From Takakia lepidozioides (taxonomy: Eukaryota; Plantae; Bryophyta), in contig CM060734.1 in NCBI GenBank assembly GCA_030704615.1, positions 25,606,001 through 25,670,000 on the forward strand: a stretch of DNA of 64,000 nucleotides, given 5' to 3'. The translations under genes and the position numbers were made by a program. Below, piece by piece: positions 1 to 64,000 of the stretch. Under the pieces are notes generated by a model. It was not told the origin of the DNA. It made no database searches and worked only from the letters and a program-made list of their open reading frames with translations. Positions within the stretch are counted from its first letter, which is position 1; each line of letters begins with the position of its first letter.

Positions 1-1350
1 CGTACGCCTTCTCAAACATCGTGAGAAGGAATTTAGTCATCTTTTTAAATGACTTTTGTTGCAATGGGGATGCAAAGGATCACGTTGCAGCATTACAAGA
101 ATGTTTCATCAGGTGCAGAGACAACGAAATATCGCTCAACCCAATGAAGTGCGTATTTGTAGTCACACATGGACTGCTATTGGGACACGTAGTGTCCAGA
201 GACGGTGTGGCGACAGACCCAGCAAAGGTGAGAGCCATAGTCGAGCTTCCCGCACCAGAGACATCTTCTAAGGTGAAGGGATTCATTGGCCACACAGGGT
301 GGTATAGGAAATTTATGGACAAATATGCAGCAGAGGCCTTACCTCTAACTCGATTACTTAAGGAGAACTAGGTATTTTCCTGGGACACAGAATGTCAGGA
401 GTCATTTGAAACGCTCAAGCAACGCTTGGTGTCTGCCCTAGTTTTGGCAGCTCCGGATTGGAAGAGGCCTTTCCATATTTACGTGGATGCTTCAGCAGTG
501 GCAGTAAGCTGTGCCCTTTGCCAACCAGATACTGATGGCCACGATCATCTGATATCTTTCGCCAGCCGACAGCTGACATTAGCTGAGACTAGGTATAGCA
601 CCACAGAGCGGGAGGCTCTGGGAATGATTTTTGCCGTGAAGAAATATCGGCATTATTTATTGGAGACACCTTTCACATTTTTCGTTGATCACATGGCACT
701 GTGATACCTGATCAACAAGCCTGATTTGACGGGAAGAATAGCCAGGTGGGTATTCTGCTTCAAGAATTTGACGACAAGGTAGTCTACAAGCCAGGAAGAC
801 TTAATGCTCAGGCCGATCACCTTTCCCGATTGTCGGAAAAAACAGGAGACGAGCCTATTGACGAGATTTTCCGGATGTGTTCTTGTTCTCCATAGAGACA
901 GTTCCTCCATGGTATGAGCACATTGCTCAATATTTGAGCACCCTGGAATTTCCCCCAGGAATGGATCAACATGCGCGACGAAAGCTTCAACTGCACAACA
1001 TGAAGTTTGTTCTTCTGGGAGGGCAACTTTATAGAAGGGGCAATACGTCACCCCAGAAGAGGTTCCTCAGATTTTAGAGTTGGCTCATGACAGCATGTGT
1101 GGAGGACACTTTGCAGGGCGACTCACAGTGCAAAAGGTTTTAAGGGCAGGATATTACTGGCCCTCCATGTTCAAAGATGCGCACATGCATGTGCGAAAAT
1201 GACTCTTGTCAGAGGTACACAAAACGGGATAACAGGCTCGGAATGCCATTAGTTCCCACCCTCCCTCTTGCTCCATTTGAGAAGTGGGGGATCGACTATG
1301 TGGGGAAGTGCACCCAACATCGAGTCGACAAAATTGCTACATCATCGCAG
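1..1350 (+). pseudogene. Ty3/gypsy pol fragment (RT C-terminus, RNase H, integrase N-terminus), broken by stops and frameshifts
   Basis: ORF pieces read FLNDF..LLGHVVS..DPAKV (RT), FHIYVDAS..YSTTEREAL..FVDH (RNase H), and GGHF..YYWP..PFEKWGIDYVG (integrase). Truncated at ~1350; no LTR in the window. Confidence 0.9.
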
Positions 1351-1794
1351 TTGCACATTTAAGTGATCAGGTAGGCCAGTTACAATCTGTTTGAAAGTGG
1401 GTGGATCTTCAAATACCACACACTGGTCTTACCCTTCAACCACTTGAAGCATGGTCCACTCTAATATTTAACGTTGTACATGTCATACTCAGTGTTCATC
1501 TCATGGCAATCCCGTGTGTGACAAGATTTGTTTCTCTCCTTGTGAATCCTGACTACATAAGAACTTGCCCAACCACTTCACAACTGATGCTGCGAAAACA
1601 GATGTAAACCACCCCTCACCCTCTTATTCCCCCCCAAAACCAACCTCCCCTATATTGTCTTTCTATCCCAAGTCTGACAAGTGAGATTGCTGCCTAGCAA
1701 ATCCAAAATCTTGAATGACTCTTCCACAACTCGGGTGATCACATTCATTCCCTTGCTCTTCCCTGCTCGACCAACTGCCCAGTTGACCCAGGTC

Positions 1795-4700
1795 TCAGAG
1801 ATCTAGAAGCAAACGGCGGGGATCTTCAACTGCGTCCTTGATGGCACGGAGAAATAAAACAGCCTCCCTCCCATCGATGAGCCGGTGATCATAGGTCAGC
1901 GCCACATACATCATGGGTCTTGCAACAATGTCAGTGCCAATAACCACAGGACGCTTCTGGATGGAATGCATTCCCAAAATTGCCGACTGCATCCGCACAT
2001 TCCAAACCAAAGATCAATTTCTGGAACATGCACTGAAATGGTAAAGCCTATGGCATTTTCTCTCAACCTTAGAATACTAGGGCCATTCGGTAGATTACCT
2101 TGGTCCCCATCTAGTCCAACAGTAAAACCTCAGGTCTTCCTAAAGAATGGCAGTCTGGTCAATAGGCTACTAGCTGTTGGAAGGAGGAACTTCATCCAAA
2201 ATCTTCAACTCCTAGAGTAAGGATGTGAATGAAAGTTCTTCTGATAATACCAAATAGAAGCCTCTAATGAATCATACCTGAGGTGGATTGATAATGGGGG
2301 TGCTGATGAGACTGCCATAGACACCACCATTGGAGATGGTAAAGGTGCCACCCGCCATGTCATCGATCGATATGCTCCCATCATTCGCCTTTTTCCCCAG
2401 GGAATTGATTGTCTTCTCTATCTGTGCAAAATTCATGTGATCTGCCCCCCGGATCACAGGAACCACGAGTCCCTGGCACACCAACCACAATTGTTAAGAT
2501 TACACTACCAGACTAGTTCTACTACTGTCAGTGGAGAAATATCTCATGTGAATCACTGCCAGTCTCTAAAACAAAGTGTCCTCTTCTGTAAGATGCGAGT
2601 CCCTCGGAAGCAGACATCAGTACCAAAAAGTGCAATGGTATAAAGTAAAATGCTACCAGCCAATCACCTGAGTCTTCGCCTTCCTTCTCCCCTGTATCCT
2701 CACCTGCCCCTACCGTTCATGTTATGACACTGCGCAACAGTTAGCGCACTGGCATTATACCATACTGCCTCAGCTCTGGTTGCAGGCTGTGGGACTAGTA
2801 GACTCTTGAATTCAAGCAGAACAGATGACCAGCTTTGAAGCTCTCACCTTTGCTGTGCCAACAGCAATGCTGATGTCAATGTAGTCCCTGTAGATGATGT
2901 CATCCCCATCAATCACTGCATTTACAACAGGCAGCTGCTGGAGCGCACTCACGGCTGCCTACACACCAGCCAAACCAGAGCATGATTACAGGTTTCAACC
3001 AGCAGCTTCTGTTGAATTAAACATAATTTGGTGCTGTTTCATTCCCAAATGCTTCTGTACCTAGGGGAACTTGTCCCCCTTGCAGTTTAAGTATGTTCTT
3101 GACAGTTCTCATCTAAAAAAGGTGTATATAATCTACAAAACATAAAGTTGTTCAGAAGCACAAGACCACTCCACAGCTTTTGAAGTAAGAAACCTTAGCC
3201 TGCACATATTTAGGCAACTGCATCTCACATTCTGTTATATTCTGCAGCCACATACAAGTTGGCAACCAAACTATATTGCCATGCAAAAGCACTTGGCAGA
3301 GGTACTAGAAAGGAACACTAATCACCTTTACAAAACCAGACATGAAACCCAGTTTCACACCATGCTTCTCTTGAAAAGAATCCTTATATTCGGCCCGCAA
3401 ACCCATTAAGTTAGTCCTGTTTTTCAAGCCCACCAAAAGATATCAGCTTCTATACAAGCACAAGGTGTAATAAATAAGCCCCCACCCTCTGGAGAAAGAC
3501 TGAAAAACACCAGGGAAACAAAACAAGGATAGTGTGACAGTTTCAATAATGCACACATAAAACACCCTCCAGGCAATGCAAAAGCACAAAAAATGTGGTT
3601 ACACTCTGCAAACAAGAGGCGTACATGTCAATCTCATTGAATGTGGTAAGCAGGGCAAATGTGTTTTGTGAATCCTTCAACCGGGTAGCCACTCGCTTCC
3701 GCAACCGCGTCATTGGGATCTAGATTTCACAAACGGGATATAATTTTCAAAGAAGGATATCAGAGTGCAATCCAGACCCCCTGTAACACCACAGCCCAAG
3801 CTAGCTGGAACAAAATGAGCTCAAGGGAGATGCAAAACATAAAACAAGAAACAGACTTACAATCAGAGCCAATGAGACACTCATTAGCCTCCTCAATCCT
3901 CAATAACCTTTAATAATGCTGCAAGAAAGAAAATTTGCTGACTTCAAGATGCCAACAGAGACAACTTGTCCACCTCCACTAACTGACATATTATGACGCC
4001 TGAGACAAGAAATGACATTGCTAACCTAAATCATCAACTTGGTATACTCAAGGCAGCAAATTTCTTACTTTCCCAGTCTGGAAACACACTCCACCTGAAG
4101 TAAAGCTAAACATCTCTAGGCCAGAGCGAGATCACAAATCTGACTCACGCTTCGCTCTCCACCCTTGGGGGGAAGCTGCGGTTCCATGTGAGAGACGCAT
4201 CCAACAGGCCTTGGGGGAGGAGGGGGAGGAGCAGACTTGGGGGCTTTGGGAGGGGGTGGCGGAGACTCGGCTTCAGGCGGGGTAGCAGCCCGTTCTTCCT
4301 TGATGGGGGCATTGGGAGGGGGTGCAGCAGCTGTCCCTGATGTATCACCTACAGCTACCACTGCAATTTTTGTTCCTGGTGTGACTGTGTCACCTTCCTT
4401 TGCTGTAATCTGCATCAACAAATCACAACTAGAATGAATGGACAAGACTAAAATGCACTTCCTTAAGGTGTATTGTCCGTATTGCCTGATGTCTGCTCTG
4501 TGTTAGAGTGTCTCTTAGATCAGCCTACAGATGCAAAAGCACAATTTTTAACCTTCAAGGGTTAGATTGAAATCCCACCTCCCAGAATTATTTCACTATA
4601 GGTAATGGAAAACACAACCATGACAAGACAATAAGTGTAATTTATGGTGAAACCCCAATTTCAGTTTACTTAATTGATGTGAATGTCCCCAGCTCACTAA

Positions 4701-7407
4701 AAGTGGATTCACAAATAGGAAGAATCGAAACAGGTTGCAAACGTAATGATGAAAACAGTAATACCACTTCAATTTTGCCAGTAGAAGGGCTCCGCACATC
4801 AATTGTGACCTGGAACACAAACAGAAGGAATAATCAACATGCAAAAACACAGAAGTTCACAAGGGAACAGGTGGGAACAAACAGTCCGCGGTAGAAAGCT
4901 TCCAAAATCTTAAAAGATTGAAAAACTGTTTCTAGAAGGGTGCCTGCTGTTGCAGTGGAAACAGATATTTTAGGCGGACAGGATAGTTAGGAGAGCAAAT
5001 TAATACAGCAAAGGCTACATTTTAAGCAACTCTCACAAACCTTATCAGTGTCTATCTGAGCAATAACCTCATCCACAGCAACAGAATCCCCAGCCTCTGT
5101 CCATTCACACAGCACACAATAACACTTTTAACTGGAGTAGAACTGAAAATTTTCAATTTCCTATCCACCAAATCTCCATACATTCTGTAGGCATAAAGCA
5201 TATGTGATGACACCTCAAGCAAGCAGCCTGCAATTATCTAAGTGCCCTGCGCAAAATTAGAGACTGTAGGCACTAGCTGACTGGCAAGCTGCTCCATAAC
5301 TGCAATCCTGACATGGTGAGCATGAGCTAATCCATTAGTTATGATCACCCCGCAAAGGGGGCAGTACCTGCGAGAGGAAGTGGCTCTTATCTACACTGGC
5401 TTCAGCCAGAGTTTTCTTTCACTCTTAGGACAATGCTGATCAACGGTTAAGATTTCATAACTGGAGAAGATGGAGGGAAGGTGAACTACATAAGCCCAAG
5501 CCGCAGTAGAGAGCATTGCCACAACAATGTCCTAGCTACTACACCTTTGACCATATGCCTCAAGCAAACATCAGAGGCCTAAGGAGAAAACCTGGGGAAA
5601 GAGATGAAATGAGCATGATAAGAATCGGTCTAGTGTTGCTTACTTTTTAAAATGGCCGCAAGAGTTCCATCAGGCACTGAGTCGCCCATGAATGGCACAA
5701 TCACATCCCCCTTCCCCCCTGCCATTTCATTGCACGAATTTAACTGACAGTTTTGTACTAGGACTATCTACAATGTTTTGATCCTCATTAGCCCAGATCG
5801 ATGTGTTGAAGTTAACCCTAATTGCCACTGTGATGCCTGACCACGCAACCAGATGGTTTAATTCAGACTTGAAGACCAGTATCCACTGTGAGGGTCTCAA
5901 TAATGGCACTTCTAGAATGCTAATTCCATAGGGCCTCTGTGGAAGGGCTCTGCTAGATACAAATGCCAGAGATAGGGTTACTGGTATGCACATGTCCACT
6001 GGCTATGACGATGCACATCAATACCACCCACAAGGTTGGCTGAACGTACAGGACTCACTTAGCTATATGCAGAAGACAGACATGAGATAAAAACAAAAAC
6101 CCCTAAAGTTCAGTGCAAAGCCGATTTCTCAAAAGGAACTATGTTCCATGTGAATGCACATTTGCTCACAGAGCAGGCACATGTATAACTCATCCAAAAC
6201 TGCCCAGACAGCCTTGTCATTTTAGAGGGAGCAGCTGGGTCACTGACAACTGTATCGGCATGCTTATGAACTAACATGGCACAAGGGTAACTACAGCTAT
6301 GCGTGATCAGCATCCAGTCATGAAGGACTAGTACAGAAACAGAGTTCCCATAGGAAAACAAGTAGTGGGCTTTCACTAACATATGCATCTCAGGAGAAAA
6401 TAACCTGCTGGGTCTGCGAACTTCCTGATCCATCCCTTCCAAATCGGCCTCTCCTTCAAATTTAGCAAATCCCTGCATTACAATCACCCACAAATGTTGA
6501 CCACTAATTTCTGAATCTCAGACAGCATTCCACAGACATGAGACCTCTAATGCAACATTGCATGTCATACACGACTGCGGGAATAAGCACATCGAATGTC
6601 CTCTTCAACCAATCCCACAATTGGCAGTCAAGCACACTAAAAGAAGTGGGAACCTTCTACTTCCATGAGACTATCAACACAGACTGCACTTCATGATGCT
6701 GGAAAATAAGCAAACGTAGCCCAGCCAAAATGCCTTCACTGTGTCATTCCAACTTATTGAAACCTAAATATATAAAATGTGCCCCTGAACTAGTATCTGA
6801 ATGCATCAACCATCGCATGCACCAGTTTATCAAATACAGAGGCAACAGGAGGAAGAAATAGTAGCAGAGACCAACCTCAACACAATTGACGAGACCGGAT
6901 CTGCAAAGGCAAAATGTCATATTGGAGTTGGTCAACGAAACACTGAAAATTGATCTCGCCAGTGAAAAAGAAAAAATCAAGGAACTGATACAATAACCTA
7001 GGTGAAGGAACTATTATTATAACCTAGCTGCAGTTGCCCTGCGATCTCAAAAACGATTGCATACGAAATCAACCGTCACCTGAAGAGGAAGCAGACACAA
7101 AATCTCTGAGGTGTTGCGAAGTCCTCCTCAAAGCTCCTCTCTGCAAAAAATCGAAGTTTGCAGATGACAATGATACGTCCTCCTCTCCCCTCTAGGCAAC
7201 AGCGCGCTGCAGATGTGAAACGCAACAATCCCATTTCCCCGCCCCCTCTCACTCTCTCTCTCTCCCTCGCTTCCATATCAGAACTCCTCAAATCTCCTTG
7301 ATGGCAAGCATGCACAGAACGACAAAGACCTTCACAAGCGAGCAAGAGGAGAAGCGCGAGGCGCGCGAGGCATGAGTGCGCAGCAGGCGTACAAGCACGC
7401 GCTCCAT
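1795..7407 (-). CDS. DLST: Dihydrolipoyllysine-residue succinyltransferase (E2 of mitochondrial 2-oxoglutarate dehydrogenase), about 13 coding exons
   Basis: GT-AG exons give an Arg/Ser-rich transit peptide ([24 protein letters not shown] 7407, exon 7330-7407), a lipoyl domain ([13 protein letters not shown] ~5645-5705; [14 protein letters not shown] ~5042-5096; VTIDVRSP ~4765-4810) and a Pro/Ala linker (~4149-4409). The catalytic domain reads [18 protein letters not shown] (~3625-3720), [25 protein letters not shown] (2278-2472) and [20 protein letters not shown] (1795-1987). Internal exon edges are approximate. Confidence 0.95.
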
Positions 7408-7751
7408 CACAACGGCGTTCTTATACCACAGGGGACCTGCATCCACAGATTCACCCCACGCAGGCTGGCAGCTCAATCTCTCCCTCTTGACAGGGACAGC
7501 TACTGACAGATCTCTCGAATGCTTGGTCCTACCTGCACAGCGCCTCAGGCTTGTCCGCAGCTCGCCTGCTACACTGGGATCCCAACATGGAAAGCGGAAG
7601 AGAAGGATGTCAACGGGTGGGCAGGCAGCGGCGGGCGAAGAAGAGTAACGCACGCGCTGCAGGGGAGACAGAGGTAGGTGTCGCGAAGGTGCAACGAAGA
7701 AGCCTTTGCGTTCTAAGTCTTTGTCTTTTTTTTTTTTTTTGGCAAACGGCA

Positions 7752-8291
7752 TGTGGAGCTGGGATTCCTTCTCACCTTACTTTTCGACATGGATGAATGG
7801 AGGAGGGATGCGCTCCGGATGATTTAAGGGATGGACGAAGCCAGGATGAAGTCTGGATGAACTTACACCTTGGGATGAGCTGGCAACAGCTGATGGCTTT
7901 ATTAGGGGCTGTCTTATTCTAACAGCTAGTTTAGGATTAGATTAGGATGGGACTGGGGTGATCTGGCTTCTTTCTATGGCTGTGCAGGAAGGGCATCTGG
8001 TGAACCTATATGTAAGTGTTACGCGGCACTAGGATTAGATTATAACCTAATACTATTTAAACCTCACTGTCGTGGCAGTGAGGGTGGTGGCTTTTTGGGT
8101 CTTACACGAGCGTACGTTGGGTGTAACGGTGTGCTTGAGTGGTTGGATGAAAGTGTTACGGAGGTTTGAGTCTGTGTGGTGTCATCTTAGTAAGATTCCG
8201 TCTTCTTTGCCAGGCCCATCTATCGACTATATTCCCCAGATAAGGTTAAGTCCGGTAGAGGAACGGGAACAAACCCATAGCGCCGGAATCA
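7752..8291 (+). repeat. 5' LTR of element A (540 bp, TG...CA)
   Basis: The first ~350 bp align closely with 14255-14597. It ends ...GGAATCA immediately before the PBS. Confidence 0.9.
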
Positions 8292-8309
8292 TGGTGGAGA
8301 TGCGGGGTA
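8292..8309 (+). promoter_or_regulatory. Primer-binding site complementary to the tRNA-Ala 3' end
   Basis: TGGTGGAGATGCGGGGTA is the reverse complement of ...TACCCCGCATCTCCACCA (plant tRNA-Ala 3' end, from memory) and lies directly after the LTR CA. Confidence 0.85.
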
Positions 8310-8501
8310 ACTAAAATCGTTGACAGAGGATTTAGTTGGTACGAAGCACCTGAGAACAATAGATTGGGTACGGAAGATCCTGCATGACGGAAGGGAGCGG
8401 TAGTTGCAAAATGGCGGTTTGTGTCTCGCTCGCAGAAAGAGGGAGAGGAAGTTTGTCTGCTCAAGCTTTTATGTGTTTTGAGAGTTTAGCAAGCAAGCAC
8501 T

Positions 8502-9379
8502 ATGGCTTCCAGTTCTGAGCGTGGTTGGTTCGAACTTGATCAATTCGAGGTCCCGCGCTTGAAGCAGACTCTGGAGTTGGAATCTCGCTACATCTGTGAG
8601 CTTGCGCGCAACCTGTTGCCTGAGCAGTTGGTTTTTGTTGATTACCCGGAGGGAGAACCCATTCCGCTGCCCGAGCTCCCGTTGGACACGCCCTCCGAGT
8701 TCTGGGCCAAAACCTTTGAGGAAACTCCGCGCAAGGAAGCTTGCAAACCCATACGCACCAAAGCGGAGCAGAGGGAGCAGAGCCGGCGCATTCGCGAATC
8801 TCTTCAAGAAGCCTATGCTGCACGCATTCTCCTCAAACTTCATTCCAGGGGAGTCACTCTACAAATCCTCCTTGCTAGTGCCAAGGAGCAATGGAGAGTG
8901 GTGAGAAGCTTAGCTGGGCTGTCTTGGGCATTCCACAATTCTCTGTGAGTCGAGAATTGGGTGTAGAGCTTGAGAGCTTCTTGCTTCCTGACAAGCCAAG
9001 CCCTCTACGATTGTGGGAACTGGTTAAAGGATGAACGTCTATCCTGCTTGCTAATTTAAGGCCTCGAGTTCCGCCAGCCCCTACCCGGGATCCCACTTGG
9101 GAAGAGCTCATTGTGTTGATCTTTCTGGGGGTGTGTTTTCGGCGTGAAACAGTAGGTCTCTACAAGGCCGAAGAAGCTCAGACATATCCTGCACACACGC
9201 TATTGGTGAAGGAAAAAGTGGTACGCAGCATCGTGCGCGTGGCTTTTTGGCTCAAGGGTGAAGAGGAACTGTGGGCATTCTTGGGAGAAGGAGTGTACCT
9301 GCTACACAAGCACCGCTTCATCACCTCCCACTGTGTGTCCGGGTGGGACTTGCAGCTTAGTGCTCCTTCGTACAGGTAG
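8502..9379 (+). pseudogene. Extra ORF(s) of unknown function between PBS and gag in element A
   Basis: 148-aa ATG ORF (MASSSERGWFELDQF..) plus a downstream piece at 9113-9379, probably one broken ORF. No recognised motif. Confidence 0.45.
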
Positions 9380-9397
9380 CCGTGTACTTCCCTTCGC

Positions 9398-10567
9398 ATG
9401 CCTGTATTTACAATATCTATGCTAGAAAGGGAAGCAGAAGAGACAATGGGACTGAGTGAGTTGAAAAAATGTGCAGCGGAGGAGAGGGAAGAGACAACAA
9501 CTAATGAAAAGAATAGTATGGAAAGAGGAGAGTCGTCCGGAGATCACAAAGATCCGGCGACTATGCCTCAGCCCACATTTGATTTGGACGAGTTGTGTGA
9601 AGCCATGGGGGTGATTTCAAATTGCCCCCCCCTTTTGAAGATGTTGCTGAAACAATCCGAAGTTCCGGATACTACTTCACGGAAATCTGATCATGGAGAG
9701 CGCATGCATAAGCAGCAATACCCTGAGTACAACTTAGGGGAGGATTTTGAGTCATTCTTGGAATTTTTTGAAATCAGCACTAAAATTAATGGAGTTCCCC
9801 CACGATTCCAAGTCAAGTCCTTTCGGATCTGTCTCAAGGGCGAGGCCAGGCAACTGTTTGAGTCCAATATTAAGGACAAAAATGATCTTACGTGGGTTGA
9901 AGCCAGAGAGTTGGCTCGCAAGCTCTTTCGTGAAGAAAAGCCCATAGCTTACACCACACCAGACTTAAAATTTCATTATGGCGACAGTGTGTGGAAATAC
10001 TACACTGATTTACAAACTGCCATCTGTAAGTCGGTTTTGATTGCTTCAGAGAGACCTGCTATTTTGAAACATTGTTTTGTAAAGGGCTTGCCCCCTGCTG
10101 AGAAAGTGTTTATGCAAAAACAGACTTACACCACTGAAGATGAGATGGTGGAATTGATTGAAGAAAGGTTACGTCTCAAAGTTGCCAAGGCAGGCCTGTC
10201 TAAAGTTACCAACACGAAACACACTCATCTGGCTAGTGAGAGTCACTATGTAGAGCCTACTGATGGGGACCCTGGGGTGAAAGGTATTGCAGAAGATCTG
10301 GTCCCTTCCATTGTGCATGAGTTATCATCTTTTTGTAATGAAATCCAGGGAGAACGACAAGCCTTCAAAGCCGAGGTAGGCTGGAACCCTGCAGTCCCTG
10401 CCAGATCAGGGCCTCAAGGTAAAGCCCTTGCTGGCATTTGTCATGACACCAGGACCTCAGTGGTGGCATGCATGATCTGCAAGTCCATCAAGCATTACAC
10501 CAGGTGGTGCTCTTACCAATCTGACTTGCCTGCCCTGATTGAACAGTTACAAAGAGACAAAAAATAG
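9398..10567 (+). CDS. Gag of element A
   Basis: 389 aa with a retrotransposon-gag-like core (FLEFFE..LKGEARQLF..LTW..F; FVKGLP) and a CCHC knuckle CMICKSIKHYTRWC. Confidence 0.85.
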   Translation: MPVFTISMLEREAEETMGLSELKKCAAEEREETTTNEKNSMERGESSGDHKDPATMPQPTFDLDELCEAMGVISNCPPLLKMLLKQSEVPDTTSRKSDHGERMHKQQYPEYNLGEDFESFLEFFEISTKINGVPPRFQVKSFRICLKGEARQLFESNIKDKNDLTWVEARELARKLFREEKPIAYTTPDLKFHYGDSVWKYYTDLQTAICKSVLIASERPAILKHCFVKGLPPAEKVFMQKQTYTTEDEMVELIEERLRLKVAKAGLSKVTNTKHTHLASESHYVEPTDGDPGVKGIAEDLVPSIVHELSSFCNEIQGERQAFKAEVGWNPAVPARSGPQGKALAGICHDTRTSVVACMICKSIKHYTRWCSYQSDLPALIEQLQRDKK

Positions 10568-10590
10568 AAGGGTACTTTAAACGAACCTGG

Positions 10591-13500
10591 GTGCCAGATG
10601 ACCATGGTCAGAACCCCAACCCGCTGGTAAGTGCTGTTCTTTCTCGTGATTTCAAACTCATGCACTGTGAGGCCTATAAGCGCGTCAGTCGGGACCGTAT
10701 CCACCCATTATTGATGACACAATGTCATGTGGGCCACCTTTCCTTTCCATGTGTTATTGATATTGGTTGTAAAATGTCTGCCATTCCACTTAGTACAGTC
10801 CGCATTCTTGGATTAAAGATTAGATATGCTCGTGGCCTTGTGGTTACCATAGCTGATGGCACGGCATATGAACCCATTGGGTTAGTCACCTTACCTATCC
10901 GCATTAGTGGGAAAACTGTCTTGCTGACCTGCATTGTCACCATGGGTGAACAAGTTTTGTTGGGTCTGGATTGGATGAAGGGTGCAGAGGCCAGCATTGA
11001 CATCATGAACAATCTTATGTGCCTTCACAATGGTGAAGGGCAACCTTACAAGGTGAGTCTAAACCATGTTACTATTGCCGCTGGGACCTCTATGGCCAAC
11101 TATTCTCGTCTCAAACTTCAAGCTGAAAAGATGAAGGAGCAGGTGGGTTTGCATTATAATTGGGCCGAATTCAGCCAGTTCCAACCACTTGGTGATACTT
11201 TGTACCAATGGTATTTCCCTCCACCAGGTAAGAAGTCTGGACCTCCCTTGCCTGTGACAAAGAATTCTCTTTTGCTACGTTCTCCTATTGACTTCATCAT
11301 CCCTGCTTTTTCTCAGCGCATAGTACCTATAGGCTTAGCTTTTGCTTGCCCTGCAAGTCATTTCCTTGAGATTGAGGGCTGGAAAAAACTTACCCTCCAA
11401 AAGCACTGTCTGGTTGCTTCTGGGGTTTTAGACAGGGGATTCAAAGGCGAGGTCAGGTTACTTATTGCTAATCCTGAACGCATTAGCATCAGTGTCCGTA
11501 GGGGTTAGGTCCTTGCTAGGCTCACTGCTTCTCCCTTGTCTGAGTTGGCCTCTGTTCAGAAAGGTCTCAGTCTTCATGATATTGGGCTGGTAGACTCCCC
11601 CGTGGACCAACTCCAGGCGTTTGCCTCTCATTCTGGTTCCACTGACAAGGCAATTTTACTCCTGAAGCATAGCAACATTTTCAGCAAGTCTTAAAGGATA
11701 TTAAGGTGGGTGATCATCTTACTCCCCAGCAGATTAATCGCCTGCACCAGTTTCTCCGTGACAATCTTGACATCTTTAGTAAAGGGCTTCATGACTTGGG
11801 CAGCACCACCCTTCTGGATCATGACATCGTCACGGAGGGTAAGCCTATCAAACAACATGCGTATAGGGAGAGTGTTCGTGAGCGAAAGGTCATTCAGGAA
11901 GAGATTACCAAGATGCTTGATGCTGGTGTTATCACCCCCTCCATATCCCCTTGGGCTAGTCCCATTGTCTTGGTGGGTAAGAAGGATGGCTCCACCCATT
12001 TTTGCGTTGATTTTTGGCGTTTAAATGCCATCACAAAGAAAGATGTTTACCCTTTGCCACGCATCAATGAAACGCTAGATCAACTTAATGGGGCCACTAT
12101 CTTCTCTTCCTTAGATTTAGCCTCTGGCTTTTGGCAAGTTCCTTTAACTGCTGCTGCTAAGGAGAAAACTGCCTTCACATGTAGGATGGGCCTCTTCCAA
12201 TTTGAAACCATGCCTTTTGGTCTTTGCAACGCCACTGTTACATTTCAGCGCCTTATGGATATAGTTTTAGGAAACCTTCGTTGGGAGTGTGCCTTGGTTT
12301 ACATTGATGACATCAACATTTACTCTACAACGTTTGATGCTCATCTGTTGGATTTCCAGCGGGTTGTGTGCAGACTCCGTGCAGCCGGGCTTAAGGTTAA
12401 AGCCAAGAAGTGTGATTTTGCATGGAACAACTCCATTTCTTAGGCCATCTGCTTTCTGCTGTTGGCATCAGTCCTGACCCAGCTAAGATCCAAGCTGTGT
12501 GGAACTATCTAGCCCCTCGGGATAAAACATGCGTTAAAGCCTTCTTAGGCTTGGGTTCTTACTATCGTCGCTTTATTTTTCAGTTTGCCAAATTAGCTGC
12601 TCCCCTCACTCGCTTGTTATCCAAGGATGCTCGTTTTGTATGGGGTACTGTTGAAACGTCCGCATTTGAGAAACTCAAAATTGCACTAACCTCTACTCCT
12701 GTGCTTGCCTATCCTGATTTCACCTTGTCATTTATCTTGCAAACTGATGCCAGTGATCTAGCTATCTCTGTTGTGTTGAGCCAGATTCAAGATGGTCAGG
12801 AGCATGCCATCGCCTACGCCTCTTGCCGCCTTGATAAACATGAGCGCAATTACTCTATCACTGACAAGGAAGGCTTTGCAGTTATCTTTGGAGTCAAATA
12901 TTTTAGGCAGTATTTACATGGCTGTCATTTTACCATTGAAACTGATCATCTCCCTTTAAAAGCCTTGCTTACCCCTCATGAACTCACTGACAGATTAGCC
13001 CGGTGGACTCTAATTCTGCAAGGCTATGACTTTACCATCTCCTACAAGCGTGGAAAGGATAATGTTAATGCTGATGCTTTGACTCGAGGCGAATCCAAAA
13101 TCCCTGCACCTTATACTACCTTAAATGATCTGGTCTCTCCTACTGCACGCTCTACATCACCTGTTGTGCCTATTTCCGATCCCTATGCCTTGTGTCATTT
13201 GCTGGACTATCCTTATGTTCCTCCAGATTTGCTTGACACTTGGGATCTTCTACAGTTTGATGTTGGTTGACTCTCCCCTGGTATTGGCATGAATTTTGGT
13301 CTGGTATCCTACAGATTGGTCCGGTACTTTCCCTTACCTTAGAACTGCTCATCTTGTCTTACACCTGCCTTGGTTTGTTTCCTGACCGAGGGACTGAGCT
13401 GAGCTTTACAACCTGCTTGCCTCCTCATAGGCAGCCAACTGAAAATGAAGTCAGGATTACGAAAGAAAGAGAATGGGGGCTGCCACTTTCTTCTCGCCTG

Positions 13501-13879
13501 CACTAACTTGCTGTTGTGTGGCCATGAGTGATGTAGGCATGGATGATCCATTATACGATGCTCTTCTCCATAGGTGCAAAGCCGGCACCCACCTTAGTGG
13601 CATATCCAAGCTGCTCATGAGGCAAGTCAACTATCACTTACCCAGCCACCGGGAAAGTGAAGGGAGATTGTTTAGAGTCACTGCTTGGAAGGTACCTCTG
13701 CTGTGGAAGTCCCTTCTAGGTCCATTGTCCCTGCTTTACTAGAGTTATACCATGCTTCTACTTATGCTGGCCATTTGGGAGTTGCTAAAACTGTCAAGCG
13801 ATTACAGGAGCAGTATCACTGGAAAGGCTTAGTTAAAGATGTCTCAGCTTTCATTGCAAGATGTGCCCTGTCATGCTAA
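10591..13879 (+). pseudogene. Pol of element A (aspartic protease, dUTPase-like, RT, RNase H, partial integrase)
   Basis: VIDIG..LLGLDWM (PR); SPWASPIVLV, LDLASGFWQV, MPFGLCNA, YIDD (RT); LQTDAS..ETDH (RH); YH..GHLG..W..C..C (IN Zn finger). Several stops and frameshifts. Confidence 0.92.
11260..11530 (+). other. Degenerate dUTPase-like domain within pol of element A
   Basis: LLLRSP..IIP..RIVPIGLAF..P..FLEI..VASGVLDRGFKGEVRLLIAN..ISVRRG*VLARL matches trimeric dUTPase spacing (GVIDxDYRGE..LxN..G.RIAQL). Confidence 0.75.
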
Positions 13880-14254
13880 AACCATCCTACCTAGAACCGA
13901 ATCTCCCTTGCCTTTACAGCCTTTTGATCTAACTTGTTTGAATGTTGAGAACCGTCAGGTGATCTTCACCCCCCACAGCTCGGACAGCTCGCACTCAAAA
14001 CATGGCATCATCTTCTTTAGAATAGTGTTTGAATTTTGTGCTAGTTATCTGCACCATTTGTAGCACTTGGGGTTTTTCCTATGGGATGTTTTGTCCTCCA
14101 CCCAGTTTACAGGGTGAGGTTTTCTTCCCTAGGTTTTTTCATCCCTTGTGTGCCGGGTGTGTAGCTTGTTTTGGCTAGGCTTCATTTTTGTTCTCCCTGA
14201 GCTCATCACTCGCAGGAGCTCGCAGTTTCTTGTGGCCCCAACAGGCTTCACATA

Positions 14255-14597
14255 TGTGGAGCTGGGATTCCTTCTCATCTTACTTTTCGACATGGATGAA
14301 TGGAGCAGGGATGCGCTCTGGATGATTTAAGGGATGGACGAAGCCAGGATGAAGTCTGGATGAACTTACACCTTGCGCATGAGGATGAGCTGGCAACAGC
14401 TAATGGCTTTATTAGGGGTTGTCTTATTCTAACAGCTAGTTTAGGATTAGATTAGGATGGGACTGGGTGATCTGGCTTCTTTCTATGGCTGTGCTGGAAG
14501 GGCATCTGGTGGACCTATATGTAAGTGCCACACGGCACTAGGATTAGATTATAACCTAATACTATTTAAACCTCACTGCCAGGTGGTGGCTTTTTGG
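14255..14597 (+). repeat. 3' LTR of element A, truncated
   Basis: Matches 7752-8098, then switches abruptly to LTR-B sequence. Confidence 0.9.
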
Positions 14598-15000
14598 AGC
14601 TCTAAGTAAAACCATGATATTCGAAGTATCTCTGTGTAGAGTGAATGTGAGATGGAGAGAATGTGCATTATGAGAGAACATGAGATGGTGAGAATGTGTA
14701 TCATCTCAGAATAGTTCTTGTTCTGTCTTGACTACCCTCTGTTTGTATGAACCAAGAGGCCTCAGTCCTTTTGACTAAAATCTTTTATATTAAAAGACTG
14801 TAGATTGGGCTTAATCAATAAGATTAAGCAGCCTACAGGGATATGGTTTCATATGACGTTCATGGTTTAGCTATCTTTAAAACGATTACTTCGTAATCGT
14901 TTTGAAAGCATACTGTCGGACAACCTCTGTTGCATGTCTTAGGAAATGGGCAGTAGTGTCGATATTCTGTTTTGTCTAAGTCATAAACCAGCGGTTAACA
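14598..15000 (+). repeat. 3' half of the 5' LTR of element B
   Basis: Aligns with 23575-23979; both end ...CCAGCGGTTAACA. Confidence 0.92.
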
Positions 15001-15001
15001 T

Positions 15002-15469
15002 TTGGCGACCATACTGGGGACTAACGATATGTTGAGTTCAAGAGTACTCAAAGAAGGATGGTTACTCAGTGATTTCTTGAAATCACGACAGAACGAGTCA
15101 ACAGAAGCAATGGAATGGAAAACCTTCCTGAAAAAATTTCATGGCTTACCAATAGCAATACAACATAAGATCTTTCTTTCAATTGCAAAAGAAGATGACA
15201 AATGGGGATTGAAGGGTGGAGTGATCAGTATTACACGAGCACCTTGGGAATGTAGAATCAGAAGTGAAGGATGGTTGTCTCGTTTACCTTTATTGATTAC
15301 TCTAATCCCAATCAGAAAAGTTTGCTACACTAGTTATATTTTCAGAGAAGGATGTTCGAATTATGAATATTGTCACACGACCATAGAAGCAGTAGAGTAC
15401 TGGATACCCAAAGACTTATTACAAGTCAGATACACTGAAAAAGATAGATGGTATTATTGTGGCCATTAA
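15002..15469 (+). CDS. Extra 5' ORF of element B, unknown function
   Basis: Homologous to the 27264-27850 ORF of element C (F..F..LP..WGL..GVI.I..WL..L..I..V..WIPKD). True start uncertain. Confidence 0.65.
   Translation: MATILGTNDMLSSRVLKEGWLLSDFLKSRQNESTEAMEWKTFLKKFHGLPIAIQHKIFLSIAKEDDKWGLKGGVISITRAPWECRIRSEGWLSRLPLLITLIPIRKVCYTSYIFREGCSNYEYCHTTIEAVEYWIPKDLLQVRYTEKDRWYYCGH
15003..15020 (+). promoter_or_regulatory. PBS of element B (TGGCGACCATACT; probably tRNA-Arg)
   Basis: TGG starts 2 nt after the LTR end. The same TTTGGCGACCATACT follows the LTR of element C. The tRNA identity is inference. Confidence 0.75.
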
Positions 15470-15853
15470 AAGTTTGGTGATCAATCAGTAAAAAGGAAAA
15501 TTAAGTCGTAATACGGATTCTGGCAAGATAGGATAAATCTTGAAGAAAGGGTTGAGACCACTATAATTTTTCTTTACTGACATACCAAGACTGTTTAAAG
15601 GGTGCCAAAAAGGAATTCTGCATATGATGTGGGAATGAATGAGGAAATTAAAGAAAAAACTAAACAAGATAGAACTGAATGAATAGAGTCAAGAAAGATC
15701 TGAAGGACCCTCTACAGTAACAAGCCCAAATCGAGGTTTTGCTGAAATATTAGAAGAAAGATTTGAGAACATTTTGAGTGAAGAAGGTGAAAGAAGTGAA
15801 AGCACTATCTAGAAAAGATAACCAGAACTGCACTCAAAGCTTTTAAAGATTCA

Positions 15854-18800
15854 TTGAGCTTAGTAGGGACAGCAGCTGGAAGACGGCTATCATTGGGACA
15901 AGGACCTCCTAGCTTTGAATCACTGTTTGGAAGACAAAAACCAACACCACCACAACCAGTAGCAACGGGACCATCCCAGTTTGGACAACCAGTTGCACCA
16001 GCTGCACCGATGGCTTTAGCAGCAAGCAAAACTAGACCACCGTTTCCTTTATATGATGGGAAATCTGATCCAGATATCCATCTGAATCAATTTGAAAACA
16101 TGTGCACCATTTACAATGAAGCAACAGACCAAGAGAAGATCTGACTATTTCCTTGTTCAATGGCTCGGAAAGGCATTGAATGGTTGGCAACTTTCCCAGC
16201 CAATCACTTTGCAAATTGGGCGGATATGAGAGCCGCGTTTCAAGAAAGATATAGATCCAACAAATCCACATATAAAATCTTCACAGGACTATAGAACCTG
16301 AGACAAAAAAGAAAGAATTAGTAGTTGACTACCTAGAGAGAATGAAGTCTCTGATCAGGAAGCTACCTCAAGCACCAGGGAATGATTTGCAAAAATCATG
16401 GTTCATCAATGGACTTCGTCGTGAATACGTAACCATGGTTACAGTCATGCCTAACAACACTTTGGCTGAAGCAGTAGGGACTGCAAAGAAGTTGGAATTG
16501 GGATTCCATCAGAGCAGAAGCAAAGATTCCAAGGATCCCTTGGAAGAAGAAGACTCTGATGATGAAGAAAACCCCAAGCAAAAGAAGAAAGAAGTGATTG
16601 ACAAAATCACTTTGGATCTAAAGATAGCAGAGGCTATCAAGAATTTTAAAGATGAAGGGCCACGAAAGGCAACATGGTGTCACAAATGCGGGACTGCAGG
16701 ACACCTGGCAACGGAATGCCACATGAAAAACAAATATTGTGATATTTGTCATATGAACAATCATAATACCAGCCATTGTATTTACAACCAATGGGCCAAG
16801 AAGAGTGGGTACACACTAGAAGTGGGGGTACACCAAGTCCAAATCCGACGGGGAGGATCCGACGGTCCAAGACGATACAATATGGGTAATCGTTATTAGA
16901 GGCCACGAGATGAATATCCACCAAGGGATAGGGAACATCAACCCAGAAACAAAGAAAGCACGAGGTGCCACTATTGCAAGAAAGAGGGACACTGAATGCC
17001 AGTTGCGAATCAAGCATGAGGCAGAAGTGGGAAATATGGAAACCGGACCAAGTGTAGCCGTAAGTGTGGTAACCCCTGTAGTGGATACCCTTGCGGTAAC
17101 CCGAATTCAGGCCAAGAAACAGAAACCTCTAGATAAGGAGATCGAGGAAGAACGGAAACGATATCCAGAAAGTGCAGCATGGCCGGAGGAAAAGAGCTTA
17201 CACCAGGAAGTAAGTAAAGCCATAGCTCAAATGCAAGAAGGAACCCATATACCTTCTGGAGAGCCAACTCCAGATAAGCAAATTAGACCAACGGTGAAGA
17301 CCATGAATACAACCACGGAAACAGAATTGGGCGAAGTAATCTGCCAGACCAAGACCCAAATTACCATTGGACAATTATTAAAAATTGCTCCACACTGCAA
17401 GAAAACTTTATTTCGGGCAATCGAGGCATTGACCCCCACACCAAAACAAAAACCAACACCAGAGGTTTACGCGATTAAACCCACAACTATACGACAAACT
17501 CCAGATTACGACAAAGCAATACCCGTAATAAAAGTACGTATTGGACGGAAGATGGTAACGAATGTACTCATCGATGGAGGATCCGGAGTGAATATCATGA
17601 CAGAAAAGATGAAGAAGTCACTAGGATTGGGGCACATGGAACCTGCTCCATTCACGGTACGAATGGCTGATCAACGAAAAGTGCAGCCATTGGGGATCAT
17701 CAGACGACTTGCAATGGAAGTAATAGGACTGGTATACGAAATATCAGTAACCATTCTCAGAATGGAGGATGTGGCAGAAGGATATTCGCCCAATCACACC
17801 ACGATTGAGGAAGTCAGACTCTCACAATCCAAAAAGGAGCAGAACAAGTCACCATCACTACGAAGCAACGAGGTACCATTCCACGAGAGAAATGACCTTG
17901 CATAGTGGAAGAATATGATTGGTCTAGTGGACTGTCGGATGAAGAAGAAGCCACAGTATACGCAGCACATCCGCAGTTGGAACCTATTGGACAACTGGTG
18001 GTCAAGCATACCACAACAGTAGGATGTCACATGGTGAACACCCAAGGAGAACCAAATACTTCGAGAACTGAAGATCCAGAGGAAGAAGCGATGGACACAC
18101 CTCAACACCCGGCCCGTTTCTATCAAGAAAGGGAAGAAGACATTCAAATCAGTGAAGTACCTGCCACAATTGCAACCATCGGACAAGAGATTGCAGGATG
18201 GACAGTAACGGAAAAAACTCAATTGATTCAAGTGAATCTGGGAACAGTGGGAGAACCACAGATAATACGAGTAAGTGCAGAACTTGAAGAATCATTTCTA
18301 CAAGAAGCTACTGCATTATTCACTGAATACAAGGATGTATTTGCTTGGAACTACAAAGATTTGAAGGGTATACCTTCTAATATCTGTCAGCACCGAATTG
18401 AATTGTAAGTTGACACAAAACCAATTTCGTCAGAACCGTTACAGAATGAACCCCAACTATGCAGCTAAAGTTTGGGAAGAAATCAAGAAGTTACTGGATG
18501 CAGGATTCATATACCCAGTAGAGACACCACAATGGTTATCACCCATTGTGATAGTACCCAAGAAAAATGAAAAACTGCGAGTGTGTGTGGACTACCGCAA
18601 GTTAAACGCAGGAACCAAGGAAGACCCCTTTCCACTACCTTTTACTGAAATAGTGTTGGACACAGTGGCTGGACATGAGATGTACTCATTCATGGATGGG
18701 TTTAGTGGGTACAACCAGGTGCAGATGGCAGAAGAAGACCGAGAAAAAACCACATTCATCACTGAATGGGGAGCCTATGCATTTGGACTTTGCAATGCAC

Positions 18801-21366
18801 CAGCCACATTTCAACGAGCAGTATCCGAAATATTCAAGAACTATCTCAACGAATTTATGCAGGTATTTTTGGATGATTTTAGTGTCTTCGGACAGAAATC
18901 CAAACATTTGGCATAGTTAAAACTTTGCCTACAAGCCTGCAGAAACAATGGAGTAAGTCTCAACCCGGAAAAATGTACATTTTGTGTGAATTCAGGATTA
19001 TTATTGGGACACATTGTGTGCCAACATGGAATTCTGGTAGATCCAAAGAAAGTGGAGGTTATCCAGAAAATACCACCACCAAAAAATCCCAAGAAACTCA
19101 AGAGATTTCTGGGACAAACGAGCTATTACATAAGGTACATGGACAAATATGCTCACAGAGCGGCATCAGTCTATAGACTGCTGAAGCAAGATGCCGAATA
19201 CCGATGGTCTCCAGATTGCCAGGGATCATTTGATTCACTAAAAAAGGGCACTCACAGCACACCAATTCTGATAAATCCAAGATGGGATTTAACCATTCAT
19301 GTACACAGTGATGCTCAGGCATTGCCTTGGAGCGGTTCTAGCTCAAATGTGACAGGCACAATAGATTCACCAATCTATTATGCAAGCAGATTGTTACTAG
19401 CAGCAGAAAAGAACTATAGCACCACAGAAAGAGAAGCATTGGCATTGATTTATGCTGTTCAAAAATTTCGGCATTATTTACTTGGCAATCGCTTTAAGTT
19501 TATTGTTGATCATCAGGCTCTAGTTCATTAGCAAATCGACCACTAGCTAGTGGCAGGGTTGCTCGATGGTTATTACTTCTTCATGAGTATGACTTTGAAG
19601 TTGTTCATAAACCGGGGAGATTACATGTTTACAGCACATCATCTGTCAAGGATTACGACAGGAGAAACAGCCACGGGGGGTAGAGGATCACTTCCCGACG
19701 CATTTCTGTTTGTTGTTCAACCAGAAGCACCAGATGAAGAGACAGATCCTATAAATGCTGGGAATGTTTCAAGGAGACTATGACCTTCCAGATGCTCTCA
19801 AACTCATGGACGACACTGATGAAGAAGAGGATCATCCGATGAAGATGAACCTCTTGACGAAAGGACTTATTATTATTGAAGAAGGGCAGATCCAGAAGAA
19901 GAAGATGACAAGGAAAACGAAGAAACAAACCAATAAGAATTGGGCCAATATCAGTATTGGAGCTTATACAGTCACCAACCAAGAATCAGAAGATATTCAG
20001 GATCAAGATCAAGATGATTGGCAATGGCCAATCAAATACTATCTGAACACAGGGAAATTTCCTGAAGATTACACCAAGATGACAGAGAGGAAGCTTTCAA
20101 TGAAAAGCAAGCCATACACAGTAATCAAGGAGGAATTATGTACAAAGAGGAATGACTCCATAATGAGAAAGATGTGTAAACAAAGACCAAGCCAAACAGT
20201 AATTAATGCAAGAACTACACAAAGGATTGCAGGAGGACACTTTAGTTCGGACCTGACAGCAAAGAAAATATTACTACAGGCTACTGGTGGCCTACTGTAT
20301 TTGGAGATACTAATGAACACTGTCAACAGTGTGATGTCTGCCAGAGGATGGGACCAGTAGAACGAACGGGGAAAGGGACTTTGCACCCAATACTACCAAC
20401 AGAACCATTTCAGCGTTGGGGGCTAGACTTCGTGGGACCCATTAAACCTCTAGCAAGGTACACACAAAACCAATAATCCTCACAGCCACTGACTACACTA
20501 CCAATGGGTAGAGGCCAAGGCACTAAGAGACAACTCTGCCAGATCGACAGCCAAATTCTTATATGAAAAAATCATCACACGATTTGGTTGCCCACTGGAA
20601 TTCGTCAGTGATCAAGGATCACATTTTAAAATGATGCCATAAAATGCTTGACAGAGGAGTTCATGATCGTACATCACAAGAGTAATGCTTACTATCCCCA
20701 AGAAACGGCCAGGCCGAATCTACCAAAAATATTATGCACTATCTTAACCAAGATAATAAATGCCAATCGTACAGATTGGGACACCAAATTGAACACAACA
20801 CTATGGGCATTCAGGACATCATACAAGGTGACCACAAAGCATACACCATTTCAACTGGTGTATGGAGCAGAGGCACTATTACCCATTGAATGTATGATAC
20901 CCACACCACGAACCGGAACTCATGAACGATGGGGTTTAGAAGAATCCTTACGAGTCAGGGAATATGAGTTATTCCATTTGGAAGAAGTTCGAAGCAATGC
21001 CGCAGATAACATGGCACGGATTCAGGAACAACGAAGGAAAAGAATATCTGAAGGGAAAGAGAAATCTTTCCAGGACGGGACATTGTTTTGTGGTTACCTA
21101 AAATCAAGAAGATCAAATTGGGTGGAAAATTGAAAATGCCATGGATGGGACCATTTCAAATCAAAAAAGTACATGACAATGGAACTGTTGATTTGCAGAC
21201 CTTGGAACAAGAATTCGTGGGACAAATTAATATTAACAAGTTAAAAGGCTACCAGGGAATACATGACAAAGCCCTTATACATGATTTATACGCCAACGAG
21301 GAAGATCAAACTGAAGATGAGGAGCACGAAACCACCAATGCCTACTACATCATCACGACATGGTGA
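15854..21366 (+). pseudogene. gag-pol of element B
   Basis: FPLYDGKSDPDIH (gag); CCHC knuckles CHKCGTAGHLATEC and CDICHMNNHNTSHC; VLIDGGSGVN (PR); FMDGFSGYNQ and FLDD (RT); YSTTEREAL (RH); GGHF, WGLDFVG and WMGPF (IN). Many frameshifts. Confidence 0.93.
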
Positions 21367-21749
21367 ATCAGCATGTACTAAGATAGGTGGCAACACGAAT
21401 TCAGGGCACCACGACGGCTGACCACCATTCATCTGGAGGACAACATTACCACCCGTATACCGTATGGTGAACCGTGGCCAACACAAATGCCCTACAGAAC
21501 CGTGAACGAATACGAAGCAGCCAACGAGTCACTGCTTGTGTTAAACTCCGAGATGTACGCTCAAGATCACCCCACCGACCAAAGTAATCATACACCACTA
21601 CCCTTCAATCATAACACGGAGGCAGAACGACGGCGCAATCCAACGGATTGCCAAAAGACGGCAGATGATAAGGGCAAAGCCATTAAAAACCAAGCTGCAA
21701 GTACTGCGCCACGCCCGCCCATCTAAAAACAGACCACGTACCAAAGTGG

Positions 21750-23083
21750 ATGAACACAGCTCAGAGGGATGAACATAAACTGACCGAAACTGGACAATCA
21801 TCAACGACCATCAGTTTTAACCAAAACAAATCACGAAGAAAAAACCAACGGAAGAAAATCAAGCACAAAAGGGATGAAGTTTTCTCAAAACCGTTACCAG
21901 AGGCTAAATGCTTCTTGGTAAGCCTGGGCCCAACAATTAAAGCTAACTACGCTTTAAACCTAGGCAACCATCAGGACAGAATTACCTCCACGAGAACCTC
22001 GAGAGAAGTTAGAGGAGAAACCTACAGAGAGGAACCCCTACTTAAACCCAGGAGCGAACTCCTCACCTTCTCTTCCGCAAACTGGAAATTGCTGTGTACA
22101 CAACTTCCAGTGTGCTTCATACTGCTCGTGATACAGGAATTGGTACTCCAATTCCTTACAGCAACCGCGAGACTAAGAGCAGTGGATGATTTCCAAATCA
22201 TGCCATGCAAGCAGGATGGGGAGTGGTTAAAGTATTCAGAGGAATACTTTAAAATGATGGTAGTACCGGCCCACCAAATCCCAGAAATACTGCAGAAGGT
22301 TTTCAAAACCTTAACCCCCTGCAGATCATTGGGTCAATTGCATCTGCTCAATCAAACTCTTATTCCTCTGAGATATAGGATGAGGCCACTGGCTAATGAG
22401 GAGACATGGTCAGGGGCAGAATTGGTTGAATTCTGGCGCCAGACTCTGGAATACAAGGAGCTGGTAGCTTACATGTGGGCAGTGGGACAATTGAAGATTA
22501 ACCCTACTCCGGCAGTAACCATTGTGATGGGATGTCCAAGTTTTTATATTGGCAGTTACTTGTACCAAATGTTCGTGACAATGAGGGGAAGCTGGCAACG
22601 CTATGAAAGTATTGAAAAAGATACTCACTGGGAATTACCCAAATTCCAGCCACCAGAATGAGTCACACGCACTTCAGCATATATGAATAGGCCACTGTAT
22701 GCTGAAGCATGGCGCCAGGCGAAGGACCACTTTTCACCATTGGTATTGAACAGAGGACACCCTTTCAGAAAACAGGGGTCCAAGCTGTTAACTGGTTAAT
22801 GGGCAGTAGGGCGACTAAACACATTATACCTTGGACCAAGGAGGAGCTGCAAACCTACCGAGAAACCTTGACCAACAAAATCGATATGGTACGTGGGGAT
22901 GGGATAGCAGAACACCCTCACGAAGAAAGCTGGCCTACTCACGAACCAGAGGAGCAACCAGACAGTGACGATAACAGGAACAAGAAGCTGCCACCACGAC
23001 AATCCTGGGACGCACTTCCTACCTTGCAGACAGGCATGCCACCACCTTACATCCCCAAGAGATACAGCAAGCACAAGAACTGA
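21750..23083 (+). pseudogene. Extra 3' ORF(s) between integrase and PPT of element B
   Basis: 303-aa and 124-aa same-strand ORFs. The latter ~270 aa look globular. No recognised motif. Confidence 0.5.
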
Positions 23084-23106
23084 CGAAATTGTGCGGACAC
23101 AATTTC

Positions 23107-23126
23107 AAAAGAGGGGGGGAAATAAA
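23107..23126 (+). promoter_or_regulatory. Polypurine tract of element B
   Basis: AAAAGAGGGGGGGAAATAAA immediately before the LTR start TGATAAC. Confidence 0.85.
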
Positions 23127-23979
23127 TGATAACGACTATGCTACGAGGGACAGACAACGAGGGTCACAACGGGACATACCGGGTAGTGATGGACGTACAC
23201 TACCTAAGCCACAGGCAGAGACAGCTAAGTACGCGGTACTTAGCCAATGGCGGGACAAGGGTACATTACCACGAGAGCAGTAGTGGGTAGTGTAGCAACC
23301 GTGAGCCGTGAACCACGATATCACACGGCCACGTTAGCATTGGCTTTAACCAATAGAGGGAGTAGTGGACCGTTTACTACTATGGCTCACGACCACTGCA
23401 ACGAGCCACTTTTTAGCAAACCTTTTAGGTTGCATAGGTAGTTAGGCAAACGGTCATTAACGACCGCAGGCTGTAACGGCTCTTTCGAACATAGTATAAA
23501 AAGACTGTATGCAACTTAGAGGGTGTGTAGTATGAGTATCAGGGATCAGTGTGTACTTATGGGATGATGTGACGAGCTCTGAAGTAAAGCCATGCTATTC
23601 AAAGTATCTCTATGTAGAGTGAATGTGAGATGGAGAGAATGTGCATTATGAGATAACGTGAGATGGTGAGAATGTGTATCATCTCAGAATAGTTCTTGTT
23701 TTGTCTTGACTACCCTCTGTTTGTATGAACCAAGAGGCCTCAGTCCTTTTGACTAAAATCTTTTATATTAAGAGACTGTAGATTGGGCTTAATCAGTAGG
23801 ATTAAGCAGCCTACAGGGATATGGTTTCTTATTACGTTCATGGTTTAGCTATCTTTAAAACGATTACTTCGTAATTGTTTCTGAAAGCATACCGTCGGAC
23901 AACCTCTGTTGCATGTCTTAGGAAATGGGCAGTAGTGTCAATAGTCTGTTTTGTCTAAGTCATAAACCAGCGGTTAACA
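23127..23979 (+). repeat. 3' LTR of element B (853 bp, TGATAAC...GTTAACA)
   Basis: Short terminal inverted repeat, PPT upstream, and a match to 14598-15000. Confidence 0.9.
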
Positions 23980-26965
23980 CCTACTTTCACCATTCTTGGT
24001 TCCTCCTCAGTTCCCACATTCACTTCTCTCACCTGCTCTTCAGCTGTGATTGTCCATCCAGCCACTACTTCATCCTGCAGACTCACAATGGCTGGAATTT
24101 CTATTTCTCCCTCTCTTTCTTCATAGAAATGTGGTGGGTAACTACTTGTTTCCCCCTCAATTGGTGTTGCTGTTATTGCACCACAGCAGATACCTTTAAA
24201 GCAACTCAGGCCTCCCAGTTGCATTTCTACAATCTGCTCCCACTCTGGGTGTGCAGCAAACAGGGTAGCTTCCTGCTCCTCATCAAGTCCTCTCCTTCAG
24301 TCATACTCTCTGACTCCACGAGGTCTTCTGGTAGTAGGTAGCCTACTAGATTTTTTAGTGGTGACCTGTATCTTGTGCTTTCCATCATGCACAGTCAGTA
24401 ACTGTGAATTCCAGTCATGGGATACCCTGGCTTGTCAGCCATGATCGACCCAACAATAAGGGGTAAGCTTCCATGACATCATCCATTTTCAACACAGTCA
24501 CTGTGATCTTAAATATTATCTTCAGAATCAATATCTTAACTCCTCTTATCAAGCCGAATGGCTGTACACTCCTTTGATCTACCATTGTTACTGTGAATGG
24601 AGCTGGTTTCATGTTACTTAGACCAAGCTTCTACCTTAATTGGTCTGTCATAATATTCACTCCTAAGCCTCCATCTATCAGTACATCAGTCAAGTCTGTG
24701 CTTCCAATTCTCAATTGGATTACTGGCATAGAATCATCAAAGTCCATGACTGTTTCTCGCCCTTGAGGCTTCACATTATAACTGGTCACCTTACTGTTCA
24801 GGTCTGTGTTCTCTGTCACAAGAGCAATCTGATTGATTGATTGATTGATGCAGCATGTGTCTACAATGGGGTGCCACAGCCAATAGCTGCCCAATTGTGA
24901 TCTCAGCTCTGGTCTGGCATATTACTTCAGCCAAAGTCCCTTCATTATCCTGCACTTGTGAAGCCTCTTGCTTCACTTCCTATTCACCTTCTTCATCTTC
25001 TCTTTCAGAGTCAGAAGAATCTGCCATAGGGATATCAGTATCCTTCTGCATTTCCCTTATGGTATCAGCCACTTCCTTGTGCAGCTCCTTCTCATCTCTC
25101 CAAGCCTCATCATCTTCAGGCACATCACTGCCATCTTCATTAACGTCTTCTTCCTCATCCACTGGAGGTATTAGTTTAGCTTTGCTTCTGGTAACTACCA
25201 TTGTACTTACTTCTGGTACAAAACATGACCTAACCATGTGAGCTGCCACCACTGGGGCCTTATTCATAGGAGCTCTCATCTCATTTTGGTGTCTGATCCA
25301 GAATGGACAGGCTACTTTGCGATGTCCTGCGTGGTTACAATAGTAACACAATTCTTCACCATTGGGTCCGCGCCCTTGGTCTATTCTGGGATTATTTCTA
25401 TAATCCTGATTCCCTGGCTGGTAATTTCCCCTTGGATTACCCTGATAGTTGCCTCTGGGATTGCCTTGGTAATTCCCTCTTGGATTACCTCTCCCTGCCA
25501 TACCATTGTTATATCCACTAGGCCTACCATAGTGGTCCTGATCATTGTTTCTTCTTGGCTAGGGCGGCTGCAGTTGATGCACCCTCACTTGCCTAGGTTC
25601 TCTTGCAGCTGTCCTTCTGTTATAATAACAATTCTCAGTAGAATGGTTATCCATTTTATAGATAGTACAGTGTTTCTCCTTCATGTGGCATTCAGCTGTG
25701 GTATGGCCTTCACTCTGGCATTTTGCACACCAAACACCTTCCTCCAATGTGTTGCAGCCTCTGTGGCATACTTTTTCAAGATTTCTTCCAGTCTTTTCTC
25801 ATAGTTGTCCCTCTTCAACTTTTCTTCTTCTTGCTCTTCTCTTGAGCTTCCTCTTGAGCTCTTGCTTCTTCCATCTGACTCATCTTCAGAGTCCTCATCA
25901 TCCCTTTTATCTCTCCTGAGCATTCCCAATTGCTCAATTCTGTTGGCTGTTTCGAATGCCTCTTTCACTATATAGCATATCCACTTTCTTTTGTAATTCA
26001 GGTCTTAGTCCACTCACAAACCAGGTTTTCTGTAATCCTGGTGCTGGTACAACAGCCAATTTTTTCATCATTAACTCCATCTTCTCCATGTATTCTTCAA
26101 CAGTTTCATGCTTCTTTTGCCTTAACTGTTGTAAACTCCCAAATACTTCATCCTCAGTTTTGCTTGTCCTGAACCTGTTTTGGAATGCTGTACTAAGGCC
26201 ATTCCAGGTTAGGAAATGATTATTAAGAAACCTTGCATACCATTCACTTGCTTTCTTGATAAGTGAACAAGGAAACAGTCTCATCTTGGCATCATCGCCA
26301 TTCTCATTGTTCACAATACACATGTGCTCAAATTGGCTGATGTGTACATCAAGATCCTTTTTTCCTGCATATATCGGAAAAGGTGATTTTGCCCGTGTTG
26401 GAGGTACCGCCATCTGTGGCCCTACACCCTGCCCACTGACAGGTGCTGGTCCTCCTGTTAGTGCTGGTCCTTGAGGACCTGCTATTGTAGTGGTGGAACT
26501 CCCACCAGGTGTTGGCCCCTGAGCACTCCCTGCTACTGGCCCCTCTTTACATACAGTATCCCCTGCTCCAGTTGCACTATTTCCCACACTCCTTGTCCCC
26601 CCAGAGCCAGATCCAAGCTACCCGCCTGATCCCCCTGAGCCGACACCTTTGTTGGCCTGTGATCCAAGTGCTCCACTTGATCCAGGTCCAACAGGTTGGG
26701 ATGTCCTGGTTGTAGTCTCAACCTCAACTGTCGGGTCTACTTCTTCATACTCTTCATCTTCCAAATTCTTCTCTCTGTTTTCATCTTCCAAGTTCTTCTC
26801 TTGGATTTCTTCTTCCTCACTCATATAACTCAACTGAAGTGGTGTTGGAGAGTCTGAACTCTCCGTTGGCTGCCACACTCTCCTCTCCTTCTTTGTCTTG
26901 TGTTCAGAAACTGGAGTTCCTGCTTTTGGTGTTCCATGCCAACTCTGATCAAAGATTTCTGTCAA
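23980..26965 (-). pseudogene. gag-protease of element C
   Basis: PFPIYAGKKD..ASEWY..WFVSGL (gag), knuckles CAKCQSEGHTTAEC and CYYCNHAGHRKVAC, (GNPRGNYQ)n repeat, VLIDGG and LLLGRSWL (PR). Confidence 0.88.
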
Positions 26966-27263
26966 ATGTTTAATCCAGGGATGTACCTCAGATCTTTCCC
27001 CTCATGGCTGATCTTCTTCCTATATCAATCCCTTAATCTTTCTTGTAAAGAATAAGAAGGAGTGGCATCCAACTCTGGTTCTTCCGGTATGGGTGATGTA
27101 CTCTCTGGTCTTAATGGTGTGAGAGGTCCAGATGATTCCCCTATGTCTATTCCTCTCTCCCAAAGATATGAATAATTAGTTTTCAAATAACTTTATTTTT
27201 TTGCTGAATATCTGTGAAGTCTAGCTTCTCTTTCATCACTCATGTCCCATGTCTTTCATATCT

Positions 27264-27850
27264 TTAATGAGGCAATAACCAATACTCTCTTCTGTAGTAT
27301 CTCTCGTATATGCCTGGATTTCTTTCAAGCTTTAATGCACCCTTGGCTATACTAGAAGACTCCGTTACCATATAACCATATGGCAAGCACGTCTGGAAAG
27401 CTCTTCTTGGTGTAAGTTTGATCCACGGGATATCCTTAGGAATCCAATTCTTTACCAGTATAAGTTCTTCATGCATATGAGTATAAACATTCACTTTCCG
27501 TTCCTCCCAGCTTTCAAACTCCACTCGTTTAATGGATAGCAATGCTATCACATAAACCAGCGTTGGTAACCAACTTGCTCTCCCTCTACAGGCCACTTGA
27601 TAAATCTTTATCACTCCCTTCTCCAGACCCCACTCAGGATCAGCATCATGCACTCTCTTAAGAATGTTTTCTTTGCAACCGTCTGGCAATTCCAAGAACC
27701 TTTGAAAGAATTGTTTCGACAATCTTTCTTTCTCAGTTCCACATGGAATTTGATTCACATCAAATTCTTTGATTCTCCAACCACCATGATCCCACCAGAT
27801 GCCTGTCACATTTGGTTGTTCTCGACTCAATTCTCTAGTATGGTCGCCAA
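27264..27850 (-). CDS. Extra 5' ORF of element C, unknown function
   Basis: Homologous to 15002-15469 and in the same position after the PBS. True start uncertain. Confidence 0.65.
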
Positions 27851-28483
27851 ATGTCAAGCGGCTTTTACTCACCCATCCCTTCGCTATCCGAGGTGGAAAC
27901 TCCAAGATAGAAGAGTTGGATATCTCTAAGCACTCAGCCCGCTCAGAACAATCAGTCATGACCTACAGCTAGTGTATCATGGTTGTGCTTCCTGTTTGTA
28001 TTTCTTCTTGCTTTCATGTTAACAAATTACCTTGTTGTGTATACTTAAGCATCAAATTGTTTCAGTAATCTTTCAGGTTCCATTCACTCATCCATTCATT
28101 CCACAGCTTCACTCAAGTCTCTCTACATAGTGTGATTGTATCGAATAGGTGTCAGATTAAGATTTGTCATGTATCAGGCCGAAGCCATGGTGTCCCTAAT
28201 CTGCTCTACAGTCTAACTCTACAGCTTGCATTCATCAAGCATCAACAGATCGTGTCTCCTCCTCCACTGCTCTCTCCATCCCTCGGCTCCAGATCGTCCT
28301 TCTCTCCCTGATGACCAAGTCGTTCTCCCTATTGCTGCTACTCTGTCTAATCTATCTGCAAGCCGTTCTAACCGCCTAACTAACTAACTGTCATTCAAGA
28401 GAGAATGCACGTTCCCTCTGCAGATGTCGTTCCCACACAGTCGTTCCCTGCCAATAATAACCATTCATTGTGAATGTTGTGAC

Positions 28484-28745
28484 GGTTGTGCCGCACTGTG
28501 TCGGGCTGTGACTGTGCCGAGCTGTGACTGGCTGTGTCGGACTGTGCCGAGTTGTGTCGGGTTGTGTCGGGTTGTGTCGGGCTGTGACTGGCTGTGTTGG
28601 GCTGTGACTGGTTGTGTTGGCCTGTGTCGGGCTGTGATAGACTGTGAGGCTGTGATAGGCTGTGATAGGCTGTGTAAGGCTGTGACAAGCTATGTGCTAT
28701 GTCAAGCTGTGTCTAACTGTGTAAGACTGTGGTTGACTGTGTAAG
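28484..28745. repeat. Degenerate 5/10-bp tandem repeat (TGTGTCGGGC / TGTGACTGGC), probably within LTR C
   Basis: Directly visible reiteration of about 25 ten-mers. Confidence 0.85.
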
Positions 28746-29046
28746 CCTGTCTACCACCCCTAAGGCCTGTGTTGGTCTAAGTCTACCATCCCTAAGTCTG
28801 CGCAAAAATTAAGGGTACCCCACAAAACCCATAAAACTATGTAAGTCCCAGACAACCCTCTAACAATGTGCTCATGTGAGCGGAGGATGATGTGAGGAAC
28901 CAACTGGGTGAAAATATAGCCCAGCAAAGGCTGCATTTGCGATGTTGGCAATGCAATAGTCAGTGCAGACTATGAAATGAGGTTTGCTCACGTAAGCGGC
29001 AGAGCGAAATGGATATAAGAATACAGTGGATGGAGAAACCAAACAC

Positions 29047-30400
29047 TTACATTTCGAACATATGCTCCAAGTTGGTAGTATCGATATGTCCACCATGCCA
29101 GCTTTCCAGCGCAGGAACATCATCATCTCGCGTGGCACCGGAGGAGGACCACCAGGCACGGATCGCCACAAACGACACCTCTGCTTCCGCCTCAATACTT
29201 GCTGCTCTCCACTTCGTGCACAGCTGAATGTGTGCTTTCTGAAGGTCCTCATATATGTATTTTTTTGTCCATTTCTCCAAGCTCTGGCCCCAATGGAATT
29301 AAGCCACATCTCCTTTCCCGATCGGGCATTGGTTCCCCCCCTCCATACACCTGACGCACAGCAGCCCAGTTGGCATTTGCATTGTCTGCCATGAAACCTC
29401 GGAAATGTGGTGGGCCCTTTCCTGCTCTTCGCATCTGATCATTGATGCACTCCCACATCATTACTTGTGATGCTGTATCCTCTGATTTCATTTCACAAAT
29501 TGCGATTGTCATAAGCTTGCGGTAATTCGGATGGTACACGTGACACGCCATTGTGCTCCAGCCGTTTATTCTTTTGACGTTGTCGAACATAATCCAACTC
29601 GACCCCAGCTCCCTACCGGGCCGCATCATGTCCACCAAATGCACTCCACAACCTTTACCAACAGTTGACATCTTGAAGACAAAACATCTGTCGTCCACAC
29701 TCCTTGACCTGGGAACCGGCTCCCTTGGATACAGTCGTACCCGCTCCAACTTTTCATTGTCATTAACGCTTCTACATCACTCCCAATCCCCATTTCCGCT
29801 TTTTTCTTTTTGGTCTCGTAACGAACACCACATCTGCTCACTGCACCCACTTCCTCCATGAGCTCCTCAAACTGCTCATCAGATAGCTTCCAACTCTCTA
29901 TTGCACCTGGAGATAACACCTTGTCCATGATGATTGATTCAGCAACAGACAGCGGAATTGTTTTGGGCCTGGCTGAGGGTGACCTTTGGATCTGTTCCAC
30001 AATTGCACTTTTCGCCTTTGCTGCAGCTTCCCGACATTGCCCAGGTGCAGAGGGGGGTGAGTGGTTGCCAACATGGACGGTTGCTCTAGTCATTGTTGGG
30101 GCGGCATAGACGTAAAACATTTTGGCTGGGCAAATGTGCATGCACGTGGGTGTATGATTGCACACTGCGCAGACAAAGGTGTCTGGGGGAACTTGGCTCT
30201 GTGGCTTGAACTGTACGTTGGAGTGTCCTAACCAGTGCATCTCATTGTGCTTCCCCTCCCTCAGGAAGAAGGGCACGTTCCTTGGACGCACCTCAACGCT
30301 CCAACATAGTAATCGGATGAAAATCGTCAGCGCGCCAACTGACAGCGGCTCATTCAGCTGGCAACGGCCATTTTGAAACTGCCATTGACGTTTTCTTCCT
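29047..30400 (-). pseudogene. Fragment (F1) of GCM-like/MULE transposase
   Basis: C..C..PTC..CPAK..HVGNH, IQGSRFPGQG, WIMFDNVKR..WSTMACHVY, FRGFMADNANANWAAVR and WW motifs, homologous to 43006-46599 and 53148-56653. Both ends are missing. Confidence 0.85.
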
Positions 30401-30445
30401 CTGAATGAGTGCTAAAAAAAAACTCAGCGAAAGTGGAATGGCTTA

Positions 30446-31125
30446 TTGTCGGTGCCGACCACGACTATTTGAATGGCATGTACATTGTCAAATAGGAGGG
30501 AGAGAGTTTTTCTTGGTAGTCGGCACTGACTTCATCAACTTTAAATCAATTCCGAGAACGGATCTGCCAGATATCGATTGAATTTGTAGACACATCGGGA
30601 TAGTTGTTGGTGACTATTACAGTCAATGTTCAAATCGGCCGACGGATCGGCCTATGTTCACTGGGGATGTTCATTTCATGAAGTTCATTTTCAAAAATTG
30701 GCTCGCAAACGGGTAAGTCGGCAGCGACTATTGGTTATAACGGCAACCTCTTTCGAAATATGCACTGTAGTCGCTACCGACTTCCTTGCGCACCCACAAA
30801 TTACTCGAAACACTCCCTTTTTGGCCTTTATTGTGCTGGTAGTCGGCACCGACCTTCAATTTCCAGGAAATGTGCACCTTCCAAATGGAATATTCATGGA
30901 TATTCGCCTCTAAATTGAAGCATTCCCCGCATTGTGAGGGTGTAGTCGGGCGCCGACTAAGATAATCCGCGTATCTTGTGCCGGATTGCGCCGCATGAAG
31001 GTACTCAAACAAATCAAAGTCGGCACCGACCTTACGGAATTCTTCAAATTCAATGGTATCCAGAGAGTTCAACACACTCAACAGTTCGGCTTGAATGCCC
31101 TTTCAGTGTATGGTAGGCGCCGACC
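30446..31125. repeat. Array of about 8 palindromes, (GTA)GTCGGYRCCGAC
   Basis: Centres at 30453, 30524, 30722, 30775, 30847, 30951, 31024 and 31118. Confidence 0.8.
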
Positions 31126-32241
31126 AATGCTTCCGACACGCATTCTTCAAGGTTATCGTGTGATCATTCACATCAATCACGCGCTATCTGCCACATATTT
31201 GTGGCTCCTTCAGAAACTTCCACGAGCCTGCAAAGGACATTAGTCACGGATATTGTGGTCGGCTGAGTGTGCGCAATACGCCTATCATATGGATGAATGT
31301 GGTATGGACGAGTTCATGATGGCAATATGGATGACGTTCTCCAAACCCTAACCTCCATACCACTTAGAAGTGCGGGACGGAAATTGAAAAATGAAAGTAG
31401 TGCGTTTGACGAAACATAAACTGTATTATTCATTCGTCCTCCATTTCTCACCCTTAACTTTACTTGCGTAATCCAGTCCAGGCCACGTGGCGGAAATGAT
31501 TAAATCCACTTGCGGCCGGGCACGTGGCGCTGACGCAAGTTGCGGAATCTGGTAGCCATCTGTTATTGCTCAGGTAGGTATGGATGGCGTTCATTCAACG
31601 TACATGTCTCATCCGGATCAAAGTAAGATGGATGTCGTGATTCCATGGATGAGGGATCGTATGTTTCATACGTTAGTGCATTTTCAAAATTTCTTGCGCC
31701 ACATGGTACATAGTCCAGGTAAGTCGTGCGGCCGGATACGTGGCGTCCCCGCACTTGCTCCATTTTGTAGCCATACGTTACAGCCCCCGTAGGTCCGTTT
31801 CTCATCCCATTCCGGATTCTGTTTGGCCTATAGGTTGATCTGGGGGGAGGACAATGAGGTGGTGAGGGTGGATGGATGGTGAGGGACATGCCATGGGTAC
31901 CGGATAATAGATGATTAAGGCGAGTGGGGAAGTCTGTAGGTCTGGAGGTGCAGTGGGGTTTCTGGACAAGCAGCAGCAGGGTTAGAGTGGGTTCTTTGTG
32001 GCGGAGATATTTGGGGAAGGGCAGAGTGCGTTTGTAGCGGAGGTGGTTGGGTTCAATGGCTGCTAGTGGCGTCACCTCAAGGGGGAGTTGGAGAAGGGGG
32101 TGTTGGTGATTAGGTAAGCTTTGTTGAGTGAGGATAAGGATAGTGATGGCAGAGGGGGGGGAATGGGCGGCGAGGGGCGCCCATTGTAGAGCCTGATGGG
32201 TGAGGGGTCCGGGTGGGGGGTGCGCGAGTCCACCTCCGGAC

Positions 32242-32300
32242 GGGGGCTGCTATTTCATGAGCCATGAGCCATGAGCGGCATGAGCCATGAGCAGAGTCGT
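32242..32300 (+). repeat. Left TIR of E2, (CATGAGC)n
   Basis: GGGGGCTGCTATTTCATGAGCCATGAGCCATGAGCGGCATGAGCCATGAGCAG; inverted copy at ~47360-47427. Confidence 0.85.
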
Positions 32301-32705
32301 AAGTGTGGAAAAAAACATGAGCAGCACTATTTTCCGGAAATGAGTGTCCGCGGGAATAGGGTTTTTAGGGTGCCACGGTCATAGGGGGGAAGGACCTCCC
32401 GATGGAGGAGGTTCGGCAATGTTATTTAGAATTATATATTGAAAGGCAATGTTTCGCGAATGGTAGGGTGGTACTGCTCTGTACAATGGGGGCCCATTTC
32501 AGCCTACCAGCCACTTGCAAAATCCACCCACACTCCCAATCCCAAACGAAATGAGCAATGACGCATTCTGGGAACGATGGACACAGAATAGAATAAAAAG
32601 AGGGCACAATGAGGTTTTTATTGATCCACATGAATTGCATTTGAAGCACGTCTACTGTGCTGATTGTGCCATCAAATCTTGAGCCCTGTGCCTACTGAAT
32701 ACAAG

Positions 32706-33759
32706 TCACGTTGTCAATGGGACTTCGACTGCTCTCAGAACTAGCTCATGAGTCATGGGGCTCCTCCATGTAAAGTCGATTGCAGCCGTTGTACCGCCCC
32801 TAGTGATGTTCACCACAATGTCCTGCCCTTCAATCATACCACCATCGAATATGGAAATCTTCACGTTTTCGTCGTCCACACCAATGCGAATGTCCCCATA
32901 CAATGGAGAAGAGGAGCGCACTCCTTGAGGAGAATAGGTCTCTCCGATGGAGTCCACCCACGTCCAGTGGCAGCAGTTCCACCGCAACAGCATAGCAGTG
33001 CGCCTTCTTCTGCATGGGTGACCGTCGTAGCTGGGAAAATCGGAATCGAGGATGCGCAGGAGCCACGGACTCCTCAGACCAAGATCGTCACCCCGCTCGA
33101 AGGCGTAGTGGCCTACGATATACTCAAAAAAAGCCACCAATGTTTCCACAATCGAACCAGTATCTTCTGTGTAATCTGTGTACCAGATAACAATGTCTCC
33201 CGATGTGGCCGAATACATTGCATAATCGATGCCTCCAAATGGGCAGTCGTCCCGGTTCCGGAAGCACGCATCCTTGCAAAGGAGGACCTGAGGACGACTT
33301 GGATGGATGACAATGACCTTGCGGACAGCTACGAAGCCCTTAGATTTTGGAAATGATCGAAGCGAAGAGCAGTCCGGCCTCCAATAATGGAGCATCTGGG
33401 TCCACGTACCCACCGACGGAGGTGGATGATACATCTTTCTCATCAACAAGTTATAGTTTGAGATCTGCCACCGAAGTCCATCCCCCCGGATGGAAATTCG
33501 GCGCCGCATTTACATCGAAGAGGGGATGGACTTCGTCGTGTCCAGTGGCTATCGGCCCACCTGGCAGTGAGTGCCCATAGTTTGCATGGCAGGGTAGGAA
33601 ACTGAAACGGCTACATTCATGAAGCAGCCAATCTTCATCGGTCCAGGATCCTGTAGGGGGGAAATTTAAATGTGCCCTGGAGTGTTTGTGAGGAATTGCA
33701 GCGTTAGCTTGAACTTTTTCCAGCCACCGCGCCTCCTCCTCCATCCGGGCTGCTGTCAT
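32706..33759 (-). pseudogene. Cargo ORF of unknown function (one apparent frameshift near 33490)
   Basis: 267-aa open frame plus an upstream frame from ATG 33759; paralogous to 33770-34378. Confidence 0.6.
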
Positions 33760-33769
33760 TGAGCGTACT

Positions 33770-34378
33770 CCGCTACTCTTTTTCAAGGATGCCGTGCCGC
33801 CGAAATCCAGCCGACTGCCCTTATCATGGCCACGATTATGCTATGTTCAAACCAGAATCAGGAGACATCATTGTCTGGCTCTCTGTTTTCACAGACGCTG
33901 CTGGAATCAAGCAAGAGTCTTTGCGCGCAATGGAGTATCTGGAGGGCTATTACCGCTTTGAGCGAGGTGAGGGCGAGGGTCAATGCGGTCCGTGGGTCCT
34001 GAAAATTGTTGACCTCTATACCAAGCTGGAAAGGGATGCCGGACAGATCACGCACGGCCTCGCTTTGGCGCTGGAACACTGCTGCCAGTGGACCAGGAGG
34101 ACGGCACCGGGGAAAACTATATACGTGCAGATCACTCCGCTCTTCCAGTGTATGGAGACATTCGGCTGAGTTGCGAAGACGAATCGCACGGGCACATGAG
34201 GCCCACAGTGACCTTGTCAATGTATGATGGTGGTATCATTGATGGACATGACATTGTCGTCGGCTCCAGCAAGGGCAGCAGAACGACCGAATTGCAGTTT
34301 ACCTCGAGGTGCCGCAGCAGTGATGAGCTTGTTTTGAGGGGTATCGAAGTTTCCGTCGACTTGGTGAAGCCCATGTAG
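33770..34378 (+). pseudogene. Second, 5'-truncated paralog of the cargo ORF
   Basis: Shares CP..G.DYAM....GDI..W, Y..G.Y.FERG, PW.L.I.D, CC.WT, P.YGDIR, DGG.I.G.DIVV and ELVLR..EV with 32706-33509; frameshifted. Confidence 0.65.
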
Positions 34379-34618
34379 AAGGAGGAAGGGCTTAGTTTTG
34401 TCTGCAGTTGGTAAATGTGAGACATCGTGTCCGATCAATAAACCCATCGTACCTCACTTCTGTATGATTGTGTTCATTGTTGAATAACTGTCGGAATTGG
34501 CCCACTGTTTACAATTTGATGTCTCATTTCTACAATGTGTCTGTCCGGATGAATATAGCAGTAACCGGTATGTGAGTCATGTGTCAAGAATATACCAGAG
34601 TAACGCCATGTCGGACAT

Positions 34619-35327
34619 GAAATGCGGCACCGCATTTCCACATCGAAATGGGACATTTCATGTGGGACAATGCGGTGCATCATTTCCGTCCAGGTACACG
34701 AAATACCAACACGGGTCTATAAATTGGACAGAAAACGAGGTTGGCATTGCAAATGCGGCGACGCATTTCCAGCTTGGCAATGGAAAACTTCTTTTTGGAC
34801 AAGGGAATGCGGTGCCGCATTTCCGTCCAACACTTCGAAAAGTGTGACATTTCCGACCAGCGCGATGGAATGCGTTACCGCATTTCCGAGAGAGGGTCTG
34901 CAAATGGACAAATTGCGATGTCCGTTCTGGAAATGCGGCGCCGCATTTCCATGTCCGTCATCGACTTTTTTTTACAATGGAATGCGGTGCCAATTTTTGC
35001 TGATGGGCCTGCAGTTCGAACAACGACCATCCCCAATGGAAATGCGGCACCGCATTTTCAATTCCGCCATCTCGACCTCCTTGTTCGACCTCCTTGTTCG
35101 ACCTCTGTAGCGTGGTGGCATCCATGCAATGAGCGGGAGAGGCCAAAACTGGCGTGTGGACAAAGGAAATTTTGGAAATGCGGCACCGCATTTCCAATTC
35201 GATTACTTTTTACTATGCCAACATTGAAATGGAAAATTTAGTCCCTCCCCTTTTGGAAATGCGGTGCCGCATTTCCAAAAGAGGTTCTTAGAGTTGCCAA
35301 AATTTTGGAAATGCGGTGCCCCATTTT
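34619..35327. repeat. Cluster of about 11 GGAAATGCGGYRCCGCATTTCC palindromes
   Basis: Centres include 34628, 34759, 34813, 34876, 34939 and 35048. Confidence 0.92.
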
Positions 35328-35464
35328 CTGATTTTGGGAGCGTCGTGGTTTGGGCGATTGTGTGGCTGGAATGCACACTGGAGAGGGTCACGAATGTCGG
35401 GCAGAATTTCCTTTATATACTCTGGAAGAGAATTTACATTTACAGAGACTTCATTAAAATTCTA

Positions 35465-38400
35465 TTAATCTTGAAAATCATCCGAATCCTCATCCTGTTC
35501 TAGACTGTCCTGCTCCGCCTCCACCCCCTCAGTGCCTTCTCATCTCCAGCGGACTGCTCGTTGGCCAGGCTTTCGAAAATCCCATCTTCCCCTTGCGGAA
35601 ACTGTCCATCTCACCTCCGTTGGGTCGTCTTCCTCCCTGTCTGCGTCGCTCTCATCCGCTGAATCACATATGTACTTTCGTACCCGTACCTGTCTGAGCT
35701 GCTGCCAACTCTTTCCTTATCCTTCTGTCCTCCCTAGCCCTCTCCAAAATCTGCTCTACTTTACTGGGATTCTCACTTCTTCTAATCGCTGTATTTGCGA
35801 GTTTAGCTGCATAACTAGGAAGGGAGTAGTCCCTCACCGGGCTCGTCATGAAGTCGGCCCTCGCAAAAACGGGACCCCCCAATCCTGCACATGACAATCA
35901 TCAACGAGACTAATGAGAACCACAGTCGGGAAATTCGTTTGACATAAATGACCCAGAAGGCTTTGCAAACTTACAATGTTTGCACTCACTCGTATTCCGG
36001 GTTCTCCTCCGCATCAATGTCCACTGTGTCTTCCTCGGACTCCGACGAATCCGAGGAGACTTCCGCTCTGTCGGGAGCCCACATTCCGTTGCAGCCCTTC
36101 CAGATGGGATCCCCACACGGATGAATCCTCGTAGGCAAAGAGGTGCCGGTCGGAAAACCGCCCAGCCCACATTGAGGCACCTGTTACAATGCATCCACAC
36201 ATTACCACATGGCGCTTCAGATGTTGCGAACTACATCCTAACGAGAATTTGCAGAACAGCATAGATCAAGATTCTGCATACCTGTCCCACAGATGAGGTC
36301 GAGCACTGTGCCCTCCACGTCTGTGCATGTCTCCATAATTGTCTGAATGAAGGCAGGGCTCCGAGTCCGTGAGTACCGCAGGGGTTCCGTTGAAGTGAGG
36401 CTATGAGGGAGAAGTTCCTTGGGAACGTTGTTGAACAGAACGTCGTAATCGAGTGGGTCGCAGTTCGGGTCAACCTTTCCTCCCTCCTTCCGGAAAGCAA
36501 AAGGTGGAGTTCTCCTTCACAAAGCAGTATGCATCGAACTGCTTCGTCTGCATACACAGGGGGAAAACGATTAGAAACCGAATGCGGCACCGCATTTGAA
36601 AACACCCAAGCAAATGAATGGACGAGTGCCAGTGTCGTAATCACCTTCTTCCCTTCCGACCGAAGGCCCAGTGTGTTGATGCACGTCCACTTCTTTTTCA
36701 GAATCGGGACGGCGCTTGCGGGTCCACTTCGCAATTCCTGTCTGAGTTTTTTCCTCTGCTCGCCAGGACAACCACACAGCCTCTGTCGTCCAACACCATG
36801 CGGGCAAGCCCGAATCCTTTCTTCCAAAAGTCCTCCGAGTACCTGTTCCAAGATGGCAAAGCTTGCAGTCCTTCCACAGGCTCTCCGTCCGGAATATCCA
36901 AGATGATCATATCGCAAGACCACTCGGTGGCATTTCCGCCCCTCCTACAATCCTTGTCTGCACACACCCTCTCAAAGAACGAGACCATATTCTGAAATCC
37001 TGGGGTGTCGGAAGGCTCTTCGGCAGTCGCCTTCTTCAGTGCTCTGCCCTTCAGACCCTCCATGGTCTTCATGTATGCCAACTTGGCTGCCCGTCCATCC
37101 AAAGCCGCCAGAAACTCTCATTTACACACTGGACTACTGTTTCGGGAGCCACTTTCGGCCTCTTCATTTCCACCGGCTCGAAAGGGTGCCCCCCTGGGGG
37201 GTTGAAGAGTGCCTTCTTTGCCGAGCCAGTTCTCGTGCCTCTCGTGACAACGGTGGGCACAGGGGAGGCAGCCTGCGTTTGGGGGGGTGGGCTGGTTGCA
37301 AAGTCTCCATCGGAGTCCTCCTCCTCACCCTCTTCCTGAACAGGCTGTTTCTGCTTCTTCGTTTTGGCGGGTGTCACAACAGCTGCTCCTTGCTGGCGAG
37401 TCCTCTTCTTCGACCCCTTCTGTTGGGCCTGCACAGCTGCATCACCCGTCTTTTGTGCCATCTCAGCTGCCTTTCTGGATTCTTCCAGAGCAGCAGATTC
37501 CTTTGCCGACTTTGGCCCAGCAGGGACACGTCTTTCCTTTCTCTTTCTCTTCTGCCAAGGCGTGCAGATCTTTCTCAGACTCGTCAACAATACCGCCAGA
37601 CATGTCCAGGTACCACGGGCATCCAACGAGATGCGCGGGATGCCATTGTTTCTGCATCTCGGGTGTGTAGACACAGCTTGGGCCCGCCCACGGTCCAAGC
37701 CATGAAGAACGGGGGCTCTTGAGCCAGGGCCCCTGTCTGAAGGAGCACGTATTTCATACCTGCAAGGCAGTCAGCATGCGTGAGCAAAAGTTGAGACAAC
37801 CTACTCGCAGAGTGCCACCAAAACATAAAATGCGAATGCGGTGCCGCATTTCCGAGACAAACCTCGTAACCAGGCTTCGCATACAAGGGCAGCTGTGCTT
37901 CACCTGTAAACAATTCGCATTGCAGCTTTCCCCGCTCCCTCCTGATGTGTAAACTCCACGCTCCTTCTTGCTGTCTGTAGCTCTCTGGCGAAAAGGTTGT
38001 CCTTGTACGCACATCTGAAACGTGTCACGTAGTCTTCCAATGTCTGTGTTCCATCCCATTTGACGTACAAGCCGAACGAATTGTGTGCATTACGACTTGC
38101 TCCTTCGCATTCGACATTACCTGCGATTCCCAAATGCATTGTCACGTAGCAGTTCAGGGAATTCATGTCAGAAAAGCAAATCTGGGGAAGTACTTGAATT
38201 ACCTGGAACCACCAAGTCATACGGTTGAGCCACACATCCACTGCAGGGTCGGAAACTTCCAGTGGAAAAGACCACATTGTCCTTATGCTCTCGGATGCAT
38301 TCCAGATCGACAGCCACCGTGTCTGCCATTTCCGATCCAATGTCAGGAGCTGGAAGAGAGTGGCTATTGCTAGGAAGGAACTTCAGTGCATTGAAACCTC

Positions 38401-40524
38401 ACCTCTCTTTCGCCTCCACACATGCCGTTGAGAGGTGATGCAGTTTCTCCAATTGCATGGTCGGCTGCATGGCCCGAGAATAGTGTTTTGCAATCTCGGG
38501 GATGAAGTCCTTTCCAAGTGCCGGATCTGCAATTGCCACCAGCTTCACAAGCTTTGACTTGTATTTGGTTCTGGACTTGACACCGGCTTCCTTCAAGTGC
38601 TCAGTCAATGACTGCAACGTTTTGACCTGCCCCTCACTTTCCATGAAGAAGCGTTTGGCATGGGCCAAATCCAGCTTGATGTTTGACTGCCAACAAAAAC
38701 ATGCAGAAGCGTTACATTCGATTCATGTGGAAACATTACTGAAATTGGGGAAGGATGAGCAGAGGGAAATTGGAGGACGACTTACTTCGTATCACCTCCA
38801 CCATTCCATCCATAGTGAGACGATACCATGTCCGGTCTGTTTTTGCAACGGCTTCTGAATGAGCTCGGGCTCCAGCATTTCCGCAAACATCTGCGGATCA
38901 GTGAGACCAGTTTTCCTCACCCTGTACAGCATATGTGCCATGTGGGTATGCACGTACGCATTCTCAGTGACCCTGCAAGGCACACTCTCCAGTTCAGTAC
39001 ACGGAAGCACGGAAACAAACCAGAATGGAAACCGAAATGCGGCACCGCATTTCGAACGTGCTAGGGAGGGTATGAGTATCTTACGAGTTGAGGTCCGCCA
39101 TGGCATTCTTGAGCAGGGAGGAGTCTGCCGCCTTCACCTTGAGGATGACACACTCCACCATGTAATGCCAGCCAATGTGCTTGGCATGGTTCTGCTTGAT
39201 GTACTCCCACCAGGCGAGAAGTCGGTGATTCCCGTCCCACACAAAGAAACATTTTACCCGACATATGGCCGAAGTCTGGATCACCCTTCAGCGTCGCCTC
39301 GAATTCGTGGTTGCGAGTGTGCCAGTGGGTATCCCACGTTGACAATTCATCGGCAGTGGGTCCACGAGTTTCGCCGTCCTCATTCTCAATGGAAACGTAA
39401 AACGCTGCCGATCCCAGACGGTACCCTTCTCGAAATGCGAACTTGAGCTTATCCACATCTCCGGGAAGGGCCTGCCTGACGATGGGAAGGGAGACCATGC
39501 GACAGAGTGGGATTCGAAGAGTCCGCTGGAATACCCTGCTGCCCAGAACTCTGCCAATGCTACTGTGTGTCTCCTCCAACATTTTATCCGCTGCACTTTT
39601 GAAATCCTCCGGAGACATGTCTGTAGGTAGGCCGGTAGTGGCTGAGCAGCTGGAGCATCCTCAACTGGAGCTGCACTCTGGGGCCTGTCTGCGGGCAATT
39701 CTGCCATTGCAGAGGCCTCCTCCGGGCCTGCTTGCTCATCGGTGGTGAGGTCTTGCTGCGAACGTTGAGCGGCAGCACCCTCCTCCGGTACAAATCGAGA
39801 TCAACGGTCGATCCCATTGCCTTCGCTGCAGCAGAGTCGGCCCCAACATCTGCAGGCGGGAAATCCTCCAGGAACTGAGCTTCAGCTCGTGGAAGCGGTT
39901 TTGCGGGAGATTGTTCGCCGTCGCCCTGATTGCCTTCTGCTTCCTCATCCTTGCAGGTGAAGGTGTCTGCTGCAATTGAATCTGTCTTCTACCCTGCTGC
40001 TTCATTCGCGTTGGGGGGGGGGGGTGAATCGGCCTGAGCCGGTTCAGAAGCCAGTAGAGGGACGGGCTGCTTCTTCTTCGACTTTGCTGGAGAAGGGCCC
40101 GACCCCTGCTGGCGATTCTCCATGACCGAAGAACGCGAGTCGATCTGGGGCTTTGAACTTGCCCTTCGAAGACGCGTCTTTGAATCGCACAGGGCTAGGC
40201 CCGGCAGGAATACCCGCGCTCGGGGATCGGGTGGGTGTACGTGCTGCAGCTAGCTCCTCGGACTCTTCCTGCGGCTCTTCGGATTCCTGCGATCCCTCCA
40301 GCACGTCCACCTTTCCTGTTAGGCATGCAAACATGTTCTGCATTCAAGTCTCCTAGCATTCAGTCTAAGAATTACAGAAGCAAAATGGGGGGTTCGGTGC
40401 TCGATCAGCTGCGCGCAGCCCGATCGCATGGAGCTCTCACTGGTGGCTGGGTTGCCTGAGTGGCCTGCTGCTCGGAGATGGCAATCTCCTCCTGTAGACG
40501 CATCTGCTTCCTCCCCTTCGGCAT
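35465..40524 (-). pseudogene. ParB/Srx-like + beta-class amino-methyltransferase-like fusion gene of E2 (multi-exon, frameshifted)
   Basis: IPLCRMV..VR..DVDKLK..F..GY..FYVS..FFVWDGNHRLLAW (DGNHR 39222-39236); MIILDIPDG (36884-36898); RSPAFIQTIMETCTDVEGTVLDLICGTG|ASMWAGRFSDRHLFAYE (~36370-36125, intron inside motif I); acidic tail. Start codon tentative. Confidence 0.8.
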
Positions 40525-40955
40525 TGGCCTACGTCCGAAGTATAATTTCCGGAGCTTGCGACGAGGTCTGTCTGGTGCACGAACTCCCCCCCTCTCAGGT
40601 TCGAGCATAAGAAGAACAGAGAGGGAAAAGGGCAAAGAGTGCAGATGGAAAGGGCGCGAGAGGGGTGACTGAGGAGACACGACAAAAGTAGATGAAACGG
40701 CGGTGATGCACCACTTGGGTTCGAAAGGGTTGGACGAAAGTGTCTCCTCGTGGAGTTTGCGTCATTACGAAATTCGAATCGTTCAGGGTACGCCTGCCGT
40801 CCGAAAAACAAACATCATTATCCAACGGTCAGGCCGCGCCGCCTCATGCCCCTTCAGTCAGATAGAGTGCCGACATGTGCAGCAATTCCGTTGCTCCACG
40901 TGTTCACATTTCAAGGCATTTCCGTCCCAGCGTCTGATGAGTTGGAGCGAAAATG

Positions 40956-42578
40956 CGAATGCGGCGCCGCATTTCCGTTAAGTACCATCACGAAGCTACA
41001 CATCCGTACTTGTTGGAAGAAAATGCGGCACCGCATTTCCGTTCCACCTTCACATACCTTAGTTGTTGAACGGAAATACGGTGCCGCATTTCCGTCCCAC
41101 AGCTCCATGTATGAGATTCAAAAGGGAAATGCGGCGCCGCATTTCCGTTCTGGAATGTCGAAAGGTGCGATTCGGACGGGAATGAGGCACAACATTTCAG
41201 TTCCCGTGGTTCATGATTTTCAATGTGAACGGAAATGCGGTACCGCATTTCCGTTCCCCTTCACATACGTTAGTTGATGAATGGAAATGCCGTGCCACAT
41301 TTCCGGGAAAGTATAGAGGTCTCACCTGGACAGAAATGCGGTGCCGCATTTCCGGGAAAGTTTGAAGGTCTCACATGGATGGAAATGCGGCAACACATTT
41401 CCGTAGCACAGCTCCAGGCCCCATATACAAAACGGAAATGCGGCGCCGCATTTCCGTTCTAGAATGTCGGAAGGTGCGACTCGGACGGAAATGCGGTGCC
41501 GCATTTCTGTTCCCGTTGCGCACGATTTTCAGTCAGAACGGAAATGCGGTACCGCATTTCCGTTCTGTAGAGTATTAACGTCTGACGCTGGCGGAAATGC
41601 TGTGCCGCATTTCGTTCCACAGCTCCATGCCTCACATACAAAAACGGAAATGCGGCGCCGCATTTCCGTTTTGGAATGTCGGAAGGTGCGACTCCGACGG
41701 AAATGCGGTACCTCCGATGTTTCAGGGAACGGAAATGAATCTAATACATTCCGTTCTGGAATTTGGGAGGTGCGACTCGGATGGAAACCGCATTTCAGTT
41801 CCGATGTTCACGATTTTCAGTGCATTTCCGTTCTGGAATGTTGGTAGGTGCGACTCGGATGGAAATACGTGCCGCATTTCAGTTCAGATGGTTCACGATT
41901 TTCAGTCAGAACGGAAATGCGGTACCGCATTTCCGTTCTGGATAGATGAATGTCTCAAGCGGTCGGAATTGCGCTGTATGAAGCTGTCGGAATCGCACTC
42001 GGCTCCATGCATCAGATACAAAATGGAAATGCGGCGCCGCATTTCCGTTCTGGAATGTCGGAAAGTGCGACTCGGACGGAAATGCGGTGCCGCATTTCTG
42101 TTCCCGTTGTTCATAATTCTCAATCAGAACGGAAATGCGGTACCGCATTTCCGTTCCACCTTCACATACCGTGCTTGGTGGATGGAAATGCGGTACCGCA
42201 TTTCCGTTCTGGAGAGTATGAATGTCTTTTTAAGGACGGAAATGTGCTGCAGCATTTCTATCCCTCAGCTCCATGCATCAGATACAAAATGGAAATGCGG
42301 CGCCGCATTTCCGTTCTGGAATGTCGGAAAAGTGCGACTCGGACGGAAATGCGGTGCCGCATTTCTGTTCCCGTTGTTCATAAATCTCAATCAGAACGGA
42401 AATGCGGTACCGCATTTCCGTTCCACCTTCACATACCGTGCTTGCTGGATGGAAATGCGTTACCGCATTTCGTTCTGGAGAGTATAAAGGTTTCCCCCGG
42501 ACGGAAACTCGGTGCCGCATTTCCGTCGCTCTGGTGCATGACCAAGATGCAATACGGAAATGCGGCGCCGTATTTCCG
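40956..42578. repeat. Intergenic array of about 27 palindromes (A)CGGAAATGCGGYRCCGCATTTCCG(T), 53-bp period, with higher-order repeats
   Basis: Centres 42035, 42088, 42141, 42194, 42248, 42301, 42355, 42408, 42461, 42513, 42566. Perfect 34-bp palindrome at 41534-41567. A 266-bp unit repeats at 42002 and 42268. Confidence 0.96.
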
Positions 42579-43005
42579 TCCACCAGCAATCGAAAGAATC
42601 ACTCGGGACGGGAAATCTGGAACCTCAATGGGTTGCATTGTTCCGAAACAAACACAATTGCGGCCAGTCTTGATGAGCACAACTTGGTTGTCTGACCGTT
42701 TTAACTAACAGTCCTGGCACTTGTCAGTGCGAACGTTCCTGTCTGCACCGAGAATACTGCTGGATCCACCCTCAGGAGAAACTGTCAGGAGATGTTATTT
42801 CGTCGCCGAATCGGCCATCATTGTCATACTACTGGCTATGGAATCAAACCTCCCACCTTCATGCATGTAGCTTGAAACAATACTTTCCACTTCAATGTGC
42901 GACTTCCAATCGTCGATGGACTCCGCAGATCCACTTAGATGGTGCCTGTGAGCCTTGGTCTGTCGCTATACTGAACCTCGCACTTGCCAACTCCGTGCGG
43001 GTTCG

Positions 43006-46000
43006 ATGGCTCCGAATTCCTACGCTATAGTTTGCTGTCCTCCGCAACTTGGGAGAGCCTGGATCCCAAACGAGGGAGGACTTTGCAGAGTGACTGAAAC
43101 TTACCTTTGTTCCAAATTCAAGCTCAAACCGGGCACAGTTTATTTGGAAGAAGAAAGGAAGGATGTTCCTGGACAGGTTGACGAGACCATTGTCGTGCTA
43201 GGTAACGACGGAGGTTGCGGAATCGAATGGCACGTTCCCCCGTCAGACACCATCCTGTACCGAGCTGTGGGAATGCCCATTCCCTTTCCGAATCAGTCGC
43301 TGCCCACACCATCCACAAAGGAGTCGGAAACCGAGAGGCGGCCACTGCCAACAGAGAGGTATGCAACGATAATCATTCCCGACCTGGACCGTCAAGACCC
43401 TCCATAGCTTCTCGTGTGGACGTATTCGACATTTCCGACGAGGAAGATGATTGCATTGAGGTACCCATGTCCTCCACACGGTCGTTCAAATCCGCATGGA
43501 CGTCTCTCTGTGGTGCTACATGTGCCCTCGAGCATAACTCCAACCCGGTCCATTGTGCAGCTCCTACGACAACATCACCTCGATGGTTCTCGCTCCGAGC
43601 TGGCTCTCGACTATGCCAAATTCCCAGTCAGAAAGGTAACTTTTCTGCCCCGAAGTCGATGGCAATGTCATCTTCGAGTTTCCACCTGTTTCTTCGTCAA
43701 AGAAAGCCTCCGGGATGTTAACAGACATGGATCGAAGCATGACGGACACCCCTGGTGTGTGACGAAGACCAGTAGCACGAAAATTGCTGATGGTGTTCGT
43801 GTACGATATGTCCTCTGTGCGGGGAAGCTGAGGTGCCTCAATCCCACCTGCTTCCACTTTCTCTCCAAAGGAGGGCGGAGAAACGAGACGGATTGGACTG
43901 GCACAACGCATCATCCATTCATTGTCTCCAGCCAAGCTCCTGCGGGTTCTTTCAAGTGTGCACATTGCAAAGAACCACCGACGTGCATGTCCATGTGCAG
44001 AGCCAAGCAATATTACGTAATCCATTTGCTCCCGGACTTGACTAGAGCTTGCATACACGTTGGGGTCCACTGCCACCCCTTGGCGAGAGGCAACATGCGT
44101 GAGGCTGTGCAGGAAGCACACGACATCATAAAAGAGGGTGAAATTGAGCCCCGGAGCCAGACCAAAGCAGATTCAGCTGAAGGCAGCCCACAAGATTGCT
44201 CTTGGCAAAAATCATGTCTGAAGATGGTTCCGACCGAGAGCCCTTGACCGAAGACGAGATGCGTGACCTCTTGGAGTCCGTCTCGCACGTTTGTAGTCCG
44301 AATGTGCGGAATCACATCGTATCTTGCAAGCAGGAGTTCGGCAGGGGGTCGGACATGTACTCAATCCTGGAGGTGAAACGAATGACTGGATATGACTACA
44401 TCCAAGGTAGCAGGTTTCCAGGGCAAGGCAGCGAATCCGATCGTTGTTACATTTTCAAAATGTCGACGTGGGCCTGGGAGTGGAGTCGACTTGGTCACTC
44501 GCATGACAACTGGAAACTTGTCGAATGCTTGGGTGATGTTTGATCACATCAAGCGAATTACAAACCATCAGTGGGTGACTATGGGTGCGCATGTTTATGA
44601 CTATCACTCCAAGAGGCTCATGACGATTGCAATCTGCGAGATGAAAGGGGAGGACACACAGTCCGAGATGCATCTGTGGGAGGGCAAACCAGCAGATGGC
44701 AAGGGCGGGATTGCCAGAGCCAATTTCAGGGGATTCATGGCAGACAACGCTCAGGCCAACTGGGCAGCGGTGCGGCGTGTGTACGGTGAGGACCCCAATG
44801 TTCCAATGGAGGGGAAAGAGAGATCCTGTGGATTCCATTGGATGCAGAGTCTATCCCACTACACTACCAAATTTGTTGCTAGCTCATTCCAGGCTGAACA
44901 CCGTGTCCTTTGTACGGCGTGGAAGGATGCACCCACATTTGATGACGCGGAGGTTAAGTTTGCTATCATCGAGGCTTGGTGGAACACGTCAGGTGCAGTG
45001 GAGACAACCAATCTGGGAGCATTGCACAGCTGGTTGGGGTGGTGGCATTTTCGGTATCGACAGTTCGGACAGTACATGCGGGAGGTAGGCTGCTGTCAAT
45101 TTCGTTCATTTGTCTTTCTGTTACGGACATTTCGATTGGTCCCTCACCATTGTTTGTGTCCTTCTAGGAGCGGTGCTTGGATTCCGACACGGACATGCCG
45201 AACACGAATATGGCAGAATCGGTCCACTCCTCCTGGCGAGCGTCTTCTGCCGCACATCTGGTGGACGTAGTGACGGCCACAACGGAGGACATCGACAGAG
45301 CAATCATGCAGCAAGCCACGTACTACAAGTTCCTGAGCGGCAAACAATGGGGCTTTGGGCCGGACAGGGAGGAATTGTTGGTACGAACAGCTTCGAGGTC
45401 CAAGAATCCAGTGAAATGGGCGACAGCATTGCGAGAGAAGATCAAAGGGACGCCTCTGCACCGCAGAGGTGAAACACCTAGAGGGGGACGTCCGGACTCG
45501 CCCTGTCAGGCGGAGGATTGAAGAGGAACCCGGGTGCGAAGAGGATTCCTGGAGATCCGACAGGAACATTCGGACAGCACCTCGAGGTCCCGTCATGTTG
45601 CCGCACAATGTGTCTTCCAGCAGTGGAAGCCCAAGAAATTCCAGATCGCCGTCGCCTTCAACCGGGGATTTCGTGCAAAAAATCCCACCGCTCCCTTGCC
45701 CCACATTCCGCCCGCTGTTATGCAGTATGGCCAAGCCATTGTGGAGACGACTGTGTCTGCATCACAGTGGAGAATTGCTCGCACAAAGCCGTCGTTTCGA
45801 GGAAGGTGTTCCGCAATTCGTGTGGATACACGGCAACGTTGTTTAGAGATGATAAGGAGGAATCCAGATGGGGCTGTCCCTGCTCCTACTTTTACAGGAA
45901 GATTTGTCCATGCAAAGTTGCGGAGGCGACAACCACCCAGTTCTGGTTCTGCAGGCACGACATTATGACTTGCGTGTATGGAAAGCCCAAGTACGGCATA

Positions 46001-46599
46001 CAAACAATGCAGAGGCTCCCCCGGTGTGGCCGGTGGAACCAGGCTGCGATCTGAGTCAGGTTGAGGCCGACGCCCTTACCGCCGCAGGATTTCGGATGGT
46101 GCAGCGCACTGACGTCCCCAGAGAACCATTTCCGCTTCCACAGCCTCCACCACCGACCCCTGTGAGAGAGCAAGAACAATGGGACACGACAGCTCTAAGC
46201 ATCCTACACACCGTTGGGGGAAACCGAAGAGGGCGGCGACCCCCCTCAAAAGTGAACGAGACAAGGATGGGGAATGCACTTCGGATGAACTGTACAATCC
46301 AGAGCTCGACAGAAGTGCCCCCACCAGGATTCGGGCGTGTGTATCAGATGGCCACGGCGGGCTCAGCTGTTCGCAATGAGGTGTACACCATCACCATTTC
46401 AGAATTACCCACCTGCAATTGCACCGACTTCCAGATCATGGCGAACAAGGGGGCATCATACTGCCCTTGCAAGCATTTGTACTACGTGTACCTAAAGAGA
46501 CTCCGTTGTAATTCCACAACTCATCACTTCATACATGCACCAGGGTTGAGCCCCCAGGAGGTTCACACTCTTCTGAATATGGATCCAGGGGACCAGTGA
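43006..46599 (+). pseudogene. MULE-superfamily transposase of E2 (GCM-like Zn finger, DDE core with CxxH, C-terminal SWIM)
   Basis: HDGHPW..CAGKLRCLNPTC..CAHC..C...C..HVGVHCHP; WVMFD (D1); FRGFMADNAQANWAAVRRVY (D2); ERSCGFHW (CxxH); PNTNMAESVH (E); CNCTDF..CKHLYYV (SWIM). One intron ~45085-45167; several frameshifts. Confidence 0.88.
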
Positions 46600-47359
46600 G
46601 CTTGGCTTGCGGTCCCAATACAATGGTACGCCCATTTCGGATAGTAGTAGAACTGTACTGCTGCCAGTACCTCAGACTCTGGCCACAGAAAGGTCCGACA
46701 TATGTCTTGCCTACCAGTAACCTGTTTTGCTCGAACTAAGATATTACTATATCGTTCACTTGTTTCCACGTGCATGTATTTTTGTATGTTGGAGGGTTCA
46801 TGTTTTTCTGCTTTCCGAAAACTTGCTTTCCTCATTCGACCTCCGACAAGGAAATGCGGCGCCGCATTTCCAAGTATCGTCGTAGGTACCAGAGGCGGCC
46901 TTCGCCAACACCAAACCGCTCCGAAATTTCGCACGTGCGAACCCTAATGCGGCACCTATTTCCCAGTTCAGTTGCAAACCTTTCCCGCCGAATACCCGAA
47001 GAAGAAAGAAGGAATTGTGAGTACTGCAGACTCCATTGGTTCATCGCGGCAAAAGGGTCAGCTTCATTCCAATGTTAAGGCATGTAAAACCGCGGAATAC
47101 TCTATACAGGCCAGTATGCGACGTCCTTTTGCAGTGGTATACTGGATTTCCCGTTGCACGGTCACTTATTTCCATGAGCGGATCTAAAAAACCATGAGCG
47201 GACTTGTTACTGACGACATATCTTCGCCGCATTACATGATCTGGAACGTCCAAAAACGGCAAGGTCAAATAAAAAACTATTATTTTAATACTTGTTTAAT
47301 CTGCCGCATTTCCAAATTTGGAGGAGTCCGCTCATGAAATCCGCGTATCTTAGACTTCG

Positions 47360-47427
47360 GCTCACTGCTCATGCGGCTCATGCGGCTCATGGCTCATGGC
47401 TCATGGTTTCTGCTCATTAAATAGTAA
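47360..47427 (-). repeat. Right TIR of E2, (GCTCATG)n
   Basis: CTGCTCATGCGGCTCATGCGGCTCATGGCTCATGGCTCATGG..GCTCATTAAATAGTAA, followed by the duplicated target. Confidence 0.85.
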
Positions 47428-48341
47428 ACCTCCGGACCAAGTATGTTGGGTAGCGGAACCAAGGGCTCCGAATACACAGTCTCTGGGGTGCGGGCTGTCA
47501 TAGGAGGAGAGCTCAAGGGGGCACGTGAGTGTGCTAGAATAGTATGAGTGTGTAAGTTGAAATGTAGTGATGAGAAGTTTGAGGATGTCTGGTGGGATGG
47601 TGCTATAAGTATATGCAAGGGCTAGTTTATCGAGGGTGCGGGGTTTTTTGGGAGGGGTGTCGCGAAGGTACCGGTCTATAAGCCAGCAGACCTCCGTAGC
47701 AAAGTCTTGCTTTGGCGGTTGTAATTGGGTAGTGTGAGAGGTGAAGTGGAGTATTGAGACCAGAGCCAGGCAAGTCTGGTGTTGGAAATTGACCCGGCAA
47801 AACTGCCGCTGAGTGTGTATATGTTGGACATACTAGGACTAGGGCATATGATGGGGAATCATGCGCAATGTCTTTGTCTGGGTTACATTCGGTGGTTTGT
47901 ACATGCAGATTTGGGGCAGCTAGGGAGGTGCGGATGTGACGGGCGTCTATCAATTGGGTTTGGGAAGAGTGGGTGGGTGGGGGTGTGTGCTAGATATTTG
48001 GTGTTAGTTCGTTTGTGGAATCTGATTAGAAGATCACGGTTATGGGCGGGGTCGCAGTCCTCGTGGGGTCCAAAGAGGTCTTCTTCGATTTGTCACATGT
48101 TGTCTTCTGTAGGAAAGCCTGCCCATTTACAAAGGTAGTATGTATCAACACTAGTAACACCAAATGCGTCGAGTGAGGTTTGGGTCTTGATGCCGAGGAT
48201 GGCCTCAATGATAAAGGCCTCAGGATGGTCAGGGCTGGTTGGGTGAGGGGGGGGGGGGGGGTAGCGGCGAGTGCTTCATATATTGAATAGATGCGCAGAA
48301 TGTACATGGACGTCATAAAATTCCTAACTATCATCTATGGA

Positions 48342-51330
48342 CTAGAGCTCATCACTATCCTCATCATCCCCATGGGGACTAGATCGCGCCACTTCTTCCG
48401 CCCCCTCATCCCCATGATCATCCGATTGATCATCTGGTAATCTCTCGAAAATTTCGTCTTTTCCTTGTGGAACTGTCCATCTGATTTTTGGCGACTCTTC
48501 GTCTTCACGATCTGCGTTGCTCTCTGATGCGGAATCACATACAAATGCCCGCACTTGTCTTGCTCTCATGGCTGCAACTAACTCTTTTATCCTCTTTTTA
48601 TTCTATCTTGACCTCTCAAGAACCTGCTCTATTCTACTCGATTGTGCAAAGCGTCTAATTGTGGACCTCGCAAGTTTGTCTGCATAAGAAGGAAGGGAAA
48701 AGTCCTTGACGGAGCTTTGTAAGAAGTTTGGCCTGGCAAAAAAAAGGCACATCTGTCCTCCCAACGGAACGATCCGGTCTTGAATTGCGTGGAGAACCCG
48801 GAATCCTATAGGTTAACCAAATATTTAGAACACTGGCATGCACAAAAACCTGTGGGACATAAATTTAGGCATGGGATAGGGAGAGGTGGCTGGAAGCAAA
48901 CAAGAGCAAACTTACAATGCTAGCACTCACTTGTAAACAGGGGTTTCCTCTGCATCTATGTCAACCGTCCCCTCCTCTTCTTCCTCTTCCTCCTCCAAGT
49001 CATCGGTTGTCTTGCCAGGCTCCGCCGACAGTTGTTGCAGCCCTGCGAGGTGGGAGTTATACAAGCCAGTGTCTTCCTCGAAGGAAAATACATGCTTGTC
49101 TGAAAATTGTCCAGCCCATAGTGAGGCACATGTATAAAAAGTGTCGAAGTTAGTATATACACATTGCACTCCACCATTTGTAGAAATTCAAAATAGCATG
49201 AGTTGAGCGATAGTAATAGTACCTGTTCCACAAGTGAGGTCAAGCACTTTGCCCTCCGGAGAGCTACATGTCTCCATTATGGTTTGCATGAAGGCAGGGT
49301 TCCAAGTCTTGGCATAATAGAGAGGCTTGTTATCCATGTCACAAAGGAGGCAGTCCTTGGGAACATTGTTGTTAAGTACGTTGTAATCGATGGGGTCGAC
49401 GGTGGGATCAATCATCACTCCATCTTGGCAGAATTTGAACTTTGAGCCCTCCTTCACAAAATAGAAGGCATAAAAAACTAGAGTCTGCAAACAGGAAGGA
49501 CATAAATAGTGAATGGAGGACATGGAGAAGGAAAATGCGACGCCACATTTCAATCTGCACATACACATGTCAACAAAATTGATGGCAAAGGGAATGATTT
49601 ACGTTGTTGCCCTCCGAATGGAGACCCATTGTATTGATGCATCTCCACTTCTTCATAATAGGGCACGCCACTCTTACGAGTCCACTTTCCGATCCCTGTG
49701 TCAGTGTTCTTGCCTCTGCTAGTAAGGACCACAACACAGTCTTTGTCATCCAGTAGCATCCTTGCTAGCCCAAGCCCTTTTTTCAAGTAGTCCTCGGAAT
49801 AGGTGTTACAGGCGGGCACAGTATCGAGTCCTTCCATTTCTTCTCCATCTGGAATATCCAAAATGATCAAATTATAGACCCTATCCGTCTGTTTTCCACC
49901 CCTCATACTATTTTTCCCCTCACTTGTTGCTACAAAGAAGTCCATCATGGCTATGAATCCTGGAGTGTACGCAGGCTCCTCCATGGTCGCCTCTCTCAAA
50001 GCTTTGCCTTTCAGGCCCTCAAGAAGCTTCGTGTGTGCCATCTTAGCGGCCCTGGTGTACAAGGCGTCCACAAAACTCTCGTTGAAACACTGAATGATGG
50101 TTGACGGGTCCAATGCAGGCCTCTAAGGAGTGTCAATTGCGGCATAGGGGTGCCCCCCCACTTGCGAGAAAAGAGTCTTCTTTGCAGAGCCCCCAAATCT
50201 GACCACTTTCACAATGGGGACAATGGGGGAACGTGCTTGGGCAGTGAGGTGGGCTGGTAGCAAAGTCCCCGTCTTCGTCCTCCTCTTCAGCCTCTGCCTG
50301 TTCCTATTGTTTCTGCTTCTTCGTCTTTTTCGGAGTCACAGCGGGATTATTTTGCATACAGGTTCTCTTCTTCATTCCCTTTTGTTTCTCTTGCACAACC
50401 TAATCCAGCGTCTTCTGTGCAAGAAGGGCACCCTTCCTTGACTTCACAGAGCAATTGCCTCTGCAGGCTACATCGGCCCTAGAGGGGCACGATTCTGCCG
50501 TGCATTGGCATCCACCTGCATCTAAAACTCATTTGGGTCTAGCATTCCCCTTGGTATATCCAAGTACCATGGACAATCGCGAGGATGCTCGGAATGCCAA
50601 TCTTTTGCTATCTCCGCTTTGTACATTGAGTCCGGCTTGGAGTCCTCCAAACGAGGAAAAACGGAGGCTCCTTAGCAAGAGCTAACAACAAGGACAAACT
50701 TGATGTACCTGCAAAACACACCAAAGGCGTCAGCAGGGAAATGCGGTGCTGCATTTCAAGACAGGGAAATATGGACAAAACCTCTCATGATAAAACTGGA
50801 AATGCGGCACTACATTTCCAATTGTGTGACTTATTTTTGCCGGAATAGACATGCATGGTCTCCCTGCAATACCTTACCCTCACCATAAAATGGAAATACG
50901 ATGTCGCATTTCAATGTGCGGCCCAACATTTAAGCAATTATTTGGAACATGAAAATAAGTCACGTGAGTTCTTCTCGATGCTTATCTGTACAAAATACGC
51001 ATAGCAGAGCTCTTTTTTCCTGCCCCCTCCTGTTGTGTGAACTCCATGCTCCTTTGTGCTGTCGGAGCTCCCTAAAGAACAAGTTCTCTTTGAAGTGAAT
51101 TATGAATTGGCTCACATAGTCTTCCATTGTATGTGTTCCATCTGAGGATATCTACAGGTGGAATTGCGTGGTTTGAATCTTCAGCTGATCCTTCACATTG
51201 GCCATTACCCGTGTCCTAATTCAAATGGATGTTATTGTCTTCTACATTCAATAGCGTATAACAAAGCAAAGCTTCAGTCTCGAACAATTACCTGGTTTGC
51301 AAGCAATGACGCTACTGTGTGAGCAAGCCC
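48342..51330 (-). pseudogene. F2: 5'-truncated copy of the E2-type gene (methyltransferase half, no ParB domain)
   Basis: LIILDIPDG (49844-49858), WNPAFMQTIMETCSSPEGKVLDLTCGTG|ASLWAGQFSDKHVFSFE and the acidic tail are colinear with 35465-38200. Decayed E2-type palindromes at ~49530, 50737, 50798 and 50892. Confidence 0.82.
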
Positions 51331-52751
51331 ACGTGAACATGGGAGCCCGCTCACGTGAGCCTGCTCACACGCCTATGGTTTAGTTGTTTGGGTAGTAGGG
51401 AATGGTTTAGTGGTCCGCTATTCCAAGGGCCTACTCCCTTCGATGCTTATATAAGAATGGGGCCTATATGTATGCGACCAAACAGACATACACATTACAA
51501 ATGGTGGTTCAGCCAAGATTCGAAGACATTGGAAACAAATTACTTGCAATGAAATTGGGAAATGACTGGTTTTGGGTAGATGCATGCATGAAGTTAGGAC
51601 AATACAAGAAGTAATCTCCTCAATTAGAGTATCAACGTGCAACATTAAAAAACAAACACAGATTCATTTTCAAAAGATATCAGAATTTTTTTGGCAAAAG
51701 TATTAAAGCTAAAGACTTCATAAGTCCATAAAACCCCCAAGAGCTAACTCATTCAAGAGTACAAACAATGAAAAAATGTTCAATTGTTGCAAATTGATTT
51801 AAATGACAGAGCACACGAGTAGAAACTTAATCCATGAAGAAGGCCCCCATAGGTAGAACTCGATTCACCAATTTCCATAGGAAAACACTGATTTTAGCCC
51901 CCGATCCTTCCGCCAAATATCAGCCCAAACTGGTTTCCAAATCAACGGCGAGTCTAGAGTATGACTCCACTTTGCACACCAAATTCCTATCCATATTGGA
52001 CATCCTCTAGAAGTAAGCAAGGTAAGCTTAGTTTGCCTAGCTTGTTTTTAATTTTTTTAATTTTTTTGGGAAGAGGGGTAATGGAGCCCTGATTAATTTT
52101 ATTCAAAATTTATTTTGGGGAAAAAAATTAAAACCCCGATTAAACCATAAGGCACACACACCGTGATCAGTGTATTAAGAGCCATGCATCCTCCAAAAGG
52201 TGGATTTTCAAGGAACTAAATGAAGGGACAAATCCCAAGAAGGAAGACCACTTAATTTGTAAGTGATCCTCTGCCAAACTTATGGACCATTATAACCAGA
52301 TCATTACCTTTCGTATGCTTTGAAAAAAATTAGATCATTGACCTTCGCTCTTGACCTTTCCTAAATCAGAAAGATCTAAGTGTAATTAAGCCTCGAGGCT
52401 TTGGATGAGGGCTTGATATGTTTCCAGTTGACATCTCGCTCAAACTCCGGCGAAAGTGTGGAGGGGGACTCGAAGGTCGCGCCACGGTGGTGGAGGGAGC
52501 TCGGTCCAGAAGCAACGACGCTACCGCGTGAGCCTGGCGCGTGAGCGTGTGAGCGTACGCTCACACAATGATGACGTGGCGTGAGCCTACGCTCACGCTG
52601 CTGACATGGCGCTAATGCTGACGTGGCGTGAGCCTGGTCCAGGTCATGCCACGTCACCACAAAGAAGGTGGGCCTATAACCGTGGAGCCCCCAACTGCTG
52701 ATTTCACCACATGAAGGTGAAACGGATGAAGGGTTTTGGGCTTCTGGAGTT

Positions 52752-52985
52752 CAACCTTCTGTTAACAGAAGCTTCATTTCGTAGAACTGAAATGAACCTC
52801 GTGTCGACACAAGGGGGATTTGGAGAACTTCAACAAAACCTCGTGTTAACACAAGGTTGTTTTCCTGGAACAAAAATGAACTTCGTGTTGACACGATGTT
52901 GTTTTTTGAGAACTAAAATCATCCTTGTGTCAACACAAGGAGGATTTGGAGAACTTCAAGTAAACCTCGTGTTGAGACGAGGTTG
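52752..52985. repeat. Six palindromes AACCTYGTGTYRACACRAGGTT at an exact 42-bp period
   Basis: Centres 52763, 52805, 52847, 52889, 52931, 52973; an 84-bp higher-order unit. Confidence 0.92.
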
Positions 52986-53147
52986 ATTTGATCATCTGTC
53001 TATCTGAAGGTAGTTTCTTCTGTTTGCTAATGAAAAGAGAATGACAAACCAATGCGACAAATGCATTGACCCACGCATAGCAAATATGTTAGACGTCATA
53101 CATTGAGAGCCACTGGACTTGAACAGTCATTCCATTACAAGTTGTAG

Positions 53148-56100
53148 TCAAGGAAAACACCGATTTTTATGGCTTGTATCCCGCTGTAGAAGTGTGTTGA
53201 CTTCGTTGAAACTCATAGTGGCTTGGTGAATGAAGAAGTCGCGCTTTGGATCACAAACCATCCTTCTCAAGAAGACGAAGTAAAGGTGTTTGCACGGTAT
53301 GAACTTCCCTCTCTTTCCCAAACTACTTGAAAGCATACCAACAAAATCTGGACATGTACAATTGGGAAAATTGGAAACAGTGATTTCGTACGTCCTGTCC
53401 TGCAGCGCAGATGCGGATGAGATCATGGTGAAGACCCGACCATACCCTGGATCAGGCACTTCCATTGTTCCCGCAACACGAGCGTGAAGCATTCTGGCGG
53501 ACTCAATTTTGCCGTAGTGTTCTGCGGTTGGAGGGAATCGTCGAACAAGCTTCCCGTTCCGTCTGGTTGGCCACAAGTGAGCGTCAGGCGGAGGTACCCG
53601 TGAACCGCTTCCACTTGAAGCACCTTCACGTGCAATGGAATGTCTGGCTAGGGAGAAACCCGCCTCTTCCAGCATTGCAATCTCTCGATGAGTGAGACCT
53701 GTGCCCATCTTCACAGGCCACACGGTTGGTGGAGTAGGCTTCCTTACCACGGAAGGCCTCACTGTCCCATGCACACATCCCACAATCGTCAGCGCAGAAC
53801 CAAACTTGTGGTTCTTTGCCTCGCCTTGTCCGTAAGGAGAAACAAACCGTGAATGTAGGAGCTGCAGTGCGTTCTTTCCCTCTGGATATTAATGATGTAC
53901 ATTTTTCATGATTGGTGGCCCGTGATCGCCGCGCATTTCACACGCGATCCAGCACTTGTGCGTTCTATATGCAAACATCGTCCAAGCCCAGACTCGATTA
54001 TATGCGACACCACGTTCTGGTCTTCAACCATTGCAGTGACAGTGCTTGATGCAGGGGTCCGGTCTGGGGCAGAGTAGCCCTCACCTGTGGATGTTCCGCA
54101 ATTCCATCTCTGATCCAAGGGAACACGTGGCGTCGAGAAGTTGACCCTGTCCGCCCTATGGGAATCTGCATCCGATCCCGGAGGGTGTCCAATTTCCGTT
54201 TGCAAGACCCGAATCTCTCTTCGCCTTCCAGATGGGGAACTCTTCCCACGAGAGGGGTGCCATCTGCACATATGCTCACTGCCCGCGCTATTTTGCTAGG
54301 ATCCCCTGATCTTCCAGCTGCCCGCAACATCAACTCGCTCCTGTCCGGACCTTTGCCACCAAGGCCACCCCTCAAGAATGACCTGTATCTGGTTTGCTGC
54401 TGTAGAGAGCACGAATAAGGTCATCGGCCGTCGCTGCATACAAATCTCTCCCTTTTTGCCGGATTGCTGCAACCAGGCATTGTGCACTGTCTCCGCAAGA
54501 TTGCAAGAAGGCATGTCCGCCATCTCCTCAATGGACATATGCTGCAAGGCAAAAAAACACAAAGCCCATATTAGAGTTGGACCCTGAAAGATATATTGGA
54601 AGCACCCAAACAAACTTTTGAATGCAAACCACTCACCGTTGTCATGGCCGCTCCCCACTGTCGGTAACGGAAGTGCCAAAATGCGAACCAGTCTTGCAGT
54701 GCCCTCATGCTGTCCTCCGATGCCGCTCCAGATGAGTACCACCAGGCACGAATTGTCTGGAACAATGTATTCGCTTCCCCCATAGTTTTGGCGTCTTTGT
54801 ACTGTTTGCACAGTTGACGATGCATACTCTGCATATCTGGCTTGATGTACGTCTTTGTGTGTTTGTCGAGGGATTGTGTCCAATGGAAAAGACACGTACG
54901 TTCTCTTCCAGGCATTGGCACTTTTGGATCTCCCGAACACAATGCGGACAGCGTTGAAGTTAGCTTGAGCACTATCGGCCATGAAACCAACGAAATTGGG
55001 AGATGGGAGACCATTGGAGGCCATAACACGAATGAGAGCTTCCCACATGAGCTGCTGTGAATCTGTGTCCTCTGACTGCATGTCACACACTGCAATTGTC
55101 ATGACCCGCTGGTACACAGGGTCGTAAACATGACATGCCATTGTGGTCCAGTCTTTAACTCTCTTGACATGATCGAACATAAGGAAGCAGTTGCCAAGAT
55201 CGCCACCCTTCTGCATACGTTTAACCAGGCTGACCCCGCTGCCCTCACCTTTTGTGGACATTTTGAACAAGAACACTTTCCTGGCTCCTTGTCCCGGGAA
55301 AACGCTGTCTTGGATGTAGTCGTACATGCTCCTTTTCTTCAAATCCATAATATTGTCCATATAACCTCGGCTCCCAGAGCCCATTCTTAAAGCGTTCACC
55401 TGATTCCTAATGTTTGGAGAAGTCAAAGCAGAGAAATGGTCCATAACAGTGTCCAAAGCTGGTCCTTCCAGCATTCCTCCAACCGAATTTGATGCACACA
55501 GAATACGGCTTTCCAGAAAGGACTTGCTCGCCCCCATGGCAATTGCAGATGTGGTGCCAGTTGGATTGGTATCCACTCTTGCCTTATCAGACGAGAGACT
55601 GTGTCAACGCTCTCCTATAATCCCCCTTGGACACAGGGTGGTTGTGAAAACCGAAATGGACACAGGCTCTAGTCAGGTTTTTGAATCGATGCACCACATA
55701 ATACATTCTGGCGCCACACAAAGCAAGGCAGCAAGGTGGTACCCTACAGAACTTGCACACAAAAGTGTTACTGTATGGTGGTGTTACCCCAGGCTTGAAT
55801 GGATTCTCACTGACTCCATCCCATTCGCTTTGGTTTTGCACACCTGACAATGCGAAGTGTCTGCATTTCATTTCTCGCATTTCAGGTGCCCATTACAGAC
55901 TGTTCGCCTGAATATGAGGTTGTCGTTGTTGTGAATATTGGATGTTTTGTGCGGCACCAAGGGTGCCCATCGTGCTTTTTGTCCATTCCTTCCAGGAGAC
56001 TGGAAATCCCCCCACGCGACCAGGAGGAGGCAGCTCAAAAACAGTATTACCATCAAACGATTCCGGCAAGAAATGCCACCCTTTCAATATTGAAAGTGCT

Positions 56101-56653
56101 CCAGTCTATCCCCCAACTCACTCTTGAATCCTGCCATCCCACCCATCGCTTTCAATTTAGGAATGACACTGGAGATCTCCTCCACATCTGGTTCTACATG
56201 TGGACATGGCTGATCCACAGGCGGAATTGCACATGTGTCATCGGAGGATGAGTCCGAAAGGTCAACTACAGTGTTAACGGCAGTCGCCTCCTTCTTCACA
56301 ACCACTGGTGTCTTCTCCTGGGCCACTGATGCTGCCGTGCCAGGAGTTACGAACGATCCTGCAGACTGTCTCAGAGGAGCACTGAGCACCCTGTATCTGC
56401 CTGGAGGCACTCTCCATTGCGTGGTTGGTGCAGTTTGCGATGGTTTCTGGAATGCGTACTTGAGCAGTTTTCCATTGGCATCGTACACTTCCCTCTGAAG
56501 GAATAGACTACCATTTTCCAACCGAAAACTGCGTTGCGAGGACGAGTTCATGAACCACCGCAAAACCATCATCTTCCACCTCGTAAGAAAATGGAACAGG
56601 GTGGTCGTCACTGAAGAAGTCCGCGTCAAGGGAGCCACAGCCTGGGAAGCCAT
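53148..56653 (-). pseudogene. MULE-superfamily transposase of E3
   Basis: TSNIHNNDNLIFRRTVCNGHLKC..CKFC..HFGFHNHP; FLMFDHVKRVKDWTTMACHVY; FVGFMADSAQANF; ERTCLFHW; PSCNLAETVHNAW; CTCPDF..PCKHLYFV. Same intron position as E2. Confidence 0.88.
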
Positions 56654-57398
56654 ATGTCGATGTTGCTACAGAAAGTACAGTTCAAAGTCCGATGGTGCTT
56701 CTGAATGCAGGTTGTGTGAGAGTGGAGTTTTGGCGTCCTCATACACAATTGTTCTCTCAGAATTGCCCCACCAGTGCAATAGCTGACAGATTCACTGACA
56801 GAGCCGCCAATGTCGTTGTCATGTCAGGGAGGCCAGAAGAGATGCCCATTTCCATTAAATTTTGACGGCGACTGCACCGCTGCACAACTGAATATAATTC
56901 TCATTCCTCTGGAACATTCCACCCTAAATTACCCAACAATGAATTTTTTCAGATGAGAGTCGATTACACCCTAACGATTTTTGGATGGATGATGTTTGAA
57001 TGATATCTGCCGTTATACATAGGGTTAGACCCCAACGAATTTTGTAAGGATGATGATTCATTGATCTCCGCCGTTAAACATAGGGGTAGAGATACCCCGA
57101 TTACATTTTTGGAAGGATGATGTTTCAATAATTCCGGCCGTTTTACATAACGACTACATAGACACGTGTTCGCCATGCATGTGGATTGAGTCGGTGGCGC
57201 ACTGAACGGTCCGAGCGAACATCTTGGCGTTGAAGGCCCCGCGATGAACCTCAGATAGTGTTCGTTTTTCCTGAGTAACTCATTTTCTTTGCAACCCTGG
57301 ATTCCGCAGAGACGGTGTCCCTACTTCGAGGGAGAAGCAGGCGTCGAAGAACACTGTATTTCACGTCAAACAAGGAAAGGGCACGCGCTAAGGAGAGG

Positions 57399-60300
57399 AT
57401 GAGAAAGGCGAGACGGGAGCTTAGAATGGGAGAAGAAACCCCGCGAGATGAGGAAGAGGAAGGGCAAAAGAGGATACGGCAACCGCAGTGTGGAGAGGAA
57501 GGTCTTGAAGTGATCCAGGAGGCGACAGACGAGCAACCTGCAATCGAAGGAGGGGATGAGGAGGAAGTAAGTTGGGCTCGGGAGGAAGCAGTGAGTGTAC
57601 AGAACCTGGCCTTCAAAGACCAGGGAGAACAAACGGACGTAGGAACGCGGCCGTCTGCCCCTGTTTCGCACCATCGCGACCTCCTTGGAAGCATGCTACC
57701 TGAAGACCGCATGGAAAAATTGAACGCGAGGAGCATCATCAAGTGCAAAGCAGAAACCCCAGGTAGCTACGAACTTTCTTTTTCTCTCTCTGTTTCTGTC
57801 TTTTTCTCTCTCTGTTTCATGCTAAGCATTGAGGACGACATCAACCTTGCGTCAACGCAAGGTTGAAGTCGACCTCCAAAGTGTATTTGCTGGGCTCAAA
57901 TCAGTGCAGATACTGCACCACAATCTGTACTGTTTCATGCTAAGCATTGAGGTGGACATCAACCTTGCGTCAACGCAAGGTTGAAGTCGACCTCAATGCT
58001 TTTTTGCTGGGCTTTAAACAGTGTAGAAACTGCACTACAATCAAGGTAGAGAGACATGGATGCTTCCGACGCATCATGGATTTCAAAGACGAAGCAGAGA
58101 CAGGAGTCTCCATTTACTGTACATTTTTGCTTTGCTGAACCCCGATAAGACAGCTCGCAATCAACCTTGCGTCAACGCAAGGTTGATCCCAACCTGCATA
58201 TTGTATGTTTAGAGCTTGTAGTGAAACCAACAGAGGCTGCACAGGAATCAACCTTGCGTTGACGCAAGGCTGGTTTTCATGATAGCTTTGCACAATGGAT
58301 GCGTCCGATATCCCACTCTCCTCACTGTAAGGTAGGGAAAGTTCATTCTTCGAGGCTCCCAAAAGAACCCTGCGTCAACGCAAAACATAATTTGGGTCCA
58401 AACGTCTTTCCTGTATGCCTTTCAGTCTAAGTTACTTCCCCATCAAAACCTTGCGTCAAAGCAAGGTTGATGCATGGGAGCTCAATCTCACACTCACAGA
58501 TTATTAATTCTGTGCAGAGGAAGAAAAAAAAAGCCGAGGGGGAAGATTTGGCCGCTTCAGAAGGTGAAGGTGATGAAGAGTCACTGGAGGGACACTATGA
58601 AGACAAGGCCGAGGAGATAATGGGTGGGCAAAAAGTGAACTCGTCGAAGGTGATTCTGTCGATGGAGGTTCCCGGCGGAAACCTGGTCATTCCGCTTTGC
58701 AGGATGATCTCCATGCCCGCTGTTCGACCGGCATTGAGGAATGATATAACAAAGTTGAAGAACGACTTTGTTCACGGCTATGTGAAGGGATCAGCAGTGT
58801 TCTACGTATCCACTATGAACACAAAAGGAGAGGAGTGTCTTGTAACAGAGGACATTGAGCAAAGTTGGGATGAATGCTGGCGGGATGTGAACAGGGAGTT
58901 CGAGTTCAAGCTGTCGAAGAAGACCTCCACAAAAGCATTCATGGGGAAGATGTTTTTTGTCTGGGATGGGAACCACAGACTGCTTGCCTGGATGGATTAC
59001 ATTTCAAGCATGCACTCTGACGACATTGGCACTGGGAGCGTGGGTTCTGGATCACAAAGGGCATGCACACGCAGCTCACAGCATGCACGACATAAATAAG
59101 TAAGTCTCCATCTTTGTGTCTGTTCCTCGTTTCGACAATTAGAAATCATCTTATGAGTTGACGGTTTTTTCCAGGTCCAACGAAACATCTCATGTGACCA
59201 CCAATCTGTGCCACACTCTATTCCGCATCCAGAAGGTAGGGCTGATGCCACTGGAGTCATTCACAAACGTGCTTAGTCCACAGCAGATGAAGAGGTGTGC
59301 TGAGAAGAAGACAAGCACATGGTATAGCTTGACAAGAGAGGCTTTCCTTGACTACATGTACACTGTAAGCTTCTTGACACTACTGCTTGCTTTTGACACT
59401 GCAAGCTTCTTGACACTACCTGTTGTTACTATTTTCTCACAAGTACTGACAGTGTTTCATTCTTTTTACCTGCAATGTATGCAGCAAGAAATAGCAGAAA
59501 CTGGCTTGAAGGCGAAAGCTGAGTACTATGATTCCACACTGAAGAGCAGCGGTCTGCATCTGGGCTTGAGGACACGATGAAGTTCGAGATGAATAATCAA
59601 AGGAAGAATCTCATGAGTGCATTCGACAAACAAATCAGGATAGCAGATCCAGGGCTTGGCACAGAATTTCTGGCAGGTGAAAGTGCACTATGACAAGTTT
59701 GGCTCCAAGCCAGAAATGACTCAGGAGAAACTACATCGCCTTTCCATTTCAATGGTGGACAATGCAACGAAAATCAGGTGGTTGGAGATATGGAACTCGG
59801 ATCCTCTTGTGAGACACGAATATGTTTCCAACTCCAGAGAGAGACCCGAAGACACAAGCAATAAAAGTTGTAAGCGACCAGACATTCGACAGTGGCTACA
59901 AAAGCCACATTTTGGAGCCAGGTAAGGATACCACCAAACCATTTTCAGACATGTGTGTTGCTCCGTAATTCCGCTCCCAACCTCTCCAAAATGTCTTACA
60001 AGCTTTCTTGATGCAGTTAGAAAAACGTGCAGTGGCTGCACTTGCTGAGTCGATGGCAGACTACAAAATCCAGATGGCTTGCCCCCGGATCACACTGGAG
60101 GCCTATATCATCAGGAGGTGGAAGCTCGCTGTCTGGAACAATTGCTTCTTCAGGGAGTTTGAAAAAGACAAAGGAATCTCCAGATCGTACGAGTTCAAAA
60201 ACCAGCTGAACAGCGAGCAAGCAATGAAACGAGTGTTGTACAGGTGTGATCTCCTTACTCAATTGTGGTACTTGAAGGGCATGCATCTGCAATCTTCTGT

Positions 60301-63208
60301 CATACTTTCAGATTTTGCGAATTTGCGTGGCTTTGAGGGATCTCTGGGGGCTCTGAATGTGCTGTCCAGCAACATTGCGTTGACCATGGTCCTGGTTTCA
60401 CTTACCTATATCTGGGTATCCCATACTAGCGTTTTATTGCATGTGAATGGGGGTGAATGGACAGGAAAATCAGCCTTGCGTCAACGCAATGTTGATGAGA
60501 CGCAGACTATGTACCTTTTCCTCTGGTTTGGGGCAGTTCAAATCCAGATCCAATTTTTCAACTTGAACATAACAATGTTTGGAGTCTATTTCAAATGCTA
60601 TTTTTCAGCTTTCACTATGCCAACAAACAGACTTGCGTTGACGCAAGGTTGTTTGGCGGTATGGATTGATGGAAATGTCCCTGTGCATCCCCCAACTTCC
60701 ATGCAATTGTAGGAGACTTTCGATTATCAGATATATTATCAATGTTTGTTTCAACAGAGGAATTCAGCATTGCGCCAACGCAATGTTGAATATCCATAGC
60801 AGTACATAGTCAGATGGTGGTTTTCAGGCATTGTTCCCCATTTCATCTATGTGTGAAAACAACATTGCGTTGACGCAATGTTGTATTGCACTTGTCAGTC
60901 GTTGTCTCTATCAATACAAACCACTAGGTGTTTCCCATTTCTGCTCGAATCAACATTGCGTCAACGCAAGGTTGATTCTGGACAGCAAAAGTTGATTACC
61001 AGGTGTTCCCTTCCTTTATTTCAATATCTTCTTCTGAATGTCTGTTCTTTTCCATTTTCCGATTGACTGACTGTCTGGGTTTTTGGTGTTTGATTTAGGT
61101 ATATGTATCATATCCTCATACCGGAAAAGTACCTTAGCGATGACCCAGACTTCATCTATTCATGGCTGACCCCTCCAATGAGAAGACAATGTACACGGCT
61201 GGTATTGCCAGAGACTGAGCAGGGCGCACTTCAGAGACTGTGGGTGGTTACCTCGACCTGCCAAAACAGGACACACCATTCGATGAAGTTGTTTTGAGAA
61301 ACCTGAACGAGACAATGCCGCAGCGATTGCCCCATTGGCAGACAAAGACATTCAGGACAGAATCATTTCTACTCTGGCTGCAAAAGAGCCCGAGAGAACT
61401 GCCACCCAAAACGAAAGGGGAAGACTGTCGGGGATCCTAAGGGAAAGGGGAAAAGTGCAGCTCCTAAAGGACAGGGACCGTCAGAGGTTCCTGTCAGAGA
61501 GCCTTCTCCCGCAAGGAGGGATAGGAGAACATCAAAGTCGAGGGAGCAGCCTTACGAGGCGAGAGAACATCCCTCCAGGGTTTTGGGCCAGTTCAATCGT
61601 AGGGTGCTGAATGAAAGTTTTCTTGCAATGATGGAGTCCAGGAAGTCCACATTCAAAGGGGTGCCCTCGAAATCATGGGACATGCTTGTTTCGTTCCTCA
61701 CTCAGGTAAACACTTGTGTCTAAACTGTTGTATGAATAATTGTGTTTTGGCATCTTGTTGTGGCTTTTCCAGGGGATTGATCTCCTGCTCGATTTGGATT
61801 GGGCTTCTTACACTGTCTCCTGTTTTTCCCTGTAGGTGACAAAAAAACCGGAATGGGTGAATGGAGTTCAGCAGGCATACGCGACTGACCTTGTGGTGCT
61901 GGACATTCCTGACGGTTATCCCGTCCCTGATGTGTTCCCTTCCAATTCGACCCGACTTGGAACAAATCGGATTCTCGTTATTGGCAGTGGGCTTTCTCGT
62001 TCAGCAACAAATTCCTTTCGGACTCGGGGGCTCTTCTTCTCATGCAGTCAAAGGACATGTCGGCTCGAAGAACTCTTTTCAGCTACATGAAAGCCTCGGG
62101 TTTCGTGTCGTCAAAACTTGGACATGCATCAATACTCTGCCTCTTACGAAGGGCGAGTTCCCGGGGCAGAAAGTGAGTTGGTTCCTTTCAATTCATGTTC
62201 GTTGTTTTTTCGGTAAATAAAAATGCTGGGTTATGCCTTCTGTCTCATGCTCTCCTCATTGTTGACAGACACGGGTGTTCGAAGCTTTGTGCCTGGTGAG
62301 GCGGAAGGACACTCTTCCTCCTGGTGTTGCTGAGTTCCAGATGAGGGACCTTGCAGCTCATATTGACCCCACCTGCGAGCCTATGGAGGATGATGTTCTC
62401 TTCAATTACGTGGACTCGGGTCGAACTATGAAAAGGTCGATTGGTGTCCCTTGGAGAGGTGCACGGGAGAAATCTCCAGCTTTCATGCAGACTTTGGTGG
62501 AGACATGCAGCCGTCATGGTGGACGAGTGGTCGACTTGTATGGGCACAGGTGGGGCACTTTACATTGTGATTGACATATGGGCAGTAACCTTAGGGAAAC
62601 CCTGTTTTCATTTCTCGTTCTTCTTGGATTTGCAGGAGCATGTTTTCATGCTTGCAAGAGCGCCGGAAGGCACTTCTTCGGCATGGAAGCTGATACGGAG
62701 CTCTTCTCGAGCGAGCTTCGTCAGCTTGAGTCGGACACTACTTCTACCCCATCCAAAGAGGGACTTCTGGAGGAGCCCGAAGCGCCTGACGAGGATCTGG
62801 ACGTTGACTCCGATTTTGAGTGTGAGTAAGTTCTTCTGTAGTCGTTCAAAATATGTGGCATTTCCTTGTGTCGTTCCCGTTCGAAAAAATTGCGTAACAT
62901 TGTCTATATCTGGATGTTAACATCTGCCACCATTTCTCTTGTTCCTTTCCAGAGTTCTGCACCAGTCATTGAATCAGCAGACACCTTTCGGATTCCAAGG
63001 ATACTACATGTCCCCGAGTCCCCCTAGATCCAACCGCTTGCCGGTTTACGCGGAAGCTTGCGCACGGGTGTTATCCGAACAAACACTGTATTCGCATCTC
63101 CATAAAGGTCGTGGAAAAAAAAAACGTCATGTATGTGCTGCTGTATTCATAGATGATATTGCTATTAACTCTGGCAGTGGTTCCTCTGAAACCTCCAATA
63201 TTTCTTGA
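57399..63208 (+). pseudogene. ParB/Srx-like + beta-class amino-methyltransferase-like fusion gene of E3
   Basis: IPLCRMISMPAVRPALRNDITKLK..GY..FYVS..FFVWDGNHRLLAW (DGNHR 58965-58979); LVVLDIPDG (61902-61916); EKSPAFMQTLVETCSRHGGRVVDL..GTG|ACFHACKSAGRHFFGMEAD (~62465-62695). Multiple GT-AG introns; ends approximate. Confidence 0.82.
57841..60975. repeat. About 11 palindromes (TC)AACMTTGCGTYRACGCAAKGTT(GA) in two introns of the E3 ParB-MTase gene
   Basis: Copies at ~57841, 57959, 58161, 58247, 58367, 58447 and ~60472, 60631, 60768, 60860, 60950. Confidence 0.9.
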
Positions 63209-64000
63209 CGGTTCAAGTACTGAGGCTGAATAAATTGTGTTTTGGCTTTGCTTCCATCCCATACTGTTTTTCAAGTTCTCTGCGCGTTCCCGTAAGTACA
63301 GTTAGGGATTGCCTACGGTATTTCTTCGGAGTGCGGAATTGAAATGTGTGTGTGGAGTGATGTACTGCTTTGCCAAAAAAACATTTTTCTTTTCAGATTC
63401 AGTTCTGTAGTGGGCGATCTCCTCATTCCAAAGTCAGGATCTCCCACAAAATTCAACCGCAAACCTGCCATTGTTCTCGGCCACAAGGAATATTCATGTG
63501 GGGGCAGTAAAGAGGGATAGAAAATTAGGACATAGGGGGGGGGGAAGCACGGACATAGGTAAAAGGGGGGGGGGGGGGAGCACGGTAATAGGGGTGAGAG
63601 CACGGAACCGCGGTAATAGGGGGGGGGGGGCACGGAATTAGGGCCTGAACACGTGGATGCTTGCTGATGTGGCGTGAGCCTAGCCAGGCTCACAGGCTCA
63701 CAGGCTCACAGGCCAGGCTCACGCGCAAGCATTCCCCGGTCCAGAAGCACTCGTTTTGCGTGGGGGAGTGGCAGATGATACCAAGGTGACCCCAAGTCTT
63801 GCAAAATGCTGCATGGATGTATGCTGCGCTCCCGAAATTTCGGTCCATGTCTGCACACGTTTGAACCCACGCTTTGCGGGCTTCAGTCTGCAGATCGTAA
63901 AAAATGCTGGAGAGGAGAACATATATCGTAGTGGTTCCTGAGAAGGTGTTCTTACAACGGATCTTCCAGAGGTGCCATAATGTCGATCCTCTAAGGGTTT

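Follow-up and report, generated by a model that had tools for sequence, protein, structure and literature searches.

Background

What does a DNA transposon of a land plant gain from a second, very large gene that resembles ParB proteins and DNA methyltransferases? The question is raised by a stretch of 64,000 nucleotides from Takakia lepidozioides (Bryophyta), here called the window, in which two elements, E2 and E3, pair a transposase with such a gene. A first-pass annotation had read the elements as MULE transposons and the gene as a ParB-like/amino-methyltransferase fusion that may mark element DNA by acting at subfamily-specific palindromes, the whole forming a candidate undescribed system. 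The explanation that we favor, with moderate confidence, is that a Mutator-like cut-and-paste family of non-seed land plants is represented by E2 and E3 as decayed autonomous copies, and that its ParB/methyltransferase-like accessory gene acts at the palindromes of its own element.

Results

Two delimited elements with divergent genes

E2 (32242..47428) is a Mutator-like DNA transposon of 15.2 kb flanked by a 9-bp direct repeat, CCTCCGGAC, at 32233-32241 and 47429-47437, which represents the target duplication. Its terminal inverted repeats (TIRs) are imperfect (93% match over 41 bp), and the left terminal region (32242..32330, + strand) holds six CATGAGC repeats that are mirrored by six copies on the opposite strand at 47325-47428. 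E3 (52515..63736; 11.2 kb) lies between copies of a 13-bp direct repeat, CGGTCCAGAAGCA (52502-52514 and 63737-63749), and its inverted termini, where GTGAGCC repeats are found, match at 90% over 30 bp. The two elements share one layout, in which a DDE/SWIM transposase and a large multi-exon gene are transcribed divergently. The flanking repeats, the TIRs and the gene map thus bear out the proposal of two delimited transposons with divergent genes. The short direct repeats at the extreme termini, CATGAGC or GTGAGCC, differ from the palindromes described below and are candidate transposase-binding sites.

The E2 transposase (43414..46599, + strand) comprises a Cys/His N-terminal region (43837-44136), a DDE core (44196-45458) and a SWIM region (46018-46584). 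Its E3 counterpart (53148..55892, - strand) has the SWIM region at 53178-53729, the core at 54250-55579, interrupted by a frame break near 54880, and the Cys/His region at 55596-55892. One more transposase fragment belonging to this family stands alone at 29092..30303 (- strand). The label MULE holds in part: the 9-bp duplication, a SWIM finger match (PF04434, E 3e-5) and D..D..CxxH..E motifs read by eye speak for it, but neither Pfam MULE nor Transposase_mut was matched at E<=1.

A large multi-copy accessory gene

The E2 accessory gene (35533..39618, - strand) is multi-exon, ParB-like/methyltransferase-like and decayed, with frame breaks near 39250, within the WDGNHR motif, and near 36745. 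Its ParB/Srx-like domain exon (39066..39549, - strand) holds FVWDGNHRLLAW in shifted frame. The exon at 36737..37114 (- strand) carries a motif IV-like DIPDG and then a W...LDDRGCVVVL strand, while motifs X and I (SPAFIQTIMETC..GTVLDLICGTG) occupy the exon at 36280..36501 (- strand) and a post-I segment lies at 36086-36184. In the E3 accessory gene (58467..62829, + strand), FVWDGNHRLLAW is found in the ParB-like exon at 58653-59030 (+), the DIPDG region at 61863-62071 (+; frame breaks near 61945 and 62050, exon end at 62173), and the motif X/I and post-I segments at 62266-62538 and 62644-62814 (+). Fragment F (48399..51162, - strand) is a truncated copy of the E2 lineage, with 58% amino-acid identity to E2 in the DIPDG exon and a frame break near 49660. 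As assembled, all window copies carry frame breaks, in contrast to uninterrupted homologues.

Two extra fragments reported earlier are real, the transposase piece at 29092-30303 and the accessory-gene piece at 48399-51162, and every motif quoted at that time recurs in the window translations, the accessory motifs being FVWDGNHRLLAW, DIPDG, SPAF(M/I)QT..ETC..G.V.DL and ..RH.F..E. The family comprises about 500 cluster representatives of a protein encoded by about 1,100-1,250 codons, with three parts: an N-terminal ParB/sulfiredoxin-fold domain, a long conserved middle and a C-terminal beta-class, PF01555-like domain. Both ends are fused in one gene in Riccia (P0153, 1207 aa) and lie inside one 5.4-kb gene model in Adiantum (P0059); at loci L011, L012 and L013 they are collinear and 3-5 kb apart.

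Domain assignments

The AlphaFold model of the N-terminal domain has a pLDDT of 81. Its best 50 PDB fold matches (Foldseek) are all ParB, Noc, KorB, sulfiredoxin, SerK, SbnI or PadC, with 6sdk_A at the top (E 1.2e-2, probability 1.00) and no Foldseek E-value below 1e-3. In a viral structure library the named matches are mostly ParB-like and include a mycobacteriophage 'DNA methylase'. Pfam ParBc was not matched at E<=1, nor ParB in a sequence search of the PDB. A (D/E)GNH[RHW] box is present in 102 homologues, with R in 97 of them; this nearly invariant box is conserved far more strongly than the methyltransferase core. The model thereby supports a predicted ParB/Srx fold.

For the C-terminal domain, PF01555 is matched by 8 of the 14 Riccia copies (best E 1.9e-7) and by a contig ORF of another lineage (E 1.3e-4). 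Alignment to phage N6/N4 methylases by hhalign reaches 94% probability (E 9e-8), and the best PDB sequence matches are CcrM and DpnA. Statistical support is confined to the SAM-binding half, about 50-60 residues, where motifs X and I are retained. The extended alignment places ADCLYLDLPSG on svDlilcDlPYG, in hhalign the motif IV half alone scores E 2e-3 and a reversed control 2e-2, and the AlphaFold model of this domain has a pLDDT of 38. Sequence comparison therefore supports a putative beta-class (PF01555-type) amino-methyltransferase-like domain. The fusion that had been proposed stands on the fold matches, on the PF01555 and phage methylase alignments and on Riccia P0153.

Motifs X and I and the PF01555 matches support the beta-class reading of the gene, but DIPDG departs from the canonical form of motif IV. 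The family motif is D-[ILMF]-P-x-[G/D] (DIPDG, DLPSG, DMPTG, DFPIG, DLPDG, DMPED), in which D and P, and in most cases G, scarcely change and the fourth position is free to vary; none of the homologues examined has the aromatic residue of DPPY. By contrast, the five phage N6/N4 methylases aligned have an aromatic fourth residue, and D-L-P-Y-G occurs among them. The missing aromatic residue makes catalytic activity doubtful and speaks against ordinary base methylation.

Linkage and selection

Outside the window, the divergent transposase-accessory pair recurs in two loci of the liverwort Riccia sorocarpa (L001, L009) and in contig L002, which confirms the predicted linkage; at L010, L011 and L012 the accessory gene is present but this transposase is absent from the flanks examined. 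These observations support the view that the accessory gene is stably kept as the element's second gene. The selection check gave a divided answer. Between the old lineages E2 and F, dN/dS is 0.13-0.34 (wrong-frame controls 1.15-1.6), which indicates past purifying selection between old lineages, but between young copies it is 0.98, neutral evolution being expected for dead transposon copies.

Palindrome arrays adjoin the accessory gene

E2 contains 35 copies of a 22-bp palindrome, GGAAATGCGGCGCCGCATTTCC, and fragment F two degenerate ones (50737 and 50798), with a chance expectation of 0. Eight copies cluster downstream of the accessory gene (34618..35328), and 23 recur about every 53 bp in an array (40955..42577) that fills the gap between the divergent genes. 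E3 has nine sites of its own 24-bp palindrome, CAACCTTGCGTCAACGCAAGGTTG (chance expectation again 0), five between the divergent genes (57842..58469) and four within the accessory gene, where they presumably lie in an intron (60471..60974). A subterminal 42-bp array of degenerate E3 palindromes (52751..52940) recurs in the related contig L002. Each of four lineages has its own 18-24-bp palindrome arrayed 5' of the accessory gene, and in E2, E3 and L011 palindromes also lie inside it, so that the subfamily-specific palindromes of the first-pass annotation are real, differ by lineage and adjoin this gene. L011 keeps its arrays with no transposase in the flanks examined; in L012 the accessory gene is present and palindrome arrays were not found. 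Riccia has a second palindrome type in both subterminal regions. The palindromes could equally serve the transposase, which co-diverges with them.

Discussion

How might such a protein act? We propose that the ParB-like module would recognize the parS-sized palindromes of its own element and so bring the methyltransferase-like module to the element's DNA. There it may deposit 6mA or 4mC, or act without catalysis, and the outcome could be regulated expression or transposition, or a countering of host silencing. Earlier work on algal transposons proposed this model for their ParB-methyltransferase accessory proteins (10.1101/2025.02.11.637652; PMC12477816).

A rather unlikely alternative is that the methyltransferase-like domain is dead and the protein a non-enzymatic DNA-binding or NTP-switch factor, such as a ParB-like clamp or bridging factor that organizes element ends or the promoter, or a transposition cofactor like MuB or mudrB-type helpers, the SAM pocket surviving only in a structural or sensor role. 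The loss of the motif IV aromatic residue in all copies, the variable fourth position and the stronger conservation of the ParB box would fit it, and METTL14-type inactive partners with a degenerate motif IV provide a precedent (PMC4738411). However, purifying selection has conserved motifs X and I, and in motif IV the D, the P and in most cases the G scarcely change. D-L-P-Y-G is already tolerated by natural phage enzymes, so that motif IV differs at one position only.

We regard as unlikely that the arrays are transposase-binding or promoter/satellite sequence unrelated to the accessory protein, which would then act on host chromatin, RNA or other DNA. Subterminal repeat arrays often serve DNA transposons as binding sites for the transposase, and here the transposase and palindromes diverge together, one Riccia palindrome type sits in both subterminal regions, L012 has the gene without arrays, and some eukaryotic PF01555 clades are suspected RNA enzymes. 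Yet the extreme termini carry another repeat, CATGAGC or GTGAGCC, and in four lineages the arrays lie directly 5' of the accessory gene and in part within it, even in L011, where the flanks examined hold no transposase; in red algae, too, inverted-repeat arrays adjoin a ParB-like gene (10.1101/2025.02.11.637652). Very improbable is a captured host gene or fragment, in Pack-MULE style, with no role for the element. MULEs frequently pick up host sequence (PMC6446971) and some copies are without transposase, but the same divergent pair is found in Riccia, in the window and in a related contig, the family numbers about 500 cluster representatives, dN/dS between lineages is 0.13-0.34, and no single-copy host orthologue was seen.

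Relation to known systems

The idea of an undescribed system does not survive comparison with algae, where ParB-like/DNA-methyltransferase genes are already reported in transposons. According to the accessible part of PMC12477816, Sola1-1_Ec32 of Ectocarpus encodes such a protein opposite its transposase. As described there, it resembles the present elements in being a large DNA transposon with the gene on the strand opposite the transposase and a proposed binding and modification of its own element; it differs in its brown-algal host and in being Sola1, not Mutator-like. That part of the source describes neither palindrome arrays nor the state of motif IV, and the likeness is one of description only. 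Red-algal Plavaka, Mutator and Zisupton elements (Bostrychia) carry PAG2, with a PF01555 DNA methylase domain, and PAG3, with a ParB-like N-terminal domain and tandem inverted-repeat arrays adjoining the gene; such genes pass from one transposon superfamily to another, and in Chondrus they occur in Mutator elements (10.1101/2025.02.11.637652). The domain types and the arrays beside the ParB-like gene are shared with our family, but PAG2 and PAG3 are separate proteins with other partners (SET, 2OG-oxygenase), whereas here one fused protein is found in a land plant.

In phages and bacteria, ParB-N6_N4 methyltransferase fusions show enrichment on mobile elements, their ParB-CTPase fold being an NTP-binding module (PMC12704722). 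They combine the same two domain types, and a mycobacteriophage 'DNA methylase' is among our best N-terminal fold matches, but these are prokaryotic genes without introns, and the five aligned phage methylases keep the motif IV aromatic residue. When bacterial and viral collections were scanned by sequence pattern, no close relative turned up, and descent from prokaryotic fusions is therefore unproven, as is the horizontal acquisition from bacteria that the first-pass annotation had assumed.

Other transposon-borne genes, namely the TET/JBP genes of fungal KDZ/Plavaka elements and VANC of Arabidopsis VANDAL, sequence-specific on its own repeats, likewise act on the epigenetic state of DNA (as summarized in 10.1101/2025.02.11.637652); on that summary, their folds (2OG dioxygenase; VANC) are unrelated, and they act in demethylation or anti-silencing, not amino-methylation. 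Prokaryotic-type beta-class amino-methyltransferases also work on nuclear DNA in eukaryotes, MpDN4MT1a/b in the liverwort Marchantia (10.1101/2021.02.12.428880) and N4CMT in bdelloid rotifers (PMC8885841). Though likewise assigned to the beta class, they are set apart by description as host genes with canonical TSPPY or SPPY that lack a ParB-like domain, and no role as transposon genes is described for them. In the searchable literature we found no description of ParB-methyltransferase transposon genes in land plants. The present family adds a Mutator-like, land-plant case to those already reported.

Structure of the two elements

The window is eukaryotic and transposon-rich, and it carries two delimited elements, E2 (32242-47428) and E3 (52515-63736), in each of which a transposase is encoded divergently from a large multi-exon accessory gene. 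E2 is bounded on each flank by the exact 9-bp repeat CCTCCGGAC and has imperfect inverted termini made of CATGAGC repeats. The flanks of E3 carry the direct repeat CGGTCCAGAAGCA, 13 bp long, which may consist of a 9-bp duplication and 4 bp that match by chance, and its inverted termini, likewise imperfect, are made of GTGAGCC repeats. Further copies, namely a transposase fragment at 29092-30303 (-) and a truncated accessory-gene copy of the E2 lineage at 48399-51162 (-), establish a multi-copy family. With the elements delimited, the divergent gene pair and the fragments located, and every quoted motif string found in the window, the observation made in the first-pass annotation is confirmed.

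The elements had been assigned to the Mutator-like (MULE) transposons. In favor of this label are the terminal inverted repeats and a target duplication within the 8-11 bp of MULEs (exactly 9 bp in E2), together with the SWIM finger (PF04434, E 3e-5) that both transposases carry in addition to a Cys/His N-terminal region and a DDE-type core. The motifs MFDH, GFMAD.AQAN, C.FHW.QS and N.AE(S/T)VH, a candidate D..D..C(2)H..E catalytic signature, were also read by eye, at MULE-like spacing, in the translations. Neither PF10551 nor PF00872 matched the window ORFs or six full-length homologues (~700 aa) at E<=1, and NCBIfam likewise gave no match. We thus call the elements Mutator-like on account of their SWIM finger, the 9-bp duplication and the motifs read by eye rather than of a MULE profile match.

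At each end of E2, CATGAGC occurs six times, in inverted orientation (32256-32316 and 47330-47399); at each end of E3, GTGAGCC occurs three to four times, also inverted (52528-52628 and 63687-63716). The two units have the core TGAGC in common and are distinct from the internal palindromes. They are candidate transposase-binding sites. The left arm of E2 additionally contains two inverted, diverged copies of a ~200-codon ORF, at 32715-33266 (-) and 33795-34357 (+), with 38-41% amino-acid identity and no Pfam match, which could be a third element gene or captured sequence.

Outside the elements, positions 1-28000 are occupied by Ty3/gypsy retroelements nested in one another, which encode gag, protease, reverse transcriptase and RNase H. 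A dUTPase-like segment (10591-11508) is present in one of them, and two related copies face opposite ways (15056-18276 versus 23979-27782). A tandem repeat of 10/20-bp units (CTGTGTCGGG) at 28487-28796 adjoins the isolated transposase fragment.

An N-terminal domain with a ParB/sulfiredoxin-like fold

The accessory gene had been proposed to fuse a ParB-like domain to a DNA amino-methyltransferase. For the N-terminal part this proposal is supported at the level of structure: an AlphaFold model computed from an alignment of 34 sequences is confident (pLDDT 81), and the best 50 Foldseek matches in the PDB are all ParB, Noc, KorB, sulfiredoxin (Srx), SerK, SbnI or PadC. The top match (probability 1.00) has an E-value of 1.2e-2; TM scores reach 0.60 (Arabidopsis Srx). 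In a viral structure library the named matches are mostly ParB-like, one being a mycobacteriophage 'DNA methylase'. At the level of sequence the ParB assignment is not recovered, either as PF02195 or as a match to a solved ParB: Pfam gave no match at E<=1 for the window exons or the full-length homologues, and neither the window exon nor the 34-sequence profile matched a ParB among PDB sequences. A tblastn search of phages with this domain was uninformative.

Of 102 homologues, 97 have the (D/E)GNHR box, its G, N, H and R forming invariant or nearly invariant columns, and we infer that it is the structural equivalent of the G-x-x-R box (ParB box II, GCHR in Srx), which serves nucleotide binding. 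On the strength of the predicted model we accept a ParB/Srx fold for this domain, with the modest E-values in mind.

A methyltransferase-like C-terminal domain with a non-canonical motif IV

The C-terminal domain carries the S-adenosylmethionine (SAM)-binding motifs X and I and the acidic residue after strand 2 (GFVQTLLENFT.QGDIVIDFAGGWG...VAE in Riccia sorocarpa; SPAFMQT..ETC..G.VLDL.CGTG ... RH.F..E in the window). Aligned by hhalign to five phage N6/N4 methylases, the X and I segment gives 94.4% probability and E 9e-8. PF01555 matches 8 of 14 Riccia copies at E<=0.01 (best 1.9e-7), several of which carry a precomputed match to this family, as well as an ORF of another lineage (E 1.3e-4); the window exons alone reach E 0.058. 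The matches inspected directly score 20-26 bits against a gathering cut-off of 26.7 and span only positions ~165-218 of the 221 in the profile, that is, its last 50-60. Searching PDB sequences with profiles returned CcrM and DpnA, only as sub-threshold matches.

The canonical motif IV, (D/N/S)-P-P-(Y/F/W/H), was not found, the aromatic residue being absent in every copy examined. The family has instead the loop D-[ILMF]-P-[STDIE]-[GD], where the phage comparison enzymes have DLPYG, DPPYG, DIPYN or DPPFN. An extended hhalign alignment places ADCLYLDLPSG of the family on svDlilcDlPYG, with the next strand on the matching strand. By itself the motif IV half aligns with E 2e-3 versus 2e-2 for a reversed control, which is weak support. 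As far as sequence can tell, the motif order (IV, target-recognition region, X-I) would fit the beta class; the catalytic motif does not. The AlphaFold model of this domain, built from 14 rows (13 Riccia sequences and one Adiantum fragment), is of low confidence (pLDDT 38).

Since its SAM-binding half is conserved, the module may be an active methyltransferase. That motif IV has lost its aromatic residue throughout makes it a sharp question whether the module has enzymatic activity.

Relatives in liverworts and ferns

An exhaustive HMMER search with the N-terminal exon of E3 returned 506 cluster representatives, most of them single-exon fragments from environmental or assembly contigs. The named relatives belong to Riccia sorocarpa, a liverwort, and to ferns of the genus Adiantum, and none is algal. 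Riccia sorocarpa has dozens of diverged copies, several with predicted proteins of 1,040-1,250 aa. That both domains belong to one protein is seen in the Riccia protein P0153 (1207 aa), which contains the WDGNHR box together with the C-terminal motifs. The two domains are also collinear on the same strand, 3-5 kb apart, in three contigs, and lie inside a 5.4-kb gene model in Adiantum (P0059). A second fern model, P0082 of Adiantum nelumboides, was rejected as evidence for the fusion; it extends over ~125 kb for 651 residues and is probably a chimera of pieces from several transposon copies, so P0059 was used instead.

Several of the Riccia proteins (P0151, P0153, P0154, P0283 and others) are named 'Trimethylguanosine synthase' in UniRef, and one is named there as a 'Profilin' or 'peroxidase' chimera. 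We rejected the trimethylguanosine synthase identity: the only methyltransferase family matched in Pfam and NCBIfam is PF01555, 'DNA methyltransferase', so these names look like annotation errors. Copies misnamed in this way inflate gene counts.

Scans with one or two short patterns revealed no close relatives in bacteria or viruses; with so few patterns, they say little on distant donors.

Linkage, decay and selection

If the accessory gene is a stable second gene of the transposon, the two genes should be found together elsewhere. In Riccia, two loci on separate chromosomes have a member of this transposase family upstream of, and divergent from, the accessory gene, and a contig ~90% identical to E3 (L002) has the same divergent pair. 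Against these stand three loci (L010, L011 and L012) whose accessory gene has no transposase of this family within flanks of 4-10 kb on each side. These copies may be non-autonomous derivatives, may belong to a different kind of transposon, as happens in red algae, or may have been domesticated. Linkage is thus common but not universal.

As assembled, none of the window copies is intact. The accessory gene of E2 has frame breaks at ~39250, within WDGNHR, and at ~36745; that of E3 at ~61945, 26 nt past DIPDG, and at ~62050; and the fragment at 48399-51162 at ~49660. The E3 transposase shifts frame near 54880 by reference to its uninterrupted relative in L002. A single frame change common to all three copies in the window, located between W-C-I-N-T and the strand that follows motif IV, was considered and rejected, the breaks lying at different places. 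Because the break positions differ, and because uninterrupted ORFs run from motif IV to motif I at two other accessory-gene loci (L011:9872-11134 and L013:2590-), we attribute the breaks to independent decay.

Comparing substitution rates between copies had been proposed as a check, and the outcome depends on the age of the copies compared. Between the old lineages of E2 and the fragment, dN/dS is 0.13 in the DIPDG exon and 0.26-0.34 in the other exons, whereas wrong-frame controls give 1.15-1.6. Given these low values, selection maintained the accessory gene along the active lineages. Two young Riccia copies, 98% identical, give a ratio close to 1 (0.98), which we read as post-insertion decay, as expected of dead copies, and not as lack of function.

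Lineage-specific palindromes

The palindromes reported as subfamily-specific proved to be so. E2 contains 35 copies of a 22-bp palindrome, where none is expected; 23 of the 35 form an array between the two genes with a period of ~53 bp, a cluster of eight lies downstream of the accessory gene (34618-35328), and others are found inside that gene and, as single copies, near both element ends. In E3 a different palindrome, of 24 bp, occurs nine times upstream of and within the accessory gene, and a degenerate 42-bp array lies near the transposase end; both are also found in L002. At L011, arrays of an 18-bp palindrome lie upstream of and inside the accessory gene, with no transposase nearby. Riccia elements have two types, one between the genes (9-10 sites) and the other in both subterminal regions. 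At the Riccia locus L001 type one is confined to the interval between the divergent genes (8507-9352) and type two is subterminal (2629-4253 and 14352-15146), a separation that could help to assign the binding proteins.

Arrays of 18-24-bp palindromes thus adjoin the gene, for whose ParB-like domain binding and hydrolysis of NTP and parS-like palindrome binding are putative activities. The pattern of palindromes, with different repeats at the extreme termini, fits binding by the ParB-like protein but is no proof of it. The transposase co-diverges as well.

The centre of the E2 palindrome (copies at 33492-46871) reads GGCGCC in 7 cases, GGTGCC in 5, GGCACC in 5 and GGTACC in 6, the variation being only CpG to TpG or CpA. 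Such changes are what deamination of 5-methylcytosine leaves behind, so the E2 palindromes were probably methylated by the host. Observed/expected CpG ratios are 0.85 (E2), 0.67 (E3), 0.55 (the fragment) and 0.43 (the retroelement region).

Discussion

With the family in the window, the recently noted transposon-encoded ParB-methyltransferase accessory proteins gain a new Mutator-like member from land plants, one whose catalytic motif is consistently non-canonical. That the gene came from bacteria, that its product is enzymatically active and that it acts at the palindromes are hypotheses. We consider improbable the full scenario in which land-plant Mutator-like elements encode an amino-methyltransferase that is active and sequence-directed despite its non-canonical D-[ILM]-P-x-G catalytic loop, a ParB-type NTP switch would target the enzyme to the element's own palindromes, 6mA or 4mC written there would shield the promoter region from 5mC silencing, and bryophytes could have derived their host beta-class DNA methyltransferases from such transposon genes. 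The many diverged copies with matching lineage-specific palindromes make the family a natural data set for asking whether a eukaryotic transposon can recognise its own DNA and mark it.

We found no description in the literature of a ParB-methyltransferase accessory gene in land-plant elements. Nothing of this type appears in a survey of accessory ORFs of MULEs published in 2019 (PMC6446971), and a 2016 survey of eukaryotic adenine methylases has no such land-plant clade. Phages are enriched in ParB-N6_N4 methylase fusions (PMC12704722). In red algae, Plavaka, Mutator and Zisupton elements have one accessory gene that combines PF01555 with SET and another that combines a ParB-like domain with a 2OG-oxygenase, beside inverted-repeat arrays (10.1101/2025.02.11.637652). 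Accessory genes of the ParB-methyltransferase kind had previously been mentioned briefly for brown, green and red algal transposons; their range now extends to land plants, with Riccia and Adiantum as named hosts, and to a Mutator-like transposase.

The proposal of an undescribed system does not stand, since a survey of Ectocarpus transposons already describes the ParB-methyltransferase type in Sola1. There Sola1-1_Ec32 is reported to encode a 1104-aa protein opposite the transposase, and such proteins are proposed to bind the element that encodes them and to modify it epigenetically (PMC12477816). Compared with that description of the algal Sola1, the family presented here has the same plan: a DNA transposon in which a single protein, encoded opposite to the transposase, combines a ParB-like with a DNA methyltransferase domain.
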